A stretch of DNA of 64,000 nt, taken from Mobula birostris. Lineage: Eukaryota. The notes beneath the pieces were generated by a model. The model worked only from the letters and a program-made list of their open reading frames with translations, did not search any database and was not told where the DNA came from. Positions 1 to 64,000 of this stretch are shown one piece after another. The position numbers and the translations under genes are program-made. The stretch is from positions 87,749,921-87,813,920 of the forward strand of contig NC_092383.1 in the NCBI RefSeq assembly GCF_030028105.1. The letters run 5' to 3'. Each line of letters begins with the position of its first letter. Positions within the stretch are counted from its first letter, which is position 1.

Positions 1-226
1 AGGTGAAGTGTTTAAGTGGGAACTTCTTCAGTCAGAGGGTGGTGAAAGTGTGGAACAGCTTCCAGGACTCTATGACTCCAAGCTACCATTAGCATACACC
101 CAGGCTGTGTAGCAACTCACTGACCATAGACTGAGGCTCGTTGTTCAAAGAATCACAAGTGGCACGTTACATGGTAGCTGTGTGGGTCAATGAGATGTTA
201 AAAAGCCTGAGTACTACAGTGAAATA

Positions 227-745
227 CAGGTTCCCCCCGCCCCATTTACAAAAGTAGAGCATTCCTATGAAACCCTTCTTAAGCTGAAATGGCGTAAAGC
301 GATGAAGCAATTACCATTAATTTACATGGGAAAATTTTTTGAGCATTCCCAGACCCGAAAAATAACCTACCAAATCATACCAAATAACACATAAAACCTA
401 AGCTAACACTAACATACTGTATAGTAAAAGCAGGAATGACATGATAAATACACAGCCTATATAAAGTAGAAATAATGTATGTACAGTGTAGTTTCATTTG
501 TCAGAATTGGGAAAATTTAGCAAAAAAACGATTTGTAGAAAAAAAAAGGCATGTACACGCATGCGCATACACCTGACCGCGCAAGGCTTCACAGTCATGG
601 TAGTCTTTCTCTATAATGGCTCGCTGCAAAACAAACGCTGAACGCTATTTTATCCTCATTCAGTTAGTGAAAACAGGTACGAATATAGGTTTTTCATAAA
701 AGCAAAGTGATGTAAAGTGACCATTCGTAAAGCGGGAGACATCAG
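227..745. mobile_element. Non-autonomous Tc1/mariner (Tigger-like) DNA element
   Basis: Flanked by TA on both sides, with degenerate inverted ends (CAGG..CCCCCGC...TTTAC / GTAAAGCGGGAGAC). Confidence 0.5.
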
Positions 746-829
746 TAACCTTCAATTTCCTTTAATGAGCAGGGTTTTGAGACTGGGAAAATTCATTTAC
801 TATTTTCTTATTATTTTTTATTTATTGCA

Positions 830-1104
830 AGACAGTGCAGAACAGGCCCTTTTGGGCCAATGAACCACAGCACCCATCAACCCACTTATGTAACACGAGC
901 ATAATCACAGGACAATTCACAATGACCTATTAACCAGCATGTCTTTGGACTATGGGAGGAAACTGGAGCACCTGGAAGAAACCTACATAGTCACGAGGAG
1001 AGCGTACAAACTCCTTACAGAAGGTGCAGGTACTGAACTCCAAACTCTGGAATGTTCCAAGCTGTAACAGCATCGCGCTAAATGCTGTGTTACTGTAGCA
1101 CCTC
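830..1104 (-). mobile_element. tRNA-derived SINE
   Basis: Reverse complement of the SINE body seen at 1324, 8312, 14700, 48220 and 56740 (GGGTTTC..CC.GGTGCTCC.GTTTCCTCC). Confidence 0.7.
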
Positions 1105-1194
1105 AATTTAATCTTAATTTGAAAACATTCTTAGCTTAGATCTGGGTTTCACATCATGCATTTCTGTATTTCACATAAATGAATTTATCATGTT

Positions 1195-1772
1195 TGAGAA
1201 ATACTGGTATTGTCAAAACCTTGAATTGTAAAATAGTTTATATCAGCAAAACACATGATGCCAATAATTAAAACAGGTATTAAAATTTGGAAATATTGAA
1301 AATCTATCACACTACCAAAAAGTAGTGACACAGTAGAGCAGCATTTAGCACGCCAGTCAGGTTTTGATTCCTGCTGCTGTCTGCAAGGAGACTTTCTAAG
1401 GTTTGTTCGTTCACCTCATGTCCACATGGGTTTCTTCCAGGTGCTCCAGTTTCCTCCTACATTCCAGTGACAAACAGTTAGGTTTAGTAAGTTGTGGCTA
1501 TGCTATGTGGTGACAATTGTGAGATGCCTCCAGCACAATCCTAGCTGACTTGAGTTGTTGCAAGCCATGCATTTCACTGAATACCCTGATGTTTCAATGT
1601 CTGTGTGACAAATAAATCTTTTTTTTCTCTCCTTTGGTGCTTGGAGAAATATCGGTATTGTCAAGAATGATGATTGGCAAAACAGTTTATATCAGCACAA
1701 TCCCAATAAATAAAGCAAGTACTAAACTTTGGAAAAATGCTGAAAGTGTATCACACAACAAAAACATATTTT
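1195..1772 (+). repeat. Diverged ~125-bp direct repeat (1195-1320 and 1643-1772) flanking a SINE at 1324-1618
   Basis: GAGAAATA..GGTATTGTCAA...AGTTTATATCAGCA...CCAATAA...TTTGGAAA...TATCACAC occurs twice. Confidence 0.7.
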
Positions 1773-1865
1773 GATGTGTGTTGGATGTGGACAATGTGAA
1801 AACAGACAGGATGTGTAAATGATCCAACTATCTGCACCTTCCATAAAGTTAGTGGAATGATTCAT

Positions 1866-2297
1866 GTCAGAATCAGAATCAGGTTTAATATCACTGTCAT
1901 ATGTTGTGAAATGTGTTAGCTTAGTGGCAGCAGAACATTGCATAGATGATAATATAGTAAAGAAACTGAATTACAGTGAGTATATATGTATATTAAATAA
2001 ATTAAACAAGTAGTGCAAAAATAGAAATAAAAAAAGTAGTGAGGTAGTGTTCAAGGATTCAATGTCCATTCAGAAATCAGATGGCAGAGGGGAAGAAACT
2101 GTTCCTGAATCGCTGAGTGCGTGCCTTCAGGCTTCTGTACCTCTTCCCTGATGGTAACAATGAGAAGAGGGCATGTCCTGGGTGGTGGGGGTCCTTAACA
2201 ATGGATGCCACCTTTAAGATACCAGTCCTTGAGATGTCTTGGGCATTACTGAGGCTAGTACCCATGATGGAGCTGATTAAGTTTACAACTTTTGTTC
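1866..2297 (-). mobile_element. Rex1/Babar-type LINE 3' fragment
   Basis: ORF end SIVKDPHHPGHALFSLLPSGKRYRSLKARTQRFRNSFFPSAI and a (GATTCT)n tail. Related copies near 9035, 10305, 14075, 21690, 32050, 40960, 62080 and 62770. Confidence 0.75.
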
Positions 2298-2394
2298 ATC
2301 AAATGACAAGAAATATTCCCCTTCCACAACCTTCCTACATTCTTCAGAAAGGACAGATAAAACCTAAGTTACTGACAGCATCTTCATTAATTTA

Positions 2395-2510
2395 CTGCCT
2401 AAGTTCCACATTGAATTGTCAGGCAAGATCTTTGTGCTCAGATCCTCACAGTGGGATTCGAACCCACAATCTCTAGTTCGCAGTGTTACCGACGGAGCCC
2501 CAGCTGACAC
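2395..2510 (-). mobile_element. Old tRNA-derived SINE head (DeuSINE/SacSINE1-like)
   Basis: Minus strand GTGTCAGCTGGGGCTCCGTCGGTAACACT...GGGTTCGAATCCCAC...TGAGCACAAAGATCT, with A/B-box-like motifs. Confidence 0.5.
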
Positions 2511-3032
2511 CTGCAGGAAACTCGAGAGCAGCAGTACTCAGTCGAAACAATGAATAAGAATATGCACTGGCATTACAGATGTAAATCAAGCCATAGAAAG
2601 CAAACAATATACAATGCAGCACACACAAGATACAAGTATGCGAAAGGACAATGTAACATGACGTTCCAAGCGGATTAGAGTTGGAAGATTGGTTCTGTAT
2701 ATGAAATTCATCCAAGTCAATCCTTATGGTTCAATTATCCATTTACTAAATTATTAAATCAATACCAACAATTCAAATGCATTTGCAAGCCCCTGTTAAA
2801 TGGGTGTGGGATTCAATTGGATCATTGAACCACTTACACAATGGTGAATTAAAGTCACGCTGACACCTTAAAGCTATAGTCCTTTGTGTCATATTATTCT
2901 GTATGCTTATAGATGTTGCAAAGAGAAATCTTTTGATAATAAATTATTTAACTTGCCCAATTTGAAGTAAAGATGTTACGTTTTAGTAGATTTGTCTGCT
3001 GCAATACACTTAAGATAATTTTTCCTTAGAAT

Positions 3033-3574
3033 ACACACTTGGTGTTCATTTTATTACGTACAGGAGGTACAGTACCTAATAATCATTACCTTTTGTTGCT
3101 GTAGCCCAACCACTTTAACATTCAATGTGTTGTACATTCAGAGAAGCTCTTCTGTCCACCACAGTGGTAAAGCGTGGTTATTTGAGTAACTGTTACCTTC
3201 CTGTCAGCTTGAACCAGTCTGGCCGTTCTCCTCTGACCTCTCTCATTAACAAGGTGTTCTTGCCCACAGAACTGATGCTCACTGGATGCTTTTGTTTTCA
3301 CAACATGCTCTATAAACTTTTAAGACTGTTGTGCGTGAAAATCCCAGGAGATCAGCAGTTTCTGAGATACCCAAACCACCCTGTCTGGCGCCAACAATCA
3401 TTTCACAGTCAAAGTCACTCAAATCACATTTCTTCCCCATTCTGATGTTTAGTCTGTCCTTTTGACTATGTCTGCACGATTTTATGCATTAAGTTGCTGC
3501 CACATGATTGGCTAATTAAATATTTGCATTAACGAGGTATACAGGTTTAACTAACAAAGTGGCCACTGGGTGTA
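3033..3574. mobile_element. Non-autonomous Tc1/mariner element
   Basis: Right end AAAGTGGCCACTGGGTGTA; degenerate inverted left end TACACACTTGGTGTTCATTTTATTACGTACA; TA flanks. Confidence 0.7.
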
Positions 3575-3642
3575 TACTGCAAACGATTCAGTGTATTAAT
3601 TTGTAATCATAACTCTCTAATGTATTTCTACATCATGCTTAG

Positions 3643-3698
3643 GTGAGAAAGGATTCAGATACATTGGGGAAGAGACTAATTCAGTCACTACTTCTGGG
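3643..3698 (+). CDS. Candidate internal exon of an upstream gene
   Basis: TGCTTAG| ... GGG|GTAAGT (consensus donor), 56 nt, in non-repeat sequence. Product not recognised. Confidence 0.3.
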
Positions 3699-4153
3699 GT
3701 AAGTAATCCACATCTAATGTCTGATGATAAACATGTATCTGCTACAATCTCCCAATGATTATTTATCTGGTGTTAAAAATGGAATAAGCTAATTATTTAT
3801 TTTCTTACATTAAAATCTAAGTCCAACAAGAACCTACACCTGAATCCAATTAAACTTCTAATATTATAAAAATAGAATATGCTGGCAACACCTTTGACTG
3901 AGTCAATCATACTATTGTAAACAATCTTCTTGTTAAAGTGTGACTGTGCCCAATGCCCAGTGACTCCATTTACAGTTCAATTTACCTTATGAACCCATTC
4001 ATAGTTGAATGATCAATAAAATGATAAGCTCATCTAGCCAAATACTGGTTGAAGAGTCTTCAAGAGTATTATAGCTGCTCTTTAATGACTCAGTATGGGC
4101 TTGTTGACTGCAAGTCCAAGAGTTGGTTAGAAAAGTGTCTTCTATTTCTTCAG

Positions 4154-4354
4154 GATAAGAAGGAGGAAGGACTATGTACATTTCTAGGTCCCCAAGAAGC
4201 CCAGCAACTCATGGAAGAAGCTGTGGTGGTGATGAAAAATTCAGCGAGTGAGTTGGCCATCAGACCTATAGTTCCTCACCCTAATCCAGTCCAGGCTGTT
4301 CCTCAGTGCTGCATGGAAATACAAAAGCCCAGTTTCTTGCAGATGTCCCTCTAG
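4154..4354 (+). CDS. Candidate terminal exon of an upstream gene (DKKEEGLCTFLGPQ...KPSFLQMSL*)
   Basis: Acceptor TCTATTTCTTCAG|, 66 open codons in phase 0, compatible with 3643-3698 read phase 1 to 0. No homolog recognised. Confidence 0.3.
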   Translation, partial: DKKEEGLCTFLGPQEAQQLMEEAVVVMKNSASELAIRPIVPHPNPVQAVPQCCMEIQKPSFLQMSL

Positions 4355-4654
4355 CCTTCCATGAACCATCCTTTGACTTTCGTTTTTGAAGAAATGACTA
4401 CATTTCCACATTTCCTTATCCCACAGAAGTAGGCCATTTCACTTCATTTACATATTTATTGAGATACAGTGTGGAATAGGCCCTTTTGACCCTTCAAGCC
4501 ATGCCGCCCAGCAATCCCCCAATTTAGGCAGTGCCGGGAAGTGAACCCAGATCTCAGGAACTGGAATACATTGTGCTAACCATTATGCTACTGTGCCACA
4601 TAGTGGCTAGCACAATGAATCTTAACAAATCTGTTTAAATTTTAACAATTCCTC

Positions 4655-4765
4655 CCCTTCTGTCCAGTCCTGATGAAAGGTCTCAGCTTGAAATGCCAAC
4701 TGTTTATTCCTTGCCATAGATACTGCCTGACCTGCTGAGTTCCTCCAGCAATTTGTGTATGTTAA
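4655..4765 (+). mobile_element. Penelope-like terminal repeat fragment with degenerate hammerhead
   Basis: CAGTCCTGATGAAAGGTCTCAGCTTGAAATG...ATAGATACTGCCTGACCTGCTGAGTTCCTCCAGC. Confidence 0.7.
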
Positions 4766-5059
4766 TGAATCTGTGCTGGCTCACACAACAGTCCCGATTC
4801 CTCACTAATTTTACCTGGAATTTATTCTCCCATGTTCCAAATTCCACCACCCACTCACACTAGAGGTAACTTACTGCAGACAATTAACCTATCAGCCAGC
4901 ACTTGTTTGAGGTATGGAAGGATACCCACAAAATGCTATGAAGAATATGCAGAATCTGCAGATGCTCTGGAGATTAGGATTGAACTTGGGTCACTGAAGC
5001 AATGAGAAAATGGCTCTTCTAGTTCCATCAACGTACCATCTTTTGTGTAAAGTGCCGCC

Positions 5060-5475
5060 AACAACCTTGTCGTTGGGTTTAGAGGCTTGCATGCCTCAGT
5101 GACCCAGAGAGCTATGTTGGCAGGAGTCAGGGCTTTATGCTTTGGCTCTTGGTAGGGTCACCCATGCCAAACAGGTTAAAGGGTAGAGGTCAAACTAAGA
5201 GTGGCCCACCGGTCCTCCAGGTTCAGGGGTTCAGCCCACGGCCAACAACCCTGACTGGTGAAACAAAACTGTTACGGAAAAAGCAATGAAGAATCCTTCT
5301 ATTTATGAATGCAATGGTATTCCTGAGTCTCCACTTGAGACTTGTATGACTAACAGTAGTGAAAACCAAGAGGAAGCTACTGGTATAATGGAGGAAGCCC
5401 TGAACCCGCCAGAGATAGAGGACCTTCACTGCTGTCCTCAACATTAGTAATCTAACAGGCAGTAAGTAAAGTAAT
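5060..5475 (+). mobile_element. RTE-related non-autonomous retroelement
   Basis: GGTAGGGTCACCCATG motif shared with the minus-strand copy at 34925-35325; AGTAAGTAAAGTAA tail. Confidence 0.55.
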
Positions 5476-6384
5476 GTAAAATGAATTGTACAGCTAGCCT
5501 CCTCATCCAAGTTATTTTGCTGTTGCTATTAAATTCTGATAAGAATTAAAACAGTGAAAAATATATCATGTAAGGGTGGGATCCATCACTAACACCAAAG
5601 TTTAAGTTTTCTTCATGTGGAGACCAACTGATGTAGTATCATGTAACATTGTCAACATGCTTCTGCAAGTCCTCTAGGGATGAAGGAGGAAGTACCACGA
5701 GTGGCACGACAACCAAATCCAGCACTGAGACACAAGAGGGCCTTTGCTATATTCATGAGACGTCTGTCCACGAAAAGGAGGAGAACTTCTAGTCACAGCA
5801 CTGCTCAATATTCAGGATTGATCCATTCTCAACAAGTGGACTGCAATCATAATGCTTCTGTAATTGATACTTTAAACCTTCACGTTATATTTATCAGATC
5901 ACATGTTAATGTGCTTCTTCATCTCAGCTGGCACTTCCTCAGCCGGGTATTGAACTATAAGCGCAGATATCTTGTCAGTGTTGTTAAGAGACAAATCTTC
6001 CTCATTTGTGTACTGCAACCTGTTGAGCACTTTTTCAGCAGTAGGAGTAAACGCTCTACACTAAAACAATTGAGGAGGCTCAGTGAAGAGCAATTTGTGG
6101 ATTCACCCTCTAACAGAGCCATCAACCATTTTTAGTTTTATAGAGGAAATGCCGTCAAAAGCCTCAATGGAGCTTCTTTTTAAAACAATTGCAACACCAG
6201 ATGTTTGTGAAAGCCCCATTGGGCTATTATGCAATTCATCAAATAATTACTGTTTCACAAGTAATGATGAGGAAATAAAGTGTAAAAAACATTAAATGTG
6301 TTTGTTAATAAACTGCCTTTAAAACAACATGTTCTGATATTTGACTACGTGCTTTCCGTAATCATGAGGAAAATGAGTGGGGGG

Positions 6385-6935
6385 GGGAATTCTCTTTGAA
6401 ACCTATTGAATATTGAAAAACCTAGATAAAGTGGATGTGGAGAGGATGGTTCCTATAGAACTGTGAACAGTTTTGAGCCCTTATCTAAGAAAAGGTGTGC
6501 TAGCATTAGAAAGAGCCCAGAGGAGATTCACAAGAATAATCCTGGGAATGAAAGGGTTAACATACGAGGACCATTTGATGGCTCTGGGCCTGTACCTGTT
6601 GGAGTTCAGAAGAATGAGGAGGGATCTCCTTGAAACCTGTTGAATATTGAAAGCCTTAGACAGAGTGGATCTGGGGTGGATGTTTCTCATAGTGGGAGAG
6701 TCAAGGGCCAGGGGGAACAGCCTCAGAAGAGAGGGACGCCCCTTTACAGCAGAGATGAGGAGGAATTTCTTTTGGCAGAGGGTAGTGAATCTGTGGAATT
6801 CTTTGCAACAGGCATCTGTGGAGGTCAGGTTACTGGGTTTATTTAAAGCAGAGGGAAGTTAAATCAGCCATGATTGAATGACATAGCAGCCTCAATGGGC
6901 CAAATGGCCTAATTCTGCTCCTGTATCTTATTTGA
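6385..6935 (+). mobile_element. CR1 3' fragments
   Basis: Degenerate RT C-terminus (DRVD..F..VGESR.RG; EMRRNFF.QRVVNLWNSL) and the CR1 3' UTR hairpin GGGCCAAATGGCCT. Confidence 0.85.
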
Positions 6936-7183
6936 TTATACAAAGCTGATACAATATTTGGGATGGTAGGTAAGGTAACAATGTGGCTATATGAGAGCTG
7001 CAGATGCTGAAGTCTGCAGCAATATTGTTTGCTGAAGGAACTTATTGGATCGAGCGGCATCTGTGGGAAAGGAGAAGAAAATGTCAACATTGTAGGTTGA
7101 AACTGCAGATCAGGACTTCACAAGTGCACCTAATTTAGCTGCTAACAGCAGACCAGTACTGGTCTTGATGTAGGCACAGGCGT

Positions 7184-7239
7184 GGATAATTTAGGATGAG
7201 AAGGGATATAAGGATAATTTAGGATGAGAAGGGATATAA
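7184..7239. repeat. Perfect 28-bp tandem duplication
   Basis: GGATAATTTAGGATGAGAAGGGATATAA x2. Confidence 0.95.
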
Positions 7240-7252
7240 GAGAACTTCTCAG

Positions 7253-7530
7253 TGGGATGGGAGGGGGTGAGTTTTGATGGGACGAGGTTCTGAAGCAGTG
7301 GAATGAAGGTGTGTCAGGCATTGGGATGGGAGGGTATGTGTTTCAATGGAACAAGGTCCTGGAGCAAGGGAATGGAGATGTGTGGGGCAGTGGGATGGGA
7401 GGGTATGTGTGTCAATGGGGCGAGGTTCTGGAGCAGTGCAATGGAGGTGTGCGGGGCAATGAGATGGTGCGTGTGTGTGTTTCAGTTTGATAAGTGGCGT
7501 GGGACAGCGGGATGGAGGTTCATGTTTCAG
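7253..7530. repeat. 69-bp-period G-rich minisatellite (about 3-4 copies)
   Basis: TGGGATGG starts at 7253, 7322 and 7391 (period 69), then degenerates. Confidence 0.85.
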
Positions 7531-8311
7531 TGCGGAGGGTGGTGGGGACAGTGAGACAGAAGTGTGGGGCAGAGGGCCAGGGGGTGGATGGTGCGGTGAA
7601 CCTCTCACAGAGACAATCTCTCTGTCTGAATGACACATTCCTGCCTGTGCCCATGATCTTTATATTACCCATCTCTTGGAACCCAGATCTCCATGCCAGA
7701 CACCCAAACATACATCCTTTCCATAACTCTAAGGATTCTTCTTATCAATGTACCCAACACTGTTTTGCTTCATTTGGCTGAAATGTGGTTCAGATATTCC
7801 AGACAGATTTGCTGGGAAGCAGCAAAACAACGATACCGATGTGCACCTTCAAGGTTTTTTTAAAATCGAAATAGAAACACAAAATGTGTTATTCTTATCA
7901 TTCTTGGCTATTTAAAGCAGTATCTATCATTCAGTTATCCCACTCAAACCTCTATAGCTGATTCCACCATTTCTGATCTTAACCCAAGAGCTCTGTTCCA
8001 TACACTTGCCCCCTTTGTGTCCATGTCAAGTACGGACGACTGTTTTTAACAGCAGCTACTTTCTCCGGGTACTTGTAATCCTACAATTTCAACTGCCCTT
8101 TAACAGTTGAAACACAGAGTCATAGATATTCCCTCAGTCCTGTAACATTCATGGCAAGTCCTCCTACCTTTTGTATGATCGACTGATTTCCTGTGAACCC
8201 AAGTGTAGTGACAGGGGTTGACATTGAAGAAGGAAAGCAGACCACCATTACCATTATTGGTAGGAGAGAGTTGGATCAGTCATCAGTAGGGATCACAATG
8301 CTGTCATGGTA

Positions 8312-8580
8312 TGGGGTGGCATGGTAGCGTAGTGGTTAGCACAGTGCTTTACAATACCAGTGATCCGGTTTCAATTCCTGTCGCTGTCTGTAAGGAGTTT
8401 GCACTGCATGGGTTTCCTCCAGCCCAATGACAGTAAAAGTCAGTAAGTTAATTGATCATTGTAAATTGTCCCGTGATTAGGCTAGGATTAAATCAGGGGA
8501 TTGCTTAGTGGAGAGGTTTGAAGGTCTGGAAGGGCCTATTCCACACTGTATCTCAGTAAATAAACAAGTATATATATATC
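8312..8580 (+). mobile_element. tRNA-derived SINE
   Basis: GGGGTGGCATGGTAGCGTAGTGGTTAGC head, B-box-like GGTTTCAATTCC, ends AATAAA. Confidence 0.75.
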
Positions 8581-9034
8581 TCAATGATGCCATGGCAACC
8601 CATGAGAAACTGGGGGAGCCGAGACAAGTAAATACATACGTTCTGAGGAGTCTGCAGTCACTTCGCAGGAACGGGATGATTGTGGTGGTGGGTGGGATCA
8701 AAGTCAAGCAGACAATGTTCCACCAAGCTATGTTAAAAATTTGGAGCATTCCTGCAACTACACCAATCCAGGCAAGACAAAAGTGGACCAGCATGACTGG
8801 CCGATGGTAAAATGGCTAGAAGAGCCACGGATTGTTCCCACACCACGCCACAGTTAACTGATGCTTTACGCTGAAAGAGGAAGGTTTATTTGCACGCAAG
8901 TACAATGTGTGGCCCTGAGTGATTCCGCAGAAATGGAAGGGTAGAGGAGGTGTAAGTCGAGAACAAGGGGAACGATCATTCTGCTGGTTCACATCAGATA
9001 TATTAATATATTTTGATAAACATTGCTACATCAA

Positions 9035-9375
9035 ATGTTAACATCTTCAAGGAGCGGTACTTCAAAAAGGTGGCATCCATCATTAATGACCCACCAAACG
9101 CAGGACATGCCCTCTTCTCATCATTACCATCAGGGAGGAGGTACAGGAGCCTGAAAGCACACACTCAATGATTCAGGAACAGCTTCTTCCCCTCTGCCAT
9201 AAGATTTCCGAATGGATATTGAACATCTTTTTTTGTCTCTTTTTGCACTACTTATCTAATTTAACTTTAAAACATATACTTCTTACTATAATTCACGGTC
9301 TTTATTATTATGAATTGCCTCATAACAACAAGTTTCACGACATACGCCAGTGATATCAAGCCCGATTCTGATACT
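9035..9375 (+). mobile_element. Rex1-type LINE 3' fragment
   Basis: Same 3' region as 1866-2297, in the + orientation. Confidence 0.75.
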
Positions 9376-10304
9376 AACCTTATTAGCAAGTAGCCTGGAT
9401 GACGTGAGCTGACAGAGGAGTCCTCCAGGGGTAATTGCAAGCTGTTGTTGCTGTGATTGTTATGAGCACATGCAGTTGTGGCAAAACCAGAAACCAACTA
9501 GTATACAGCAACCTCCCACAAATGCCAATGTGGTCATTTGCGCGAAAGTCAGCTTTGGTGATGACAGCGGTAGCATACTTCTTGTCTAGGAAAGCAAATC
9601 AGTCACATATTTTTGTACAAAACAACACCAGTCATAGCCACTCTACAACTTGGTTTTGTTTTGTTTTATTTATTTATTCATTTGTTTAAGTATTCATCCA
9701 TTTACCTGTTTGTTTATTTATTTACTTGCTTATTTGTTTAGTAATTCACTTTTTATTGTATTTGCACAAGTTGTCTTCTTTTGCACATTGGTTGTTTGTC
9801 AGCCTCTGCTTTGGGGTGATTTTTATCAATTCTATTGTACTTGTTTGTTCTGTTGTGAAAGCCTACAAGATAATGATCTCAAGATAGTATATGGTGACAT
9901 ATATGTACTTTGACAATAAATTTACTTTGATAAAGTCGGAGATTACTACAGCAAAGAAACAGTCCATCCAGCCTATCTAGTCCATGTCAATCTGTTCTAT
10001 CTGCCTAGTCTCATCTACCTGCACCCAGACGTTCGTCCTCCACACCCTCTCATCCATGCACTTATCCAAACCTTCCCCAATGTTACAATTGAACCTCATC
10101 CACTACTTCTGCTAGCACACTTTTACCACCCTCAGATGAAGCAAGTCGCCTTCAGTTACCCCTTAGATATTTCACCTTTCACTTTCAACCTATGACCTCT
10201 CTTTCTAGTCTCACTCAGCCTCAGGAGAAAAAGCCTGCTTGTATTTACCCTCATTCTGCAGTTACTTGAAAGATCAGAGAGTGGCTCAGCTAAAAGTTTC
10301 ATCA

Positions 10305-11130
10305 ATCAGAATCAGAACCAAAATCAGGTTTAACATCACCAGCATATGTTGGTGATTTGTTATCTTTGTTTTAACAGATCAATGCGATACATAGTAAAAG
10401 AAAAAAACTGTATTGCAGTAGATATATATACTGACTTACCTCCTTGACTTAGCTAGCCACGATCCTACTACTAGATCTAGTCTAGTAGTATACCGATGGA
10501 ACATCACCTTCACGGCTAGGTTAGACCTGCCAGAGAACGAATCTCCGCCGTGCTTCGCTGATGTTCGGCCAGTGTCACTCCTACGCCACGGTGAGGCGCC
10601 AAGGTAGGATTTGTAGGAAATATATATATTAGTAGTTAAATTAAATAAGTAGTGCAAAAATAAGAATTTTTAAAAAGTAGTGAGGTAGTCTTCATGAGTT
10701 CAATGTCCATTCAGAAATTGGATGGGAGAGAGGAAGAAGCTGTTCCTGAATTATTAATTGGGTGCCTTCAGGCTCCTGTACATCGTCCCTGATGTTAGCA
10801 ATGAGAAGAGAGCATTCCCTGGGTGATGGGGGTCCTTAATGATGGATGCCACCTCTTTGAAGCACCAGTCTTTAAAGAGGTCGTGTTTGCTGTGGCTAGC
10901 GCCCATGATGGAGCTGACTAAGTTTACAACTCTGTGGCTTATTTTGATCCTGTGCAGTAGCACCTCTCCCCACATCAGACAGTGATGCAGTCAGTTAGAA
11001 TGCTATCCACTGTACATGTATTGAAATTTCTGAGTGATTTTGGCAACACACCAAATTACCTCCAACTCCTAATGAAATATAGCTGCTATCATGCCTTCTT
11101 TGTAGCTGCATTGATATGTTGGGCCCAGGA
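10305..11130 (-). mobile_element. Rex1-type LINE 3' fragment interrupted by a 190-bp insert
   Basis: EVASIIKDPHHPGNALFSLLTSG motif; its (TA)n tract is split at 10430/10621. Confidence 0.75.
10431..10620. other. Unclassified 190-bp CpG-rich insertion in a (TA)n tract
   Basis: Absent from the homologous copy at ~1975. 11 CpGs; hairpin TACTACTAG-7nt-CTAGTAGTA at 10466-10490; no terminal inverted repeats. Confidence 0.6.
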
Positions 11131-12494
11131 CAGCCGTGGCAGTCAGTACCTCCAACAGTGCTGAGCTCCCTCAGTACAGCATCCCCTCAGTTCCCAGGTT
11201 TCTGGAGTTAGCGCTGACTTGATGACCAGATCATCACTCACTGAGCTTTTACTGGAACAGAACGCTAGCTCTCGGTGGGGTGGTTAGTATATGAAAGCCG
11301 CCTAGTACTTCCTCAACATACTGCAGAGGAAAATTTCAAACTAAAACCACAGGTCACTAATAAAAAAACGTGAAACACAGTTGTCAGAAACATCAGAAAT
11401 GGGGAAGTGCTTGTTTTTCATTTGAAGAATTTGTTGCAATGTCTCATTGAGTGACAGAGCCATCAAGTTGTCCAGTATAGAAGGAGATTTTTTAGCCCAC
11501 TGCCTACCATCATGCCTATTTAAACTAACCCCACTTGCTGGCATTACTTCCATGTCCTGCTGTGTCTGCTCATTCAGGTATGTTTCCAGCTGCCTCTTAA
11601 TCCTTGTCACTGTTTCTCCTTCACACCTTCTCTGCTAGTTCATTCGAGATACCAACTGCTTTTTGTGTGAAAAGTTTAGCACCTGGATCCCCTTTGAACC
11701 ACCTGTTTCTCGACTTAAACATTTACCCCTCTAAGTATAGACACCCCTATCATGGCCTTCATTGGATCCTACTACTTTTGAGATCCAGTGGTTCAAGAAT
11801 GAAGCATGAAACTTGCTACTCACAGCCATCTGATTAAATGTTACCAGAGCAAAGAAGAACAAAACAAAGAAATGCTGAAAAGACAAAGCAGAAAACAATC
11901 TAAAATTAGTCGTGGTTGTCTCATACTAGACTACAGATAACTGCAAATTCCGGTGATGTCAAAAAACCTGTAAAATAGTGTTGTGACATGAACAAAGCCA
12001 CCAGAAAGACACTGAATCCAGTGGAGATAGAAGTTTTTTTACTCAACAAATGAGCAGCAGGCATCATATTGAAACACTCTCATAAGAAGAGGTCTCCCAA
12101 CCCAATATTACATGACATTTTTATAGGCTAAAGATCAAAGGTAACAGTGGAACAACTCTATAGTTACAATGTATCTACAATGCTTCCTTTGAATTACATA
12201 TATTTGTCACACACCTCCTTCCTTGCACCCACACTCCGGACACTCAAAATGAATGTTAATATCCACTGGCTCGAGGCAGCATTCATGCACATTCAGGCAT
12301 CTGAGGTTTAATTTTTCTGAGCTGCTTTTTAAATCCAATCTGCCATATACCCTAACTCCAGAATAGCGACATTCAGGTGACGTGACACCTGCTTCTACAA
12401 ACAAAGAAGTTTCTAGAAAAATACAGAAGCAACTGCACCTTAATTACAGGAAAATTCACAGAACAATTGTGTGCAGTTTAAATAGTTTTGGCAT

Positions 12495-13390
12495 TCAACA
12501 ACGGTAGTGTTGAGGAAACAGGCTGGCTGAAGAAGGACTTAGATTAGGAGAGTGGGCAAGAGATTGGCAAATGAAATACAATGTGGAAAATGCATGGTCA
12601 TGCACTTTGTCAGTGAAATAAATGTTGAGACTATTTTCTAAATGAGGAGGAACTCCAAAAATCTGAGATGCAAAGACACATGGGAGTCCTCGCACAGAAC
12701 ACCCTAAAGGTTAACTTGCAGGTAGAGTCAGTGGTGAGGAAGGCAAATGCAATGTTAGCATTCATTTCAAGAGGTCTAGAACACAAAAGCGGGGATGTGA
12801 TGCTGAAGCTTTGTAAAGCACTGGTGAGGCCTCAACTTAAGTATTGTGAACAGTTTTGGGCTCCGCATCTAAGAAAAGATTGGAGAGGGTTCAGAGGAGA
12901 TTCAGGGGAATGATTCTGGGAATGAAAGGGTTATCATACGAGAAATATTTGATGGCTCTGGGTCTGTACTCAATGGAATTTAGAAGGATGGGGGGGATCT
13001 CATTGAAACCTTTCGACAGAGTAGATGTGGAAAGGATGTTTCGTATGGTGGGAGAGTCTAGAGGGGCGTCCATTTAAAATAGAGGTACTGAGAAATTTCT
13101 TTGGACAGAGGGTGGTGAATTTGTGGAATTTATTACCACAGGCAGCTGTGGAGGTTAAATCATTGGGTGTATTTAAGGCAGAGCTAGATAGGTTCTTGAT
13201 TGGACACAACATCAAAGGTTATGGGGAGAAGGCTAGACAGTGGAGTTGAGGAGGGGGGATAAAAGGATCAGCCATAATTGAATGGCAGAGCAGACTCGAT
13301 GGGCCAAATGGCCTAATTCTGCTCCCATATGTATGGGTTTATGGTCTTATGGCATGGACTAGATGGGCTGAAGGTCCCGCTTCTGTGCTG
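12495..13390 (+). mobile_element. CR1 5'-truncated copy
   Basis: RT C-terminus (VRKANAMLAFISRG...LVRPQL.YC.QFWAPH) through the 3' UTR. Confidence 0.9.
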
Positions 13391-14074
13391 TACTTCTCTA
13401 TGTATATAGGTGATTATATAAAAATACATGCAAACATTGGAAAGTTAAACTACAAGAAAAATCAGAATTCAACTCCGCAATGCAGCAATGTCTACCTCAA
13501 CCATGCTGCTCATATTTTTTTTATATAGATCTCAATCACACTATCCATCAGAGTCCTTTGCTCCAGGGCAAAAAGCCCTAGTCTACTTCTCCTGATAACT
13601 CAAGCCCCCCAATCCAAATAATGTTCTTGTGAATTATTTTCTTCACCTGCTCTAGCTTTTCAGTAATGGGGCAACCAGACCTACACACAACACTCCAAAT
13701 CTGGTCAAACCAACATTTTACATTGATGTAAAATTTTTATTCAGGCAATTCAACTTCTCATGTGAAATAAACTGCCTCACTAGTGACACAGGCTACATTG
13801 CATCCTGCTTTGCCCACCTTCTGAAGCTCAAGTCATTGATATTTCTTTCAACAGGTTTGTACTATGACTTGTGATGGGATCTGGACTGATTTGATCATGA
13901 GTCTCCACAGCATCTCCTTAAAAAACACAATGCAGGGAGTACCGTACCTTCCCATTCTCCCTAGCTATGTCACAAAAGGTTCGAGTTACAGGGTGAGGGG
14001 AAAATCATGGAGTTACAGTTGTAGTCGCGCAGCATGGTGTACCATACTGGACAGCATGGCAGTGTAGCAGTTCG

Positions 14075-15003
14075 CGTGTAAGGCTTTTTTTCCAGAAGTT
14101 TGTGAAGGTTCAGTATGTCACCTAAAACTTTGATAATCTTCTATAGATGTGCAGTGGGGAGTATACTGACTGGTTGCATCGTGGCCTGATAAAGCCCTCC
14201 CCAGTGAACGCATTTACAAGGAGGAAAGCGGAATTCACCATCGAGAACCCCACCGTCCAGACCATGCTCTCTTCTCGCTGTTACCATTAGAAAGGAGGTA
14301 CAGGAGCCTCAGGACCCACACCACCAGTTTCAGAAGCATTTAGTCTCTTGATCCAAGGTGAGAACTTCACTCAACTTCATTCACCCTAACACTGACTGTT
14401 CCCACAACTTGACTCACTTTCAAGGAACTTCCAAACCCATGTTCTCAATATGTATGCATGTATGTATTTATTCACAAGTTTGTTTGTTTATTATTACTAT
14501 TTTGTATTATTTTATGGTTGTATTTGTACAGTTTGTTGTATTTTGCACATTGGTTGTTTTTCTTGCTGTGTGCAGGTTTTCATTGTTTCTATTGTGTTTC
14601 TTTGAATATACTGTGAATGTCTGCAGGTAAATGCATCTCCAGGTTGTACATGGTGACATATATATGTACTTTGATAATAAATTGACTTTAAACATTCAAC
14701 CTTGGACTTTGCAGTGCCAGCAGTCAGTGATCAGAGTTCAATTCCCACCTCTGTCTGTAAGGAGTTTATACATCCTCCCCACAATTGTGTGGGTTTCCTC
14801 AGTGTGCCTCAGTTCCCTCCCACATTCCCAAGATATATGGGTTAGGGTTGGTAAGTTATGGGCATGCTACATTGGCAATGGAAGCATGGCAACACTTGTG
14901 GGCAGCCCTGAGTGCATATTCAGAATGCGTTAGACACTCTCGCAAATGATGCATTTCACTGTACGTTTCGATGTACATGTGACAAATAAAGCTAATATCT
15001 TTA
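14075..15003 (+). mobile_element. Rex1-type 3' fragment followed by a tRNA-derived SINE
   Basis: CCAGACCATGCTCTCTTCTCGCTGTTACCAT..GGAGGTACAGGAGCCT motif; SINE body from ~14700 ending AATAAAGCTAATCT. Confidence 0.7.
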
Positions 15004-15667
15004 ATCACAGAGGATCAGCCCACTGGGTCAACCCAACCATTAAGCACCTATTTACATTAATTGCCCTCAGGTTCCCATCAATACCCCTGGTTAACCCTCA
15101 GGAAGGAGTGAGGGTGAGGAGGGATTTGAACTTAAGCGTAAAAATTTTAGAACTGAGCCATTGGTCCCCTGGGAGAGTCTGAAATCGATTAAGGACTGGT
15201 TGTAATGTTTCTTGGGGGAAAATGTCAGCACTGAGATGAGGTGGAGGAATGCGGTCACAGGTTACAATGTTAAGGGTGAAGAAGGAACGCAATAGTGCAG
15301 GGTAGGCCACAGGCAGCAGAGCTGCAGATGTCCTCAAGACTGCAGGGGGTGGGACAATGGACACTGAACAGCACTGGTGAGAATAATCAGCTGTAGGGGT
15401 ATCAGAGGCATGAAGGCAGGTTTAGCTTCAGATAAGAATTTGGGGAAGTCTGGACAAGATAGTGCTGTACATTGTGAGGAGGGTAAATAAACACAGTGGG
15501 TCTGAGGTGCAGGAAGGGAATGTTTGGGGTGGCGGACGAAGAGCCGGTCATGCAAGGAAACTATTCCTGGACGACGTCGAGCTTCTGGAGGATTCTTGAA
15601 GCTGCACAAATCCAAGGGAATGAGAAATATTCCGGCACTATCCTGACTGGTGCATTGTCTGTGGTTA

Positions 15668-15695
15668 ATTGGTTGGCGAGTCAGGAAGTGAGTCA
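15668..15695 (+). promoter_or_regulatory. Candidate promoter: inverted CCAAT box plus composite ETS/AP-1 site (CAGGAAGTGAGTCA)
   Basis: ATTGG at 15668-15672, GGAA core at 15684-15687 and a perfect TGAGTCA at 15689-15695, about 140 nt upstream of the gene A ATG. ATTGGTTGGCGAGTCA is conserved upstream of gene B (41584-41599). Confidence 0.5.
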
Positions 15696-15829
15696 TCAAA
15701 TGTTTCTTACACCATGGCATATATGTGTCATGCCAGAAGAGGAACTAATCTACTCCTGTGCTAACTAAGTAAATAGTTGGGCAACTCAAGCGTGACACAG
15801 AGACCCAAATGGTGTAAAACAGCTGAAAA

Positions 15830-15926
15830 ATGGAGTTGGTGTTGCATGAGTTCCACTGTCAGAAACACCCCATAACTACGGGATCTATTGCTCTGATGGT
15901 TCTCATCTCTGTTAGCCTCTTATCAG
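15830..15926 (+). CDS. Gene A exon 1, leader/signal peptide MELVLHEFHCQKHPITTGSIALMVLISVSLLS(G)
   Basis: ATG in a strong Kozak context (AAAATGG), hydrophobic C-terminal half, phase-1 donor CAG|GTAAAT. Same 97-nt length as, and homologous to, 41732-41828. Confidence 0.85.
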
Positions 15927-16225
15927 GTAAATCATTATATTTACAATATGTGCTGTTTAGAATTATTTATAAGTGTTCAGCAGTACTCTTATCAATGACA
16001 CTGGCAAATTCAGGAAGTTCTGCTAATGTTGGAACATGCACAGGGTGATGGAGATGAAGAGGAACCATTGAGAATAATGGCAGTTGCTGTCATGAATTCC
16101 ACGGGACTCTGTTCAAGAGTTGCAATAGGTGCACAGCAAGATCCCAGAGATACCCTGGACTGTTTGCCATAAGGGTGGTGGGATACAGCAACCACTACAA
16201 ACCACAAGGGTCCCAACACCCTTAT

Positions 16226-17050
16226 AGGTGTATAAGTTGATGAAAGGCATTGAATGTGTGGATAGTCAGAGGCTTTTTTCCCCCAGGGTTGAATTGGCTA
16301 GCACAAGAGGGCACAGTTTTAAGGTGCAGAGGAGATGCCAGGGGTAAGTTTTTTTTATGCAGAGAGAGGCGAGTGTGTGGAATGGGCTGCCAGTGACAGT
16401 GGTGGAGGTGGATATACATAGAGTACATAGAATAGTACAGCACAGTACAGGCCCTTCAGCCCACAATGTTGTGCCGACCCTCAAACCCTGCCTCCCATAT
16501 AAGCCCCCACCTTAAATTCCTCCATATACCTGTCTAGTAGTCTCTTAAACTTCACTAGTGTATCTGCCTCCACCACTGACTCAGGCAGTGCATTCCACGC
16601 ACCAACCACTCTCTGAGTAAAAAACCTTCCTCTAATATCCCCCTTGAACTTCCCACCCCTTACCTTAAAGCCACGTCCTCTTGTATTGAGCAGTGGTGCC
16701 CTGGGGAAGAGGCGCTGGCTATCCACTTTATCTATTCCTCTTATTATCTTGTACACCTCTATCATGTCTCCTCTCATCCTCCTTCTCTCCAAAGAGTAAA
16801 GCCCTAGCTCCCTTAATCTCTGATCATAATGCATACTCTCTAAACCAGGCAGCATCCTGGTAAATCTCCTCCGTACCCTTTCCAATATGATAGGGTCTTT
16901 TAAAAGACTCTCGGATAGGTACGTTGAGCTTAGTAAAATAGAGGGCTATAGGTAACCCTCGGTAATTTCTAAAGTACGTACATGTTCAGCACAGCATTGT
17001 GGGCCGAAGGGCCTGTATTGTGCTGTAGGGTTTCCATGTTCTTTCTATGC
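16226..17050 (+). mobile_element. CR1 3' fragment (host of a nested CR1) in gene A intron 1
   Basis: The + strand CR1 reads continuously across the insert: GTGGAGGTGGATA | TGATAGGGTCTTTTAAA. Confidence 0.85.
16415..16887 (-). mobile_element. Young CR1 3' fragment nested in another CR1
   Basis: Uninterrupted 134-aa RT C-terminal ORF, nearly identical to 40081-40550; (TTCTATGT)-like tail. Confidence 0.92.
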
Positions 17051-17639
17051 TCTACCTAACCAACATTTGTGCAAACAGGAGGTCACCCAACGTAGATTGA
17101 CCAAATTTTTTTGGGGAGCGTGTCAGTGGCAAATCATCCACGGAAACTGTCGCTCCGTAGAATTCCCAGCCTGGATATTCACCTGCAGGAGAAGAAATGG
17201 CTGCAATCACAAATTGGCAAACTGTGAATGGCAGCTGGGGACAATGTTAAAATTTTTAAAAACTCAGCAAAAGTACTTTGTCTCTTAATTGTGATGGTCT
17301 GAGTAAATAAAGAAAATGCATTGGCAGAAATTTTAAATGTATTTTATGATTGTGAGCTCGGCATCAGTGGCATGGCCAGCATTCATTACTCATCCCTAAT
17401 CGCCCCTGAGAAAAAGGTGGTGACTCCCCTCATTGAAACACAGTGAGAATTATTTCCCCAGAATTCACTCTGTGTTAATCAAGAACCAACATACAGGCAG
17501 GTTGGAAATGTCACACCGAGTGATTTTGTTTTCACTGTTAACTTGAAGCTCTGAGCAGTAGAAATGACAAGTTTATATTGATGAAATTGCCTTGTGTTGA
17601 TGCAGTGTACTTAATATTTCATCATCAATGTGCCTGCAG

Positions 17640-17953
17640 GCTCAACTGCATTAACTGGACCTGAGAAGGTCAGAGGAGTAGTGGGACAATCAATCACCGT
17701 GGAATGCCAGTATGATCAGGAATACAAGGATTACGTGAAAAAATGGTGTACAGGTGATCCTTACGTTGGTTGTTCTGATGTGGTTTCAACTGAAGAGGAC
17801 GAATAACAATGACTGATAACAAGGTACAAGGCATTCTTTCAGTAACTGTGGACAATCTAATGAAGAGTGATGAAGGGTTGTACCAGTGCATGATAGAAAG
17901 GGCAATGTTGATTCCGAACAAAAGGTTTACCATTTCCCTGGAGATTTCTGAAG
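17640..17953 (+). pseudogene. Gene A V-type Ig exon (VA) with a 10-nt frameshift deletion
   Basis: Acceptor CCTGCAG|, donor GAAG|GTATGT. Reads [50 protein letters not shown], then shifts frame; resumes [50 protein letters not shown]. Lacks the 10 nt (CCAGCCAYGA) present in V1-V3. Confidence 0.92.
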
Positions 17954-18539
17954 GTATGTTGACTACTTCACTTTTGTTCCAAAGTTTGAAAATCACACCT
18001 TGGGAATCCCAACACCCCCCCCACACTCACATTGTCCATGACTCAGTGCCTCATCTTGGGGCAACTAAGGACAGCAGCCTCATTTACTGGGGATCCCAGC
18101 CTATGAAGACACTCCAAGAGCCCCAGACTTCTGGAAGGGTATGAATAGACTGTCAAACACTGACCTGACAAGAAGGTCCCAGATGCTAACTGTTCTGTTG
18201 TTGACTGGTCACTTCCCCAAAGACAGTTGCTCTGAGATCAGACATTGAACCAACTCAGACTGGAGCAGGAGGAGAGTAACAAGCTACACACCTGTCCCCT
18301 TGCCCACCAAGGCTCACTCTCACCTCTCACACATTTCTTCAACTCAGTCCAGCTCTGCCAATTCCAGCAATAAATTCCCAGATAAGAAGGGTGATCTGGT
18401 CCTTGGACTGAGCCACACAGAAAGTACAACATAAAGTGGATCATGTGGGAAATACTCAGCTGGTCAGGTAGCATTTATGAGGAGAAAATGATCTTAATGT
18501 TTTACTTCAATCTGAACTTCCAATATTTTGGGGAAATGC

Positions 18540-20513
18540 CAGAAGAAAAGAAGAGCTTACGAAAGGTTCAAAAAACTAGGTAATGATAGAGATCTAGAAG
18601 AATATAAGGCTAGCAGGAAGGACCATAAGAATGAAATTAGGAGAGCCCGAAAGGGCCATGAGAAGGCCTTGGCAGACAGGATTAAGGAAAACCCCCAAGG
18701 GATTCTACAAGTATGTGAAGAGCAAGAGGATAAGACGTGAGAGAATAGGACCAATCAAGTGTGACAGTGGAAAATGTGTATGGAACTGGAGGAGATCCGA
18801 GAGGTACTTAATGAATACTTCACTTCAGTATTCACTATAGATAAGGATCTTGGCGATTGTAAGGAGGATTTGCAGCGGACTGAAAAGCTTAAGCATGTAG
18901 ATATTAAGGAAGAGGATGTGCTGGAGCTTTTGGAAAGCATCAAGTTAGATAAGTCACAGGGACTGGATGGGATGTCAACCAGGCTACTGTGGGAAGTGAG
19001 GGAGGAGATTGCTAGCATCTGCCGATGATCTTTGCATCATCAATGGGGACAGGAGAGGTTCCAGAGCATTGGAGGGTTGCGGATGTTGTTCCCTTATTCA
19101 AGAAAGGGAGTAGGGATAGCCCAGCGAATTAAAGACCAGTGAGTCTTACTTCAGTGGTTGGTAAGTTGATGGAGAAGATCCTAAGAGGCAGGATTTATGA
19201 ACATTTGGAGAGTCATAATATGATTTGGAATAGTCAGCATGGCTTTGTCAAAGGCAGGTCTGCTTTACAAGCCTGATTGAATTTTTTGAGGATGTGACTA
19301 AGCTCATTGATGAAGGTAGAGCCATAGATATAGTGTATATGGATTTTAGCAAGGCATTTGATAAGGTACCCCATTGCAAGGCTTATTGAGAAGGTAAGGA
19401 GGCATGGGATCCAAGGGGACATTGCTTTGTGGATCCAGAACTGGCTTGCCCACAGAAGGCGAAGAGTGGTTGTAGACAGGTCATATTCTGCATGGAGGCC
19501 GGTGACCAGTGGTGTGCCTCAGGCATCTGTTCTGGGACCCCGACTCTTTGTGATTTTTATAAATGACCTGGATGAGGAAGTGGAGGAATGGGTTAGTAAA
19601 TTTGATGATAACACAAAGGTTGGGGGTGTTGTTGATAGTGTGGAAGGCTATCAGAGGTTACAGCGGGACATTGGGAGGATTCAAAACTGGGCTGAGAAGT
19701 GGCAGATGGAGTTCAACCCAGATAAGTGTGAGGTGGTTCATTTTGGTAGGTCAAATATGATGGCAGAATATAGTATTAATGGTAAGACTCTTGGCAGTGT
19801 GGAGAATCAGAGGGACCTTGGGGTCCGAGTCCATAGGACACTAAAAGCTGCTATGGAGGTTGACTCTGTGATTAAGAAGGTATACGGTGCATTGGCCTTC
19901 ATCAATTGTGAGATTGCGTTTCAGAGCCGAGAGGTAACTTGCAGCTATGTAGGATCCTGGTCAGACCCCACTTGGAGTACTGTGCTCAATTCTGGTCGCC
20001 TTAGTGTAAGAAGGACGTGGAAACCATAGAAAGGGTGCAGAGGAGACCTACAAGGATGTTGCCTGGATTGGGGAGCATGCGTTATGAAAATAGGTTGAGT
20101 GAACTTGGCCTTTTCTCCTTGGAGTGATGGAGGATAAGACGTGACCTGATAGAGGTGTACAAGATAATGAGAGGCATTGATCCTGTGGATAATCGGAGGC
20201 TTTTTCCCAGGGCTGAAATGGCTAGCACGAGAGGGCATAGTTTTAAGGTGCTTGGAAGTAGGTACAGAGGAGATGTCAGGGGCAAGTTTTTTTAAAAAAC
20301 ACAGAGAGTGCTGAGTGCAAGGAATGAACTGCCGGTGGCGGTGTGGAGGCGGAGACGATAGGGTCTTTTAAGAGACTCCTGGTTAGGCACATGGAGCTTA
20401 GAAAAATAGAGGGCTATGGGTAAGCCTAGGTAGTTCTAAGGTAAGGACATGTTCAGCACAGCTTTGTGGGCTGAAGGGCCTATATTGTGCTGAGGGTTTT
20501 CTATGTTTCTATG
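18540..20513 (+). mobile_element. CR1 5'-truncated ORF2 inserted into the gene A V cassette intron
   Basis: RT motifs ([28 protein letters not shown]). Cassette sequence resumes at 20514 (..ATGCAGAGAAGAGGAAGGGTG), as in V1 44130 onward. Confidence 0.93.
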
Positions 20514-20939
20514 AATTATGATGCAGAGAAGAGGAAGGGTGCAGTGGTTAGAAAGAAGACAAAGAGGTGAAATTACCAACAGGAAAAAAAATTAAATGAA
20601 TAGACGTGTAGATGGTAGAAAGGCTGGGATTGCTTACAAATGAAATAAAATTCAGGAATGCATCTTATCGAGATGAAAGTTCAGATATAGGAGTACAAAA
20701 ACATAGTTTGCTAAAAGCAGTATCACAGATAGTTATGGTGGTGAAGACGACATTTGAAAGATTGGCCTTCATCAGCCACTGAAGATTGGATTTGGGGCGA
20801 TATGATGCAATTGCACAAGATGATGGTGAGAAAGCATTGGAGTATTAAGCACTGCTTAAGTCACCCTATTAAGGGCAGGGCATCATTAAACCGTGCAAAG
20901 AGGACAAAGGTGATTTATGAGAGTATTCTTTTCCCAATG

Positions 20940-21505
20940 GACATCCAACTTACTTGTTCTTCTCCATTCCCATTCCAACATGTTGCTCCATGGCATCCTC
21001 TACTGCCATAGTGAGGTTACACTCAGGTTAGAGGAGCAACACCTTATTTTCCATCTGGATTGCCTCCAACCTGAGGGCATAAATATCAATTGCTCTAAGT
21101 TAGGATCTTTTCTTCTCCCACCCTCTTCGCTCTTTTTCTATTCCCCAATCTGGCTTCCCCCTTAGCTCTTCTCTTCTCATCACTGCCCTCTGGTCCTCCT
21201 CCTTCTCTTTCTTCCATGGTCCTCCCTCCTTTCCAATCAGATTCCTTATTTTCTAGCCCATTACATTTTCCACCGATCACCTCCCAGCTTCTCACTTCAT
21301 TCCCTCCTCTCCCATCCACCTATCTTCTCCCTTACCTGGCTTCACTTATCACCTGCCAGCTTATACTCCTTCCACTCTCCACACCTTATTCTGGCTCTCC
21401 CCCTTACCTTTCCAGTCCCAGTGGCCTGAAATGTGACTGTTTAGTCCCTTCTATAGATGCGACCTGACCTGCAGAATTCCTTCAACATTTTGGATGTTGC
21501 TACGT
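20940..21505 (+). mobile_element. Penelope-like element, GIY-YIG C-terminus and terminal repeat
   Basis: [33 protein letters not shown] motif, followed by a pyrimidine-rich terminal repeat. Confidence 0.8.
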
Positions 21506-21689
21506 TTAAGAGACAGTTGCCAGGACTCCAGAGTCAGAAGTTTGGGGATAAGTAGGCCAGACTCAGACCTTATTCTGGAGAATGAGGGGTGGTCTTACAG
21601 AGGTGTATGTGATCATGAGGGGAGTAGACAGGGCAAATGAATGTTATTTGTTTCCAGAGAAGGTGAAATAAAAACTACAGAGCCATGTT

Positions 21690-22395
21690 TTCAGAGTGTT
21701 CAACACCAACATACTCTCAGTATTAATCAACAACCCCCAAAACCTGGGCCTCTGTGCCTCCCTCTGCAACTAGATCCTTGACTTCTTCATCAGGCAACCA
21801 TAGACAGTGTGAATTAGAAATAACACCCCTTCCTCACTGACAATCAACACCAGCACAACTCAAGATTATGTGTTTTACCCACGGCGTTACTCCCTCTGCA
21901 CCCATGACTGTGTGACTAGGCACAGCTCAAACCCCGTCAAAAAATGTATCAATGCCACAACTATTGTTGCCAAAATATCAGATGAGGAGGCATATAAGAG
22001 TGTGAGCGATCAGCTGGGTGAGTGGTGACACAACAACCTAGCATTGAACATCAGTAAGACCAAGGAATTGATTGTGGACTTCAGGAAGAGTGAGTGGGGG
22101 AACTCACACCAGTCCTCAGAGGGATCAGAAGTGGAAAGGATGAGCAATTTCAAGTTCCTGAGTGTTAACATCTATCCTGATCCCTACATATTGATACAAT
22201 TACAAAGAAGGCATGACAGCAGGTATATTTCATTAGGAGCTTGAGGAGATTTAGTATGTCATCAAAGACTCCTGAGAATTTCTACAGACATACCATGGAG
22301 AGTGTTCCAATTGACTGCATTGCCATCTTGCAGAGAGCAGCCACTGCACAGGGTCCGAAAAAGCTGCAGAAGTAGTAAACTCAGCCAGCTCCATC
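21690..22395 (+). mobile_element. Rex1-type LINE RT fragment
   Basis: LNISKTKELIVDFRK motif. Confidence 0.75.
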
Positions 22396-22397
22396 CT

Positions 22398-24010
22398 AAG
22401 AACATAATAAACAGGAGCAGGAGTCGGCTATCTGGCCCGTTGAGCCTGCTCTGCCATTCAGTAAGATCATGGCTGATCTGGCCATGGACTGATCATCACC
22501 TATCTGCCTTTTCCCCATAACCCTTAATTCCCCTGCTATGCAAAAATCTATCCAACCTTGTCTTAAATATATTTACTGAGGTAGCCTCCACTGCTTCATT
22601 GGGCAGAGAATTCCACAGATTCACCACTCCCTGGGAAAAGCAGTTCCTCCTCATCTTTGGCCTAAATCTACTCCCCAAAATCTTGAGGCTGTGTCTCCTA
22701 GTTCTAGTCTCACCTACCAGTGGAAACAACTTTCTTGCCTCTATCTCATCTATCCCTTTCATAATTTTATGTGTTTCCTTAAGATCTCCGCTCATTCTTC
22801 TGATTTTCAGTGAGTACAGTTCCAGATGACTCAATCTCTTATCATTGTCTAACCCCTTCATCTCTGGAATCAACCTGGTGAACTTCCACTGCACCGCCTC
22901 CAAGTAAGAAGACCAGAACTGCACATAGTACTCCAGGTGCAGCCTCACCAGCACCCTGTACAGTTGCAACATAACCTCCCTGCTCTTAACTTCAACCCTC
23001 CTCTAGCAATGAAGGCCAACATTCCATTTGCCTTTTTGATAGCCTGCTGCACTTGGAAACCAACATTTTGTGATCCATGCACAAGCACTTCCAATTCTCT
23101 CTGCACAATAGCATGTTACAGTTTTTTACCATTTAAATAATAATCTGATCTTCCATTTTTCCTTCCAAAGTGGATGGCCTTGCATTTACCAACATTGTAC
23201 TCCATCTGCCAGACCCTTGCCCACTCACTTAACCTATCCATATCTCTCTGCAGACTCTCCATATCTTCTGCACAATTTGGTTTTCCACTCAATTTAGTGT
23301 CATTGGCAAACTTAGAAACACTACACTCGGTCCCTTCTTCCAGATTATTAATGTATATCATGAACAGTTGGGTCAGCACCAACCCCTGCACCACACCACT
23401 CATCACTAATTGCCAAGCAGAGTAATACACGTATATCCCAACTCTCTGCTTTCTATTAGTTAACCAATCCTCTATCCATGCTAATACATCACCCTCAACT
23501 CAGTGCATTCATATCTAATGATAGCCTTTTATGCAGCACCTTATCGAACGCCTTCTGAAAATCCAAGTAAATAATGTCCCACTGTTCCTCTCTATCCACT
23601 GCACTTGTTATATCCTCAAAGGACTCAGTAAGTTTGTCAAACAGGACCTGCCTTTGCTGAACCCATGGTACATCTACCTGATGGATTCATTTCTTTCCAG
23701 ATGTCTCGTTATTTCTTCTTTAGTGATAGCTTTAAGCATTTTGCCAACTACAGATGTTAAACTAACTGGCCTATAGTTACCTGCTTTTTGCCTACATCCT
23801 TTTTTGAGCAGCGGTGTGACATTCACCATCTTCCAATCTGCCAGGACCTGCCCAGAGTCCAGAGAATTTTGATAAATTATCACCAAAGCCTCTACTATAA
23901 CCTCTGCCATTTCTTTCAGTACCCTGAGATGCATTCCATCAGGACCAGGGGATTTATCTATCTTCAGGCCCACAAGTCTACAAAATCTCTCATCTCTGTC
24001 ATTCCTGGTT
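22398..24010 (-). mobile_element. CR1 ORF2 fragment, antisense
   Basis: Minus-strand ORFs with [39 protein letters not shown] and LVRLHLEY motifs. Confidence 0.93.
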
Positions 24011-24557
24011 CCCAAAAGCGCTGACAATATCACCATTTCATTGTTGTCTAACTTTGGTATTCATATCCGCTATCATCATAAGGATATTTTGTGATTTGCA
24101 GTGGTCCTTTGCTTCTTGCAAGGTATCATAAATAACTTCCTATATCTTCTTCACTACTAGCATCTGCTGGAGCATGTACAAACGTTTGTACTATATTATT
24201 GAAATGTTTATAAGAGGCCCTTGAAATTTCACCTGCGATATTCTGTCTGATAATACCCAGTATCCCAGAAGGTTTAGGCTTCTTTCAGGATCTAATATTA
24301 TTCACGCATCAAGTTCAAGTATAACACCACCTGAGGGGATCCATTTGTATTTATCAAATCGAAACATTCAGTTGGTACAATAGCAGCATCTAAAAAATAC
24401 TTGCATAGGTATAGTTAGGATGGAGATGGAAGGCTTAAACAGAATGTGGTCAAACGATTTTTTAGTTATCTCAAACAACTTGTTCAAAGCTCTGGAGTGG
24501 GAGAGAACTGGCTTTTAGACATTCACTGATAAGATATTTCATCCACTTTATTCACAG

Positions 24558-24615
24558 AGGTGAGAAAGACTGCCACTGCAACCAGTTCTACTCCTTTGAC
24601 CGAGAATGGAAACAG
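24558..24615 (+). CDS. Gene A stalk exon (E)VRKTATATSSTPLTENGN(R)
   Basis: Acceptor TTTATTCACAG|, donor CAG|GTAAGA, phase 1 to 2, Thr/Ser-rich. The upstream intron (AGATATTTCATCCACTTTA) resembles that of the gene B stalk exon. Confidence 0.8.
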
Positions 24616-24639
24616 GTAAGAAGGACTTAAATGTGTTTG

Positions 24640-25760
24640 TTTTATGGTAACGATGGAAAAGGATAGAACAGGTTAGGCTGTTAATCTAGAATAGAGCTCA
24701 TCTGGGAGGAATTAGGCAAGGTTTAACAAAAGTTGATTGGGTGAACTTTTTTGAAGGAAAGGAACAAATAGCAAGCAGGAGCTTTCAAGTGTGTGATATC
24801 ACAAGTCCAGGAGTAGGATGTTCCTGTTAGAGTTAAGGATAAACATGACAAGCCGAGAGTAGCTTGGCTAACGAGGGACCTACAGGCTCTGGCAAGAAAA
24901 AGAAGAAAGAATATATTGGGTAAGGAGGCTGGGAATTGTGTGAATCAATGATAACTATAAAAAAATTAAGAATTCTTAAGAGGGCAAAGAGAGTGTATGA
25001 GATGGACCGAGCAGGTAAGGTTAAAGAAAATCCCAAGAGTTTCTAAATCTATATGAAGTACAAAAGAGTAACTAAGGAGAGCTACTCCCCTTAGAGATCA
25101 GTAGGGTAAGACGACATCTCGGGACACAGGAGATGGGTGGGACGTTTAATGGTTATTTCTCCTTGGTGTTTACTGAGGAGAAAGTCAATTATGCTCAGGG
25201 GATAAGGGAACCAAGTGGAGGATATTCAGATTATCAAGGCGGAAGTACTTGCAGCCATTCAGCACATTTGGGTGGATAAATGCCCAGAGTCTAACCAAAT
25301 GCTTTCTTAGATTTTGTGGACAGCAGAGGAGAAATTGCAGAGATATTTGCTTTGTCATTACCATTGTGGAGGTTCCCAAAGATAGGTGGTTGTTCCATTT
25401 CTCAAAAAATATAGCAATACAAAGCTGGTCTTCCTGAAATAGAGGGGTTACTGAAGGGAATTCTGTGGGACGGGATCTATCAACATTTGGATAGACACAA
25501 CCTGATTAGAAAGAGTTAGCATGGCTCTGTGCATGGAAACTCATGCTTGATAAATTATTCAGAGTTTTTTGAATTTTGAAACAGATGGATGAGGTTAAGG
25601 TAGTGGGTCATGTCTGTTTAGACTTTAACAAGGCCTTTGAAAAGGTCCCAGATGGTAGGCTAGTCTGGAAGGTTAGGTCCCATCGAATCCATGGGAGATT
25701 ATTTAGATCATTCGGACTGGCCTGAGTTTGAAAGTAGTAGGTTGTGGTGAAAGGTTTCTC
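24640..25760 (+). mobile_element. Old, degenerate CR1 ORF2 fragment
   Basis: Recognisable but heavily mutated tether/RT sequence (GACTTTAACAAGGCCTTTGAAAAGGTCCCA, DF.KAFDKV-like). Confidence 0.7.
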
Positions 25761-25789
25761 AAAAAACAGCCGAGTGGCACAGGGCATAG

Positions 25790-28090
25790 ATTCAATACTC
25801 TCAGCAATATTAAAATGCCAAATGCTTCGAGTTTTCCTTGTGAAGAATTAAACACAATAACATTGATATAGATCAACAATTTTCATAAAAATCCTGTAAA
25901 GGGGCCGGAATTTTTGACAGAAGATAAAACATACCTCTTTCAGAAAGGAGATATCACAAAAGATCCATCAAAATATCATCCTATTAGTTGTTTACAAACT
26001 ATATATAAAATTGTAATACTGTATACCTTGCAATTAATCACCACTCATTTACAGTAGATAACCACAATATACTTACAGAAGAGCAGAAAGGATGCCATAA
26101 TGGGATGAAAGGATGCAAAGAACAACTGATAATAGATTCTGTAATTCTAAATCAGGCTTGATGGAAAAGCAGAAATATTTCTTATTGTTATATTGACTAC
26201 TAAAAAGCATTTGATTCAGTTCAACATTCATGATTAATAGCAGTTCTTAAAATATATATAAACTACACCCAATACATATGAAACATCTGATGAAGTGCTG
26301 GCGTATTAGAATCACCCTTCCATTTACAACCAAAAATCAAAATAAACCGAGGCAACTACCAGGGTGACTCTAAACCCACTGTAGTTTTGTCTAGCTTTAA
26401 CCCCACTCTCCAATTTACCAAATCGGATGAAAATTCAGTATCTCATCAGAAATAACCAAATGAATTATACCTTGATACTTCTTCCACGTGTGGACGAATT
26501 GAAATTATATCCTCCTTCATCAGCAATAACAAAATGGAAATCAGAGCATAAGGATACAATAAAACTGATGGAGGAATATGAAACATATTACTATCTGGGA
26601 TATCAACAAGCAAAGAAAATCAATCAATAAGAGGAAAAATTTCAATTGAATTTACTTCAAGACTTAAGAAAATCTGCCAAATAGAGCTCAACAGTAGAAA
26701 TATAACAAAGGCAATAATAACTTTAACTTTACCCATATTAATGTATTCTTTTGGCATAATATTTTGGTCCAAAATCCAGAAAATTTACAAGGAAAAATAA
26801 GAACTGAAATGACAAGTTTTAGAAAACACTATGTTCCTGGGACAGAAGGAAGAAGAAGAATAACAGACGTAAAACATTTGCACAACTGTTAGATAAAACT
26901 TCCCAGTATACATTTCTAGTCAAAGAGAACAGGATTCAGCACTCCATGCAAGCACACGCAATTCTGGCAAGAAGTATACACCACTAAACTTAAATAAAAG
27001 CACAACCCGGAAAAATAAAGAAATTATCAGTACAGAAGAAAAGATGCCCTCCCTGCAAGACAGCCCTACAATGTGAGCATACTAGATGACAAGGAAATGT
27101 CGAATGACTGGCTTAGAGTTGGAGACCTCTTCCCAAAAGCAGAAGGGTTCCTTGTTATAATACAGGATCAGGTGGTCAACAAAAAATGTTCAAAAATACT
27201 AAATATAAAACCAATAAATTGAAGACGATAAATGCAGAAAATGCCAAGAGAAACCAGAAACAATCCAACATATTACAAGATCCTGCAGCAATTTATCTCA
27301 ATCTGATTATTTACACAGGCACAATCAGGAGGCAAACATCATTTACCAAAATCCTGCTTTAAAGTACAAACTCATAAAAGAAACTACACCTTACTATAGT
27401 GGGCGCGTGGGCAAGTAGTTAAGGCATCGGTCTAGTGATCTAAAAGTCACTAGTTCGAGCCTCAGCTGAGGCAGCGTGTTGTGTCCTTGAGCAAGGCACA
27501 TTGCTCTGCATCGACACCAACGCCAAGCTGTATCGGCCCTAGTGCCCTTCCCTTGGACAACATCGGTGGCGTGGAGAGGGGAGACATGTAGCATGGGCAA
27601 CTGCCAGTCTTCCATATAACCTTGCCCAGGCCTGCGCCCTGGAAACCTTCCAAGGCTCAAATCCATGGTCTCATGAGACTAATGGATGCCTATAAATAAA
27701 CCTTACTTTATATACAAATTTGATCCAGTTTTAGAGTCAGAGTCCCACAAAATATATTACAACTGATCTGTTATCACAGATAGGACAATCCATAATAATT
27801 GTCTAGATATAATAATACAGGGTAAACAAGCAAGAACAACTTACTTAATAGATATAGCCATTCCAAACACAAATAACACACCGAAATTAGTAAGTGAAAA
27901 ACATCTGAGATATGCTGAATTAAAAGAGGAAATTGAAAGACTGGAACACGTACAGTGTATAGATCCTCCCAATAATAATATCTACAACCGGTATCTTCCC
28001 TGGTCATTATACAATAGCATTAAACAATTAAGGTAACACAGCTACATTTATGTAAATCTTCAGAAAGCCACAAAAGTAAACACCAAAGGA
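25790..28090 (+). mobile_element. R4/Dong-clade (REL endonuclease) non-LTR retrotransposon, degenerate and 5'-truncated
   Basis: RT motifs EEQKGC..G.KGCKEQLIIDSVIL and Y.KAFDSV; zinc knuckle CRKCQEKPETIQHITRSC (CX2CX8HX4C); RHNQ; REL-like ITDRTIHNN..DII...YLIDIAIP. Very AT-rich. Confidence 0.8.
27399..27699 (+). mobile_element. tRNA-derived SINE inserted in the R4 element
   Basis: A/B-box-like head (GTGGGCAAGTAGTT, AGTTCGAGCC); probable 11-bp TSD ACCTTACTATA / ACCTTACTTTA. Confidence 0.8.
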
Positions 28091-28099
28091 ACCATCCCA

Positions 28100-31000
28100 A
28101 AATTCCTAGTAATTGAGAAATGAGGCTGCATGCCTGTGGTTTTACCACAGGTTTTACCAGATTGAGGTGTTGTGCTTGGAGTGCCAGCTGTGGGGACCCT
28201 GGGATACTCCCAGCCTCCCCAAGGATTACATCTGCACCAGGTGCATTGAGATGAGGCTCCTTAAGGACCATGTTGGGGATCTGGAGCTGCAACTTGATGA
28301 CCTTCAGCTAATTAGGGAAAGTGAGGAGGTGATTGATAATACCTACAGAGAGATAGTGGACAGCACCTCTGTGACAGTCCGCCTCAGAAATCGATACATC
28401 GTTTTAGATACTGTTGGAGAGATAGACTTGACAGAGGAAAACCACAGCGAACAGAACTCTGGCACTCTGCCCAGTGCCGTGATCAAGAGAGCAAGGAGAA
28501 ATGCAGTATGTATAGGGGATTCCATAGTGAGGGGAACAGACAAGAAATTCTGCGAGCTGGACAAGGATACCCGGATGATATGTTGTCTCCCTAGTGCCAG
28601 AAACAGGATGTCTCAGATCAGGCCCAGAGTATTCAGAGGATAGAGGGCGAGCAGCCAGAGGTCTTGGTACATGTTGGTACCAATGACATAGGCAGAAAAA
28701 GAGAGGAGGTCCTGAAGGAAGATTACTGGGAGCTAGGAAGAAAATTGAAAAGCCGGACCTCCAGGGTAATATTCTCGGGATTACTGCCTGAGCCACGCGA
28801 TAATGAAGGCAAGAATAGCAGAATTAAGCAGATGAATGTGTGGCTAAGTAACTGGTGCAGGGGGCAGGGCTTCAAATTCTTGGATGATTGGGATCTATTT
28901 TGGGGGAGGTATGACTGATACAAAAACGATGGGTTATACCTGAACTCGAAGGGTACTAATATCCTGGCGGGATTGTTTAATATAGCTGCTAGGGAGGGTT
29001 TAAATTAAGTTGGCGGGGGGAAGGGAACCAGGGTGTTAGGGTCGAGGAAGAGGAAAATAGAAAGAAGTCAAAAATACTATGCAGCAAAGATGGCAAGAAG
29101 GAAAGGCAGGTGATTAGACAGGATAATTTGCTGTGTGATAGAAATATAGCAAAATCGGTAACAGATAGTGATCTAAGTGTACTGTACTTGAATGCACGCA
29201 GCATTAGAAATAAAGTGGATGACCTTGTTGTACAGCTACAGGTTAAAAGATATGGCATTGAGGCCATCACCGAGTCATGGCTGAATGATGGATGTGATTG
29301 GGAGCTGAATATCCCAGGATACACAGTGTACAGGAAGGATAGGAAGGTAGGTAAAGGGGGTGGCGTGGCCCTGATGGTAAGCAATGATATCAAATCACGA
29401 GAAAGAAGGGACATAGGATCAGAAGAGGTAGAATCCTTATGGGCGAGTTAAGAAATGGCAAGGGTAAAAAGACACTAATAGCAGTTATATACAGGCCTCC
29501 AAACAGCAGCCGGGATGTGGACGACAAGATACAGCTGGAAGTAGAAAAAGCGTGTCAGAAGGAAAATGTCAAGATAATTATGGGGGATTTTAATATGAAA
29601 GTGGATTGGGAAAGTCAGGAAGGTACTGGATCTCAGGAGAGGAAGTTTGTAGAATGCCTATGGGATGGCTTTTTGGAGCAGCTTGTCCATAAGCCCACCA
29701 GGGGATTGGGTGCTGTGTAATGAACCTGAGGCGATTAGGGAGCTGGAGGTAATAGAACCCCTTGGAAGTAGTGATCATAATATGATTGAGTTCAGTTTCA
29801 AATTTGAAAAGGAGAAGCTGGTATCAGGTGTATCGATATTTCAGTGGAACAAAGGAAATTACAGTGGTATGAGAGAGGAACTGGCCAAAGTCAATTGGAA
29901 AAGTAAGTTAGATGGAGGGACAGTAGAGCAGAATTGGATGAAGTTTCTACAAGAAATAAGGAAAGTGCAGGAAAAATATATTCCAAGAAAAAAGAAAATC
30001 ATGAATGGAAAACTGGCACAAATGTGGCTAACGAGAGAGGTTATGGCTAAAATAAAAGCAAAAGAGACGGCGTACAAGGAAACAAAAATTAGTCAGAAAA
30101 CTGAGGACTGGATGACTTTTAAAAACTTACAGAAGGAAACTAAGAAAGTCATCAGGAAAGAAAAGATGAATTATGAAAGGAAGTTGGCAATTAACATAAA
30201 AAAGGATACTAAGAGTTTTTTTTAAATATATGAAGAGTAAAAGAGTGACACGAGTAGATATGGGACCGATTGAAAATGATGCTGGAGATATTATAATGGG
30301 AAACAAAGAGATGGCAGAGGAACTAAATGAGTATTTTGCATCAGCACTCACAGTGGAAGACATGAGCAATATACCTGATAGCCAGAGGTTTCAGGGAATA
30401 GAATTAGGCACAGTCAAGTTTACTAGAGAGAAAGTGCTTGAGAAGCTAAATGAACTAAGAATAGATAAGTCTCCCGGACCGGATGAGGTGCACTCACAGG
30501 TTCTGAAGGAGGTGGCTTTGGAGATTGTGGAGGCATTAGAAATGATCTTCTAGGAATCAATAGACTCTGGCATGGTTCCGGAGGACTGGAAGATCGCAAA
30601 TGTAGTTCCGTGGTTTAAGAAAGGAGGGAGGCAGCAAAAAGAAAATTATAGACTTATTAGTCTGACATTAGTAGTTGGAAAGTTATTGGAGTCGATCCTC
30701 AAGGACGAGGTTATAAAATACCTCGAGGTGTATGACAAGATAGGCCCAAGCCAGAATGGTTTCATGAAGGGAAGATCCTGCCTCACCAACCTATTGGAAT
30801 TTTTTGAGGTAATCTCAAATAAGATATACAAGGGAGAGGCTGTGGATGTTGTGTATTTAGATTTTCAAAAGGCCTTCAATAAGGTGCCGCATAAGAGGCT
30901 GTTTAATAAGATGAGAGCCCATGGAATTACAGGAAAGATATTGGAATGGGTGGAGAATTGGCTGATAGGCAGAAAGCAAAGGGTGAGAATAAAAGGATCC

Positions 31001-32040
31001 TATTCTGATTGGTTGCCGATTACTAGTGGTGTTCCACAGGGGTCAGTGTTGGGGCCGCTTCTTTTACAATGTATATCAATGATTTAGATTATGGATTAAA
31101 TGGTTTTGTGGCTAAGTTTGCGGATGACACCAAGATAGGTGGAGGAGCAGGAAGTGTTGAAGAAATGGAAAGGTTGCAGAGAGACTTGGTCAGTTTAGGA
31201 GAGTAGACAAAGAAATAGCAGATGAGATACAATGTTGAGAAATGTACGGTTGTACATTTTGGAAGAGGAAGTAATTGGGCAGATTATTTAGATGGGGAGA
31301 AAATTCAAAAATCGAAAGTGCAAAGGGACTTGGGGGTCCTCGTGCAGGATACCCTAAAGGTTAACCACCAGGTTGGATCAGCAGTAAGGAAAGCAAATAC
31401 CATGTTGGCATTCATTTCAAGAGGAATAGTGTATAAGAGTAAGGAGATGTTGATGAGGCTCTATGGGGAACTAGTGAGGCCTCATTTGGAATACTGTGTG
31501 CAGTTTTGGGCCCCCTGTCTTGGAAGGAATGTACTGATGTTGCAGAGAGTTCAGAGAAGATTTATGAGGGTGATTCCTGGAATGCAGGGACTAACATATG
31601 AGGAGCGTTTGTCGGTTCTTGGACTGTATTCATTACAGAAAAATGAGAGGGGATCTCATAGAAACATTTCGAATGTTGAAAGGGTTGGACAGAGTAGATG
31701 TGGAAAGGCCATTTGCCTTAGTGCGTGAGTCCAGGACAAGAGGCCACAGTCTTAGAATTAGAGGGTACCCGTTTAAAACAGAGATGAGGAGAAATTTTTT
31801 TAGCCAGAGGGTCGTGGATTTATGGAATTCGTTGCCACATACAGCTGTGGAGGCCTGATCATTGAGGGTGTTTAAGGAGGACATTGATAGGCATCTAATT
31901 AGTCAGGGTATCAAGGGATATGGGGAAAAAGCCAGAAATTGGAACTAGGTGGGCGAATAGTTTAGTTCATGGTGGAGTAGCACAGCAGACTCGATGGGCC
32001 AAATGGCCTACTTCTGCTCCTTTGTCTTGTGATCTTGTGA
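28100..32040 (+). mobile_element. Near full-length CR1 (ORF1 zinc finger + SGNH esterase; ORF2 APE + RT), inactivated
   Basis: ORF1: CLEC...CTRC, GDSIVRG, HVGTND. ORF2: [35 protein letters not shown]. Multiple stops and frameshifts; TCTTGTGA tail. Confidence 0.95.
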
Positions 32041-32576
32041 GAAAAATTGAAACTACAATCATAATAACAATAAATATCAAAAACACAAGTTGTAGGGTCC
32101 TTAAAAGTGAGTCCAAAGGTTGTGGATCAGTTCAGTGTTGGTGAGTGAAGTTATCCCCATTGGTTCAAGAGCCTTATGGTTGAGAGGTAATACCTGTTCT
32201 TGAACCTGGTAGTGTGGGACCTGAGGTTCCTGTAACACCTTCTGATGGGAACACCAAGATGAGACCATGGCCTGGATGTTGGGGATCCTTGAAGATGGGC
32301 CAACTTTTTCCCACAGAGGTTGGTGAATCCAGGGAATGAGCTGCAAGACATGATTGAGACAGGTACATGTATCATTTAGGATGCACTTGGATAGGTACTG
32401 GATGGGGAAGGCTTAGAGGAATATGGTCCAAACACAGGAAATTAGGACTAGGGACTAGCTGGATGGGCCCAGTGGCCAGCATGGACTAGATGGGCTGATG
32501 GGACTGTGTCCATGTTGTATTGCTCAATGGCAATTTGTCTTCGTGTATAAATACTTATATCTCCTCCATCCATCAG

Positions 32577-32684
32577 GAACGATGTGCCAAAATTTCATCA
32601 TTTTTGGAATGTGACCCGCTGGGTACTCTTCATAGCCTTGGTTCTTTGCACAGTTTCGATACATTACATGACAGCCTTTCAAAG
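32577..32684 (+). CDS. Gene A transmembrane exon (R)NDVPKFHHFWNVTRWVLFIALVLCTVSIHYMTAFQ(R)
   Basis: Acceptor CCATCCATCAG|, donor AAG|GTATAT, phase 2 to 2, 108 nt, homologous to 56249-56356. Hydrophobic helix containing an Arg. Confidence 0.88.
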
Positions 32685-33399
32685 GTATATCGTTTCCAAT
32701 TTCTTCACGTCCAGCAGTTCAGGAGTTCTGTGAATATCCTCGGGAAATTACAACAAAATGTCACAGAAGAGATTATAATCTGCAGATTAAATATTATTCA
32801 TGGAGTGAAACGGCAGTGGTAACACACAAATGGTTAAATGGTTGCGCAATTTGTATTTTGCGTGTGTGGGGTTTGATGTCATTGTTCCAATTTGCATGAT
32901 AGGTTTTTTGTGCATGGGGGGCAGGGGGTTGATGTTCTTGATGTCGTTTGCACAATATTTTCTTTCTTTGCCCGTAGAGCAGTATGTTACAGTTTGTTGC
33001 CTTCTGCATGATTTTTTTTGGCATCTTTGAAGGGGTTTTGACGTTCTTGTTGCTGTTTAGTTAATTTGGGTTTATTGTGTGTGTCGATGTTTTTCTTTGA
33101 ACTACATCCATGGTCTTCGTTTTGCAGCTGTCTGGAGAAGACAAATCTCAGGGTTGTATCCTGCATACATAACTTTGAAAATAACTATATTTTGAATACT
33201 GAAATGGTTGAAATTCATGTTCAAAGGCACCGTATTTGATGGATAATATAGGGTTTGTTAACTGCTTTTAATTCTGATGTAATGTCACTGCACTTTATGT
33301 TTACATTTGCAGTGTCACAGAGCAGGCACAGCAGTTAAGAATATAGAAACCATGTCACATACACCAAAGAGTCTCCTTACCTAGTCTGCAGTACACTCA

Positions 33400-33940
33400 T
33401 TAGACCACAAAACATAGAAGAATTAGAGCATTTAGCCCATCTACTCCATCGTTCAATCATGCCTGATTTACTATCCCTCTCAAGCCCATTCTCTCACCTT
33501 CTTCCTGTAACATATGACACCCATTCTCACCAGGAAGCTATCAACCTTCACTTTAAATATACCCAATAAGCTGGCTTCCGCAGCCATCTGTGGCAATGAG
33601 TTCCACAGATTCACCACCCTCCATATGACTAAAGAAATTTCTCCTCATCTCTTTTCCAAAGTGACTTCCTTCTATTCAGAAGCCGATCCTTCTGGTCCTG
33701 GTCTCCCCCACTATAGGAAGCTTCGTCTCCATGTCCACTCTATCAAGGTCTTTCAATATTCAATAATTTTCAATGAGATTCCCCTGCCCCCCCATTCTTC
33801 TAAAACCCAGCGAGTAAAGGCACTGAACCATCACATGCTCCTCGTACATTGACCCTTTCATTCCTGGGATCATTTTTGTGAACATCGTCCAGACCCTCTC
33901 CGATTCAAGCACATCCTTTCTTCGAAAAGGGGCCGAAAAC
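33400..33940 (-). mobile_element. CR1 3' fragment
   Basis: Reverse complement of CR1 RT C-terminus and 3' UTR. Confidence 0.8.
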
Positions 33941-34269
33941 TACTCATAATTACCAAACTACAGCTTATACCCAATATAATCTCACCCCACTACATGCCTC
34001 CCAAGCTCCTAATGGGACGTCACTCACAATTACCACAGCAAACCAATCAGTCCTTCACTGCTCCATCCAACCTCCAGCTCAGACCACAACCATGACCCAT
34101 TACACTGCATACCTTGATAGCTACTTACATTCACAGCATCAAACATGCAAGGCCCTGCCAGTGCCTACATGAAGAAATTATCACTGGAGTATCTTGAAAA
34201 GAAATATCATCAACATCGATGCTTCTTGTCACCTCTCAATCCCTAAAGTCTGATTTTCTGTTTTTCTAG

Positions 34270-34381
34270 ATGGGCTGGTGGGAAGGCACAAGAACAACAA
34301 AGCAAGAAAGGAGAACTACAGAAAAACAAGACCCATTGCTCACAAAATTCATCCAAAATTACCAGCAGCATTTCGATTTGA
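34270..34381 (+). CDS. Gene A terminal cytoplasmic exon (R)WAGGKAQEQQSKKGELQKNKTHCSQNSSKITSSISI*
   Basis: Acceptor TTTTCTGTTTTTCTAG| is identical to that at 57375. Phase 2 matches the TM exon. Open to TGA at 34379-34381; contains no Tyr. Confidence 0.7.
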
Positions 34382-34924
34382 ACTCACAATCTGATCCCTA
34401 TATGCTAAAATATTTACCTTTATTACTGGATGCAACTTTGTGAAAAACCCAGCACAATCAATGCTACTAATGTGTTTAAAATGTTTTTTCAAGTTTATTG
34501 CATTTTCCTAACACCTTCAATGTGATTGTAAAGGCCAAAGGCCCTCAACAGCATCATTGTTTGGCAATGTTTGTCATTGATTCACATGTGACCAAGGCCT
34601 CACCAATCAGGTGGAACTTAAATGAGCATTTAAAGTGGGAATGAAGGGGAAAGTTAGAGAGCAGTAGAGAAGAAATTCCAGAGCTCAGGATTTGGGCTAC
34701 AGAAGGTACGGCAACCAGAGGAATAACAGTTAAATTCAGGGATGATCAAGAGTCCAGAGCTGGAAGTTTCCATGTATTTCAGAGCTTTGAGAGATGCCAA
34801 GTGCCCCATTTAGTAAGGGATCATCTCTAGCTGAAAGGGATTTTGTGAGCAAAGTGTCAATTCCACTGTGAAACTAGTGTGTTAGATCTCTGTATCCCCA
34901 GGACAGCTACAGCCCCATCGTGGC

Positions 34925-35325
34925 TATCCCTCGAGGTTGAGGATGATGGTCTTTGTTCTGAAGAAGTGGCCCACAGAACGAAAATGCCTGTGTGTGTATT
35001 TTTTTAACGTGTACTTGATGTTGCACTCCAAGAAGCACACGATACTTCACAAATCAACCAACTGATTCCAATGGCATGGAAACCACGACGATTGGAGCTG
35101 ATGGATTTGTTGCAGCCTTCATCTGTCTTCACAGCCGTTGAGTTCAAAGTAACTTTGTCTGCCTGTTCCACCATTGAGGTCTTGGGTGGATTGTTCTTTG
35201 TCAGGGACCTCATCCTTGACCTTACCGCCATGAGTGACCCTACCAGGAGCATAGCTCCAGACGGCATTGCTCTCGGGATCACAGGACCACACAAGCTTCT
35301 CCACCACGACGAGGTGACAATCCAC
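34925..35325 (-). mobile_element. RTE-related non-autonomous retroelement
   Basis: Minus strand GGAGCTATGCTCCTGGTAGGGTCACTCATGGCGGTAAGGTCAAG; related to 5060-5475. Confidence 0.6.
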
Positions 35326-36819
35326 TAAGAAGCTACAGCCCCACAGAATGAGTGAACAGTGACTTCACACCTGTTAACCCAGATGAGCAGGAGGATCATT
35401 TGGGAGGCTGCAGCTAAAGAACCAACATAGGGACAATATTTCCTCAACGACACTCCAGAGCCCATAGCATGTTCAATGTCAGCTCCACTTCACAAAATTG
35501 ACTGGACAATCTCTCTTGAAATTCTGGAAACAGATACATTGGATGCTGGACCCAAAGCCCCAACAATATCAGGTCAGGCCATCAGGAAGCAGTCTGGGTT
35601 GGCCTTGTCTACTGCTGGAGCTACTTGCCATTCCGATGCAGTCAATTAAAGATGTCCCTCGGATTGGGAAATTCTAAGTACTCCTTCCTGGATGGTACAA
35701 GGGGTTGACAAAGATCTGTGAAAACAGCTGATAATTTCTCAGTAACACACACAACTGCGGTTTTGAGATGGACAGGAAGGAAACATGCCTGATTTTCTGA
35801 TCTTGGGAGACTGGGAATCATTTTCCTCTGCCATTAAAGGGGCAATACATCTTTGCATGAAAGCAGTTCAAATATGAACTTCAGAATCAGTTTTAATATC
35901 GCTGGCAGATGTCCTGAAATATGTTGTTTTGTGGCAGTAGCACAGTGCAATACATAAAAGCACAATAAGTTATAATATGTAATAATTAGTGCAAAATTTA
36001 AAGAGTAGTGTGATGGGTGCTCCTCGTTCCTTAGTGCCCTGGCTGCTTGTGCTCCAAGCTTACTAATATAATGAAATGATAAAGCGAGTCTTTGGATCTT
36101 CTCTGGGCTGTTCCGGCATTCAGATCTGAGGACCCAGTTTGGTTTGGAATGTTGTTCAATCCAACCATTTATATGATTTGTGGTTTTTTTTCTTTCCCTT
36201 GTACATCATTCATTGGTCTTTTTTTTCTTTAATTTGGGTCTTTTGGGTTCCTCGTTTTGAGGCTACCTGTGAGATTCTTTGATAGTGAATCTACTTTGAA
36301 TCTTTGAAAGACAGAGCCAAAAAATAAAATATATATATATATATATATTGCATTGGTGTACATGGGTTTTGTATGGTGTGGGGATCAGTATTAGTTTAAT
36401 GAGGTTATCTTATTTTCCACATTATTCTTTCATTTATGTACTTCTATGGTGACATCTGCCTGGAAGACACGCAATGTTTTTCAGTGACAATTAACCAATA
36501 TCATATCACATTCGCTAGTGTTCAGGAGAGACCAGCCAGCAAATCCTGTATAATATTTACTAACTCCTCATTCACCTATTACACACAAAGTCCACAGCTT
36601 CGGGAGATATTCGACCCATTGATTCTGTTCAGAACTGTGGTGGTTGTAGCCTCGCCAATATCAAGATGAACCCACAACAAGCCATTCTCATCTCCTGTCT
36701 GTCATTCAGAGAACACAATGTTGGCAAACCTCATGAAAGCAGGTTAACATATAGGAAGATGCAGGATGAGGAAGACATTGTAGACAAGTGGAAAGATATA
36801 AAACTGAACCATTGCGGTC

Positions 36820-39800
36820 TCAGCAGAATATGTAGTCGGAAGCAGGTCGTTGGGTGACAGTCAGAGGGGGGAAAGCGAAGGTGAGCAGACAGGTAGTGCA
36901 GAACACCCCTGTAGCCATTCCCCTGAATAATAAGTTTACCGTCCTGGATACTGTTGGCGGGGACGACCGACCAGGTATGAGCCACGGTGGCAGGGCCTCC
37001 GGCACTGAGTCTGACCCTGTGGTGCAGAAGGGTGGGACGGAGAAGAGGAGAGCTGTCGTCATTGGAGACTCTACAGTCAGGGGAGCAGACAGGAGATTTT
37101 GGGGACGTGAGAAAGACACCCGCATGGTTTGTTGCCTCCCGGGTGCCAGAGTCTGGGATGTCTCTGACCAGGTGCACGACATCCTGGTACGAGAGGGAAA
37201 GCAACCAGAAGTCGTGATACATGTTGGGACCAACGACATAGGCAGGAAGAGGGATGAGGTCCTGAAGTGTGAGTTTCGGGAATTAGGCAGAAGGCTGAAG
37301 AACAAGACCTCAAATGTGACGTTCTCAGGATTGCTGCCAGTGCTACGTGACAGAGATGGTAAGAATTGGAGGAGATGGCAGTTGAATGCGTGGCTGAGGA
37401 GTTGGTGCAGGGAGCAGGGTTTTAGATTTTTAGATCATTGGGATCTCTTCTGGGGAAGGTGGGACCTGTACAGATTGGATGGGTTGCACCTGAAATCGAG
37501 GCAGAGCAATATCCTTGCAGGTAGGTTTGCTAGCATGGTTCAGGAGGGTTTAAACTAATTTGTGAGGGGGATGGGACCCAGAGCGATAGAGCAGTGAAAG
37601 AAGTGCATGGAGTAAAGCCAGATCTAACATACAGAGAGGCTTTGAGGAAAGAGAAGCAGAATAAATGGTGTAAAGACAGTAAGGTAGAAGGGCTGAAATG
37701 TGTGTACCTCAATGCAAGAAGCATCAGGAACAAAGGTGATGAACTGAGAGCTTGGATACATACATGGAATTATGATGTAGTGGCCATTACAGAGACTTGG
37801 CTGGCACCAGGGCAGGAATGGATTCTCAATATTCCTGGATTTCAGTGCTTTAAAAGGGATAGAGAGGGTGGAAAAAGGGGAGGAGGGGTGGCATTACTGG
37901 TCAGGGATACTATTACAGCTACAGAAAGGGTGGGTAATGTAGCAGGATCCTCTTTTGAGTCAATATGGGTGGAAGTCAGGAACAGGAAGGGAGCAGTTAC
38001 TCTACTGGGGGTATTCTATAGGCCCCCTGGTAGCAGCAGAGATAGAGGAGCAGACTGGGAGGCAGATTTTGGAAAGCTGCAAAAATAACAGGGTTGTTAT
38101 CATGGGTGACTAACTTCCCTAATATTGATTGGCACCTGATTAGTTCCAAGGGTTTAGATGGGGCAGAGTTTGTTAAGTGTGTCCAGGACGGATTCCTGTC
38201 ACAGTATGTGGACAGGCCGACCAGGGGGAATGCCATACTAGATCTAGTACTAGGTAATGAACCGGGTCAGGTCACAGATCTCTCAGTGGATGAGCATCTG
38301 GGGGACAATGACCACCGCTCCCTGGCCTTTATAATTATCATGGAAAAGGATAGAATCAAAGAGGACAGGAAAATTTTTAATTGGGGAAAGGCAAATTATG
38401 AGGCTATAAGGCTAGAATTTGCGGGTGTGAATTGGGATGATGTTTTTGCAGGGAAATGTACATGGCCATGTGGTCGATGTTTAGAGATCTCTTGCGGGAT
38501 GTAAGGGATAAATTTGTCCCGATGAGGAAGATAAAGAATGGTAGGGTGAAGGAACCATGGGTGACAAGTGAGGTGGAAAATCTAGTCAGGAGGAAGAAGG
38601 CAGCATACATGAGGTTTAGGAAGCAAGGATCAGCTGGGTCTATTGAGGAATATAGGGAAGCAAGAAAGGAGCTTAAGAAGGGGCTGAGAAGAGCAAGAAG
38701 GGGGCATGAGAAGGCCTTGGCGAGTAGGGTAAATGAAAACCCCAAGGCATTCTTCAATTATGTGAAGAAAAAAGGATGACAGGTGTGAAGGTAGGACCGA
38801 TTAGAGATAAAGGTGGGAAGATGTGCCTGGAGGCTGTGGAAGTGAGCGAGGTCCTCAATGAATACTTCTCTTCGGTATTCACCAATGAGAGGGAATTTGA
38901 TGATGGTGAGGACAATATGAGTGAGGTTGATGTTCTGGAGCATGCTGATATTAAGGGAGAGGAGGTGTTGGAGTTGTTAAAATACATTAGGACAGATAAG
39001 TCCCCGGGGTCTGACAGAATATTCCCCAGGCTGCTCCATGGGACGAGAGAAGAGATTGCTGAACCTCTGGCTAGGATCTTTATGTCCTCGTTGTCCACGG
39101 GAATGGTACCGGAGGATTGGAGGGAGGCGAATGTTGTTCCCTTGTTCAAAAAAGGTAGTAGGGATAGTCCGGGTAATTATAGACCAATGAGCCTTACGTC
39201 TGTGGTGGGAAAGCTGTTGGAAAAGGTTCTTAGAGATAGGATCTATAGGCATTCAGAGAATCATGGTCTAATCAGGGACAGTCAGCATGGCTTTGTGAAG
39301 GGCAGATCGTGTCTAACAAGCCTGATAGAGTTCTTTGAAGAGGTTACCAGGCATATAGATGAGGGTAGTGCAGTGGATGTGATCTATCCATTTGATAAAT
39401 AGTAAGGCATTTGACAAGGTTCCACACGGTAGGCTTATTCAGAAAGTTAGAAGGCATGGGATCCAGGGAAGTTTGGCCAGGTGGATTCAGAATTGGCTTC
39501 CCTGCAGAAGGCAGAGGGTGGTGGTGGAGGGAGTACATTCAGATTGGAGGATTGTGACTAGTGGTGTCCCACAAGGATCTGTTATGGGACCTCTACTTTT
39601 CGTGATTTTTATTAACGACCTGGATGTGGGGGTAGAAGGGTGGGTTGGCAAGTTTGCAGACGACACAAAGGTTGGTGGTGTTGTAGATAGTATAGAGGAT
39701 TGTCAAAGATTGCAGAGAGACATTGATAGGATGTAGAAGTGGGTTGAGAAGTGGCAGATGGAATTCAACCCGGAGAAGTGTGAGGTGGTACACTTTGGAA

Positions 39801-40548
39801 GGACAAACTCCAAGGCAGAGTACAAAGTAAATGGCAGGATACTTGGTAGTGTGGAGGAGCAGAGGGATCTCAGGGTACATGTCCACAGATCCCTGAAAGT
39901 TGCTTCACAGGTGGATAGGGTAGTTAAGAAAGCTTATGGGGTGTTAGCTTTCATAAGTTGAGAGATAGAGTTTAAGAGTCGCGATGTAATGATGCAGCTC
40001 TATAAAACTCTGGTTAGGCCACACTTGGAGTATTGTGTCCAGTTCTGGTCACCTCACTATAGGAAAGATGTGGAAGCATTGGAAAGGGTACAGAGGAGAT
40101 TTACCAGGATGCTGCCTGGTTTAGAAAGTATGCATTATGATCAGAGATTAAGGGAGCTAGGGCTTTACTCTTTGGAGAGGAGGATGAGAGGAGATATGAT
40201 AGAGGTATACAAGATAATAAGAGGAATAGATAGAGTGGATAGCCAGCGCCTCTTTCCCAGGGCACCACTGCTCAATACTAGAGAACATGGCTTTAAGGTA
40301 AGGGGTGGGAAGTTCAAGGGGGATATTAGAGGAAGGTTTTTTTACTCAGAGACTGGTTGGTGCGTGGAATGCACTGCCTGAGTCAGTGGTGGAGGCAGAT
40401 ACACTAGTGAAGTGTAAGAGACTACTAGACAGGTATATGGAGGAATCTAAGGTGGGGGCTTATATGGGAGGCAGGGTTTGAGGGTCGGCACAACATTGTG
40501 GGCCAAAGGGCCTGTACTGTGCTGTACTATTCTATGTTCTATGTTCTA
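36820..40548 (+). mobile_element. CR1 with open ORF1 esterase domain (36854-37558) and broken ORF2
   Basis: GDSTVRG, HVGTND and DGLH SGNH motifs in a 234-aa ORF; APE and RT motifs in fragments; (TTCTATG)n tail. Interrupts sequence homologous to the gene A upstream region. Confidence 0.95.
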
Positions 40549-41731
40549 CAATCATCTGTGAAAGTATGTTGGAACTGAGCTGATGTGGAGAAATTTGGTC
40601 AGATAAATCAAAGTCCAGTCACAAGTCACAATGTAGTTATGTTTAGACGGTATAGTCTAGGGTACAGGCAGCAGGATTGCATATTATTTCAAGGCTGCAG
40701 GGAATGGGACAATCTCTGTGGGACAGGACTGAATGGAACAGTAAACCGAAGGGAGATCAGAGCCATGATAACAGAATCATTTCCAGATCAGACGTTGAGG
40801 AAGCCTGGAAGAGATGGTGCTGTACATTATGAAAAAGAAACACACTGTAGTCACAGTGGGTCAGCTCTGCAAAAAAGGGAATGTTTAGGACGGTGGATGG
40901 AGAGTCAGTCAAGCGAGAAAACTTCTCCTGGATGACGTTGAGATTCTGCAAAATGAATCCGAATCAGAATGAAAATCAGAATCAGGTTTAATATCACTGA
41001 CCTCTCTCATGAAATTTGTACCTTTTCAGCAGCAGTACAGTACAGTACCTCAAAATAAAAAGTAACTTGTCAAAAGAAAATTAAGTAGTGAAATAAAGCA
41101 AAATAGTGAGGTAGTGTTCACGGGTTGGTTCATTGTCTGTTCAGAAATCTGATGTTGGAGGGGAAGAAAGTGTTTCTAGTGTGTTCAGTGAGGCTCCAGT
41201 AACTACTCCATGATGGTAACAATGGGAAGGGGGCACGTTCTGGGTGATGGGGGTCCGTAATGATGGAAGTCGCCTTTTTGAGGCATCGCCTTTTGAAGAT
41301 GTCATCGATGCAGGGAAGGCGGGTGTAATGACAGTGCTTGCTGAGTTTGCAACGTTCTGCAGCTTTTACCAGTCCTGTGCAATGTCCTCTCCATACCAGT
41401 CAGAGGTGTTGACACCGAGGAACTTGTGAAGCCGCTCTGCCTTTCCACTGCCGTGCCCTGTGAGGACTGGTGCACGTTCTCTCCTCTTTCCTTCCATGAC
41501 GCCTGAATGCTTGAAGCTGAACAAATCCAAGGGAATGGAAAAATATTCTGACACGGTCCTAACTGCTGCATTGTCTGCAATTGATTGGTTGGCGAGTCAC
41601 CGAAGGTTGCTAGCACAACAGCATATACGTCATGGCAAAAGCAGAATTGATCCCCTCTTGTGCTTATTAAATAAAGAACTGGAAAACTCAAAAATAACAC
41701 AGAGACCCAACTGATCTAAGGCAACTGAAGT

Positions 41732-41828
41732 ATGGAGCTGGTGCTGGGTGAATTCACACTCGAGAGACACCCCAGGACAATGGGAGCTATCGCTCTGTTG
41801 GTTCTCATCTCCACTGGTTTTGTATCAG
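41732..41828 (+). CDS. Gene B exon 1, leader [32 protein letters not shown](G)
   Basis: Two in-frame ATGs (41732, 41780); the second starts a classical signal peptide. Phase-1 donor CAG|GTAAAG. Confidence 0.88.
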
Positions 41829-44800
41829 GTAAAGCATTATATCTAAAATATATGAAGTTTATAGATATTAACAAGTATTGTACAGTTTTCTAATGAATAA
41901 CACTGACAGATGCAGGAAGTTCTGCTGATGTCGGATCATGCACTGGGTGGTAGAGCTGAAGATGAACCGTTGAGAATAATGCCATTTGCTGTCGTGAATT
42001 ATCCAGGATTCTGGTCAAGAGGTGCAATGGGTGCACAGCAAGATGATCTCAGAAATAGCCTGGACTCTCTGCCATGTGGGCAGTAGTTTCAACACAGACA
42101 GAGCAACAACTACAATATCTCCACTGTTGGACCAATATTTCTGCATTCAGCGATCCTCCCAATGTAGATCGACAGAATTTTATTGGGGAATATGTCAGGG
42201 ATAAATCATCCATGGAAACTGTCCCTCTGTAAAATTTCCAGCTTGGATATTCAATTACAGGAGAGGAAACAGCTCCAATTACAAATGGGCTAACTTGAAG
42301 TAGCAGCTGGGGACAGCGGAATAATGAGGAACCTCAGCAAACTGTTTTGTCCTTTAATTGTGATGGTCTAGATAAATAAATAATATGCAGCCATTAAGTT
42401 GTGAGTAACCACATGGACACCAGTTATGTCTGTCTTTTCATTAGTCACGTGGAACAGTCCATGTTCCAGCCCTCCCTCATCCCCTTTCTTCTATTCTCCA
42501 CTCTGGCCTGTTATCTCTTCTTCTCACCTGCCTATCACCATCTCCTCGTGTTCCTCCTTCTTCCCTTTCTCCTGTGATCCACTGTCTTCTTCTATCAGAT
42601 TCCTCCTTCTCCAGTTCTTCAGCTTTCCCACATACCTGGCTTCACCTATCACCTTCTAGTTTATCTTCTTCCCCTCCCCCCATCATTTTATTCTGTTGTC
42701 TTCCCCCTTCATTTCCAGTCCTGACGAAGGGTCTTGACCTGAAACGTTGACTCTGTTCATTTCCATAGACACTGACTGACCTGTCAAGTTGTATGTGTTA
42801 ACCCCTACTTATTTCCTGCTATCACCAATGAGGCCAACTGGGGCCCCAGAAACTTTATAACAATGTGATCATCAGTGGCATGGCCAGAATTTGTTGCAAT
42901 CCCTAGTTGCCCCTAGGAAGGTGATCACTCCCTCACTGAACCACTGCAGCAATCATTTCCACAGAATTCACAACACATTCAAAATGAGAAACAGACACAG
43001 GGTTCAGAATCATTAGGGTGAGCCATTCTGCTTTAACTAAACGTTGAGGAACAATCTCAATGAAATGAGGATTAACATCAAAGATAAACTATTAAAGTGG
43101 GACATGATCTCTTCAAAATCAGGAAACTCTTTGAACAGTATGCATGATTGGCTTACATTGCTCGGTATACTTTGTGCTGACGATGTGTGGGTAATCCTTC
43201 ATTATTAATGTACCCACAGGCTCTGGTGCACTAACTGGAACTGAGAAGATTAGAGGAGTAGTGGGGCAATCGGTCACTGTGGAATGTCGGTATGATCAGA
43301 TATACAAGGACTACATGAAAAAGTGGTGTAGAGGTGATCTTTCCATTGGTTGTTCCACAGTGGTTTCAACTGACCAGCCACGAACAGGACGAATATTGAT
43401 GGCTGATAACAAAACACAAAGGATTCTTTCAGTAACTGTGAACAATCTAAAGAAGAGTGATGAAGGGCTGTACCAGTGTGTAATGGAGAGGTTAATATAT
43501 GTACCGAATAAAAGGTTTACCATTTCACTGGAGGTTTCTGAAGGTACATTAACAATTTCTCTTTTGTTCCAAAATTTGAAAATCCCAAATTCACTGCCTC
43601 ACACTGTTCATGACTCAGTGCCTCATCCCAGGGAATCAAAGGATTGGAGCCTTATTTAGTGAGGATCCCAGCCTATTGGGACACACTAAGAGCCCCAACC
43701 TCCTGGGAAGGTATGAATAGACTGTCAAACACTAAACCGATGGGAAGGTCCCAATGGCCAACTGTTCTGCTGTTGATGGGTCACTTCCCTGAAGACAGTT
43801 GCTTCAATATCAGACACTGTACTGACTCTCACTGGAACAGAAGAGGAAGAGCGAGCTACACATCTGTTCCCCTATCCATCAAAGCTCACCATCACCACTC
43901 ACACATTGTTCTGATTGCATTGCTTCAACTCTATCCAGCTCTGCCAATTCTAGCAATAAATTCCCAGATGGGAAGGGTGATCTGGTCTTTGGACTGAGCC
44001 ACACAGAAAATACAAAATAAAGTGAATAATGGGGGAAATACTCAGCAGGTCAGGCAGCATCTCTGAGCAGAAAACAATCTTAATGTTCTAGATCAATCTG
44101 AACTGCCTATACTTAGAGGAAATGCAAGAGTTACAATGCAGAGAAGGAGAAGGGTGGAGTGGTTGGAGAGAAAACCAAGAGCTGAAATTACCAACAGAAT
44201 AGAAAAGAAAATCAATAGATGTATGGTCAAACCTAAGAGTAAAAGTACACAATTTGCTGAAAGCAGCGACACAGGCAGACAGGATGGTGAAGTTTGGCAT
44301 ATTGGCCTTCATCAGTCAAGGTATGGAATACAGGAGCTGGGGGCGTTAACTTACAATAGTACAAGGTGTGGTGACACAGCTTATGGTACAATCTGAATAA
44401 AGTGATCAGAAAATTGTCTCTGATACCATCACTAACCTCATCAACTTTGGTAAATCTTATCCACCACCACCAAGCTCGTAGGTCCCTTACCCCAGACTCC
44501 TCACTTCAAACTCCTGTCTAAGATTCACAAACCTGACTGCCCAGGTCAGCCTATTGCCTTTGCCTACTCCTACAATACTGAGCTCATGTCCGCACACCAT
44601 GACTCCATCGTATTCTCTTTGGGTCAGCCTACTGAATCCCATAGCTATCTTGGCTATTCCTCTTCCCATCATATTGACTATCAAAATGCTTTTCCCTTTT
44701 CTTAGTTCCTTTGTCTCTGCCACATCTGTTCCCATGATGAAGCTTTCATTTTGAGAACATCAGATATGTCCTCCTCCTTCAAAGAACAGGCTTTCTCTTT

Positions 44801-47800
44801 CTCCCCCATTGATGCTGCTCCCACCGGAATCACTTTTATTTCCTGGACATCTACGCTCACCCCTTGATTCCAAGATACCATTCTCCCCAATTTCTGCCAT
44901 TTTAACAGGATTCTACCAACAAACACATCATAATCTTATGGTCTTATAATCATCCCTCACTCTCAGCTTCTCCAGTGATGGCTCCCTTTATGATTTCCTT
45001 GTCTGTAAATCCCTTCCCCATTAATCCATCTCCTGGTACATATCTTTGCAAGTGACAAAAATGCTACACCTGTTCATTCACCTCCTCCCGTAACTCCATT
45101 CAGAGCCCCAGACAGTCTTCCAGGTGTAACTTGGAGTGCTGCTTTGTCAAGCACATCCACCAAAAGCTGAATTTCCTAGAAGGCAACCATCTTAGTTCCT
45201 ATCCCCATTTTGACATGTCAGTCCTTGGCTTTCCCTTTTGCCATGATGAGGCCACTCCCAGGATGGAGGAGCAACACCTCATATTCCATCCAGGTAGCCT
45301 CCAACCAAATGGTATGATCATCAATTTCTGTTTGATAATTTTTTTGCCACCTTTCTCCCTCTATTCTCTACTCTGACCTCTTATCTCTTCTCTTCACTTG
45401 CCTATCATCTGCTGCCCCTCTTTCTTCCTTTTATCCCATGGTTTCTTCTACTCTCCTATCAGATTACTTCTTCTCCAGTATTTTAGCTTTCCCACACACT
45501 TGGCTTCATCTATCACCTTCTGGCTTATCTACTTCTCCTCCCCACATCTTTTTATTCTAGTGTCTTCCCCCTTACATGACAGTTCTGAAGTAGGGTTTCA
45601 GGCTGAAATGTTGACTGTTCATTCATTCCCATAGATGCTGCCTGACCTGCTGAGTTCCTCCAGTGTTTTGTATGTTAACCCATCCTCATTTCCCAGTTTC
45701 AATCATTGTTTGTCTATTGACGACATCGATGAGGACCTTGACACCATTATGATGGTGTCGAGACTAGCGCGTGATTTGGATTTAAGTGAGGGAGAGTTGC
45801 TCAGTGTCAGCCTCACTCTCTCTTCCCAATTCCCGTCTGGATCCAGTGGCAAGACAGAGTCGAGATGGCTGGAGATGGGACTAGGCGCAGTGGATGACCA
45901 GGACGTCTTCTGTGTCTTGTCCTGCTCTACACGTTCCATAATGCTTGCAGAGACCGCCTTCTTGACTATTGGACCTTCCATTGGTCTCGTCCACTCAATC
46001 CACCAGAGTCTGTCTTCACATGCTGGGATAGACAACTCCCTATCTCACCGAGGGTTTGATACTTGTTGGCTACCCTCACCTGGTTTAGCCGGCTTGTCGA
46101 AGCCATTGCCCGGGGTGTTGCCGCTGTCGCATGCAAACAGCTATGGAGAGCCACAGGTGAGAGCTGAGTACCAGGTGGGGACCAAAGGTGGACTAACCGT
46201 CCTGAAACGGACACGACATGTTCCCCCACCAGAGGTGCTACCCCTCCCTGACACCCCATACACCCCAGTTTCATCCATAAAGCTTCACTGGAACCCCAGT
46301 AAATTCATTTAAACCTGGGCATCAGTGGGAAGGCCAGAATTTATTGCCATCTCTGGTTGCTCCGGAAGATCATGGCTCCCTCGCTGAACCACTGCAGTTA
46401 TCATTTCAGCAGAATTCACAACCCAAACAAGAAACACCAAATACAAAGCTTAGACATATTAGGGTGAGCGGTTCCGCATTCACTGAACGTTGACAAACAA
46501 TCTCAAAGAAATGAGGATTAACACCAAGGATAAAATATTAAAGTGGAACATGATCTCTGCACAATCATGAAGCTCTCAGAACAGTAGGCTCAAGGGTGGT
46601 GTGAGGAGTAAGTTTCTTTACTCAGAGTTATGGATGCCTGGAATGTGCTGCCTGATATGGTGGTAGAGGAAAATACATCAGAAGCTTTTCAGAGACTTTT
46701 AGATAGGCAGGACAATGCAGAGATATGGACATGTTGTGGGTAGATGGATGAGTGTTTGGGTATTTTAGATTTGGTTTTTAGCTGGCTTGGCACAACACAA
46801 TGGGCCAAATGGCCTTTTCCTCTGCGGTGCTGTTCTATGTTCTATGTTCTAGTAGACATGATGAGTTTATATTGCTAAGTGCACTTTGTGCTGATGATGT
46901 GTGGGTAATCTTTTACTATTCATATACCCACAGGCTCAGGTGCACTAACTGGACCTGAAAAGGTCAGAGGAGCAGTGGGACAATCAGTCACTGTGGAATG
47001 TCGGTATGATCTGAGATACAGGGACTATGTGAAGAAATGGTGTAGAGGTGATCCTTACGTTGGTTGTTCCGCTGTGGTTTCCACTGACCAGCCACGAAGT
47101 GAACGAATAACAATGACCGATTACAAAACACGAGGGATACTTTCAGTAACCATGGACAATCTAAGGAAGAGTGATGAAGGGCTGTACCAGTGTATGATAG
47201 AAAGGACAATGTTGATACCAAATGAAAGGTTTACCATTTCACTCGAGGTGTCTGAAGGTATGTCAATAATTTCTCTTTCATTCCCAAGTTTAAAAATCGT
47301 AGCTTAGGAATTCCCTCCTTGCACTGACCACAATTCAGTGCTTCATCCCTGGGCATCAAAGGACTGAGTCCGCATTTACTGAGGATCTCAGCCTATGGGG
47401 AAACACCAAGAGCCCCAACCTCCTGGAAGGGTGTGAATGGACTGTGAAATCCTGAACCAACGGGACAGTCTTAATGGCCAGTTGTTCTCCTGCGGATGGG
47501 TCACTTCCACAAAGACAGTGGCTCTGAGATCAGACATTAAGCCAGCTCTCACTGGAGCAGGAGGAGAGGAACAAGCTTCACACCTGTCCTCTTGCCTACC
47601 AAGCTCACCCTCACCTCTCGCACATTGCTTCAACTCAGTCCAGCTGCAGCAATAAATTCCCAGATAGGAAGGGTGATCTGGTCTTTGGACTGAGTCACAC
47701 AGAAAGTTCAAAATAAAGTGGATCATGTGGGAAATACTCAGCAGGTCAGGCAGCATCTGTGGAGAGAAAACAACCTTAATGTTTCAGGTCAATCTGAACA

Positions 47801-50800
47801 GCCAATATTTTGAGGAAATGTAGAAGTTACAATTCAGAGAAGCAGACAGATGGGTGGTAAATAGAAGACTAGGCGCTGAAATTACTAATAGAAAAGAAAA
47901 TAAAATCAATAGATGTGCAGACATCTCTTGAAGGTATGTGTACAATTTGTCATCACATTCCCAAGTTTGAAAATCCCATCCTGTGAATTTTCTCCCTTTC
48001 ACTAACCACAACTCATGCCTCATCCCTGGGTATGTACAGCAGGTTAACTAAAATCAATGGCAAGGAGAACAGAGCTAATGATTCAGCTAGATACTCTTTC
48101 AATGGTAATGGAAACATTTGAGGTCAAAAATTTGTTCAGTTGCAGGTAGAGGGAAGACTCCACAAATGGACAGTCCCAAGCCCAGATGCAAAAGGAGAAG
48201 AGTTCAGCATGAGGCTAGCAACCCACAGTAGCATGGTGATTAGCTCAACACTACTTAAGCACGGGGCATTGGAGTTTGGAGTTCAATTCCAGTGTTCTCA
48301 GTAAGAAAGTTTGGACTTTCTTCCTGTGACTTTCCTCCTGATGCTCCGGTTTCCTCCCACAATCCAAAGATGTACCAGTTAGTAAGCTAATTGTAAATTG
48401 TCCTGAGATTAGCCTAGGGTTAAATAGGTGAGTTTCTGGAAGGGCCTACTCTGCACTATATCACTAAATAAATTAAAGTAAGAAAAGAAAAATCTCGTGA
48501 AAACCCAGAGCTACAGAAACACCAACAGAAGCTCCAAAGATCTCATCCATGGGAGAGGAAAGATACACCAAGGAGGGGCGATAGGCCCCAAGAAAATGGC
48601 AGGGGAAGAGTAGCGTGGATGGACAGAAGACAAAGAAAGGTTGTTGATAGGGTAGGGAAAGCAGAGAGTAAAGCTTGTGTGGTAAAGAATTGGTTAAAGA
48701 TTGGGACAGGTACCAAGATCTGAGTCAGGAGGTGGAGTAGAACTGAGAATAAATATCTGAAGTTACCAGCAGGTAAGAAAATAAGCATTAGTGATCACTA
48801 GGAACTGAGTTAGAAAGGCTGGAATTGATGGCAGTCCTAACAATATCTCAGTGAGAATTTTTTTAATACACTGGAAGACTGACTGGTTGCTTTATTTTTA
48901 TCAATTATGAAAGAAAAATCTTCTATATTGCTGTACAAATAATCACCTGCAGATGTCCTTTTCCTGATATCGTGACAAATTACAATCCGCCTCACACCAG
49001 CAGCTGAGGCACAATGCTAGTCACAGGCCTCTAACCCAATAAACAACTATAAACCCTCACGCTTCCCTTCGCACCAGCAAGCCATTTCTGTGTCACAGTC
49101 ATCTTTGCCAAGTTCCTCTTTAATACCACAGAATATGCCATACCCCAATTGATCCTGGTCCAAATTGCTTTGCCATCTATGGAGATGGCAAAGTATATTG
49201 CTTGAGAATTTTCCTGAATACACTTAAATTCTGTCACATCAAAGCCCTAACTAAGGCAGTCCCACTGTTTATAAGGAATCATGATATCCCCTACTATGAA
49301 AGAAAACTAATTTTTTTTTTTTTTTAAATTAAACTTTCCGCAACCACTTTGAAGGTTCCTCTTATACCCATTGATGATTAGCCTTCCTGGAGTAGAATGA
49401 TCAACCCCTTCTTATTTCTCAGGTTCACCCAGAGATCCTCACTGGATGATCCCCCAGTAAACTCATTACAACAGTGACCAGGCCAGAACCTATCTGCCAT
49501 CTCATGTTGCCGCTGAGGAGGTGGTGGCTCCCTCACTGAACCACAGCAGGGATCATTTCTCCAGGATTCACAGCCTGCTCACAACAAGAAACAACAGACA
49601 CGCAAGTTGGGAACGCCTGACCACCCATTATAGCTTTTACTGTAACTTGAGGAACAACTCGGTGAAATGAGGATTAACACCCGGGATAAAATATTCAAGA
49701 GGAACATGATCTCTGCAAAATCATGAGATTCTCTAAGCAGTTAATAAGATGAGTGTATGTTGCTAAATGCACCTTGTGCTGATGACGTGTGGGTAACTTC
49801 CATTATTCATGTGCCAACAGGCTCAGGTGCATTAACTGGACCTGAGAAGGTTAGAGGAGCAGTGGGACAGTCAGTCACTGTGGAATGCCGGTATGATCCG
49901 AAGTACAAGGACTACGTGAAGAAATGGTGTAGAGGTGATCCTCACGTGGGTTGTTCCACTGTGGTTTCGACTGACCAGCCATGAAGAGGACGAGTATCAA
50001 TGACTGACAAAAAAATACGAGGGATTCTTTCGGTAACCGTGGACAATCTAATGAAGAGTGATGAAGGGGTGTATCAGTGTATAATGGAGAGGGTAATATA
50101 CGTACCGAGAAAAAGGTTTATCATTTCACTGGAAGTTTCTGAAGGTACGTTTACAATTTCTCGTCAAGCTTCCATATTAGAAAATCGCAGCTTAGGAATT
50201 CCCTCCCTCAGCTCTGACTATGACTCAGTACCATTAAAGAGATGGGAACTCATTTGCAGGGCTGCAGCCGATAAGGACAAAGAAGAGCTCCACCTTCCTG
50301 GGGGGAGTATGAATGAGCTGATAAACCTGACAGGAAGATCCCAGTGGCCAGCTTTTCAGCTGTTGATAAGACGTTTTCCCCAAAAGACTGCAGTTCTGAG
50401 ATCAAACCTTGTGCTGAGTCTCACTGAAGCAGGAGGAGAGGAACCAGCCCCACCCCTGTTCCCCTGCCCACCAAGCTCACGTTCACCACTCACACACAGT
50501 GGTGATTCCATTGCTTCACCTTGATCCAGTTCTGCCAATTCTACCAATCATTTCCCCCAAGCAAAAATGTCTGTCTGGTCTTTGCACTGAGCCAACACAG
50601 AAGGTACACATCATGGGAAATTCTCAATAGGTCAGTCAGCATCTCTAGATTTAATGGTAGAGGTAGATACCCTATTAGCACCTTCAAATGTCCTTTTCTT
50701 ATTGCCCTTTATTCCTCTTCTATGAACTGATCAACCCCTCCTTTCTCTCAGCCTCTTTCTTTGAGCTACTTCACCCAACCCCCATTTCACCTCCACACTC

Positions 50801-53800
50801 CCCTCTTAGATCTCCAGTTTCCTAGCAGTGGGAGCTGGAGGTCATTAGAGACTTGGATAGCTCAGGGACAGGAATGGTTACTTCAAGTGCTGGGTTTTAG
50901 ATGTTTCAGAAAGGACAGGGAGGGAGGCAAAAGAGGTGTGGGTGTGGCACTGTTGATCAGAGATAGTGTCACGGCTGCAAATAGGTGCAGGCCATGGAGG
51001 GATTGTGTACGGAGTCTCTGTGCGTGGAGGTTAGGAAAAGGAAGGGGTCAATAACTTTACTGGGTGTTTTTTTATAGGCCGCCCAATAGTAACAGGGATA
51101 TCAAGGAGCAGATAGGGAAACAGATCCTGGAAAGGTGTAATAATAACAGTTGTTGCGATGGGAGATTTCAATTTCCCAAATATCCATTGGCACCTTCCTA
51201 GAGCAAGGGGTTTAGATGGGGTGGAGTTTGTTAGGTGTGTTCAGGAAGGTTTCTTGACACAATATGTAGATAAGCCTACAAGAGGAGAGGCTGTACTTGA
51301 TTTGGTATTGGGAAATGAACCTGGTCAGGTGTCAGATCTCTCAGTGGGAGGGCATCTTGGAGATAGTGATCATAATTCTGTCTCCTTTACAGTAGCATTG
51401 GAGAGAGATAGGAACAGACAAATTAGAAAAGCATTTAATTGGAGTAAGGGGAATTATGAGGCTATCAGGCAGGAAATTGGAGGCATAAATTGGAAACAGA
51501 TGTTCTCAGGGAAATATACGGAAGAAATGTGGCAAATACTCAGGGGGTATTTGTGTGGAGTTCTGCATAGGTACATTCCAATGAGACAGGGAGGTTATGG
51601 TAGGGTACAGGAACTGTGGTGTACAAAGGCTGTAATAAATCTAGTCAAGAAGAAAAGAAAAGCTTACAAAAGGTTCAGAGAGCTAGGTAATGTTAGAAAT
51701 CTAGAAGATTATGAGGCTAATAGGAAGAAGCTCAAGAAGGAAATTAGCAGAGCCAGAAGGGGCCATGAGAAGGCCTTGGTGGGCAGGATTAAGGAAAACT
51801 CCACGGCATCCTACAAGTATGTGAAAAGCAAGAGGATAAGACATGAAAAAAATAGGTCCTATCAATTATGACAGAGGGAAAGTGTGTATGGAACAGGAGG
51901 AAATAGCAGAGGAACTTAATGAATACTTTACTTCAGTATTCACTGTGAAAAGGATCTTGATGATTGTAGTGGTGACTTGCAGCAGACTGAAAAGCTTGAG
52001 CATGTAGATATTAAGAAAGAGGATGTGCTGGAGCTTTTGGAAAGCATCAAGTTGGATAAGTCGCTGGGACCGAATGAGATGTACCCCAGGCTACTGTGGG
52101 AGGAGAGGGAGGAGATTGCTGAGCTTCTGGCGATCCTCTTTGCATCATCAATGGGGACAGGAGAGGTTCTGGAGGATTGGAGGGTTGCAGATGTTGTTCC
52201 TTTATTCAAGGAAGGGAGTAGAGATAGCCCAGGAAATTATAGTCCAGTGAGTCTTACCTCAGTGGTTGGTAAGTTGATGGAGAAGATCCTGAGAGGCAGG
52301 ATTTATGAACATTTGGAGAGGTATAATACAATTAGTAGTAGTCATCATGGCTTTGTCAAGGGCAGGTCATGCCTTACGAGTCTAATTGAATTTTTTTAGG
52401 ATGTGACTAAACACATTGATGAAGGAAGAGCAGTAGATGTAGTGTATATGGATTTCAGCAAGGCACTTGATAAGGTACCCCATGCCAGGCTTATTAAGTA
52501 AGGAGGCATGGGATCCAAGGGGACATTGCTTTGTGGATCCAGAACTGGCTTGCCCACAGAAGGCAAAGAATAGTTGTAGATGGATCATATTCTGCATGGA
52601 GGTCAGTCACCAGTGGAGCACCTCAAGGATCTGTTCTAGGACCCTTACTCCTCATGATTTTTATAAATAACCTGGATGAGGAAGTAGAGGGATGGGTTAG
52701 TAAGTCTGCTGATGACACAAAGGTTGGGTGTTGTGGATAGTGTGGAGGGCTGTCAGAGTTTACAGCAGGACATTGATAGGATGCAAAACTGGGCTGAGAA
52801 GTGGCAGATGGAGTTCAACCCAGATAAGTGTGAGGTGGTTCATTTTGGCAAGTCAAATACGATGGCAGAATATAGTATTAATGGTAAGACACTTGGCAGT
52901 GTGGAGGATCAGAGGGATCTTGGGGTCCAAGTCCATAGGGCCCTCAAAGCAGCTGTGCAGGTTGTCTCTGTGGTTAAGAACACGTACGGTGTATTGGCAT
53001 TCATCAATCGTGGAATTGAATTTAGGAGCTGAGAGGTAATATTGCAGCTATATAGGACCCTGGTCAGACCCTACTTGGAGTACTGTGCTCAGTTCTGGTT
53101 GCCTCACTACAGGAAGGATGTGGAAGCCATAGAAAGTGTGCAGAGGAGATTTACAAGGATGTTGCCTGGACTGGGGAGCATGCCTTATCAGAATAGGTTG
53201 AATGAACTTGATCTTTTTTCCTTGGAGCAATGGAGGATGAGAGGTGACCTGATAGAGGTGTATAAGATGATGAGAGGCATAGATCCTGTGGATAGTTAGA
53301 GGCTTTTTCCCAAAGCTGAAATGTCTAGCACGAGAGGACACAGTTTTAAGGTGCTTGGAAGTAGGTACAGAGAAGATGTCAGGGGTTAAGTTTTTTTTCC
53401 CCCTCAGTGGTGAGTGTGTGGAATGGGCCGCCGGCAACTGTGGGGGAGGTAGATACAATAGGGTCTTTTAAGAGACTTTTAGATAGGTACATGGAGCTTA
53501 GTAAAATAGAGGGCTATAGGTAAGTCTAGTAATTTCTAAGGTAGGGACATGTTCGGCACAACCCTGTATTGTGCTGTAGGTTTTCTATGTTTCTATATCA
53601 GGCCTGTTCCCTGTACCAGCAGTGGACAGATCGGGCTCAGAGCCCCTCTACCTTCACCCCTCTCCTCAGTCCAATACAGGAATGCTGTGTCAGTGGCATC
53701 TAGATTGGTGACCAGCTCCAAGACTCCAGCCACAGGGGCAGGGTAATGACAGCAGTGGACATCCTTAGGTGAAGAGGTTAGATGTGGTCCTTGCTGCACC

Positions 53801-56800
53801 AGAGCTTTTCCTGAATTTGGGACACTCTCAGCAACATTCTATGACCAGGGACAAAGAATGGCCAAAGAATCTCCCTGAGAGTGCCCCAAATTCAGGAACC
53901 TCTGGGAGCGTCCCAAAAATCAGGAATATATTGTCACCCTTTTTTCTCTAATAACTGAAGACAACGCAAGCATGGACTCTCACAAGAAATAAACTCTCCA
54001 AATTGAAAGGAATGATTGCCAGGTCTCTTGCACATTGTCCTATCAGCCACAACCCCTTGATTGCCCCACCCTTCCTAGGTCAGACACAGCTGCAAGTCAC
54101 ACAACCGTGCTTCCACTGGCGATGTCTAACCAGACTGAGGCTCATGATAGAAGTTGGGGAATGTTTGAGAGCTCATAGGGCTTAGCCTGTATGAAGATGG
54201 CCTTGTCAGGAGGGAACCACAATGACCATCTGCAGTAAGATTTGAACCAAGGACCTTCAGGCACCGAGCAAGTGACCTAAGTGGGGCACTGCCCACACTT
54301 CATGGAGATGGGATAGAAACTGCTTTCAAACTTTCAATATTCAGATATTTTATCTACTTTACCCTCCAGAAAATGAGACAAGCACCATGGAAACTACTAA
54401 TGCAACCACATGGACCAGCTCATCTCAGAACGGAATTCCCACCAGGTTAGAAGGATCCACTGAGACTTTTGTTTCATTGATTCAGATCAGATCAGCCATT
54501 TCATGGGCCAACTCAGACTTCCACAGCTTTACCTCAATGTTGCAGTACTCTCAGGACAGCTCAAGATGAATATAGACAGCAATTTTTCCAGTGATCGCAG
54601 TGACTTGAAAGGAAAGAGTAGACGGTAGCTCAGGTTGGCTGCTTGTTTGTAGAGCTGTTCGCTGAGCCTGGCGGTTGGGTCACAAACGTTTCAACAGCAG
54701 TCGAGGTGACATCATCAGTGTGCAATTGAGTGCTGTTTCTGCCGAATGCTCGCGTTTGTATTGGTCTGACTCAGTGTTCTGATAGGTAGGCTGTCACACT
54801 GGCTACTAGTTTACATTAGGTCCAAGCGAAACAGATAGCTGAGTGATCACCGCTGGCTTGCTGGCCCATGTCCCTGGTTAGCAGTCACTGATCAGTGGTT
54901 CCTTGGGTGTTCCCTTGCCCCCGATCCCACAGACACACAGGTTCGTAATTTGCATCTAGTCCAATATGCTTGTTAATAGAGTCTTCTGTTGAGAACCAAA
55001 CTTTTAAGAATTCTCTTGTTTTCTTGTTTTGTGCTTCTGCGAGCACTCGGCAGAAACACCCAAATTGCGTATTGATGTTGTCACCTTGACTGGACACGAA
55101 ACCTTTGCGACCTAACCTCCGGGCTTGGTGAACAACCCAACCAAAGATCACAGTGATTTCATGATTAGCATTTTCTTTGCCTTAGTTGCACCTCATTGTA
55201 CACAGCAGAAATTCCCTCTTTTCAACACATTGAGAAGAAAATGCCTGAAGAACAGTCTCTGCAACCTGATCTTCCTCTCCTGGGGCTATCCAGGAATAAT
55301 TCTGGCAGAACACCAACATGGTGGACTTTACTCCAGCAGGATTGTCTGCACACAAAAGGTTCAAGGAAGGGGAAAACAACCCAGTAAATGTACATCAGTA
55401 TTCAACATGAAATCACTCTGATCGCTGGTAAAGCTCAAAGATTCCAAGTACACTTATTATCAAAGAATGTATAGATTATATAGCCTTGGCAGCCACAAAG
55501 CAAGAAACCCAAAAGAATCCAATTTTAAAAAGTAAAGACCAACCTTCAATGCATAGAAAAAGAGAAAAAAAAACAAATCGTGCAAACAAAAGCAGCGAGG
55601 AACAACAGCGGCATTTTGTACCAAGTTGAGTCCTTAGATCCAAATCCCCAGAGTAGGCTCAAAGACTAGGTATCAGCTCATCATGTTACCAGGGCGAATC
55701 GCCGCAAGGTTTGCAAATGCGAAACAGAGCAGCTGGAGCGACCTCACAGCCTCAGCGTCACAGTTGCTGACTATATTTATCTCCGCTATGCACTGTGATG
55801 GGGAAACAAGGTCTAGTGTGCATTAAGTATATAGAAATATATACATAGATATGATAACATTAATTTCACTCAGTTTCACTGGCAGTGCAACAGTTCCAAG
55901 GCGTGGGCATAGGTTGGAGAATCAGCACTCAACCAGTAGACTGCTCGATACTCCATGCATCACGTTGAATGATTTCATGTGCAATGTGAGGACAAGGCGT
56001 TTCCCAACTGTTACAGAATTCTCTGCGCGTTGTTAATTATGTTTCCTTTCTCCATCAGTGTCTGAGTTGAAAATTCACCATGATTTGGCTGTGATCCAGT
56101 TAATATTCTTCAGAGACCTGGCTTTTTGAACCATTTCAATAAAATGTATCTATCATTTGCTGATAACACATATTCGATAAAATGCATTTCTCAGTGGCAC
56201 TTACTGATTACTCTGTGTGTAACTAATGATATTTTCTTGGTTCATCAGGAACTATGTGTCAATAATTCATCATGTTTGGACTCTGACCCGTTGGATACTC
56301 CTCGGAGCTCTGCTTCTTTGCACTGTTTCAATACTTTGCATGACAGCTTTTCAAAGGTATATTGTTTCCAACCCCATCACTTCCACGTCGTATGATTCAC
56401 AATTAAAAGTGGAAGCTTCAAATTAGTCCTTGCTAATTAATTCAGACTGTCACATAAGCGTCTGTAACTGCAAACTAACGATTAGAGTGAAATGAAGGTG
56501 GAGATCCATTAATGGTTAAATGGCTTAAAGTGGCTGAAAGTAACAGTTAAAGGATACACATTAAAACAATATAATAGTTAAGCTAACATACTCCATATGT
56601 TATGCTTAGCTTTTCAGGGCCACAGAGGTTACTAGGCATTTGGAGATGTAAAATGCTCCTCACATGCACCAGGGATCCTGCTCACACAGCTCCACTCATA
56701 CCCAATTTAGCTTCACCACTGGCCAAGTATCTCACGTAGCTCAATAGACTAAGGACAGACGGTAGCATAATGCTTAATTCGACATCTTACAGCACCAGTG

Positions 56801-57514
56801 ATCACCGATCGCGGTTTAATTCCCACTGCTGTGAGGATATTTAAGTTCTCCCTGTTACCACATTGGTGTCCCTCCCCCTTTCCAAAGATGGACATGTTTG
56901 GGTTACTGAGGTGTGGGCATACTGTGTCGGCGTCAGAAGAGCAGTGACACTTGTGGGCTGCCCCCAGCACCATCCTCAGACTGTGTTGGTCGATGACACA
57001 AATGGCGTATTTCACTGTACGTTTTTACGTTTCGATGTACTTGTGTGAAATAAAGCTAATCTTTAACTCGTAAATGGAGCCTCACTCACAGAAGTAAGCC
57101 ATCCGCAATCCTTCATCGCTCCACCCAACCTCCAGCTCAGACAACTTCACACTACAACCACATATTTTCAGTTTCCCCAGGCAGATACAGAATGGCCCAA
57201 CCCCACTCAACTCAAACCACACAGTACCAACACCCACCACTGTAGAGTCCTTATTGCATTGTTCCAGCACCCACATAAAGAAATTATCACTAGTGTTTGC
57301 TGAAGAGAAATATCATCAACTATTCTGATCCTTCTCATCCCTCAATCCCTAACACTGGATTTTCTGTTTTTCTAGACAGGCTGGTGCGACGTGCCCTGAA
57401 AAACAGAACCCACAACACAGATGGATCAGTCCTAATGCAGGGTCTCGACCCAAAATGGCGACAGCATATTTTCACACCACAGATACAGCTCAACCTGTTG
57501 TATTCCTCCAATAG
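41732..57514 (+). CDS. Gene B: CD300/pIgR-like (MDIR-like) multi-V Ig receptor with TM Arg; predicted 355 aa when V3 is skipped
   Basis: Join 41732-41828, 43220-43543, 46934-47257, 54370-54445, 56249-56356, 57376-57514 = 1068 nt, open to TAG, all junctions GT-AG and phase-compatible. Confidence 0.85.
42430..42800 (+). mobile_element. Penelope-like terminal repeat upstream of the V1 cassette
   Basis: Pyrimidine-rich repeat homologous to 21100-21500 and 45330-45675. Confidence 0.8.
42717..42752 (+). ncRNA. Minimal type I hammerhead ribozyme motif (Penelope-derived)
   Basis: AGTC-CTGACGA-AGG(GTCTTGA)CCT-GAAAC-GTT-GACT: core CUGANGA and GAAA present, stem I AGTC/GACT, stem II AGG/CCT, self-complementary AACGTT stem III, GUU cleavage triplet. 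Confidence 0.65.
43220..43543 (+). CDS. Gene B V1 Ig exon, intact
   Basis: [107 protein letters not shown]. Has the B- and F-strand Cys, WC...C extra Cys pair and DxGxYxC motif typical of CD300/pIgR/TREM V domains. 324 nt, phase 1 to 1. Confidence 0.93.
44410..45675 (+). mobile_element. Penelope-like element (RT and GIY-YIG remnants plus terminal repeat) between V1 and V2
   Basis: [11 protein letters not shown] motif; DMSVLG...[23 protein letters not shown] endonuclease C-terminus. Confidence 0.85.
45702..46263 (-). mobile_element. RTE-related non-autonomous element with a 10-bp TSD
   Basis: Flanked by CCCAGTTTCA at 45692-45701 and 46264-46273; absent at the homologous position before V1 (~42810). 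Confidence 0.75.
46585..46850 (+). mobile_element. CR1 3' fragment inserted ~80 nt upstream of V2
   Basis: CR1 3' end with a (TTCTATG)n tail; absent upstream of V1 and V3. Confidence 0.8.
46934..47257 (+). CDS. Gene B V2 Ig exon, intact
   Basis: [107 protein letters not shown]. Boundaries CCCACAG| and |GTATGT. 28 of 107 residues differ from V1 by hand count. Confidence 0.93.
47925..48030 (+). pseudogene. Remnant of a deleted additional V cassette (exon 3' end, donor and start of intron)
   Basis: TTGAAG|GTATGTGTACAATTTG...TTCCCAAGTTTGAAAATCCC...CACTAACCACAACTCATGCCTCATCCCTGGG parallels the sequence after the V1, V2 and VA donors. Confidence 0.7.
49821..50144 (+). pseudogene. Gene B V3 Ig exon with in-frame nonsense codon (CGA to TGA at 49982-49984)
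   Basis: Full 324-nt phase 1/1 exon with intact acceptor (CCAACAG|) and donor (|GTACGT). The only lesion is TGA where V1 and V2 have CGA (Arg54). Confidence 0.92.
50846..53597 (+). mobile_element. CR1 ORF2 (5'-truncated in APE), between V3 and the stalk exon
   Basis: [32 protein letters not shown] and SADDTK motifs; same subfamily as 18540-20513. Confidence 0.95.
54370..54445 (+). CDS. Gene B mucin-like stalk exon (E)[24 protein letters not shown](R)
   Basis: Acceptor TTTACCCTCCAG|, donor CAG|GTTAGA, phase 1 to 2. Ser/Thr-rich with two N-glycosylation sequons (NET, NAT). Confidence 0.82.
54620..55145 (-). mobile_element. Penelope-like fragment of a second family with diverged inverted terminal repeats
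   Basis: Minus-strand [28 protein letters not shown] (GIY-YIG C-terminus); the reverse complement of 54650-54720 aligns with 55075-55140. Confidence 0.7.
56249..56356 (+). CDS. Gene B transmembrane exon (R)[35 protein letters not shown](R)
   Basis: Acceptor TTCATCAG|, donor AAG|GTATAT, phase 2 to 2. About 26-residue hydrophobic span with a single Arg; paralog of 32577-32684. Confidence 0.9.
57376..57514 (+). CDS. Gene B terminal cytoplasmic exon (R)[45 protein letters not shown]
   Basis: Same acceptor as gene A 34270, phase 2. The first ~35 nt align with the gene A tail exon; the rest resembles Penelope terminal-repeat sequence. Confidence 0.65.
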
Positions 57515-58046
57515 ATTTCTTATTGACCAGATTCCAGAATTTTGTAAATCCACAGATAGGTCAGTGCAGCATTTGCAGACTGATTAAGATCCAGAAAACC
57601 ACCAGAACAACTGACTTGAACACAAGGGATTCTTCAGGTGCTGGAAATGCAGAGCAGCACACACAAAATGCTGGATGAAGGCAGTATCTACAGAGAGAAA
57701 TAAAGTGTTGATATTTCAACATGAGATCGATGAAGTCGCTCAGCCAGAAATTTGACTATTCCCCTCCATTGATGCTGCCTGACCTGATGATTTCTTCCAG
57801 TATTTTGTGTGCGTTTTGATCAATCTCGCAAGCTGCTCTCAATACGATGCATTATTTTCCATTTTTACTGTATGAGTTTGTAAAACCCAGTGCAACCAAA
57901 GCAAATGATGTTCATCAAAATAATCCAGAGTGAATACAGTGACTGGATTTTGTAATGTTTGAACAATCCTTTGTAACAAGACAACAACAAATTTCATTTC
58001 CATAGCACCTAGAATGTCATGGTAAAGACTGAAGTAACATTGTCTG

Positions 58047-59296
58047 TGTCATAAGGGGGTGAGTTGGCAGATCCAAATGCAAGACATAGATACTGAAGAA
58101 CTAGGAACAGGACTTGACTAAAGACCTGGGACAAGAACACAGACTTGGACTAGGATATTGGCTAGGCAAGCAGGACCAGGACAAGGAACTGGGAACTAGG
58201 AGCCTGGGCTTGGACTCCGAGCCAGAGACTGGACAAGGACCCAGAACCTGAGTCTTGACTCGGGCTCGGACCCCGGAACTAGGTGAAGACATGACGTGGT
58301 CCTGGGAGACAGAACTAGGCGAGGCTACAGGACAGAACGAGAGACTCTTGGGCAAGAAGAGGGAACTCCGGCACAGGACGAGAGCACAAAGCTTTGACTT
58401 GGTACTCAGGAATAGCAGAGCCTTGGATTTGCGATGACAGGAACCTAGGAACCTTGGGACGACAGGAACACACAACACAGAGCCTTAGTCTTGGGGAGGA
58501 CAGAAACACTCTCGAGCTTGGTCTAGAGCACAGGAACACAGAGCCTTGGACTTGAGAGACAGGAACACAGGGACACGGAACACAGAGCCAGGACTCTTCC
58601 TTGAGAACAGGACTGAGGGCTGGGACTCTACACAGAATGCTGAACACGACAAGACAGTTCCCAACACTAGGTACGGCAAATAGCCGAACCTACCTAGCGA
58701 GGGCATGGACACAGATACAGTTCCAACTTAACTATAGACAGTTCCTTATCTTGACACAGCAAGGCTCCAGTCTCACTCCAGTGNNNNNNNNNNNNNNNNN
58801 NNNNNNNNNNNNNNNNNNNNNNNNNNNNNNNNNNNNNNNNNNNNNNNNNNNNNNNNNNNNNNNNNNNNNNNNNNNNNNNNNNNNNNNNNNNNNNNNNNNN
58901 NNNNNNNNNNNNNNNNNNNNNNNNNNNNNNNNNNNNNNNNNNNNNNNNNNNNNNNNNNNNNNNNNNNNNNNNNNNNNNNNNNNNNNNNNNNNNNNNNNNN
59001 NNNNNNNNNNNNNNNNNNNNNNNNNNNNNNNNNNNNNNNNNNNNNNNNNNNNNNNNNNNNNGGGTAACAACAAAGCCAGCCTGACTTACTCCACAGAGGT
59101 GAGGACGGGATACTGACAAGACAAGCCAGCAACCACACTCAGTCCCAGGGCCACTTATATTCCCAGCCCCAAGACGAGCATCAGGTGCCTATGATTAAGC
59201 CCAACTGAAACAAGGGACATCCAGAAGACCCGGAGTCTGGAGTCCAAGGACCGGACCGGGGACCGGAACACAGACCTCACAGACTGGACCATGACA
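58047..59296 (-). mobile_element. Solo LTR (Gypsy-like) with internal tandem repeats
   Basis: Termini TGTCAT...ATGACA, exact 5-bp TSD GTCTG (58042-58046 and 59297-59301), TATA-like AATATAAG on the minus strand, internal GGAACACAGAGCC-type repeats. Confidence 0.85.
58784..59061. other. Assembly gap (278 N) inside the solo LTR
   Basis: Run of N. Confidence 1.
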
Positions 59297-60071
59297 GTCT
59301 GACAATTTTTGTCATGGAGTCACATGTGACCAAAAACAATCTGGTGGGATTTAACAAGCATTTAAAGTGACCCAGAGAGCTGTAGGGAAGGAATTCCAAG
59401 AACTCAGGATCTGGGCCATGGAAGGTACAAATTAGAGATGAAAAGTGGTTCAGAACTGGAAGTTTCCACGTATTTCAGAGCTTCAAGAGATGCCAAGTGT
59501 CCCATATTGTAAAGGATAATCTCTATCTGAACGGAATTGTGTTAGTACAGGGTCATTTTTACTGTGAAACCAGTGTGTTAGGCCTCTATATCACCAGGAC
59601 AGCTCCAGCTCCATAGATTGGGTGATAAGTGATTTTACAACTGTTGAGCCAGATGACCAGGAGGATCACTGGTGAGGCTGCAACTGAAGAACCAAAATAA
59701 GGACAATATATCCCCGATGACTCTCCAGACCCCAGAGCCTGTTCAGTGTCAGCTACACTTCCCAAAACTGACCGGCCAATCTTCTATGAGATGCTGGAAT
59801 TAAATAATATTGATGTGAGCCAGCCCAGAGCACAAACAATGTCATTTCAGGCTATCAGGAAGAAGCCTGGGTTGGGCTTATCTAATGCTGGAGCTGCCTG
59901 TCATCCCAATAAGGTCAATTAAAGAGGTCCCATGGGTTGCTAATTTCCAGGAACTAAATGCCCTGTCCCAGACTCAATTCTACTTGGTACAATGGTTAGA
60001 CAGGGCATCGTGTATACAGAGCTGATCATTTTCCAGAAAAACACTCAGAAAGTGGCTTGGAGCTGGACAGG

Positions 60072-60212
60072 GAAATCTACTGGAGGAATACAACAGGTTG
60101 AGCTGTATCTGTGGTGTGAAAATATGCTGTCGCCATTTTGGGTCGAGACCCTGCATTAGGACTGATCCATCTGTGTTGTGGGTTCTGTTTTTCAGGGCAC
60201 GTCGCACCAGCC
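60072..60212 (-). repeat. 141-bp inverted copy of 57379-57519 (gene B last exon)
   Basis: Base-by-base comparison gives 140/141 identity; the only mismatch is 57511/60080. Confidence 0.95.
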
Positions 60213-60901
60213 AACCTGGGAATGCCACAGTGGACCGCTCACGAAGTGGTGGATGCAGGTTCCATTTCAATATTCAAGAGAAATTTGGATAAGTACATGG
60301 ATGGGACGGGCATGGAGGACTACAGTCTGTGTGAAGGTTGATGGGTCTAGGCAGATTAATAGTTCAGCATAAACTAGATGGGCTGAAGGGCTTGTTTCCA
60401 TACTGTAGTGTTCACTGACTCTATGTCTCTATGACACTCTCTACACACTGCATGGGAAAACGTTGAATAATAGGACACTCTAATAAAAATGTGTGCAACC
60501 CAACCTTTGGAAACAGATGTTCTTCTGAAATCAGGAAGCACCACAAGCTCTTCTTAGTTTCACATTTGCAGAATTTGTGCCAATGTCTCCCTTCCGCTAA
60601 AAATCATCTGCTCACCTACAATAAATTGCAACACAGTGGGCCCTGGTAGCTTGAGCACATCTGCACAGTGGGCTTTACCCAGTCTCTGAAGATCAGGTTA
60701 CTGAATTCCTCGATGGTAACTGGTGATTGATCTGATCACACATCTCCACACCGGCTCCTTACACTACACAATGGGGAATGTGCTGTCCACTGCCCTCATT
60801 ACCAGTGACTGGACAGAGAATTGAATGATGTTATGTTTCAGGGACTGGATGACGTGCAGTGTGAAGATGTTCCCGAGCTGCCAGTATCCATGGCAGACAG
60901 T

Positions 60902-61047
60902 TTATTTCATGTGAGTGGCTACTTTAACTGTAATAGGCTGAGCTTGAGGTTTGGAATCTGCTCCAAGCTTCTGGGACACCGTTCCCTGGTTTTCCTCCCG
61001 CACAGCCTGGGTCTCTGTATTGGACTGAATCCTTTTGTTTCCTACTT
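60902..61047 (-). CDS. Candidate terminal exon of a convergent downstream gene (VGNKRIQSNTETQAVREENQGTVSQKLGADSKPQAQPITVKVATHMK*)
   Basis: Minus-strand acceptor TACTCCCTCTGGTTAG|, 47 hydrophilic codons, stop overlapping AATAAA. No homolog recognised. Confidence 0.3.
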
Positions 61048-62079
61048 CTAACCAGAGGGAGTAACAATCCTGTCATATGAAGGCATGGATTTTCCACTGG
61101 GGTTAGGGGTTGAAACAGCAGCTTTCAAGACCAGCCATACAGTTTAATTCAATGGGGACGTGTGACATACTGACAGAAGGCAGTGTATGAGATGAGGCAA
61201 GCACAACTCCACATCATGCTCACTCTGCACTGCTGCACCACAGGGGTGTGTTCCATCCCCTCTGCTACTTTCTCCATGCACCAATGGCTGCGTCTTCCGT
61301 GATCCATCAATTACACTGATAAAGCTTGCTCAATCACTGACTAATCACCAGAGTCGATACAATTGCAACAACTTGGAGCTGAATGCCCTCAAAACCATGG
61401 AGCTGTATATCAACTTCAGGAGTAATGGGTCTCATCTCCACACTCTTATCATCAACAACTCTACAGTGGGCACTGCTTCATCATTCAAGTACCTGCTCAT
61501 CAGTATTTCACTTAAGATGAAAATATCCTTGGCTGCAGCCCACCATTACTGCAGGACTTGTACGTGTCTCGGACAAAGAAATGGGCAGGAAAATTAATTG
61601 CAGTCTCTACCCACCTGGCAAACTACTTTTTCCTAAAGTTTCCTTCTGAGAAGCGCGATAGGCCTATTAAAACAAACACTTTACACCATATCTGTATTTT
61701 AAGTACCAATTTATTTTTATATAATGTATTATTATTATAATTTTTGAATGGTGATGTTTTCTTTTCTATCTCACCAACACACCACTGCAAATACCGAATA
61801 CGTGTAAATCGATATGGAGAATAAAGCTGATCTTTGATTAACGCACAGAACCAGACCGAATGACAAGCTGGCATCCAGGGAAACAGGCATGGGCTTTAGT
61901 ATGGCTAAGGAGGGGGTGGTTACGATATTCACCCCAGTTGAGAAGAGTTAGAGTGCACATGATCTGAAGCAAATCCTCATTCGACAGAGGTTCTGACAGC
62001 AGTGGTTGGAAGGTGGAAGATCTTCGAGTGGGTGATGCAATTCCATGGAAGATTTTGATTTGGTGCCATGAGGAAGATT

Positions 62080-63520
62080 ACCTAGTTCTTGGTGATAAGT
62101 CAAATTTATGGTCACATACACAAGTACTGTGATGTACAGTCACAGGGTAAAATTTGTTTGCAACAGCAACACGGCCATATAGATATAGACAAACACAGAA
62201 AAAAGATACTGTATAAAACAAGACATTAGAGCAAAGATAAGCACAATTAGAGTCCAGTCCATGGTAGTGCAAGAGATGGTCCACTGTGTTCTGTTGCTGA
62301 GGTAGAGATAAGCCCATGCAAGCTGGTTCAAGACCCTGGTAGTCACAGGAAAGGTGCCGCTCTGGAACCTGATGGGTGGGATATCACGTTTCAAAATCAT
62401 TCTTCATAGTAGCAGTGAAAAGAGGGCATGACTGAATGTTGTCATGGTGAGTTCCCATAACCATTGGCCTCACTGTCAAGGACTCTTCATCTCATGTTCT
62501 TGACACTTATTGCTTATTTATTTATAGACATACAAACATAGAAAACCCTCAATACAATACAGGCCCTTCGGCCCACAAAGCTGTGCCAAACATGTCCTCA
62601 CCTTAGAAATTACCTAAAGTTACCCATAGCCCTCTATTTCTCTAAGCTCCATATACCTATCCAGGAGACTCTTAAAAGAGACTTAAATTTATTATTGTTA
62701 TTTCTTTCTCTTTCTATTTGCACAGTATGTTGTCCTTCTGCACACTGGTTAAAAACCCAGTTGGTGTGGTCTTTGTCCACTGCTCGATTCGCTTTACACT
62801 TATGCCTGTGTGCCTAAGCATGGCTCCAATGCCATATTCAAGTTTCCTGATGACACTCCTGTCGTTGGCTGAATCAAAGGTGGTGATGAATCAGCATATA
62901 GAGGGAGATTGAATATCTGGCTGAGTGGTGGCATAACAACAACCTCGTAGCATGTCCGCAAGTTCAAGGAGCTGATCATTGACTTCAGGAGGAGGAAACC
63001 AGAGGTCCATGGGCCAGTCCCCACCATTGCAAATTGTGAACAGTGGTGGTGAGGGCTTTACCCATGATCGACTGGGCACATCTACATGAAACGTTGTCAC
63101 AAGAACGTAGCATCCGTTATCAGGGATCTTTACCATCCAGGACATGCTCTCTTCTCACTGCTGCTATCAGGAAGAAGATACAGGAGCAACAGGATCCAAT
63201 ACCACCACCAGGTTCAGGGACTTTTATTACCCCTCAATCATCGGGCTCCTGAACCAGGGTGATAACTTCACTTTCCCCATCATTGAAACGCTCCCACAAC
63301 CTATCAACTCACTTTCAAGGACACTTCATCGCATCTTTTCGATAATTATAGCTTAGTATTTCTTTCTTTTTGCATTTGTACATTTTGTTAACTTTTGCAC
63401 ACAGGTTGAACACCCAAGAGGTCTCTCATTGATTCTGTTATGATTATTATTCTATTATAGATTTATTGAATAAACCCACTGAATGGACGTTGATAATAAA
63501 TATACATTGCATTTGAACTT
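62080..63520. mobile_element. Cluster of Rex1-type fragments (minus 62080-62520, plus 62770-63500) and a short CR1 tail
   Basis: KFPDDT / KELIIDFRRRKP / FRDFYYPSIIGLLNQ motifs. Confidence 0.7.
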
Positions 63521-63679
63521 TTTCTGCTCTCTCCTTGCACCCTAGGCTATTAGCCATATGAGCATGAGCTTCAGTGCATGTACAGTAATCACCAGGGTCC
63601 ACCAGCCCCCCATTCTGTATAGTCAGAAGTTCTCCCGATGGAGATCAGCTGGCTGTGTGAGTAAGTGTGTCTGAGCCAA

Positions 63680-64000
63680 AGCTATCTCATGCCACCTCCT
63701 TGTGCTCTTGATTTCCTTCTTAATCATACACCTGCATCTCCTTTACTGACAGATCCCAGTTGTTCCATATATCCTTCTTTCCTCCTGACCAGGGCTCTCA
63801 TGATTAAGAATTCTTTATTCCTGCCAGCCATGACAATACTCCAAAGGGAATATGGATTATCTCACTTTTACAAAATTCCCACTTGCCTGTTGCCCCCATT
63901 GCCTGCAAACAAACTACTCCAATCAACTTCAGCAAGTTTCTATCTAATATCATCAAATTTTGCAATGCTTAAATTTGTCCAGCCCATTTCCCAAGAATAG
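63680..64000 (-). mobile_element. Degenerate CR1 ORF2 fragment running off the window
   Basis: The minus strand resembles the post-endonuclease tether region of the other CR1 copies. Confidence 0.6.

Follow-up and report, generated by a model that had tools for sequence, protein, structure and literature searches.

A 64,000-nt stretch of Mobula birostris contig NC_092383.1, here called the window, contains two sets of exons for Ig-domain receptors, which an earlier note made from the sequence had described as a hidden tandem pair of CD300/pIgR-like genes with activating-type architecture. The locus raises the question of what kind of receptor these exons encode, and whether either copy is still a working gene. 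Coordinates are given as positions in the window, and features lie on the forward strand unless stated otherwise; the inclusion or skipping of exon V4, like the choice of stalk donor and the tail exon itself, is predicted in silico.

Organization of the locus

Self-comparison of the window revealed two collinear paralogous units, unit 1 at 15303-35682 and unit 2 at 40658-59955, with matching blocks at 15303-21418 and 32543-35682 in the first and at 40658-45478 and 56215-59955 in the second. The pair had earlier been drawn at ~15030-35750 and ~36650-60070. The collinear arrangement stands, but the stretch 36650-40650 is a LINE insertion outside the paralogous unit, its GDSL-esterase ORF1, AP endonuclease and reverse transcriptase lying between the units at 36731-40544. 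Recognisable LINE sequence accounts for at least ~46% of unit 1 and at least ~23% of unit 2, lower bounds that do not bear out the 70-80% of the span previously ascribed to transposons.

Each unit consists of leader, V, short stalk, Arg-containing transmembrane (TM) and short-tail exons, whose splice sites are canonical. All exons of both units have AG/GT borders, and the phases fit, being 1/1 for V, 1 to 2 for the stalk and 2 to 2 for the TM exon in both. The TTTTCTAG acceptor is conserved before the tail exons of both units (34270 and 57376), and there is one leader exon only per unit. The expectation that leader, V, stalk, TM and tail exons would splice in phase was thus confirmed for borders and phases, but the V exon of unit 1 is frameshifted and unit 2 has three V exons, not one.

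Unit 1 carries a frameshift in its only V exon

The leader exon of unit 1 (15830-15926) is open and ends in the donor TCAG/gtaaat. Its sole V exon, V1 (17640-17953), has 314 nt instead of 324; as read in this assembly, a 10-nt deletion at 17791/17792 causes a frameshift with the first stop at 17804. The remaining exons are open: a short stalk exon of 58 nt (24558-24615, phase 1 to 2) between the acceptor ttattcacag/ and the donor ACAG/gtaaga, a TM exon (32577-32684) that retains the motif W-x3-R-W-x2-F, and a candidate tail exon whose coding part (34270-34381) comprises 36 codons, none of them for Tyr, and the TGA stop at 34379-34381. An ATTAAA at 35645 is homologous to the one of unit 2 at 59918. 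With its only V exon frameshifted, unit 1 must be regarded as a pseudogene as assembled here; no protein model for it was present among the RefSeq matches.

Unit 2 is open only when V4 is skipped

The leader exon of unit 2 (41732-41828, phase 1) starts with the ATG at 41732, has a hydrophobic core from 41780 and ends in the donor TCAG/gtaaag. It is 100% identical to residues 1-33 of a RefSeq model (P0002), and its long N-terminal MEL..GEFT region is kept in ray and skate relatives. Three V exons of 324 nt, all phase 1/1, follow. V2 (43220-43543) and V3 (46934-47257) are intact, with Pfam V-set matches at 1.4e-9 and 1.2e-11, respectively; V2 is part of P0002, and V3 has PDB matches to pIgR and CD300f. 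In V4 (49821-50144), an in-frame TGA (49982-49984) takes the place of the CGA of V2 and V3, a change at position 49982 as read in this assembly. A single leader per unit means that V2, V3 and V4 belong to one gene, and a reading of them as three separate genes was rejected.

The stalk exon (54370-54445, 76 nt, phase 1 to 2) is Ser/Thr-rich with two N-glycosylation sequons. It has the acceptor ccctccag/AA and the donor CCAG/gttaga, the latter homologous to the ACAG/gtaaga of unit 1, and matches the stalks of the relatives P0003, P0004 and P0006 in tblastn with E values of 6e-5 to 2e-3. In these relatives the stalk donor lies ~45 nt further on. A long stalk exon of that kind was rejected at this locus, as the donor position reads AG/AT and read-through meets a stop at 54567. 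Splicing of V straight to TM was also rejected, owing to the mismatch of phase 1 with phase 2.

The TM exon of unit 2 (56249-56356, 108 nt, phase 2 to 2) encodes W-x3-R-W, in which the Arg is placed close to the helix's outer end. The coding part of the candidate tail exon (57376-57514) adds 45 codons past the junction codon up to the TAG at 57512-57514, with an AATAAA at 57699 on its 3' side. This is the least secure exon of unit 2: its similarity to unit 1 ends ~14 nt in, and its match to the M. hypostoma model P0004, in the tail, is weak (E 0.64). Joining the exons of unit 2 without V4 yields exactly 355 aa and reproduces the 355-aa model proposed earlier for this locus. The description of a pair of genes, on the other hand, does not hold, since the assembled unit 1 is a pseudogene and an open frame in unit 2 requires that V4 be skipped.

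An assembly gap (N) at 58784-59061 begins 1.27 kb past the predicted stop, in the 3' UTR or in intergenic sequence. No predicted coding exon or frame crosses it, and the ORFs listed across it are merely N read as X. On both sides of it the sequence runs in the same order and orientation as in unit 1, with 57264-57389 before the gap similar to 34158-34283 and 59297-59614 after it similar to 34559-34918; in this region the assembled unit 2 exceeds unit 1 by ~1.6 kb. The block 59297-59955, collinear with 34559-35682 of unit 1 and ending with the ATTAAA at 59918, may possibly be the end of a long 3' UTR. Also beyond the gap, on the reverse strand at 60072-60212, is an inverted 141-nt copy of the tail-exon segment 57379-57519 with 99% identity.

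The V domains are of the CD300/pIgR/TREM type

The V exons match Pfam V-set at 1e-9 to 1e-11, and all four encode KKWC(R/T)GD..(I/V)GC and DEG(L/V)YQC. C22 and C86, the canonical cysteines of the B-F disulfide, are invariant (alignment A6), and the cysteines of a predicted second disulfide (C-C') have their aligned counterparts in pIgR D1 and D5. V3 of unit 2 was taken for a PDB sequence search and an AlphaFold (AF2) model. The search gave pIgR at 1e-25 when summed over domains, whereas the best single domain was CD300f at 3.6e-15, followed by CD300a/c, NKp44, TLT-1 and TREM1/2. The model (pLDDT 93.8, eight strands) ranked closest in fold to CD300lf (TM score 0.91) and pIgR D1 (0.86), with CD300a/c/f, TREM-1 and NKp44 next. 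Sequence and predicted fold thus support the earlier assignment of the V domain to the CD300/pIgR/TREM type, and a check against unrelated IgSF families agrees with it, the nearest structures being CD300, pIgR, TREM and NKp44 and not other IgSF groups.

Mammalian CD300 receptors resemble the window genes in the cysteines of the extra C-C' disulfide (WC...GC), in DxGxYxC and in having activating members with a charged TM and a short tail. They also form a paired activating/inhibitory family (activating members CD300b/c/d/e), as does the family in the window, and mouse CD300lf, at ~35% identity, is the best match in both sequence and fold. Mammalian CD300 has a single V domain, whereas unit 2 has three V exons. 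The charged TM residue of the mammalian activating members is Lys or Glu, in contrast to the Arg within W-x3-R-W in the window genes.

An invariant transmembrane module and short tails

In an alignment of the TM region of 12 sequences from rays, skates and sharks (A5), residues W10, R14, W15, L21 and T32 are invariant. This includes the W-x3-R-W motif, with the basic R14 inside the helix. The predicted tails have 36 residues in unit 1 and 45 in unit 2, and neither contains an ITIM, ITSM or ITAM. The single Tyr in the unit 2 tail (ATAYFHT) fits no motif, and the unit 1 tail has none. The activating-type architecture is accordingly upheld by an Arg in the TM and a short tail lacking ITIM and ITSM.

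The invariance of W-x3-R-W from sharks to rays argues for a conserved, presumably Asp-bearing, signalling adaptor in cartilaginous fish. A survey from 2014 did not find FcR-gamma in sharks (PMC4016189), and a literature search on FcR-gamma or DAP12 in cartilaginous fish returned nothing usable beyond that report.

Family membership and RefSeq annotation

Unit 2 is not hidden, as it is already in RefSeq as XP_072133904.1 (P0002), polymeric immunoglobulin receptor-like [Mobula birostris]. This 302-aa model is 100% identical to unit 2 of the window and consists of the leader, V2, V3 and V4 up to the TGA, without stalk, TM or tail. The suspicion that the locus might be unannotated or mis-annotated was therefore correct in its second half: unit 2 is mis-annotated, with a model that ends at the V4 stop, but it is not missing from RefSeq. 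Neighbouring RefSeq models are fusions of adjacent genes.

Relatives with one to five V domains occur in rays and skates (Mobula, Hemitrygon, Hypanus, Narcine, Leucoraja, Amblyraja, Rhinoraja and Pristis) and in sharks (Heterodontus, Hemiscyllium, Scyliorhinus, Mustelus and Carcharodon). They have either an Arg-TM and a tail of ~0-35 residues, as in P0003, P0007 and P0152, or an uncharged TM and ITIM-like tails, as in P0006 and P0010; the window contains the Arg-TM type only. Several copies of the family lie on this Mobula birostris chromosome, in a cluster of more than 1 Mb. The picture of a fast-evolving chondrichthyan cluster fits this large and fast-changing group of genes in M. birostris.

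MDIRs, the modular domain immune-type receptors of skate (2006, Immunogenetics 58:362), are summarized in PMC3031540 as a cartilaginous-fish multigene family with variable modular Ig ectodomains related to CD300/pIgR/TREM, in which a positively charged residue in the TM characterizes the activating forms, and ITIMs the inhibitory ones. By that description, the window genes and their relatives are alike in being multigene, in their variable V number (one in unit 1, three in unit 2) and in having activating and inhibitory forms; the protein searches for relatives returned no MDIR-named proteins. Both units are ordinary representatives of a family known since 2006, the elasmobranch CD300/MDIR-like receptors with their activating and inhibitory forms. 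The domains of MDIR1-5 from Raja eglanteria (ABC86796, ABC86797 and ABC86799 among them) were reportedly called I- or C2-set in the 2006 paper, whereas those of the window are V-set by Pfam and fold.

Selection and sequencing-run evidence

Pairwise dN/dS among all four V exons ranges from 0.25 to 0.47, and the exons are better conserved than the introns. Since all V exons were constrained for most of their history, the lesions appear to be recent. V4, with dN/dS of 0.35-0.40, shares the purifying selection seen in the other V exons and so was a used exon until recently.

Among the runs listed, none contains the exons of this gene and none recorded as RNA covers the locus; no unit 2 transcript was found in the four runs placed on 44300-50299. 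The run X4, which is genomic DNA from a relative with ~4-5% divergence, leaves V4 uncovered. V3 of unit 2 is absent from the three same-species runs (X1-X3), which contain only the V exon of the intact paralog P0152, at a depth of 54-101. An abundant contig belongs to this neighbouring paralog, to which 14 of 14 implied residue changes point.

Discussion

The locus is probably a tandem duplicate of an elasmobranch CD300-like (MDIR-type) gene, in which unit 1 is a pseudogene and unit 2 is disabled, the intact gene putatively signalling through its Arg and an adaptor. The gene plan would comprise a leader, at least one interchangeable CD300-type V exon of 324 nt in phase 1/1, a short stalk that is glycosylated, the TM with its invariant Arg within W-x3-R-W, and a short tail without signalling motifs. 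By analogy, such a receptor would sit on leukocytes and bind its ligand through the V domains, and, as in mammalian receptors with an Arg or Lys in the TM, it may signal by pairing its TM Arg with an ITAM adaptor that carries an Asp. Unit 2 is most likely a recently disabled gene or a null allele in a birth-and-death family, from which a 355-aa receptor with two V domains would arise only via V4-skipping transcripts. With one copy dead and the other carrying a premature stop, the locus represents an ordinary, partly decayed member of its family.

A possible reading, though a rather unlikely one, takes unit 2 as a fully functional activating receptor in which V4 is constitutively skipped, giving a protein of 355 aa with two V domains, a short stalk, an Arg-TM and a tail of 45 residues. 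Joined without V4, the exons stay in frame and give exactly that length; V2 and V3 are intact, as are leader, stalk, TM and every splice site; the TM retains all five invariant residues; V-domain number varies from 1 to 5 in relatives; and the acceptor tract of V4 is richer in purines than the tracts of V2 and V3. However, the purifying selection on V4 speaks for its use until recently, its splice sites are canonical, the RefSeq model includes it, and exons of the gene are absent from three same-species runs.

It is improbable that the V4 stop is used, either to give a 302-aa secreted product of two V domains and half of a third, which is exactly the protein of XP_072133904.1, or in a regulated poison or secretion-switch exon. 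Nonsense-mediated decay of transcripts with a stop upstream of exon junctions is an established rule, and V4-containing transcripts should decay because the stop precedes the last exon by three junctions. It also falls in the middle of a V domain, leaving a half domain that could not fold, and among accidental nonsense changes none is commoner than CGA to TGA at a CpG. Soluble CD300-like receptors do occur in teleosts (carp SITR, PMC3031540).

A more speculative idea, to which we give little credence, is that V4 is a splice switch and not an accident; a related one is that the stalk donor common to both units marks a manta-specific short-stalk sublineage. As a symmetric phase 1/1 exon, V4 could be included or skipped. 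Inclusion would then lead to decay or to a truncated secreted form and skipping to a membrane-bound activating receptor with two V domains, which would amount to splice-level on/off control of an activating receptor.

That both lesions are assembly errors and both units intact genes is very improbable. The locus is repeat-rich, lies near an assembly gap and has the odd 99% inverted duplicate, and all other exons of both units are open. Yet consensus errors do not typically take the form of a 10-nt deletion outside repeats or of one clean C to T change, the stop is kept by RefSeq, and neither lesion is near the gap.

The polymeric immunoglobulin receptor of the RefSeq name shares tandem V domains of the same subtype with unit 2 (human pIgR 1e-25; two-domain teleost pIgR 5f1s 8.5e-23), and the name follows from these strong V-domain matches. 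The pIgR is a single conserved gene with an uncharged TM and a long sorting/transcytosis tail, unlike the window genes with their Arg-TM, tails of 36-45 residues and large paired-receptor cluster. A cartilaginous-fish pIgR can be practically dismissed for unit 2: despite several tandem pIgR-type V domains, the highest summed PDB score and pIgR D1 among the best fold matches, the best single-domain match in sequence and fold is CD300lf, the TM Arg is conserved, the tail is devoid of sorting motifs, and the gene stands among dozens of paralogs, some of them ITIM-bearing partners. Unit 2 belongs with the CD300/MDIR-type Arg-TM receptor genes and is no pIgR; its RefSeq model is truncated and misnamed.

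The wider interest lies in the TM module, a property of the family and not specific to this locus, whose invariance from sharks to rays makes the case for a conserved adaptor, probably bearing an Asp, despite the older survey without FcR-gamma. The value of the locus itself is mainly for annotation and comparative immunology, as it makes gene birth and death visible in the receptor cluster of the manta.

Two collinear units with four V exons

Comparison of the window with itself resolved two collinear units, 15303-21418 plus 32543-35682 (unit 1) and 40658-45478 plus 56215-59955 (unit 2). The earlier note had taken 36731-40544 into unit 2, a stretch that proved to be a LINE with a GDSL-esterase ORF1, endonuclease and reverse transcriptase. 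LINE 3' parts at 16416-16886 (+) and 40078-40544 (-), one per unit, are 95.8% identical in opposite orientation. The duplication, with ~75% identity, is far older than these parts, and the GDSL-esterase-ORF1 family has inserted recently and independently into each unit.

Using tblastn of V-like ORFs against the window, followed by alignment and exact border finding, four V exons were located, all on the + strand and all with a CAG|GC acceptor, a GAAG|GTA donor and phase 1 at both ends. V1, the sole V exon of unit 1 (17640-17953, 314 nt), carries a 10-nt deletion at 17791/17792, giving a frameshift and a stop at 17804. The V exons of unit 2 are each 324 nt long; V2 (43220-43543) and V3 (46934-47257) are intact, and in V4 (49821-50144) their CGA is replaced by TGA at 49982-49984. 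The V exon with ~650 nt of its 3' flank is present three times within unit 2. When the four V exons are compared with one another, dN/dS lies at 0.25-0.47, and the exons are better conserved than their introns (83-86% versus 68-80% identity). All four, V1 and V4 included, were thus constrained for most of their history, and the lesions of V1 and V4 are therefore recent.

In the V2-V3 and V3-V4 introns, contig depth is extreme at 45500-46299, 47700-47899 and 48300-48499 in all four sequencing runs, reaching ~9e5 in X4, the run of a diverged relative; these depths mark very abundant short repeats. A 225-aa ORF at 45635-46312 gave no Pfam match.

Leader, stalk, transmembrane and tail exons

Each unit has a single leader-like exon by scanning (15830-15926 and 41732-41828, both +) and, by a hydrophobicity scan, one conserved TM segment. 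Both TM exons were confirmed by mapping relatives onto the window; their borders are TCAG|G and CAAAG|GTATAT, with phase 2 in and out. In unit 2 the Arg-TM exon is preceded, 25-70 nt upstream, by a short open stretch (56180-56224, +) similar to the beginning of an uncharged TM exon of inhibitory type in the relative P0006 (KALSQWHLILTVALS, E 0.42); its unit 1 counterpart reads CIAQWQ. It may be the relic of an inhibitory TM exon beside the activating one.

The relatives located the stalk of unit 2 at ~54366-54494 (+), where the exon starts at 54370 with an acceptor compatible with phase 1. Their stalk donor follows "...IR", at which point unit 2 has AG|AT; an in-phase donor, CCAG|GTTAGA, is found at 54445/54446. 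The stalk of unit 1 (24558-24615, +) is a shorter homologue, and because its donor ACAG|GTAAGA aligns with the internal donor of unit 2, the short stalk is common to both units. This shared donor lies ~45 nt upstream of the relatives' donor position. At 54480-54497 (+) the sequence is ATTCAG ATCAG ATCAG CC where relatives have ...ATCAG|GT, a 5-nt tandem repeat placing AT where the donor GT would be.

Both units carry the same TTTTCTAG acceptor (34270; 57376), which together with a weak match to the tail of a Mobula hypostoma model suggests a tail exon. Similarity between the units ends ~14 nt into this candidate, the least secure exon of the gene model. The 141 nt at 57379-57519 (+), nearly coinciding with the coding part of the unit 2 candidate, have a 99% identical inverted copy with sharp borders at 60072-60212 (-), beyond the assembly gap; it arose either by inverted duplication very recently or as an artefact of the assembly. 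The gap itself, the single N run in the window (58784-59061), is crossed by no predicted coding exon or frame, and its flanks keep the order and orientation of unit 1. Unit 2 has its predicted stop at 57512-57514 and an AATAAA after it at 57699, and a homologous second signal, ATTAAA, closes both units (35645; 59918), which places the gap in the 3' UTR or downstream sequence.

V-domain class and RefSeq models

Pfam calls the domain V-set. Among solved structures, the best single-domain match was mouse CD300f (3.6e-15); with domains summed, pIgR scored highest (1e-25; teleost pIgR 8.5e-23), and NKp44, TLT-1 and TREM matched more weakly. V3 was modelled with AlphaFold on an alignment of 24 relatives (pLDDT 93.8), and the model had CD300lf as its best fold match (TM 0.91, rmsd 1.8 A), followed by pIgR D1, CD300a/c/f, TREM-1 and NKp44. 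A pIgR identity for unit 2 was rejected because of its TM Arg and short tail.

An exhaustive profile-free homolog search with V3 returned multi-V proteins. Its second match, RefSeq XP_072133904.1 ("polymeric immunoglobulin receptor-like [Mobula birostris]"), consists of leader, V2, V3 and V4 up to the TGA and is identical to the window. The suggestion that these genes might be unannotated thus fails for unit 2, whose ectodomain is already known from this truncated RefSeq entry. The stretch 61352-61564 (+) has 91.5% protein identity to residues 196-266 of M. hypostoma XP_062922428, and is similar to other repeat copies in the window, e.g. 22032-22172. In XP_062922428 this piece links one activating gene to one inhibitory gene, so the model is a fusion artefact; P0152, a neighbouring M. 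birostris paralog with a 67-kb span, is likewise a fusion of two adjacent genes.

Expression and functional state

Exons of unit 2 were found in none of the listed runs, the V3 word share being 0.03 in the three same-species runs (X1-X3). Comparison of the runs with the window at 44300-50299 gave contigs in X1 (305 nt) and in X2 and X3 (430 nt), ~91% identical to V3 at a depth of 54-101. Their match ends at the last base of V3, and in the 430-nt contigs it begins 3 nt before the first (46931-47257). For runs of ~120-160 Mb the depth is far above that expected of single-copy DNA, so the contigs most likely represent mRNA. The listed differences imply 14 residue changes, every one of which converts V3 towards the V domain of P0152, a protein with a single V, a long stalk and an Arg-TM; hence the paralog is what is expressed and unit 2 was not seen. 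P0152 appears to be well expressed in these samples. X4 consists of genomic DNA from a relative that differs by ~4-5%; both borders of V3 fall within its contig, and V4 lies outside its coverage.

In silico, all junctions joined in phase. Unit 1 stops at residue 88 and is a dead copy. With V4 included, the frame of unit 2 ends at residue 303, at the nonsense codon of an exon that could be skipped, and in this individual unit 2 is probably disabled or nearly so. That V4 skipping yields a working two-V receptor is a less likely reading, favoured by the join without V4, which is in phase and gives exactly the 355 aa predicted in the earlier note. Use of a truncated or switch form is improbable, and assembly errors as the source of the lesions are slightly more so.

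An intact protein would be expected to bind ligand through its CD300-type V domains. If it works as mammalian Arg/Lys-TM receptors do, its TM Arg would pair with an Asp-bearing ITAM adaptor, which would carry the signal.

Relation to the skate receptors

Many rays, skates and sharks have named relatives, which are models called "pIgR-like" or "CMRF35-like molecule". In these, between 1 and 5 V domains precede a stalk rich in Ser/Thr, and the stalk leads either into an Arg-TM, with ~0-35 tail residues, or into an uncharged TM, with tyrosines of ITIM-like type. W10, R14, W15, L21 and T32 of the TM exon are invariant in both units and ten aligned relatives. The source description of the pattern of skate MDIRs (modular domain immune-type receptors) is reportedly that of Cannon 2006. 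In a further account (PMC3031540), skate MDIRs form a family of many genes, activating and inhibitory, whose domains resemble those of CD300, TREM and pIgR. Judged against that description, both units and their relatives share this pattern. New here are the stalk, TM and tail of unit 2, the recognition of unit 1 as a pseudogene, and a corrected name; the two units are members of a known activating receptor family within a very large cluster.

What the first reader, a model, noticed from the sequence alone, without database searches (positions are those of the whole stretch)
43220..50144. Modular V-exon array: an accordion-like ectodomain built from symmetric phase-1/1 exons
Seen: gene B has three 324-nt V exons, each in a homologous ~1.5-kb cassette, all phase 1/1, so any subset splices in frame (one- or two-domain receptors from one gene). 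Each V exon begins with the GSGA that completes the signal peptide in V1, so in V2 it becomes a ready-made Gly-Ser interdomain linker ([12 protein letters not shown]). Inference: this is a route from single-domain CD300-like to multi-domain pIgR-like receptors caught in progress.
Basis: partly seen in the sequence, partly recalled or inferred. Interest (0 to 1): 0.72.

Follow-up and report, generated by a model that had tools for sequence, protein, structure and literature searches.

The report
Ancient three-V manta ray receptor gene
A manta ray immune-receptor gene really does carry three tandem antibody-like (V) exons, but a stingray has the same three, the third is knocked out by a stop codon, and the RNA available shows only the first in use, so this is an ordinary member of a known modular receptor family and not a domain expansion caught in the act.

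Summary
Three 324-nt, AG/GT-bounded, phase-1/1 V-set exons lie at 43220-43543, 46934-47257 and 49821-50144, each in a 1.2-1.65 kb homologous cassette. A single leader exon (41732-41828) serves all three.

The window is Mobula birostris. RefSeq already models this gene as XP_072133904.1, "pIgR-like": leader-V1-V2-V3, ending at an in-frame TGA in V3 (49982-49984).

"Caught in progress" is refuted. The Hemitrygon akajei orthologue has the same three V domains in the same order. V1/D1, V2/D2 and V3/D3 are 87-89% identical, while V domains within the manta gene are only 74-78% identical. The array therefore predates the Myliobatidae/Dasyatidae split.

Multi-V relatives with the same ...VSE|GS.. junction are common in rays and skates. 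Narcine isoforms differ by exactly one V exon.

RNA contigs show a clean leader-to-V1 splice and V1 coverage. V2 has zero coverage in four runs, and V3 is essentially unheld.

Most likely this is an old three-V receptor of the CD300/pIgR-like (MDIR-type) family that in manta now yields mainly a single-V, Arg-TM product, or is decaying. If the accordion moves at all, it contracts.

This scan had already noted multi-V MDIR-type genes elsewhere on the same chromosome. Interest is low to moderate.

The parts
41732..41828 (+). Leader (signal-peptide) exon of gene B. It has an ATG at 41732 and a second in-frame ATG at 41780. The donor is CAG|GTAAAG, phase 1.
   Evidence: It is 100% identical to residues 1-33 of P0002. 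It was the best signal-peptide-like ORF with a phase-1 donor. A 281-nt RNA contig with no mismatches joins 41734-41825/8 to 43217/20-43405.
42837..44222 (+). V1 cassette: the homologous block around V1.
   Evidence: Self-blastn gives 42837-43143 ~ 46287-46589, 43137-44222 ~ 46851-47916 (79%), and 42870-44064 ~ 49469-50646 (74%).
43220..43543 (+). V1 exon: 324 nt, phase 1/1, an intact V-set domain with a Cx7C second cysteine pair.
   Evidence: It is covered by RNA contigs in X1, and its 3' half in X2 and X3. It is 87% identical to D1 of the Hemitrygon orthologue, with tree support 100/99.
46266..47916 (+). V2 cassette. It includes a ~260-nt high-copy repeat insertion at about 46590-46850, which ends 84 nt upstream of the V2 acceptor.
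   Evidence: One search shows a break in homology between 46589 and 46851. One search shows elevated repeat-type depth over 46475-46856 in all runs.
46934..47257 (+). V2 exon: 324 nt, phase 1/1, open reading frame intact.
   Evidence: It is 89% identical to D2 of the Hemitrygon orthologue. Its lineage-specific changes are 6 synonymous and 4 non-synonymous. Contig depth is 0 in all four RNA-type runs.
49420..50646 (+). V3 cassette.
   Evidence: About 54% and 30% of its 31-mers are held by DNA runs of two other organisms, so the cassette is shared with related species.
49821..50144 (+). V3 exon: 324 nt, phase 1/1, otherwise V-like but interrupted by a stop codon.
   Evidence: It is 87% identical to D3 of the Hemitrygon orthologue, which is intact at this codon.
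49982..49984 (+). In-frame TGA in V3. V1 and V2 have CGA at this codon, and stingray D3 has Arg.
   Evidence: RefSeq protein P0002 ends exactly here.
54370..54445 (+). Predicted stalk exon, entered in phase 1 after CCAG and left at CAG|GTTAGA in phase 2. The acceptor and donor used by the paralogues are both altered in gene B.
   Evidence: tblastn with P0003, P0004, P0008 and P0205. Alignment with three paralogous stalk exons. No RNA evidence was obtained.
56249..56356 (+). Predicted transmembrane exon with an Arg in the membrane span (..[14 protein letters not shown]..).
   Evidence: tblastn at 63-73% identity to the TM exons of P0003 and P0004. No RNA evidence was obtained.

Best explanation
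Gene B is the manta ray (Mobula birostris) orthologue of a stingray "pIgR-like" gene. It belongs to the batoid cluster of CD300/pIgR-like receptors (MDIR-type).

Its three V exons form an old, positionally conserved array. The ancestral product was a leader plus three V domains, joined head to tail through the ...VSE|GSGA... junction that phase-1/1 exons create, followed by a stalk and a transmembrane segment.

In the manta, V3 has acquired a CGA-to-TGA nonsense codon. Any mRNA that includes V3 therefore encodes a truncated protein. By the usual 50-nt rule, such an mRNA should also be a target of nonsense-mediated decay.

The transcripts that can be seen splice the leader to V1 and contain neither V2 nor V3. 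The in-frame path leader-V1-stalk-TM gives a ~200-aa single-V receptor with an Arg in its membrane span. That is the activating type, which signals through an ITAM adaptor.

Shown here: the exons, their phases, the stop codon, the orthology, the leader-to-V1 splice, and the absence of V2 from RNA contigs.

Inferred: the V1-to-stalk junction, the adaptor pairing, and whether V2 is now permanently skipped or only skipped in the tissues sampled.
For: - Identity: P0002 (XP_072133904.1, M. birostris) maps at 100% to the leader, V1, V2 and V3 up to the stop.
- Orthologue: P0205 (Hemitrygon akajei) has a leader 88% identical. Its D1, D2 and D3 are reciprocal best matches to V1, V2 and V3 at 87, 89 and 87%. 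V domains within the manta gene are only 74-78% identical. V1+D1 has tree support 100/99 and V3+D3 has 87/71.
- Constraint on the V exons: pairwise dN/dS is 0.25-0.47. Exons are 83-86% identical with no indels among V1-V3, while flanks are 68-81% identical with 4-13 indel events per ~450 nt.
- RNA: in X1, a 281-nt contig with no mismatches joins the leader to V1. V1 depth is about 28 and ends near the donor. The V2 bins (46857-47400) read 0 in all four runs. On the V3 stretch, X2 holds 0.02 of the words and X1 is not among the holders.
- In-frame single-V path through the stalk and TM exons.
- Neighbouring genes are single-V with an Arg-TM (first half of P0153).
Against: - V2 is intact and as conserved against its stingray orthologue as V1 (89% against 87%). 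Its own lineage shows 6 synonymous to 4 non-synonymous changes. That argues it is or recently was translated, so the skipping may be tissue-specific.
- The RNA evidence is thin: three small manta runs plus one run of a second organism, kept only as contigs, of unknown tissue. Contigs show presence, not absence.
- The V1 donor's partner was not seen, because the one read-laying run covered only 41700-47400.
- RefSeq strings V1-V2-V3 together. The support for that model is unknown to me.
- I could not check the TGA base in reads. It could be a polymorphism or an assembly error.
- The stalk exon's paralogue-type acceptor and donor are both altered, so the membrane-bound single-V product is a prediction.
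Confidence: 0.6

Rival explanations
1. A regulated accordion. The gene makes one-V and two-V receptors by alternative inclusion of V2 in different cells or states. V3 acts as a poison or secretion-switch exon that lowers output through nonsense-mediated decay.
For: - All exons are phase 1/1, and both the 1-V and 2-V paths read open.
- V2 is intact, conserved and apparently constrained.
- Narcine RefSeq isoforms differ by exactly one V exon, and one isoform ends in a secreted tail.
- A V1-only form is seen in manta RNA contigs, while conservation implies that V2 and V3 have been translated.
Against: - No V2- or V3-containing contig appears in any of the four runs.
- The stop in V3 is a single CpG transition that is absent from the stingray orthologue. 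It looks like a recent lesion, not a conserved regulatory device.
- The Narcine isoforms are predictions.
Confidence: 0.2
2. An expressed, decaying gene. After V3 was hit, the locus is drifting to a pseudogene, like its neighbour gene A. The leader-V1 RNA would then be residual transcription with no functional membrane product.
For: - V3 carries a nonsense codon.
- Both paralogue-type splice sites of the stalk exon are altered.
- Gene A next door has a 10-bp frameshifting deletion in its V exon.
- L007, just beyond the window, has two TGA codons.
- On the Mobula side of the tree, branch lengths rise from V1 (0.018) to V2 (0.065) to V3 (0.11).
Against: - V1 is very well conserved on the manta branch (0.018).
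- The altered stalk donor is shared in protein read-through with the stingray model (..IR-SAISW..), so it is old and not a fresh lesion.
- A substitute donor in the same phase keeps the frame into an intact Arg-TM exon.
- The transcript is correctly spliced at leader-V1.
Confidence: 0.15
3. Three separate single-V genes or gene fragments, each V having its own leader.
For: Short ATG-started ORFs with GT donors exist upstream of V2, for example at 46809-46851.
Against: - Leader peptides of the family hit only 41732-41830 and 15830-15928 in the window.
- The ORF upstream of V2 lies inside a high-copy repeat.
- The cassettes start only ~380-650 nt upstream of each V and contain no TM exon.
- V2 has no RNA coverage at all.
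- The stingray orthologue is modelled as one gene spanning 14 kb.
Confidence: 0.03

Closest known systems
MDIR (modular domain immune-type receptors) of the clearnose skate, Cannon et al. 2006, Immunogenetics 58:362
   Same: - A batoid multigene cluster of non-rearranging Ig receptors whose domains resemble CD300, TREM, FCAR and pIgR (PMC3031540).
- A variable number of Ig domains per gene. In the original paper this is one to six, from my memory; the paper was not held.
- Activating forms with a charged TM and inhibitory forms with an ITIM. Both kinds are seen among the relatives found here.
   Different: - No named MDIR sequence came up in my searches, so membership rests on description, taxon and architecture.
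- I recall the original paper describing MDIR domains as I- or C2-set. Here Pfam calls them V-set.
CD300 / CMRF35-like molecules (mammals)
   Same: - A single V-type domain with an extra cysteine pair (Cx7C here).
- phmmer E about 1e-15 to CD300LF/CLM-1 structures.
- A short stalk.
- An activating subtype with a charged TM residue.
- RefSeq names many single-V shark and ray relatives "CMRF35-like molecule".
   Different: - CD300 genes have one V exon, whereas this gene has three in tandem.
- No orthology was shown. Domain identity is only about 30-35%.
Polymeric immunoglobulin receptor (pIgR)
   Same: - Tandem V-type domains of the same subtype, each on a phase-1/1 exon.
- The best solved-structure matches are pIgR chains, with a summed E of 1e-30.
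- RefSeq's automatic name for this gene is "pIgR-like".
   Different: - The predicted TM carries an Arg.
- No long sorting or transcytosis tail was found.
- The gene sits in a cluster of paired activating and inhibitory paralogues.
- Each domain scores only 10-33 bits against pIgR domains.
- Nothing here shows binding of polymeric Ig.
Teleost NILT genes (zebrafish chromosome 1 cluster)
   Same: - Non-rearranging Ig receptors with CxnC domains related to CD300, TREM, NKp44 and pIgR.
- 1, 2, 4 or 6 Ig domains per gene.
- Ig exons with premature stops or without transcripts are treated as pseudogenes (bioRxiv 10.1101/2022.04.21.489081).
   Different: A different lineage. Orthology was not tested.

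Membership tests
Immunoglobulin V-set domain (Pfam PF07686) | Profile match above the gathering score | tested here: met
   V1 scores 44.7 bits and V2 scores 54.4 bits, against a cut-off of 26.
CD300/pIgR/TREM-type V domain | A second, internal cysteine pair (CxnC) besides the canonical pair, and closest solved relatives in this group | tested here: met
   The W-C-x7-C motif and the canonical ..VEC.. and ..YQC.. are present in V1, V2 and V3. The top PDB matches are pIgR, CD300LF, CD300A/C, NKp44 and TREM2.
MDIR (batoid modular domain immune-type receptors) | Encoded in a large tandem multigene cluster in a skate or ray | tested here: met
   There are 19 V-exon matches on the same chromosome, eight of them of this subfamily within about 140 kb. 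The species is Mobula birostris.
MDIR (batoid modular domain immune-type receptors) | Variable number of tandem Ig domains among family members, with activating (charged TM) and inhibitory (ITIM) forms | tested here: met
   Relatives carry 1 V (Amblyraja P0157/P0158), 2 V (P0156, P0008), 3 V (Leucoraja P0005/P0155, Hemitrygon P0205) and 4-5 V (Narcine). Both Arg-TM tails and ITIM-type tails occur.
MDIR (batoid modular domain immune-type receptors) | Sequence relationship to the named Raja eglanteria MDIR1-5 proteins | not testable with these tools
   No protein named MDIR appeared among the hits. The original paper is not held.
Bona fide pIgR | An uncharged TM plus a long cytoplasmic tail with sorting and transcytosis signals, and orthology to vertebrate PIGR | tested here: inconclusive
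   The predicted TM exon carries an Arg, and the reading frame leaves it after ..AFQ(R). Tail exons were not mapped. The gene's nearest relatives are cluster paralogues, not PIGR. The name "pIgR-like" is automatic.
Bona fide pIgR | Binds J-chain-containing polymeric Ig | not testable with these tools
   This needs a binding assay.

The most novel reading that the evidence does not exclude
The accordion works in reverse. Because every V exon is phase 1/1, a three-V receptor hit by a nonsense mutation in V3 has been rescued by skipping V2 and V3. That converts an ancient three-domain receptor into a working single-domain, Arg-TM activating receptor in manta rays. It would be a natural example of symmetric exons buffering a gene against domain-killing mutations and of multi-domain to single-domain conversion. 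V2 might still be used in some cell types, and V3 might act as a poison exon.
Probability: 0.2. Interest if true: 0.45.

Novelty: new member of a known kind. Interest (0 to 1): 0.22.

Why it matters
It corrects a tempting evolutionary story. The three-V array is not a fresh step from CD300-like to pIgR-like receptors. It is an old, conserved architecture in stingray-type rays, inside a family long known to vary its domain number.

The locus also gives a small, concrete case for studying how symmetric Ig exons let immune receptors lose (or vary) domains without breaking the reading frame.

Finally, it flags that the RefSeq model for this gene, truncated in V3 and without a TM, probably does not describe the main product.

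Tried and rejected
- **Own leader for each V.** I scanned for ATG ORFs ending in a phase-1 GT donor and ran tblastn with family leaders. Only 41732-41828 and gene A's 15830-15926 qualify. The candidate upstream of V2 lies in a high-copy repeat.
- **A leader-like motif directly upstream of each V.** This is an ATG followed by ..GTGTGG|GTAAT about 29 nt before the acceptor. I rejected it as a mini-intron. Twenty-nine nucleotides is too short, the V2 copy has an in-frame TAA, and read-through hits a stop (read).
- **Short transcript-derived protein fragments containing V1.** None are in the protein collection.
- **Fetching the DNA.** The public record of this gene was withheld. The stingray orthologue's file was too large. 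No per-exon dN/dS against the orthologue was therefore possible.
- **Recent in-situ triplication.** Rejected. dS is about 0.3 between exons. Flanks are 68-81% identical with many indels. The orthologue has the same positional array.
- **V2 as a gene-conversion product of neighbours L003/L005.** V2 grouped with them at 90/90 in the first tree. It was unresolved once stingray D2 was added, and D2 is V2's best match at 89%.
- **Literature.** Cannon 2006 and a 2010 review are not held.
- **Named MDIR proteins.** None were found among the hits.
- **Sequencing-run searches.** The look-up of sequencing runs was busy twice before it answered.
Full report
**1. What is in the sequence**

- V1 at 43220-43543
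- V2 at 46934-47257
- V3 at 49821-50144

Each is 324 nt. Each is preceded by a pyrimidine-rich tract ending in CAG and followed by GTA.... Entered in phase 1, each begins G-S-G-A-L-T-G and ends ..SLEVSE with one base left over.

All are V-set domains. Pfam PF07686 gives E 1.7e-11 and 1.6e-14. They carry the extra W-C-x7-C cysteine pair. Their closest solved relatives are pIgR domains, CD300LF/CLM-1, CD300A/C, NKp44 and TREM2.

Self-comparison of the window shows homologous blocks around each exon:
- 42837-44222
- 46266-47916, interrupted by a ~260-nt repeat at 46590-46850
- 49420-50646

The blocks are 72-79% identical. Repeat-rich spacers separate them, and contigs of every run laid on them pile up to depths of 10^3-10^5.

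The finding text omits that V3 has an in-frame TGA at 49982-49984, where V1 and V2 have CGA.

**2. One gene with one leader**

The only family-type leader near these exons is at 41732-41828, with a CAG|GTAAAG phase-1 donor. A second, degenerate copy at 15830-15926 belongs to the neighbouring gene A. Gene A's single V exon (17640-17953) has a 10-bp frameshifting deletion.

Downstream of V3, tblastn with relatives finds a stalk exon and a transmembrane exon.

Compared with three paralogous stalk exons, gene B has lost both the usual acceptor (TTTAG) and the usual donor (CAG|GTTAGT has become CAG|ATCAGC). It has a substitute acceptor at CCAG|AA (exon from 54370). It also has a substitute donor, CAG|GTTAGA (exon to 54445), in the same phase.

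With these sites, leader-V1-stalk-TM and leader-V1-V2-stalk-TM both read open into the TM exon at 56249-56356. That exon carries an Arg in the membrane span.

**3. Whose gene it is**

A profile-free search with V1 returned a 302-aa protein, P0002, that maps at 100% to the leader, V1, V2 and V3 up to the TGA. It is RefSeq XP_072133904.1, "polymeric immunoglobulin receptor-like [Mobula birostris]".

The public annotation therefore already strings the three V exons together and ends the protein in V3. I do not know what evidence supports that model.

**4. The family**

Relatives in rays and skates carry different numbers of V domains:

| V domains | Proteins |
|---|---|
| 1 | Amblyraja P0157, P0158 |
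| 2 | Amblyraja P0156, Hemitrygon P0008 |
| 3 | Leucoraja P0005, P0155 |
| 4-5 | Narcine |

They have either an Arg-containing TM or ITIM-type tails. In all of them the domains are joined ...VSE|GS(T/R/G)(A/G)(I/L)TGP. The "ready-made Gly-Ser linker" is thus a family-wide consequence of phase-1/1 V exons.

Narcine RefSeq isoforms X1 (662 aa, five V) and X5 (557 aa) differ by exactly one 105-aa V unit. Isoform X4 ends in a short secreted tail. These are predicted isoforms.

This is the picture described for the skate MDIR family. [quoted passage not shown] From my memory of Cannon et al. 2006, which is not held, they carry one to six domains. Teleost NILTs likewise have 1, 2, 4 or 6 domains.

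In the manta genome, this V subfamily has eight exons within about 140 kb.

**5. The array is old**

The decisive result is the stingray orthologue P0205 (Hemitrygon akajei, 535 aa).
- Its leader is 88% identical to gene B's.
- It has three V domains in the same order.
- V1/D1, V2/D2 and V3/D3 are reciprocal best matches at 87, 89 and 87% amino-acid identity.
- V1, V2 and V3 are only 74-78% identical to one another.
- V1+D1 is supported 100/99 and V3+D3 87/71.

Mobula (Myliobatidae) and Hemitrygon (Dasyatidae) are different families of Myliobatiformes. The triplication therefore predates their split.

Other measures agree:
- dS between the exons is about 0.3, with dN/dS of 0.25-0.47.
- Exons are 83-86% identical without any indel among V1-V3. 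Their intronic flanks are 68-81% identical with 4-13 indel events per ~450 nt.
- DNA runs of two other organisms hold about 54% and 30% of the V3-cassette 31-mers.

"Caught in progress" is therefore refuted. All three exons have been kept as coding sequence for a long time. D3 is intact at the codon that is TGA in manta, so the manta stop is a later, lineage-specific CpG transition.

**6. What is transcribed in manta**

Three small runs of organism A and one of organism B, all kept as contigs, were laid on 41700-47400.
- In X1, a 281-nt contig with no mismatches joins 41734-41825/8 to 43217/20-43405. This is the leader-to-V1 splice. The three bases at the joint, CAG, fit either side.
- V1 is covered at a depth of about 28. 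The next bin's value (19.3 over 191 nt) fits coverage that stops at the V1 donor.
- X2 and X3 cover the 3' half of V1.
- The three bins over V2 (46857-47400) are 0 in all four runs.
- On a 561-nt stretch around V3, X2 holds 0.02 of the words. X1 is not among the 20 holders, which are listed down to a share of 0.04.

V2 is thus not a constitutive exon in these samples. The V1 donor must join something beyond 47400.

Limits on this evidence:
- Contigs show presence, not absence.
- The tissues are unknown.
- The partner of the V1 donor was not seen.
- A hidden filter for human-like records exists. It is unlikely to separate V2 from V1, which is 84% identical.

**7. Reading**

The best fit is an ancient three-V receptor gene of the batoid CD300/pIgR-like (MDIR-type) family. 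In manta it has lost V3 to a nonsense codon and now yields, at least mainly, a transcript without V2 and V3. The predicted product is a single-V, Arg-TM activating-type receptor like its neighbours (first half of P0153).

On the manta side of the tree, branch lengths rise from V1 (0.018) to V2 (0.065) to V3 (0.11). This fits relaxed constraint on the distal exons, though it rests on few sites.

Against a simple "V2 is dead" view, V2 is intact, is 89% identical to D2, and shows 6 synonymous to 4 non-synonymous lineage-specific changes. Regulated or tissue-specific inclusion of V2 therefore remains possible (about 0.2). So does overall decay of the locus (about 0.15). Separate genes with their own leaders are very unlikely.

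**8. Verdict**

- The modular, in-frame design is real but is the norm for this known family.
- The evolutionary inference is wrong in timing and probably in direction.
- This scan had already reported multi-V MDIR-type genes elsewhere on the same chromosome (notes s1-145214 and s1-145212). I did not re-test those loci.
- Novelty: a new member of a known kind.
- Interest: low to moderate.

Noticed in passing
window 15830-15926 and 17640-17953: Gene A is a paralogue of gene B with a single V cassette between the same kinds of introns, and it is a pseudogene. Its V exon has a 10-bp deletion that shifts the frame. The second Met of its leader is replaced by Thr.
   Followed up: partly
window 54366-54495: Gene B's stalk exon has lost both the acceptor (TTTAG) and the donor (CAG|GT) that three paralogues use. 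Substitute sites in the same phase exist. The stingray orthologue's model reads through the same lost donor (..IR-SAISW..), so the change is old.
   Followed up: partly
window 43140-43219, 46860-46933, 49750-49820: A conserved motif lies just upstream of every V acceptor: ..TTGTGCTGA(C/T)GA(C/T)GTGTGG|GTAA.., about 29 nt before the CAG. The Hemitrygon RefSeq model translates 24 residues of this region in front of D3 ([24 protein letters not shown]). It could be a branch-point or enhancer region, or a relic of an older exon.
   Followed up: no
G000:C18:87818107-87818424 and 87822478-87822735 (L006, L007; 4-9 kb beyond the window's end): Another tandem pair of V exons of the same subfamily. The first is intact. 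The second has two TGA codons and a broken 5' part.
   Followed up: no
G000:C18:87854749 and 87905819 (L005, L003): RefSeq protein P0153 (503 aa, M. birostris) contains two leaders and two nearly identical V domains that lie 51 kb apart. It looks like two neighbouring single-V genes merged into one model.
   Followed up: no
window 16416-16886 and 40078-40544: An inverted pair of repeat copies 95.8% identical. This is far younger than the gene duplications around them (70-85%).
   Followed up: no
window 37791-40442, 18541-20512, 50847-53596: A third copy of the sequence that follows the V cassette in genes A and B lies just upstream of gene B's leader, with no V exon beside it. It is either a transposable element or the remnant of a lost gene.
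   Followed up: no
   Followed up: no
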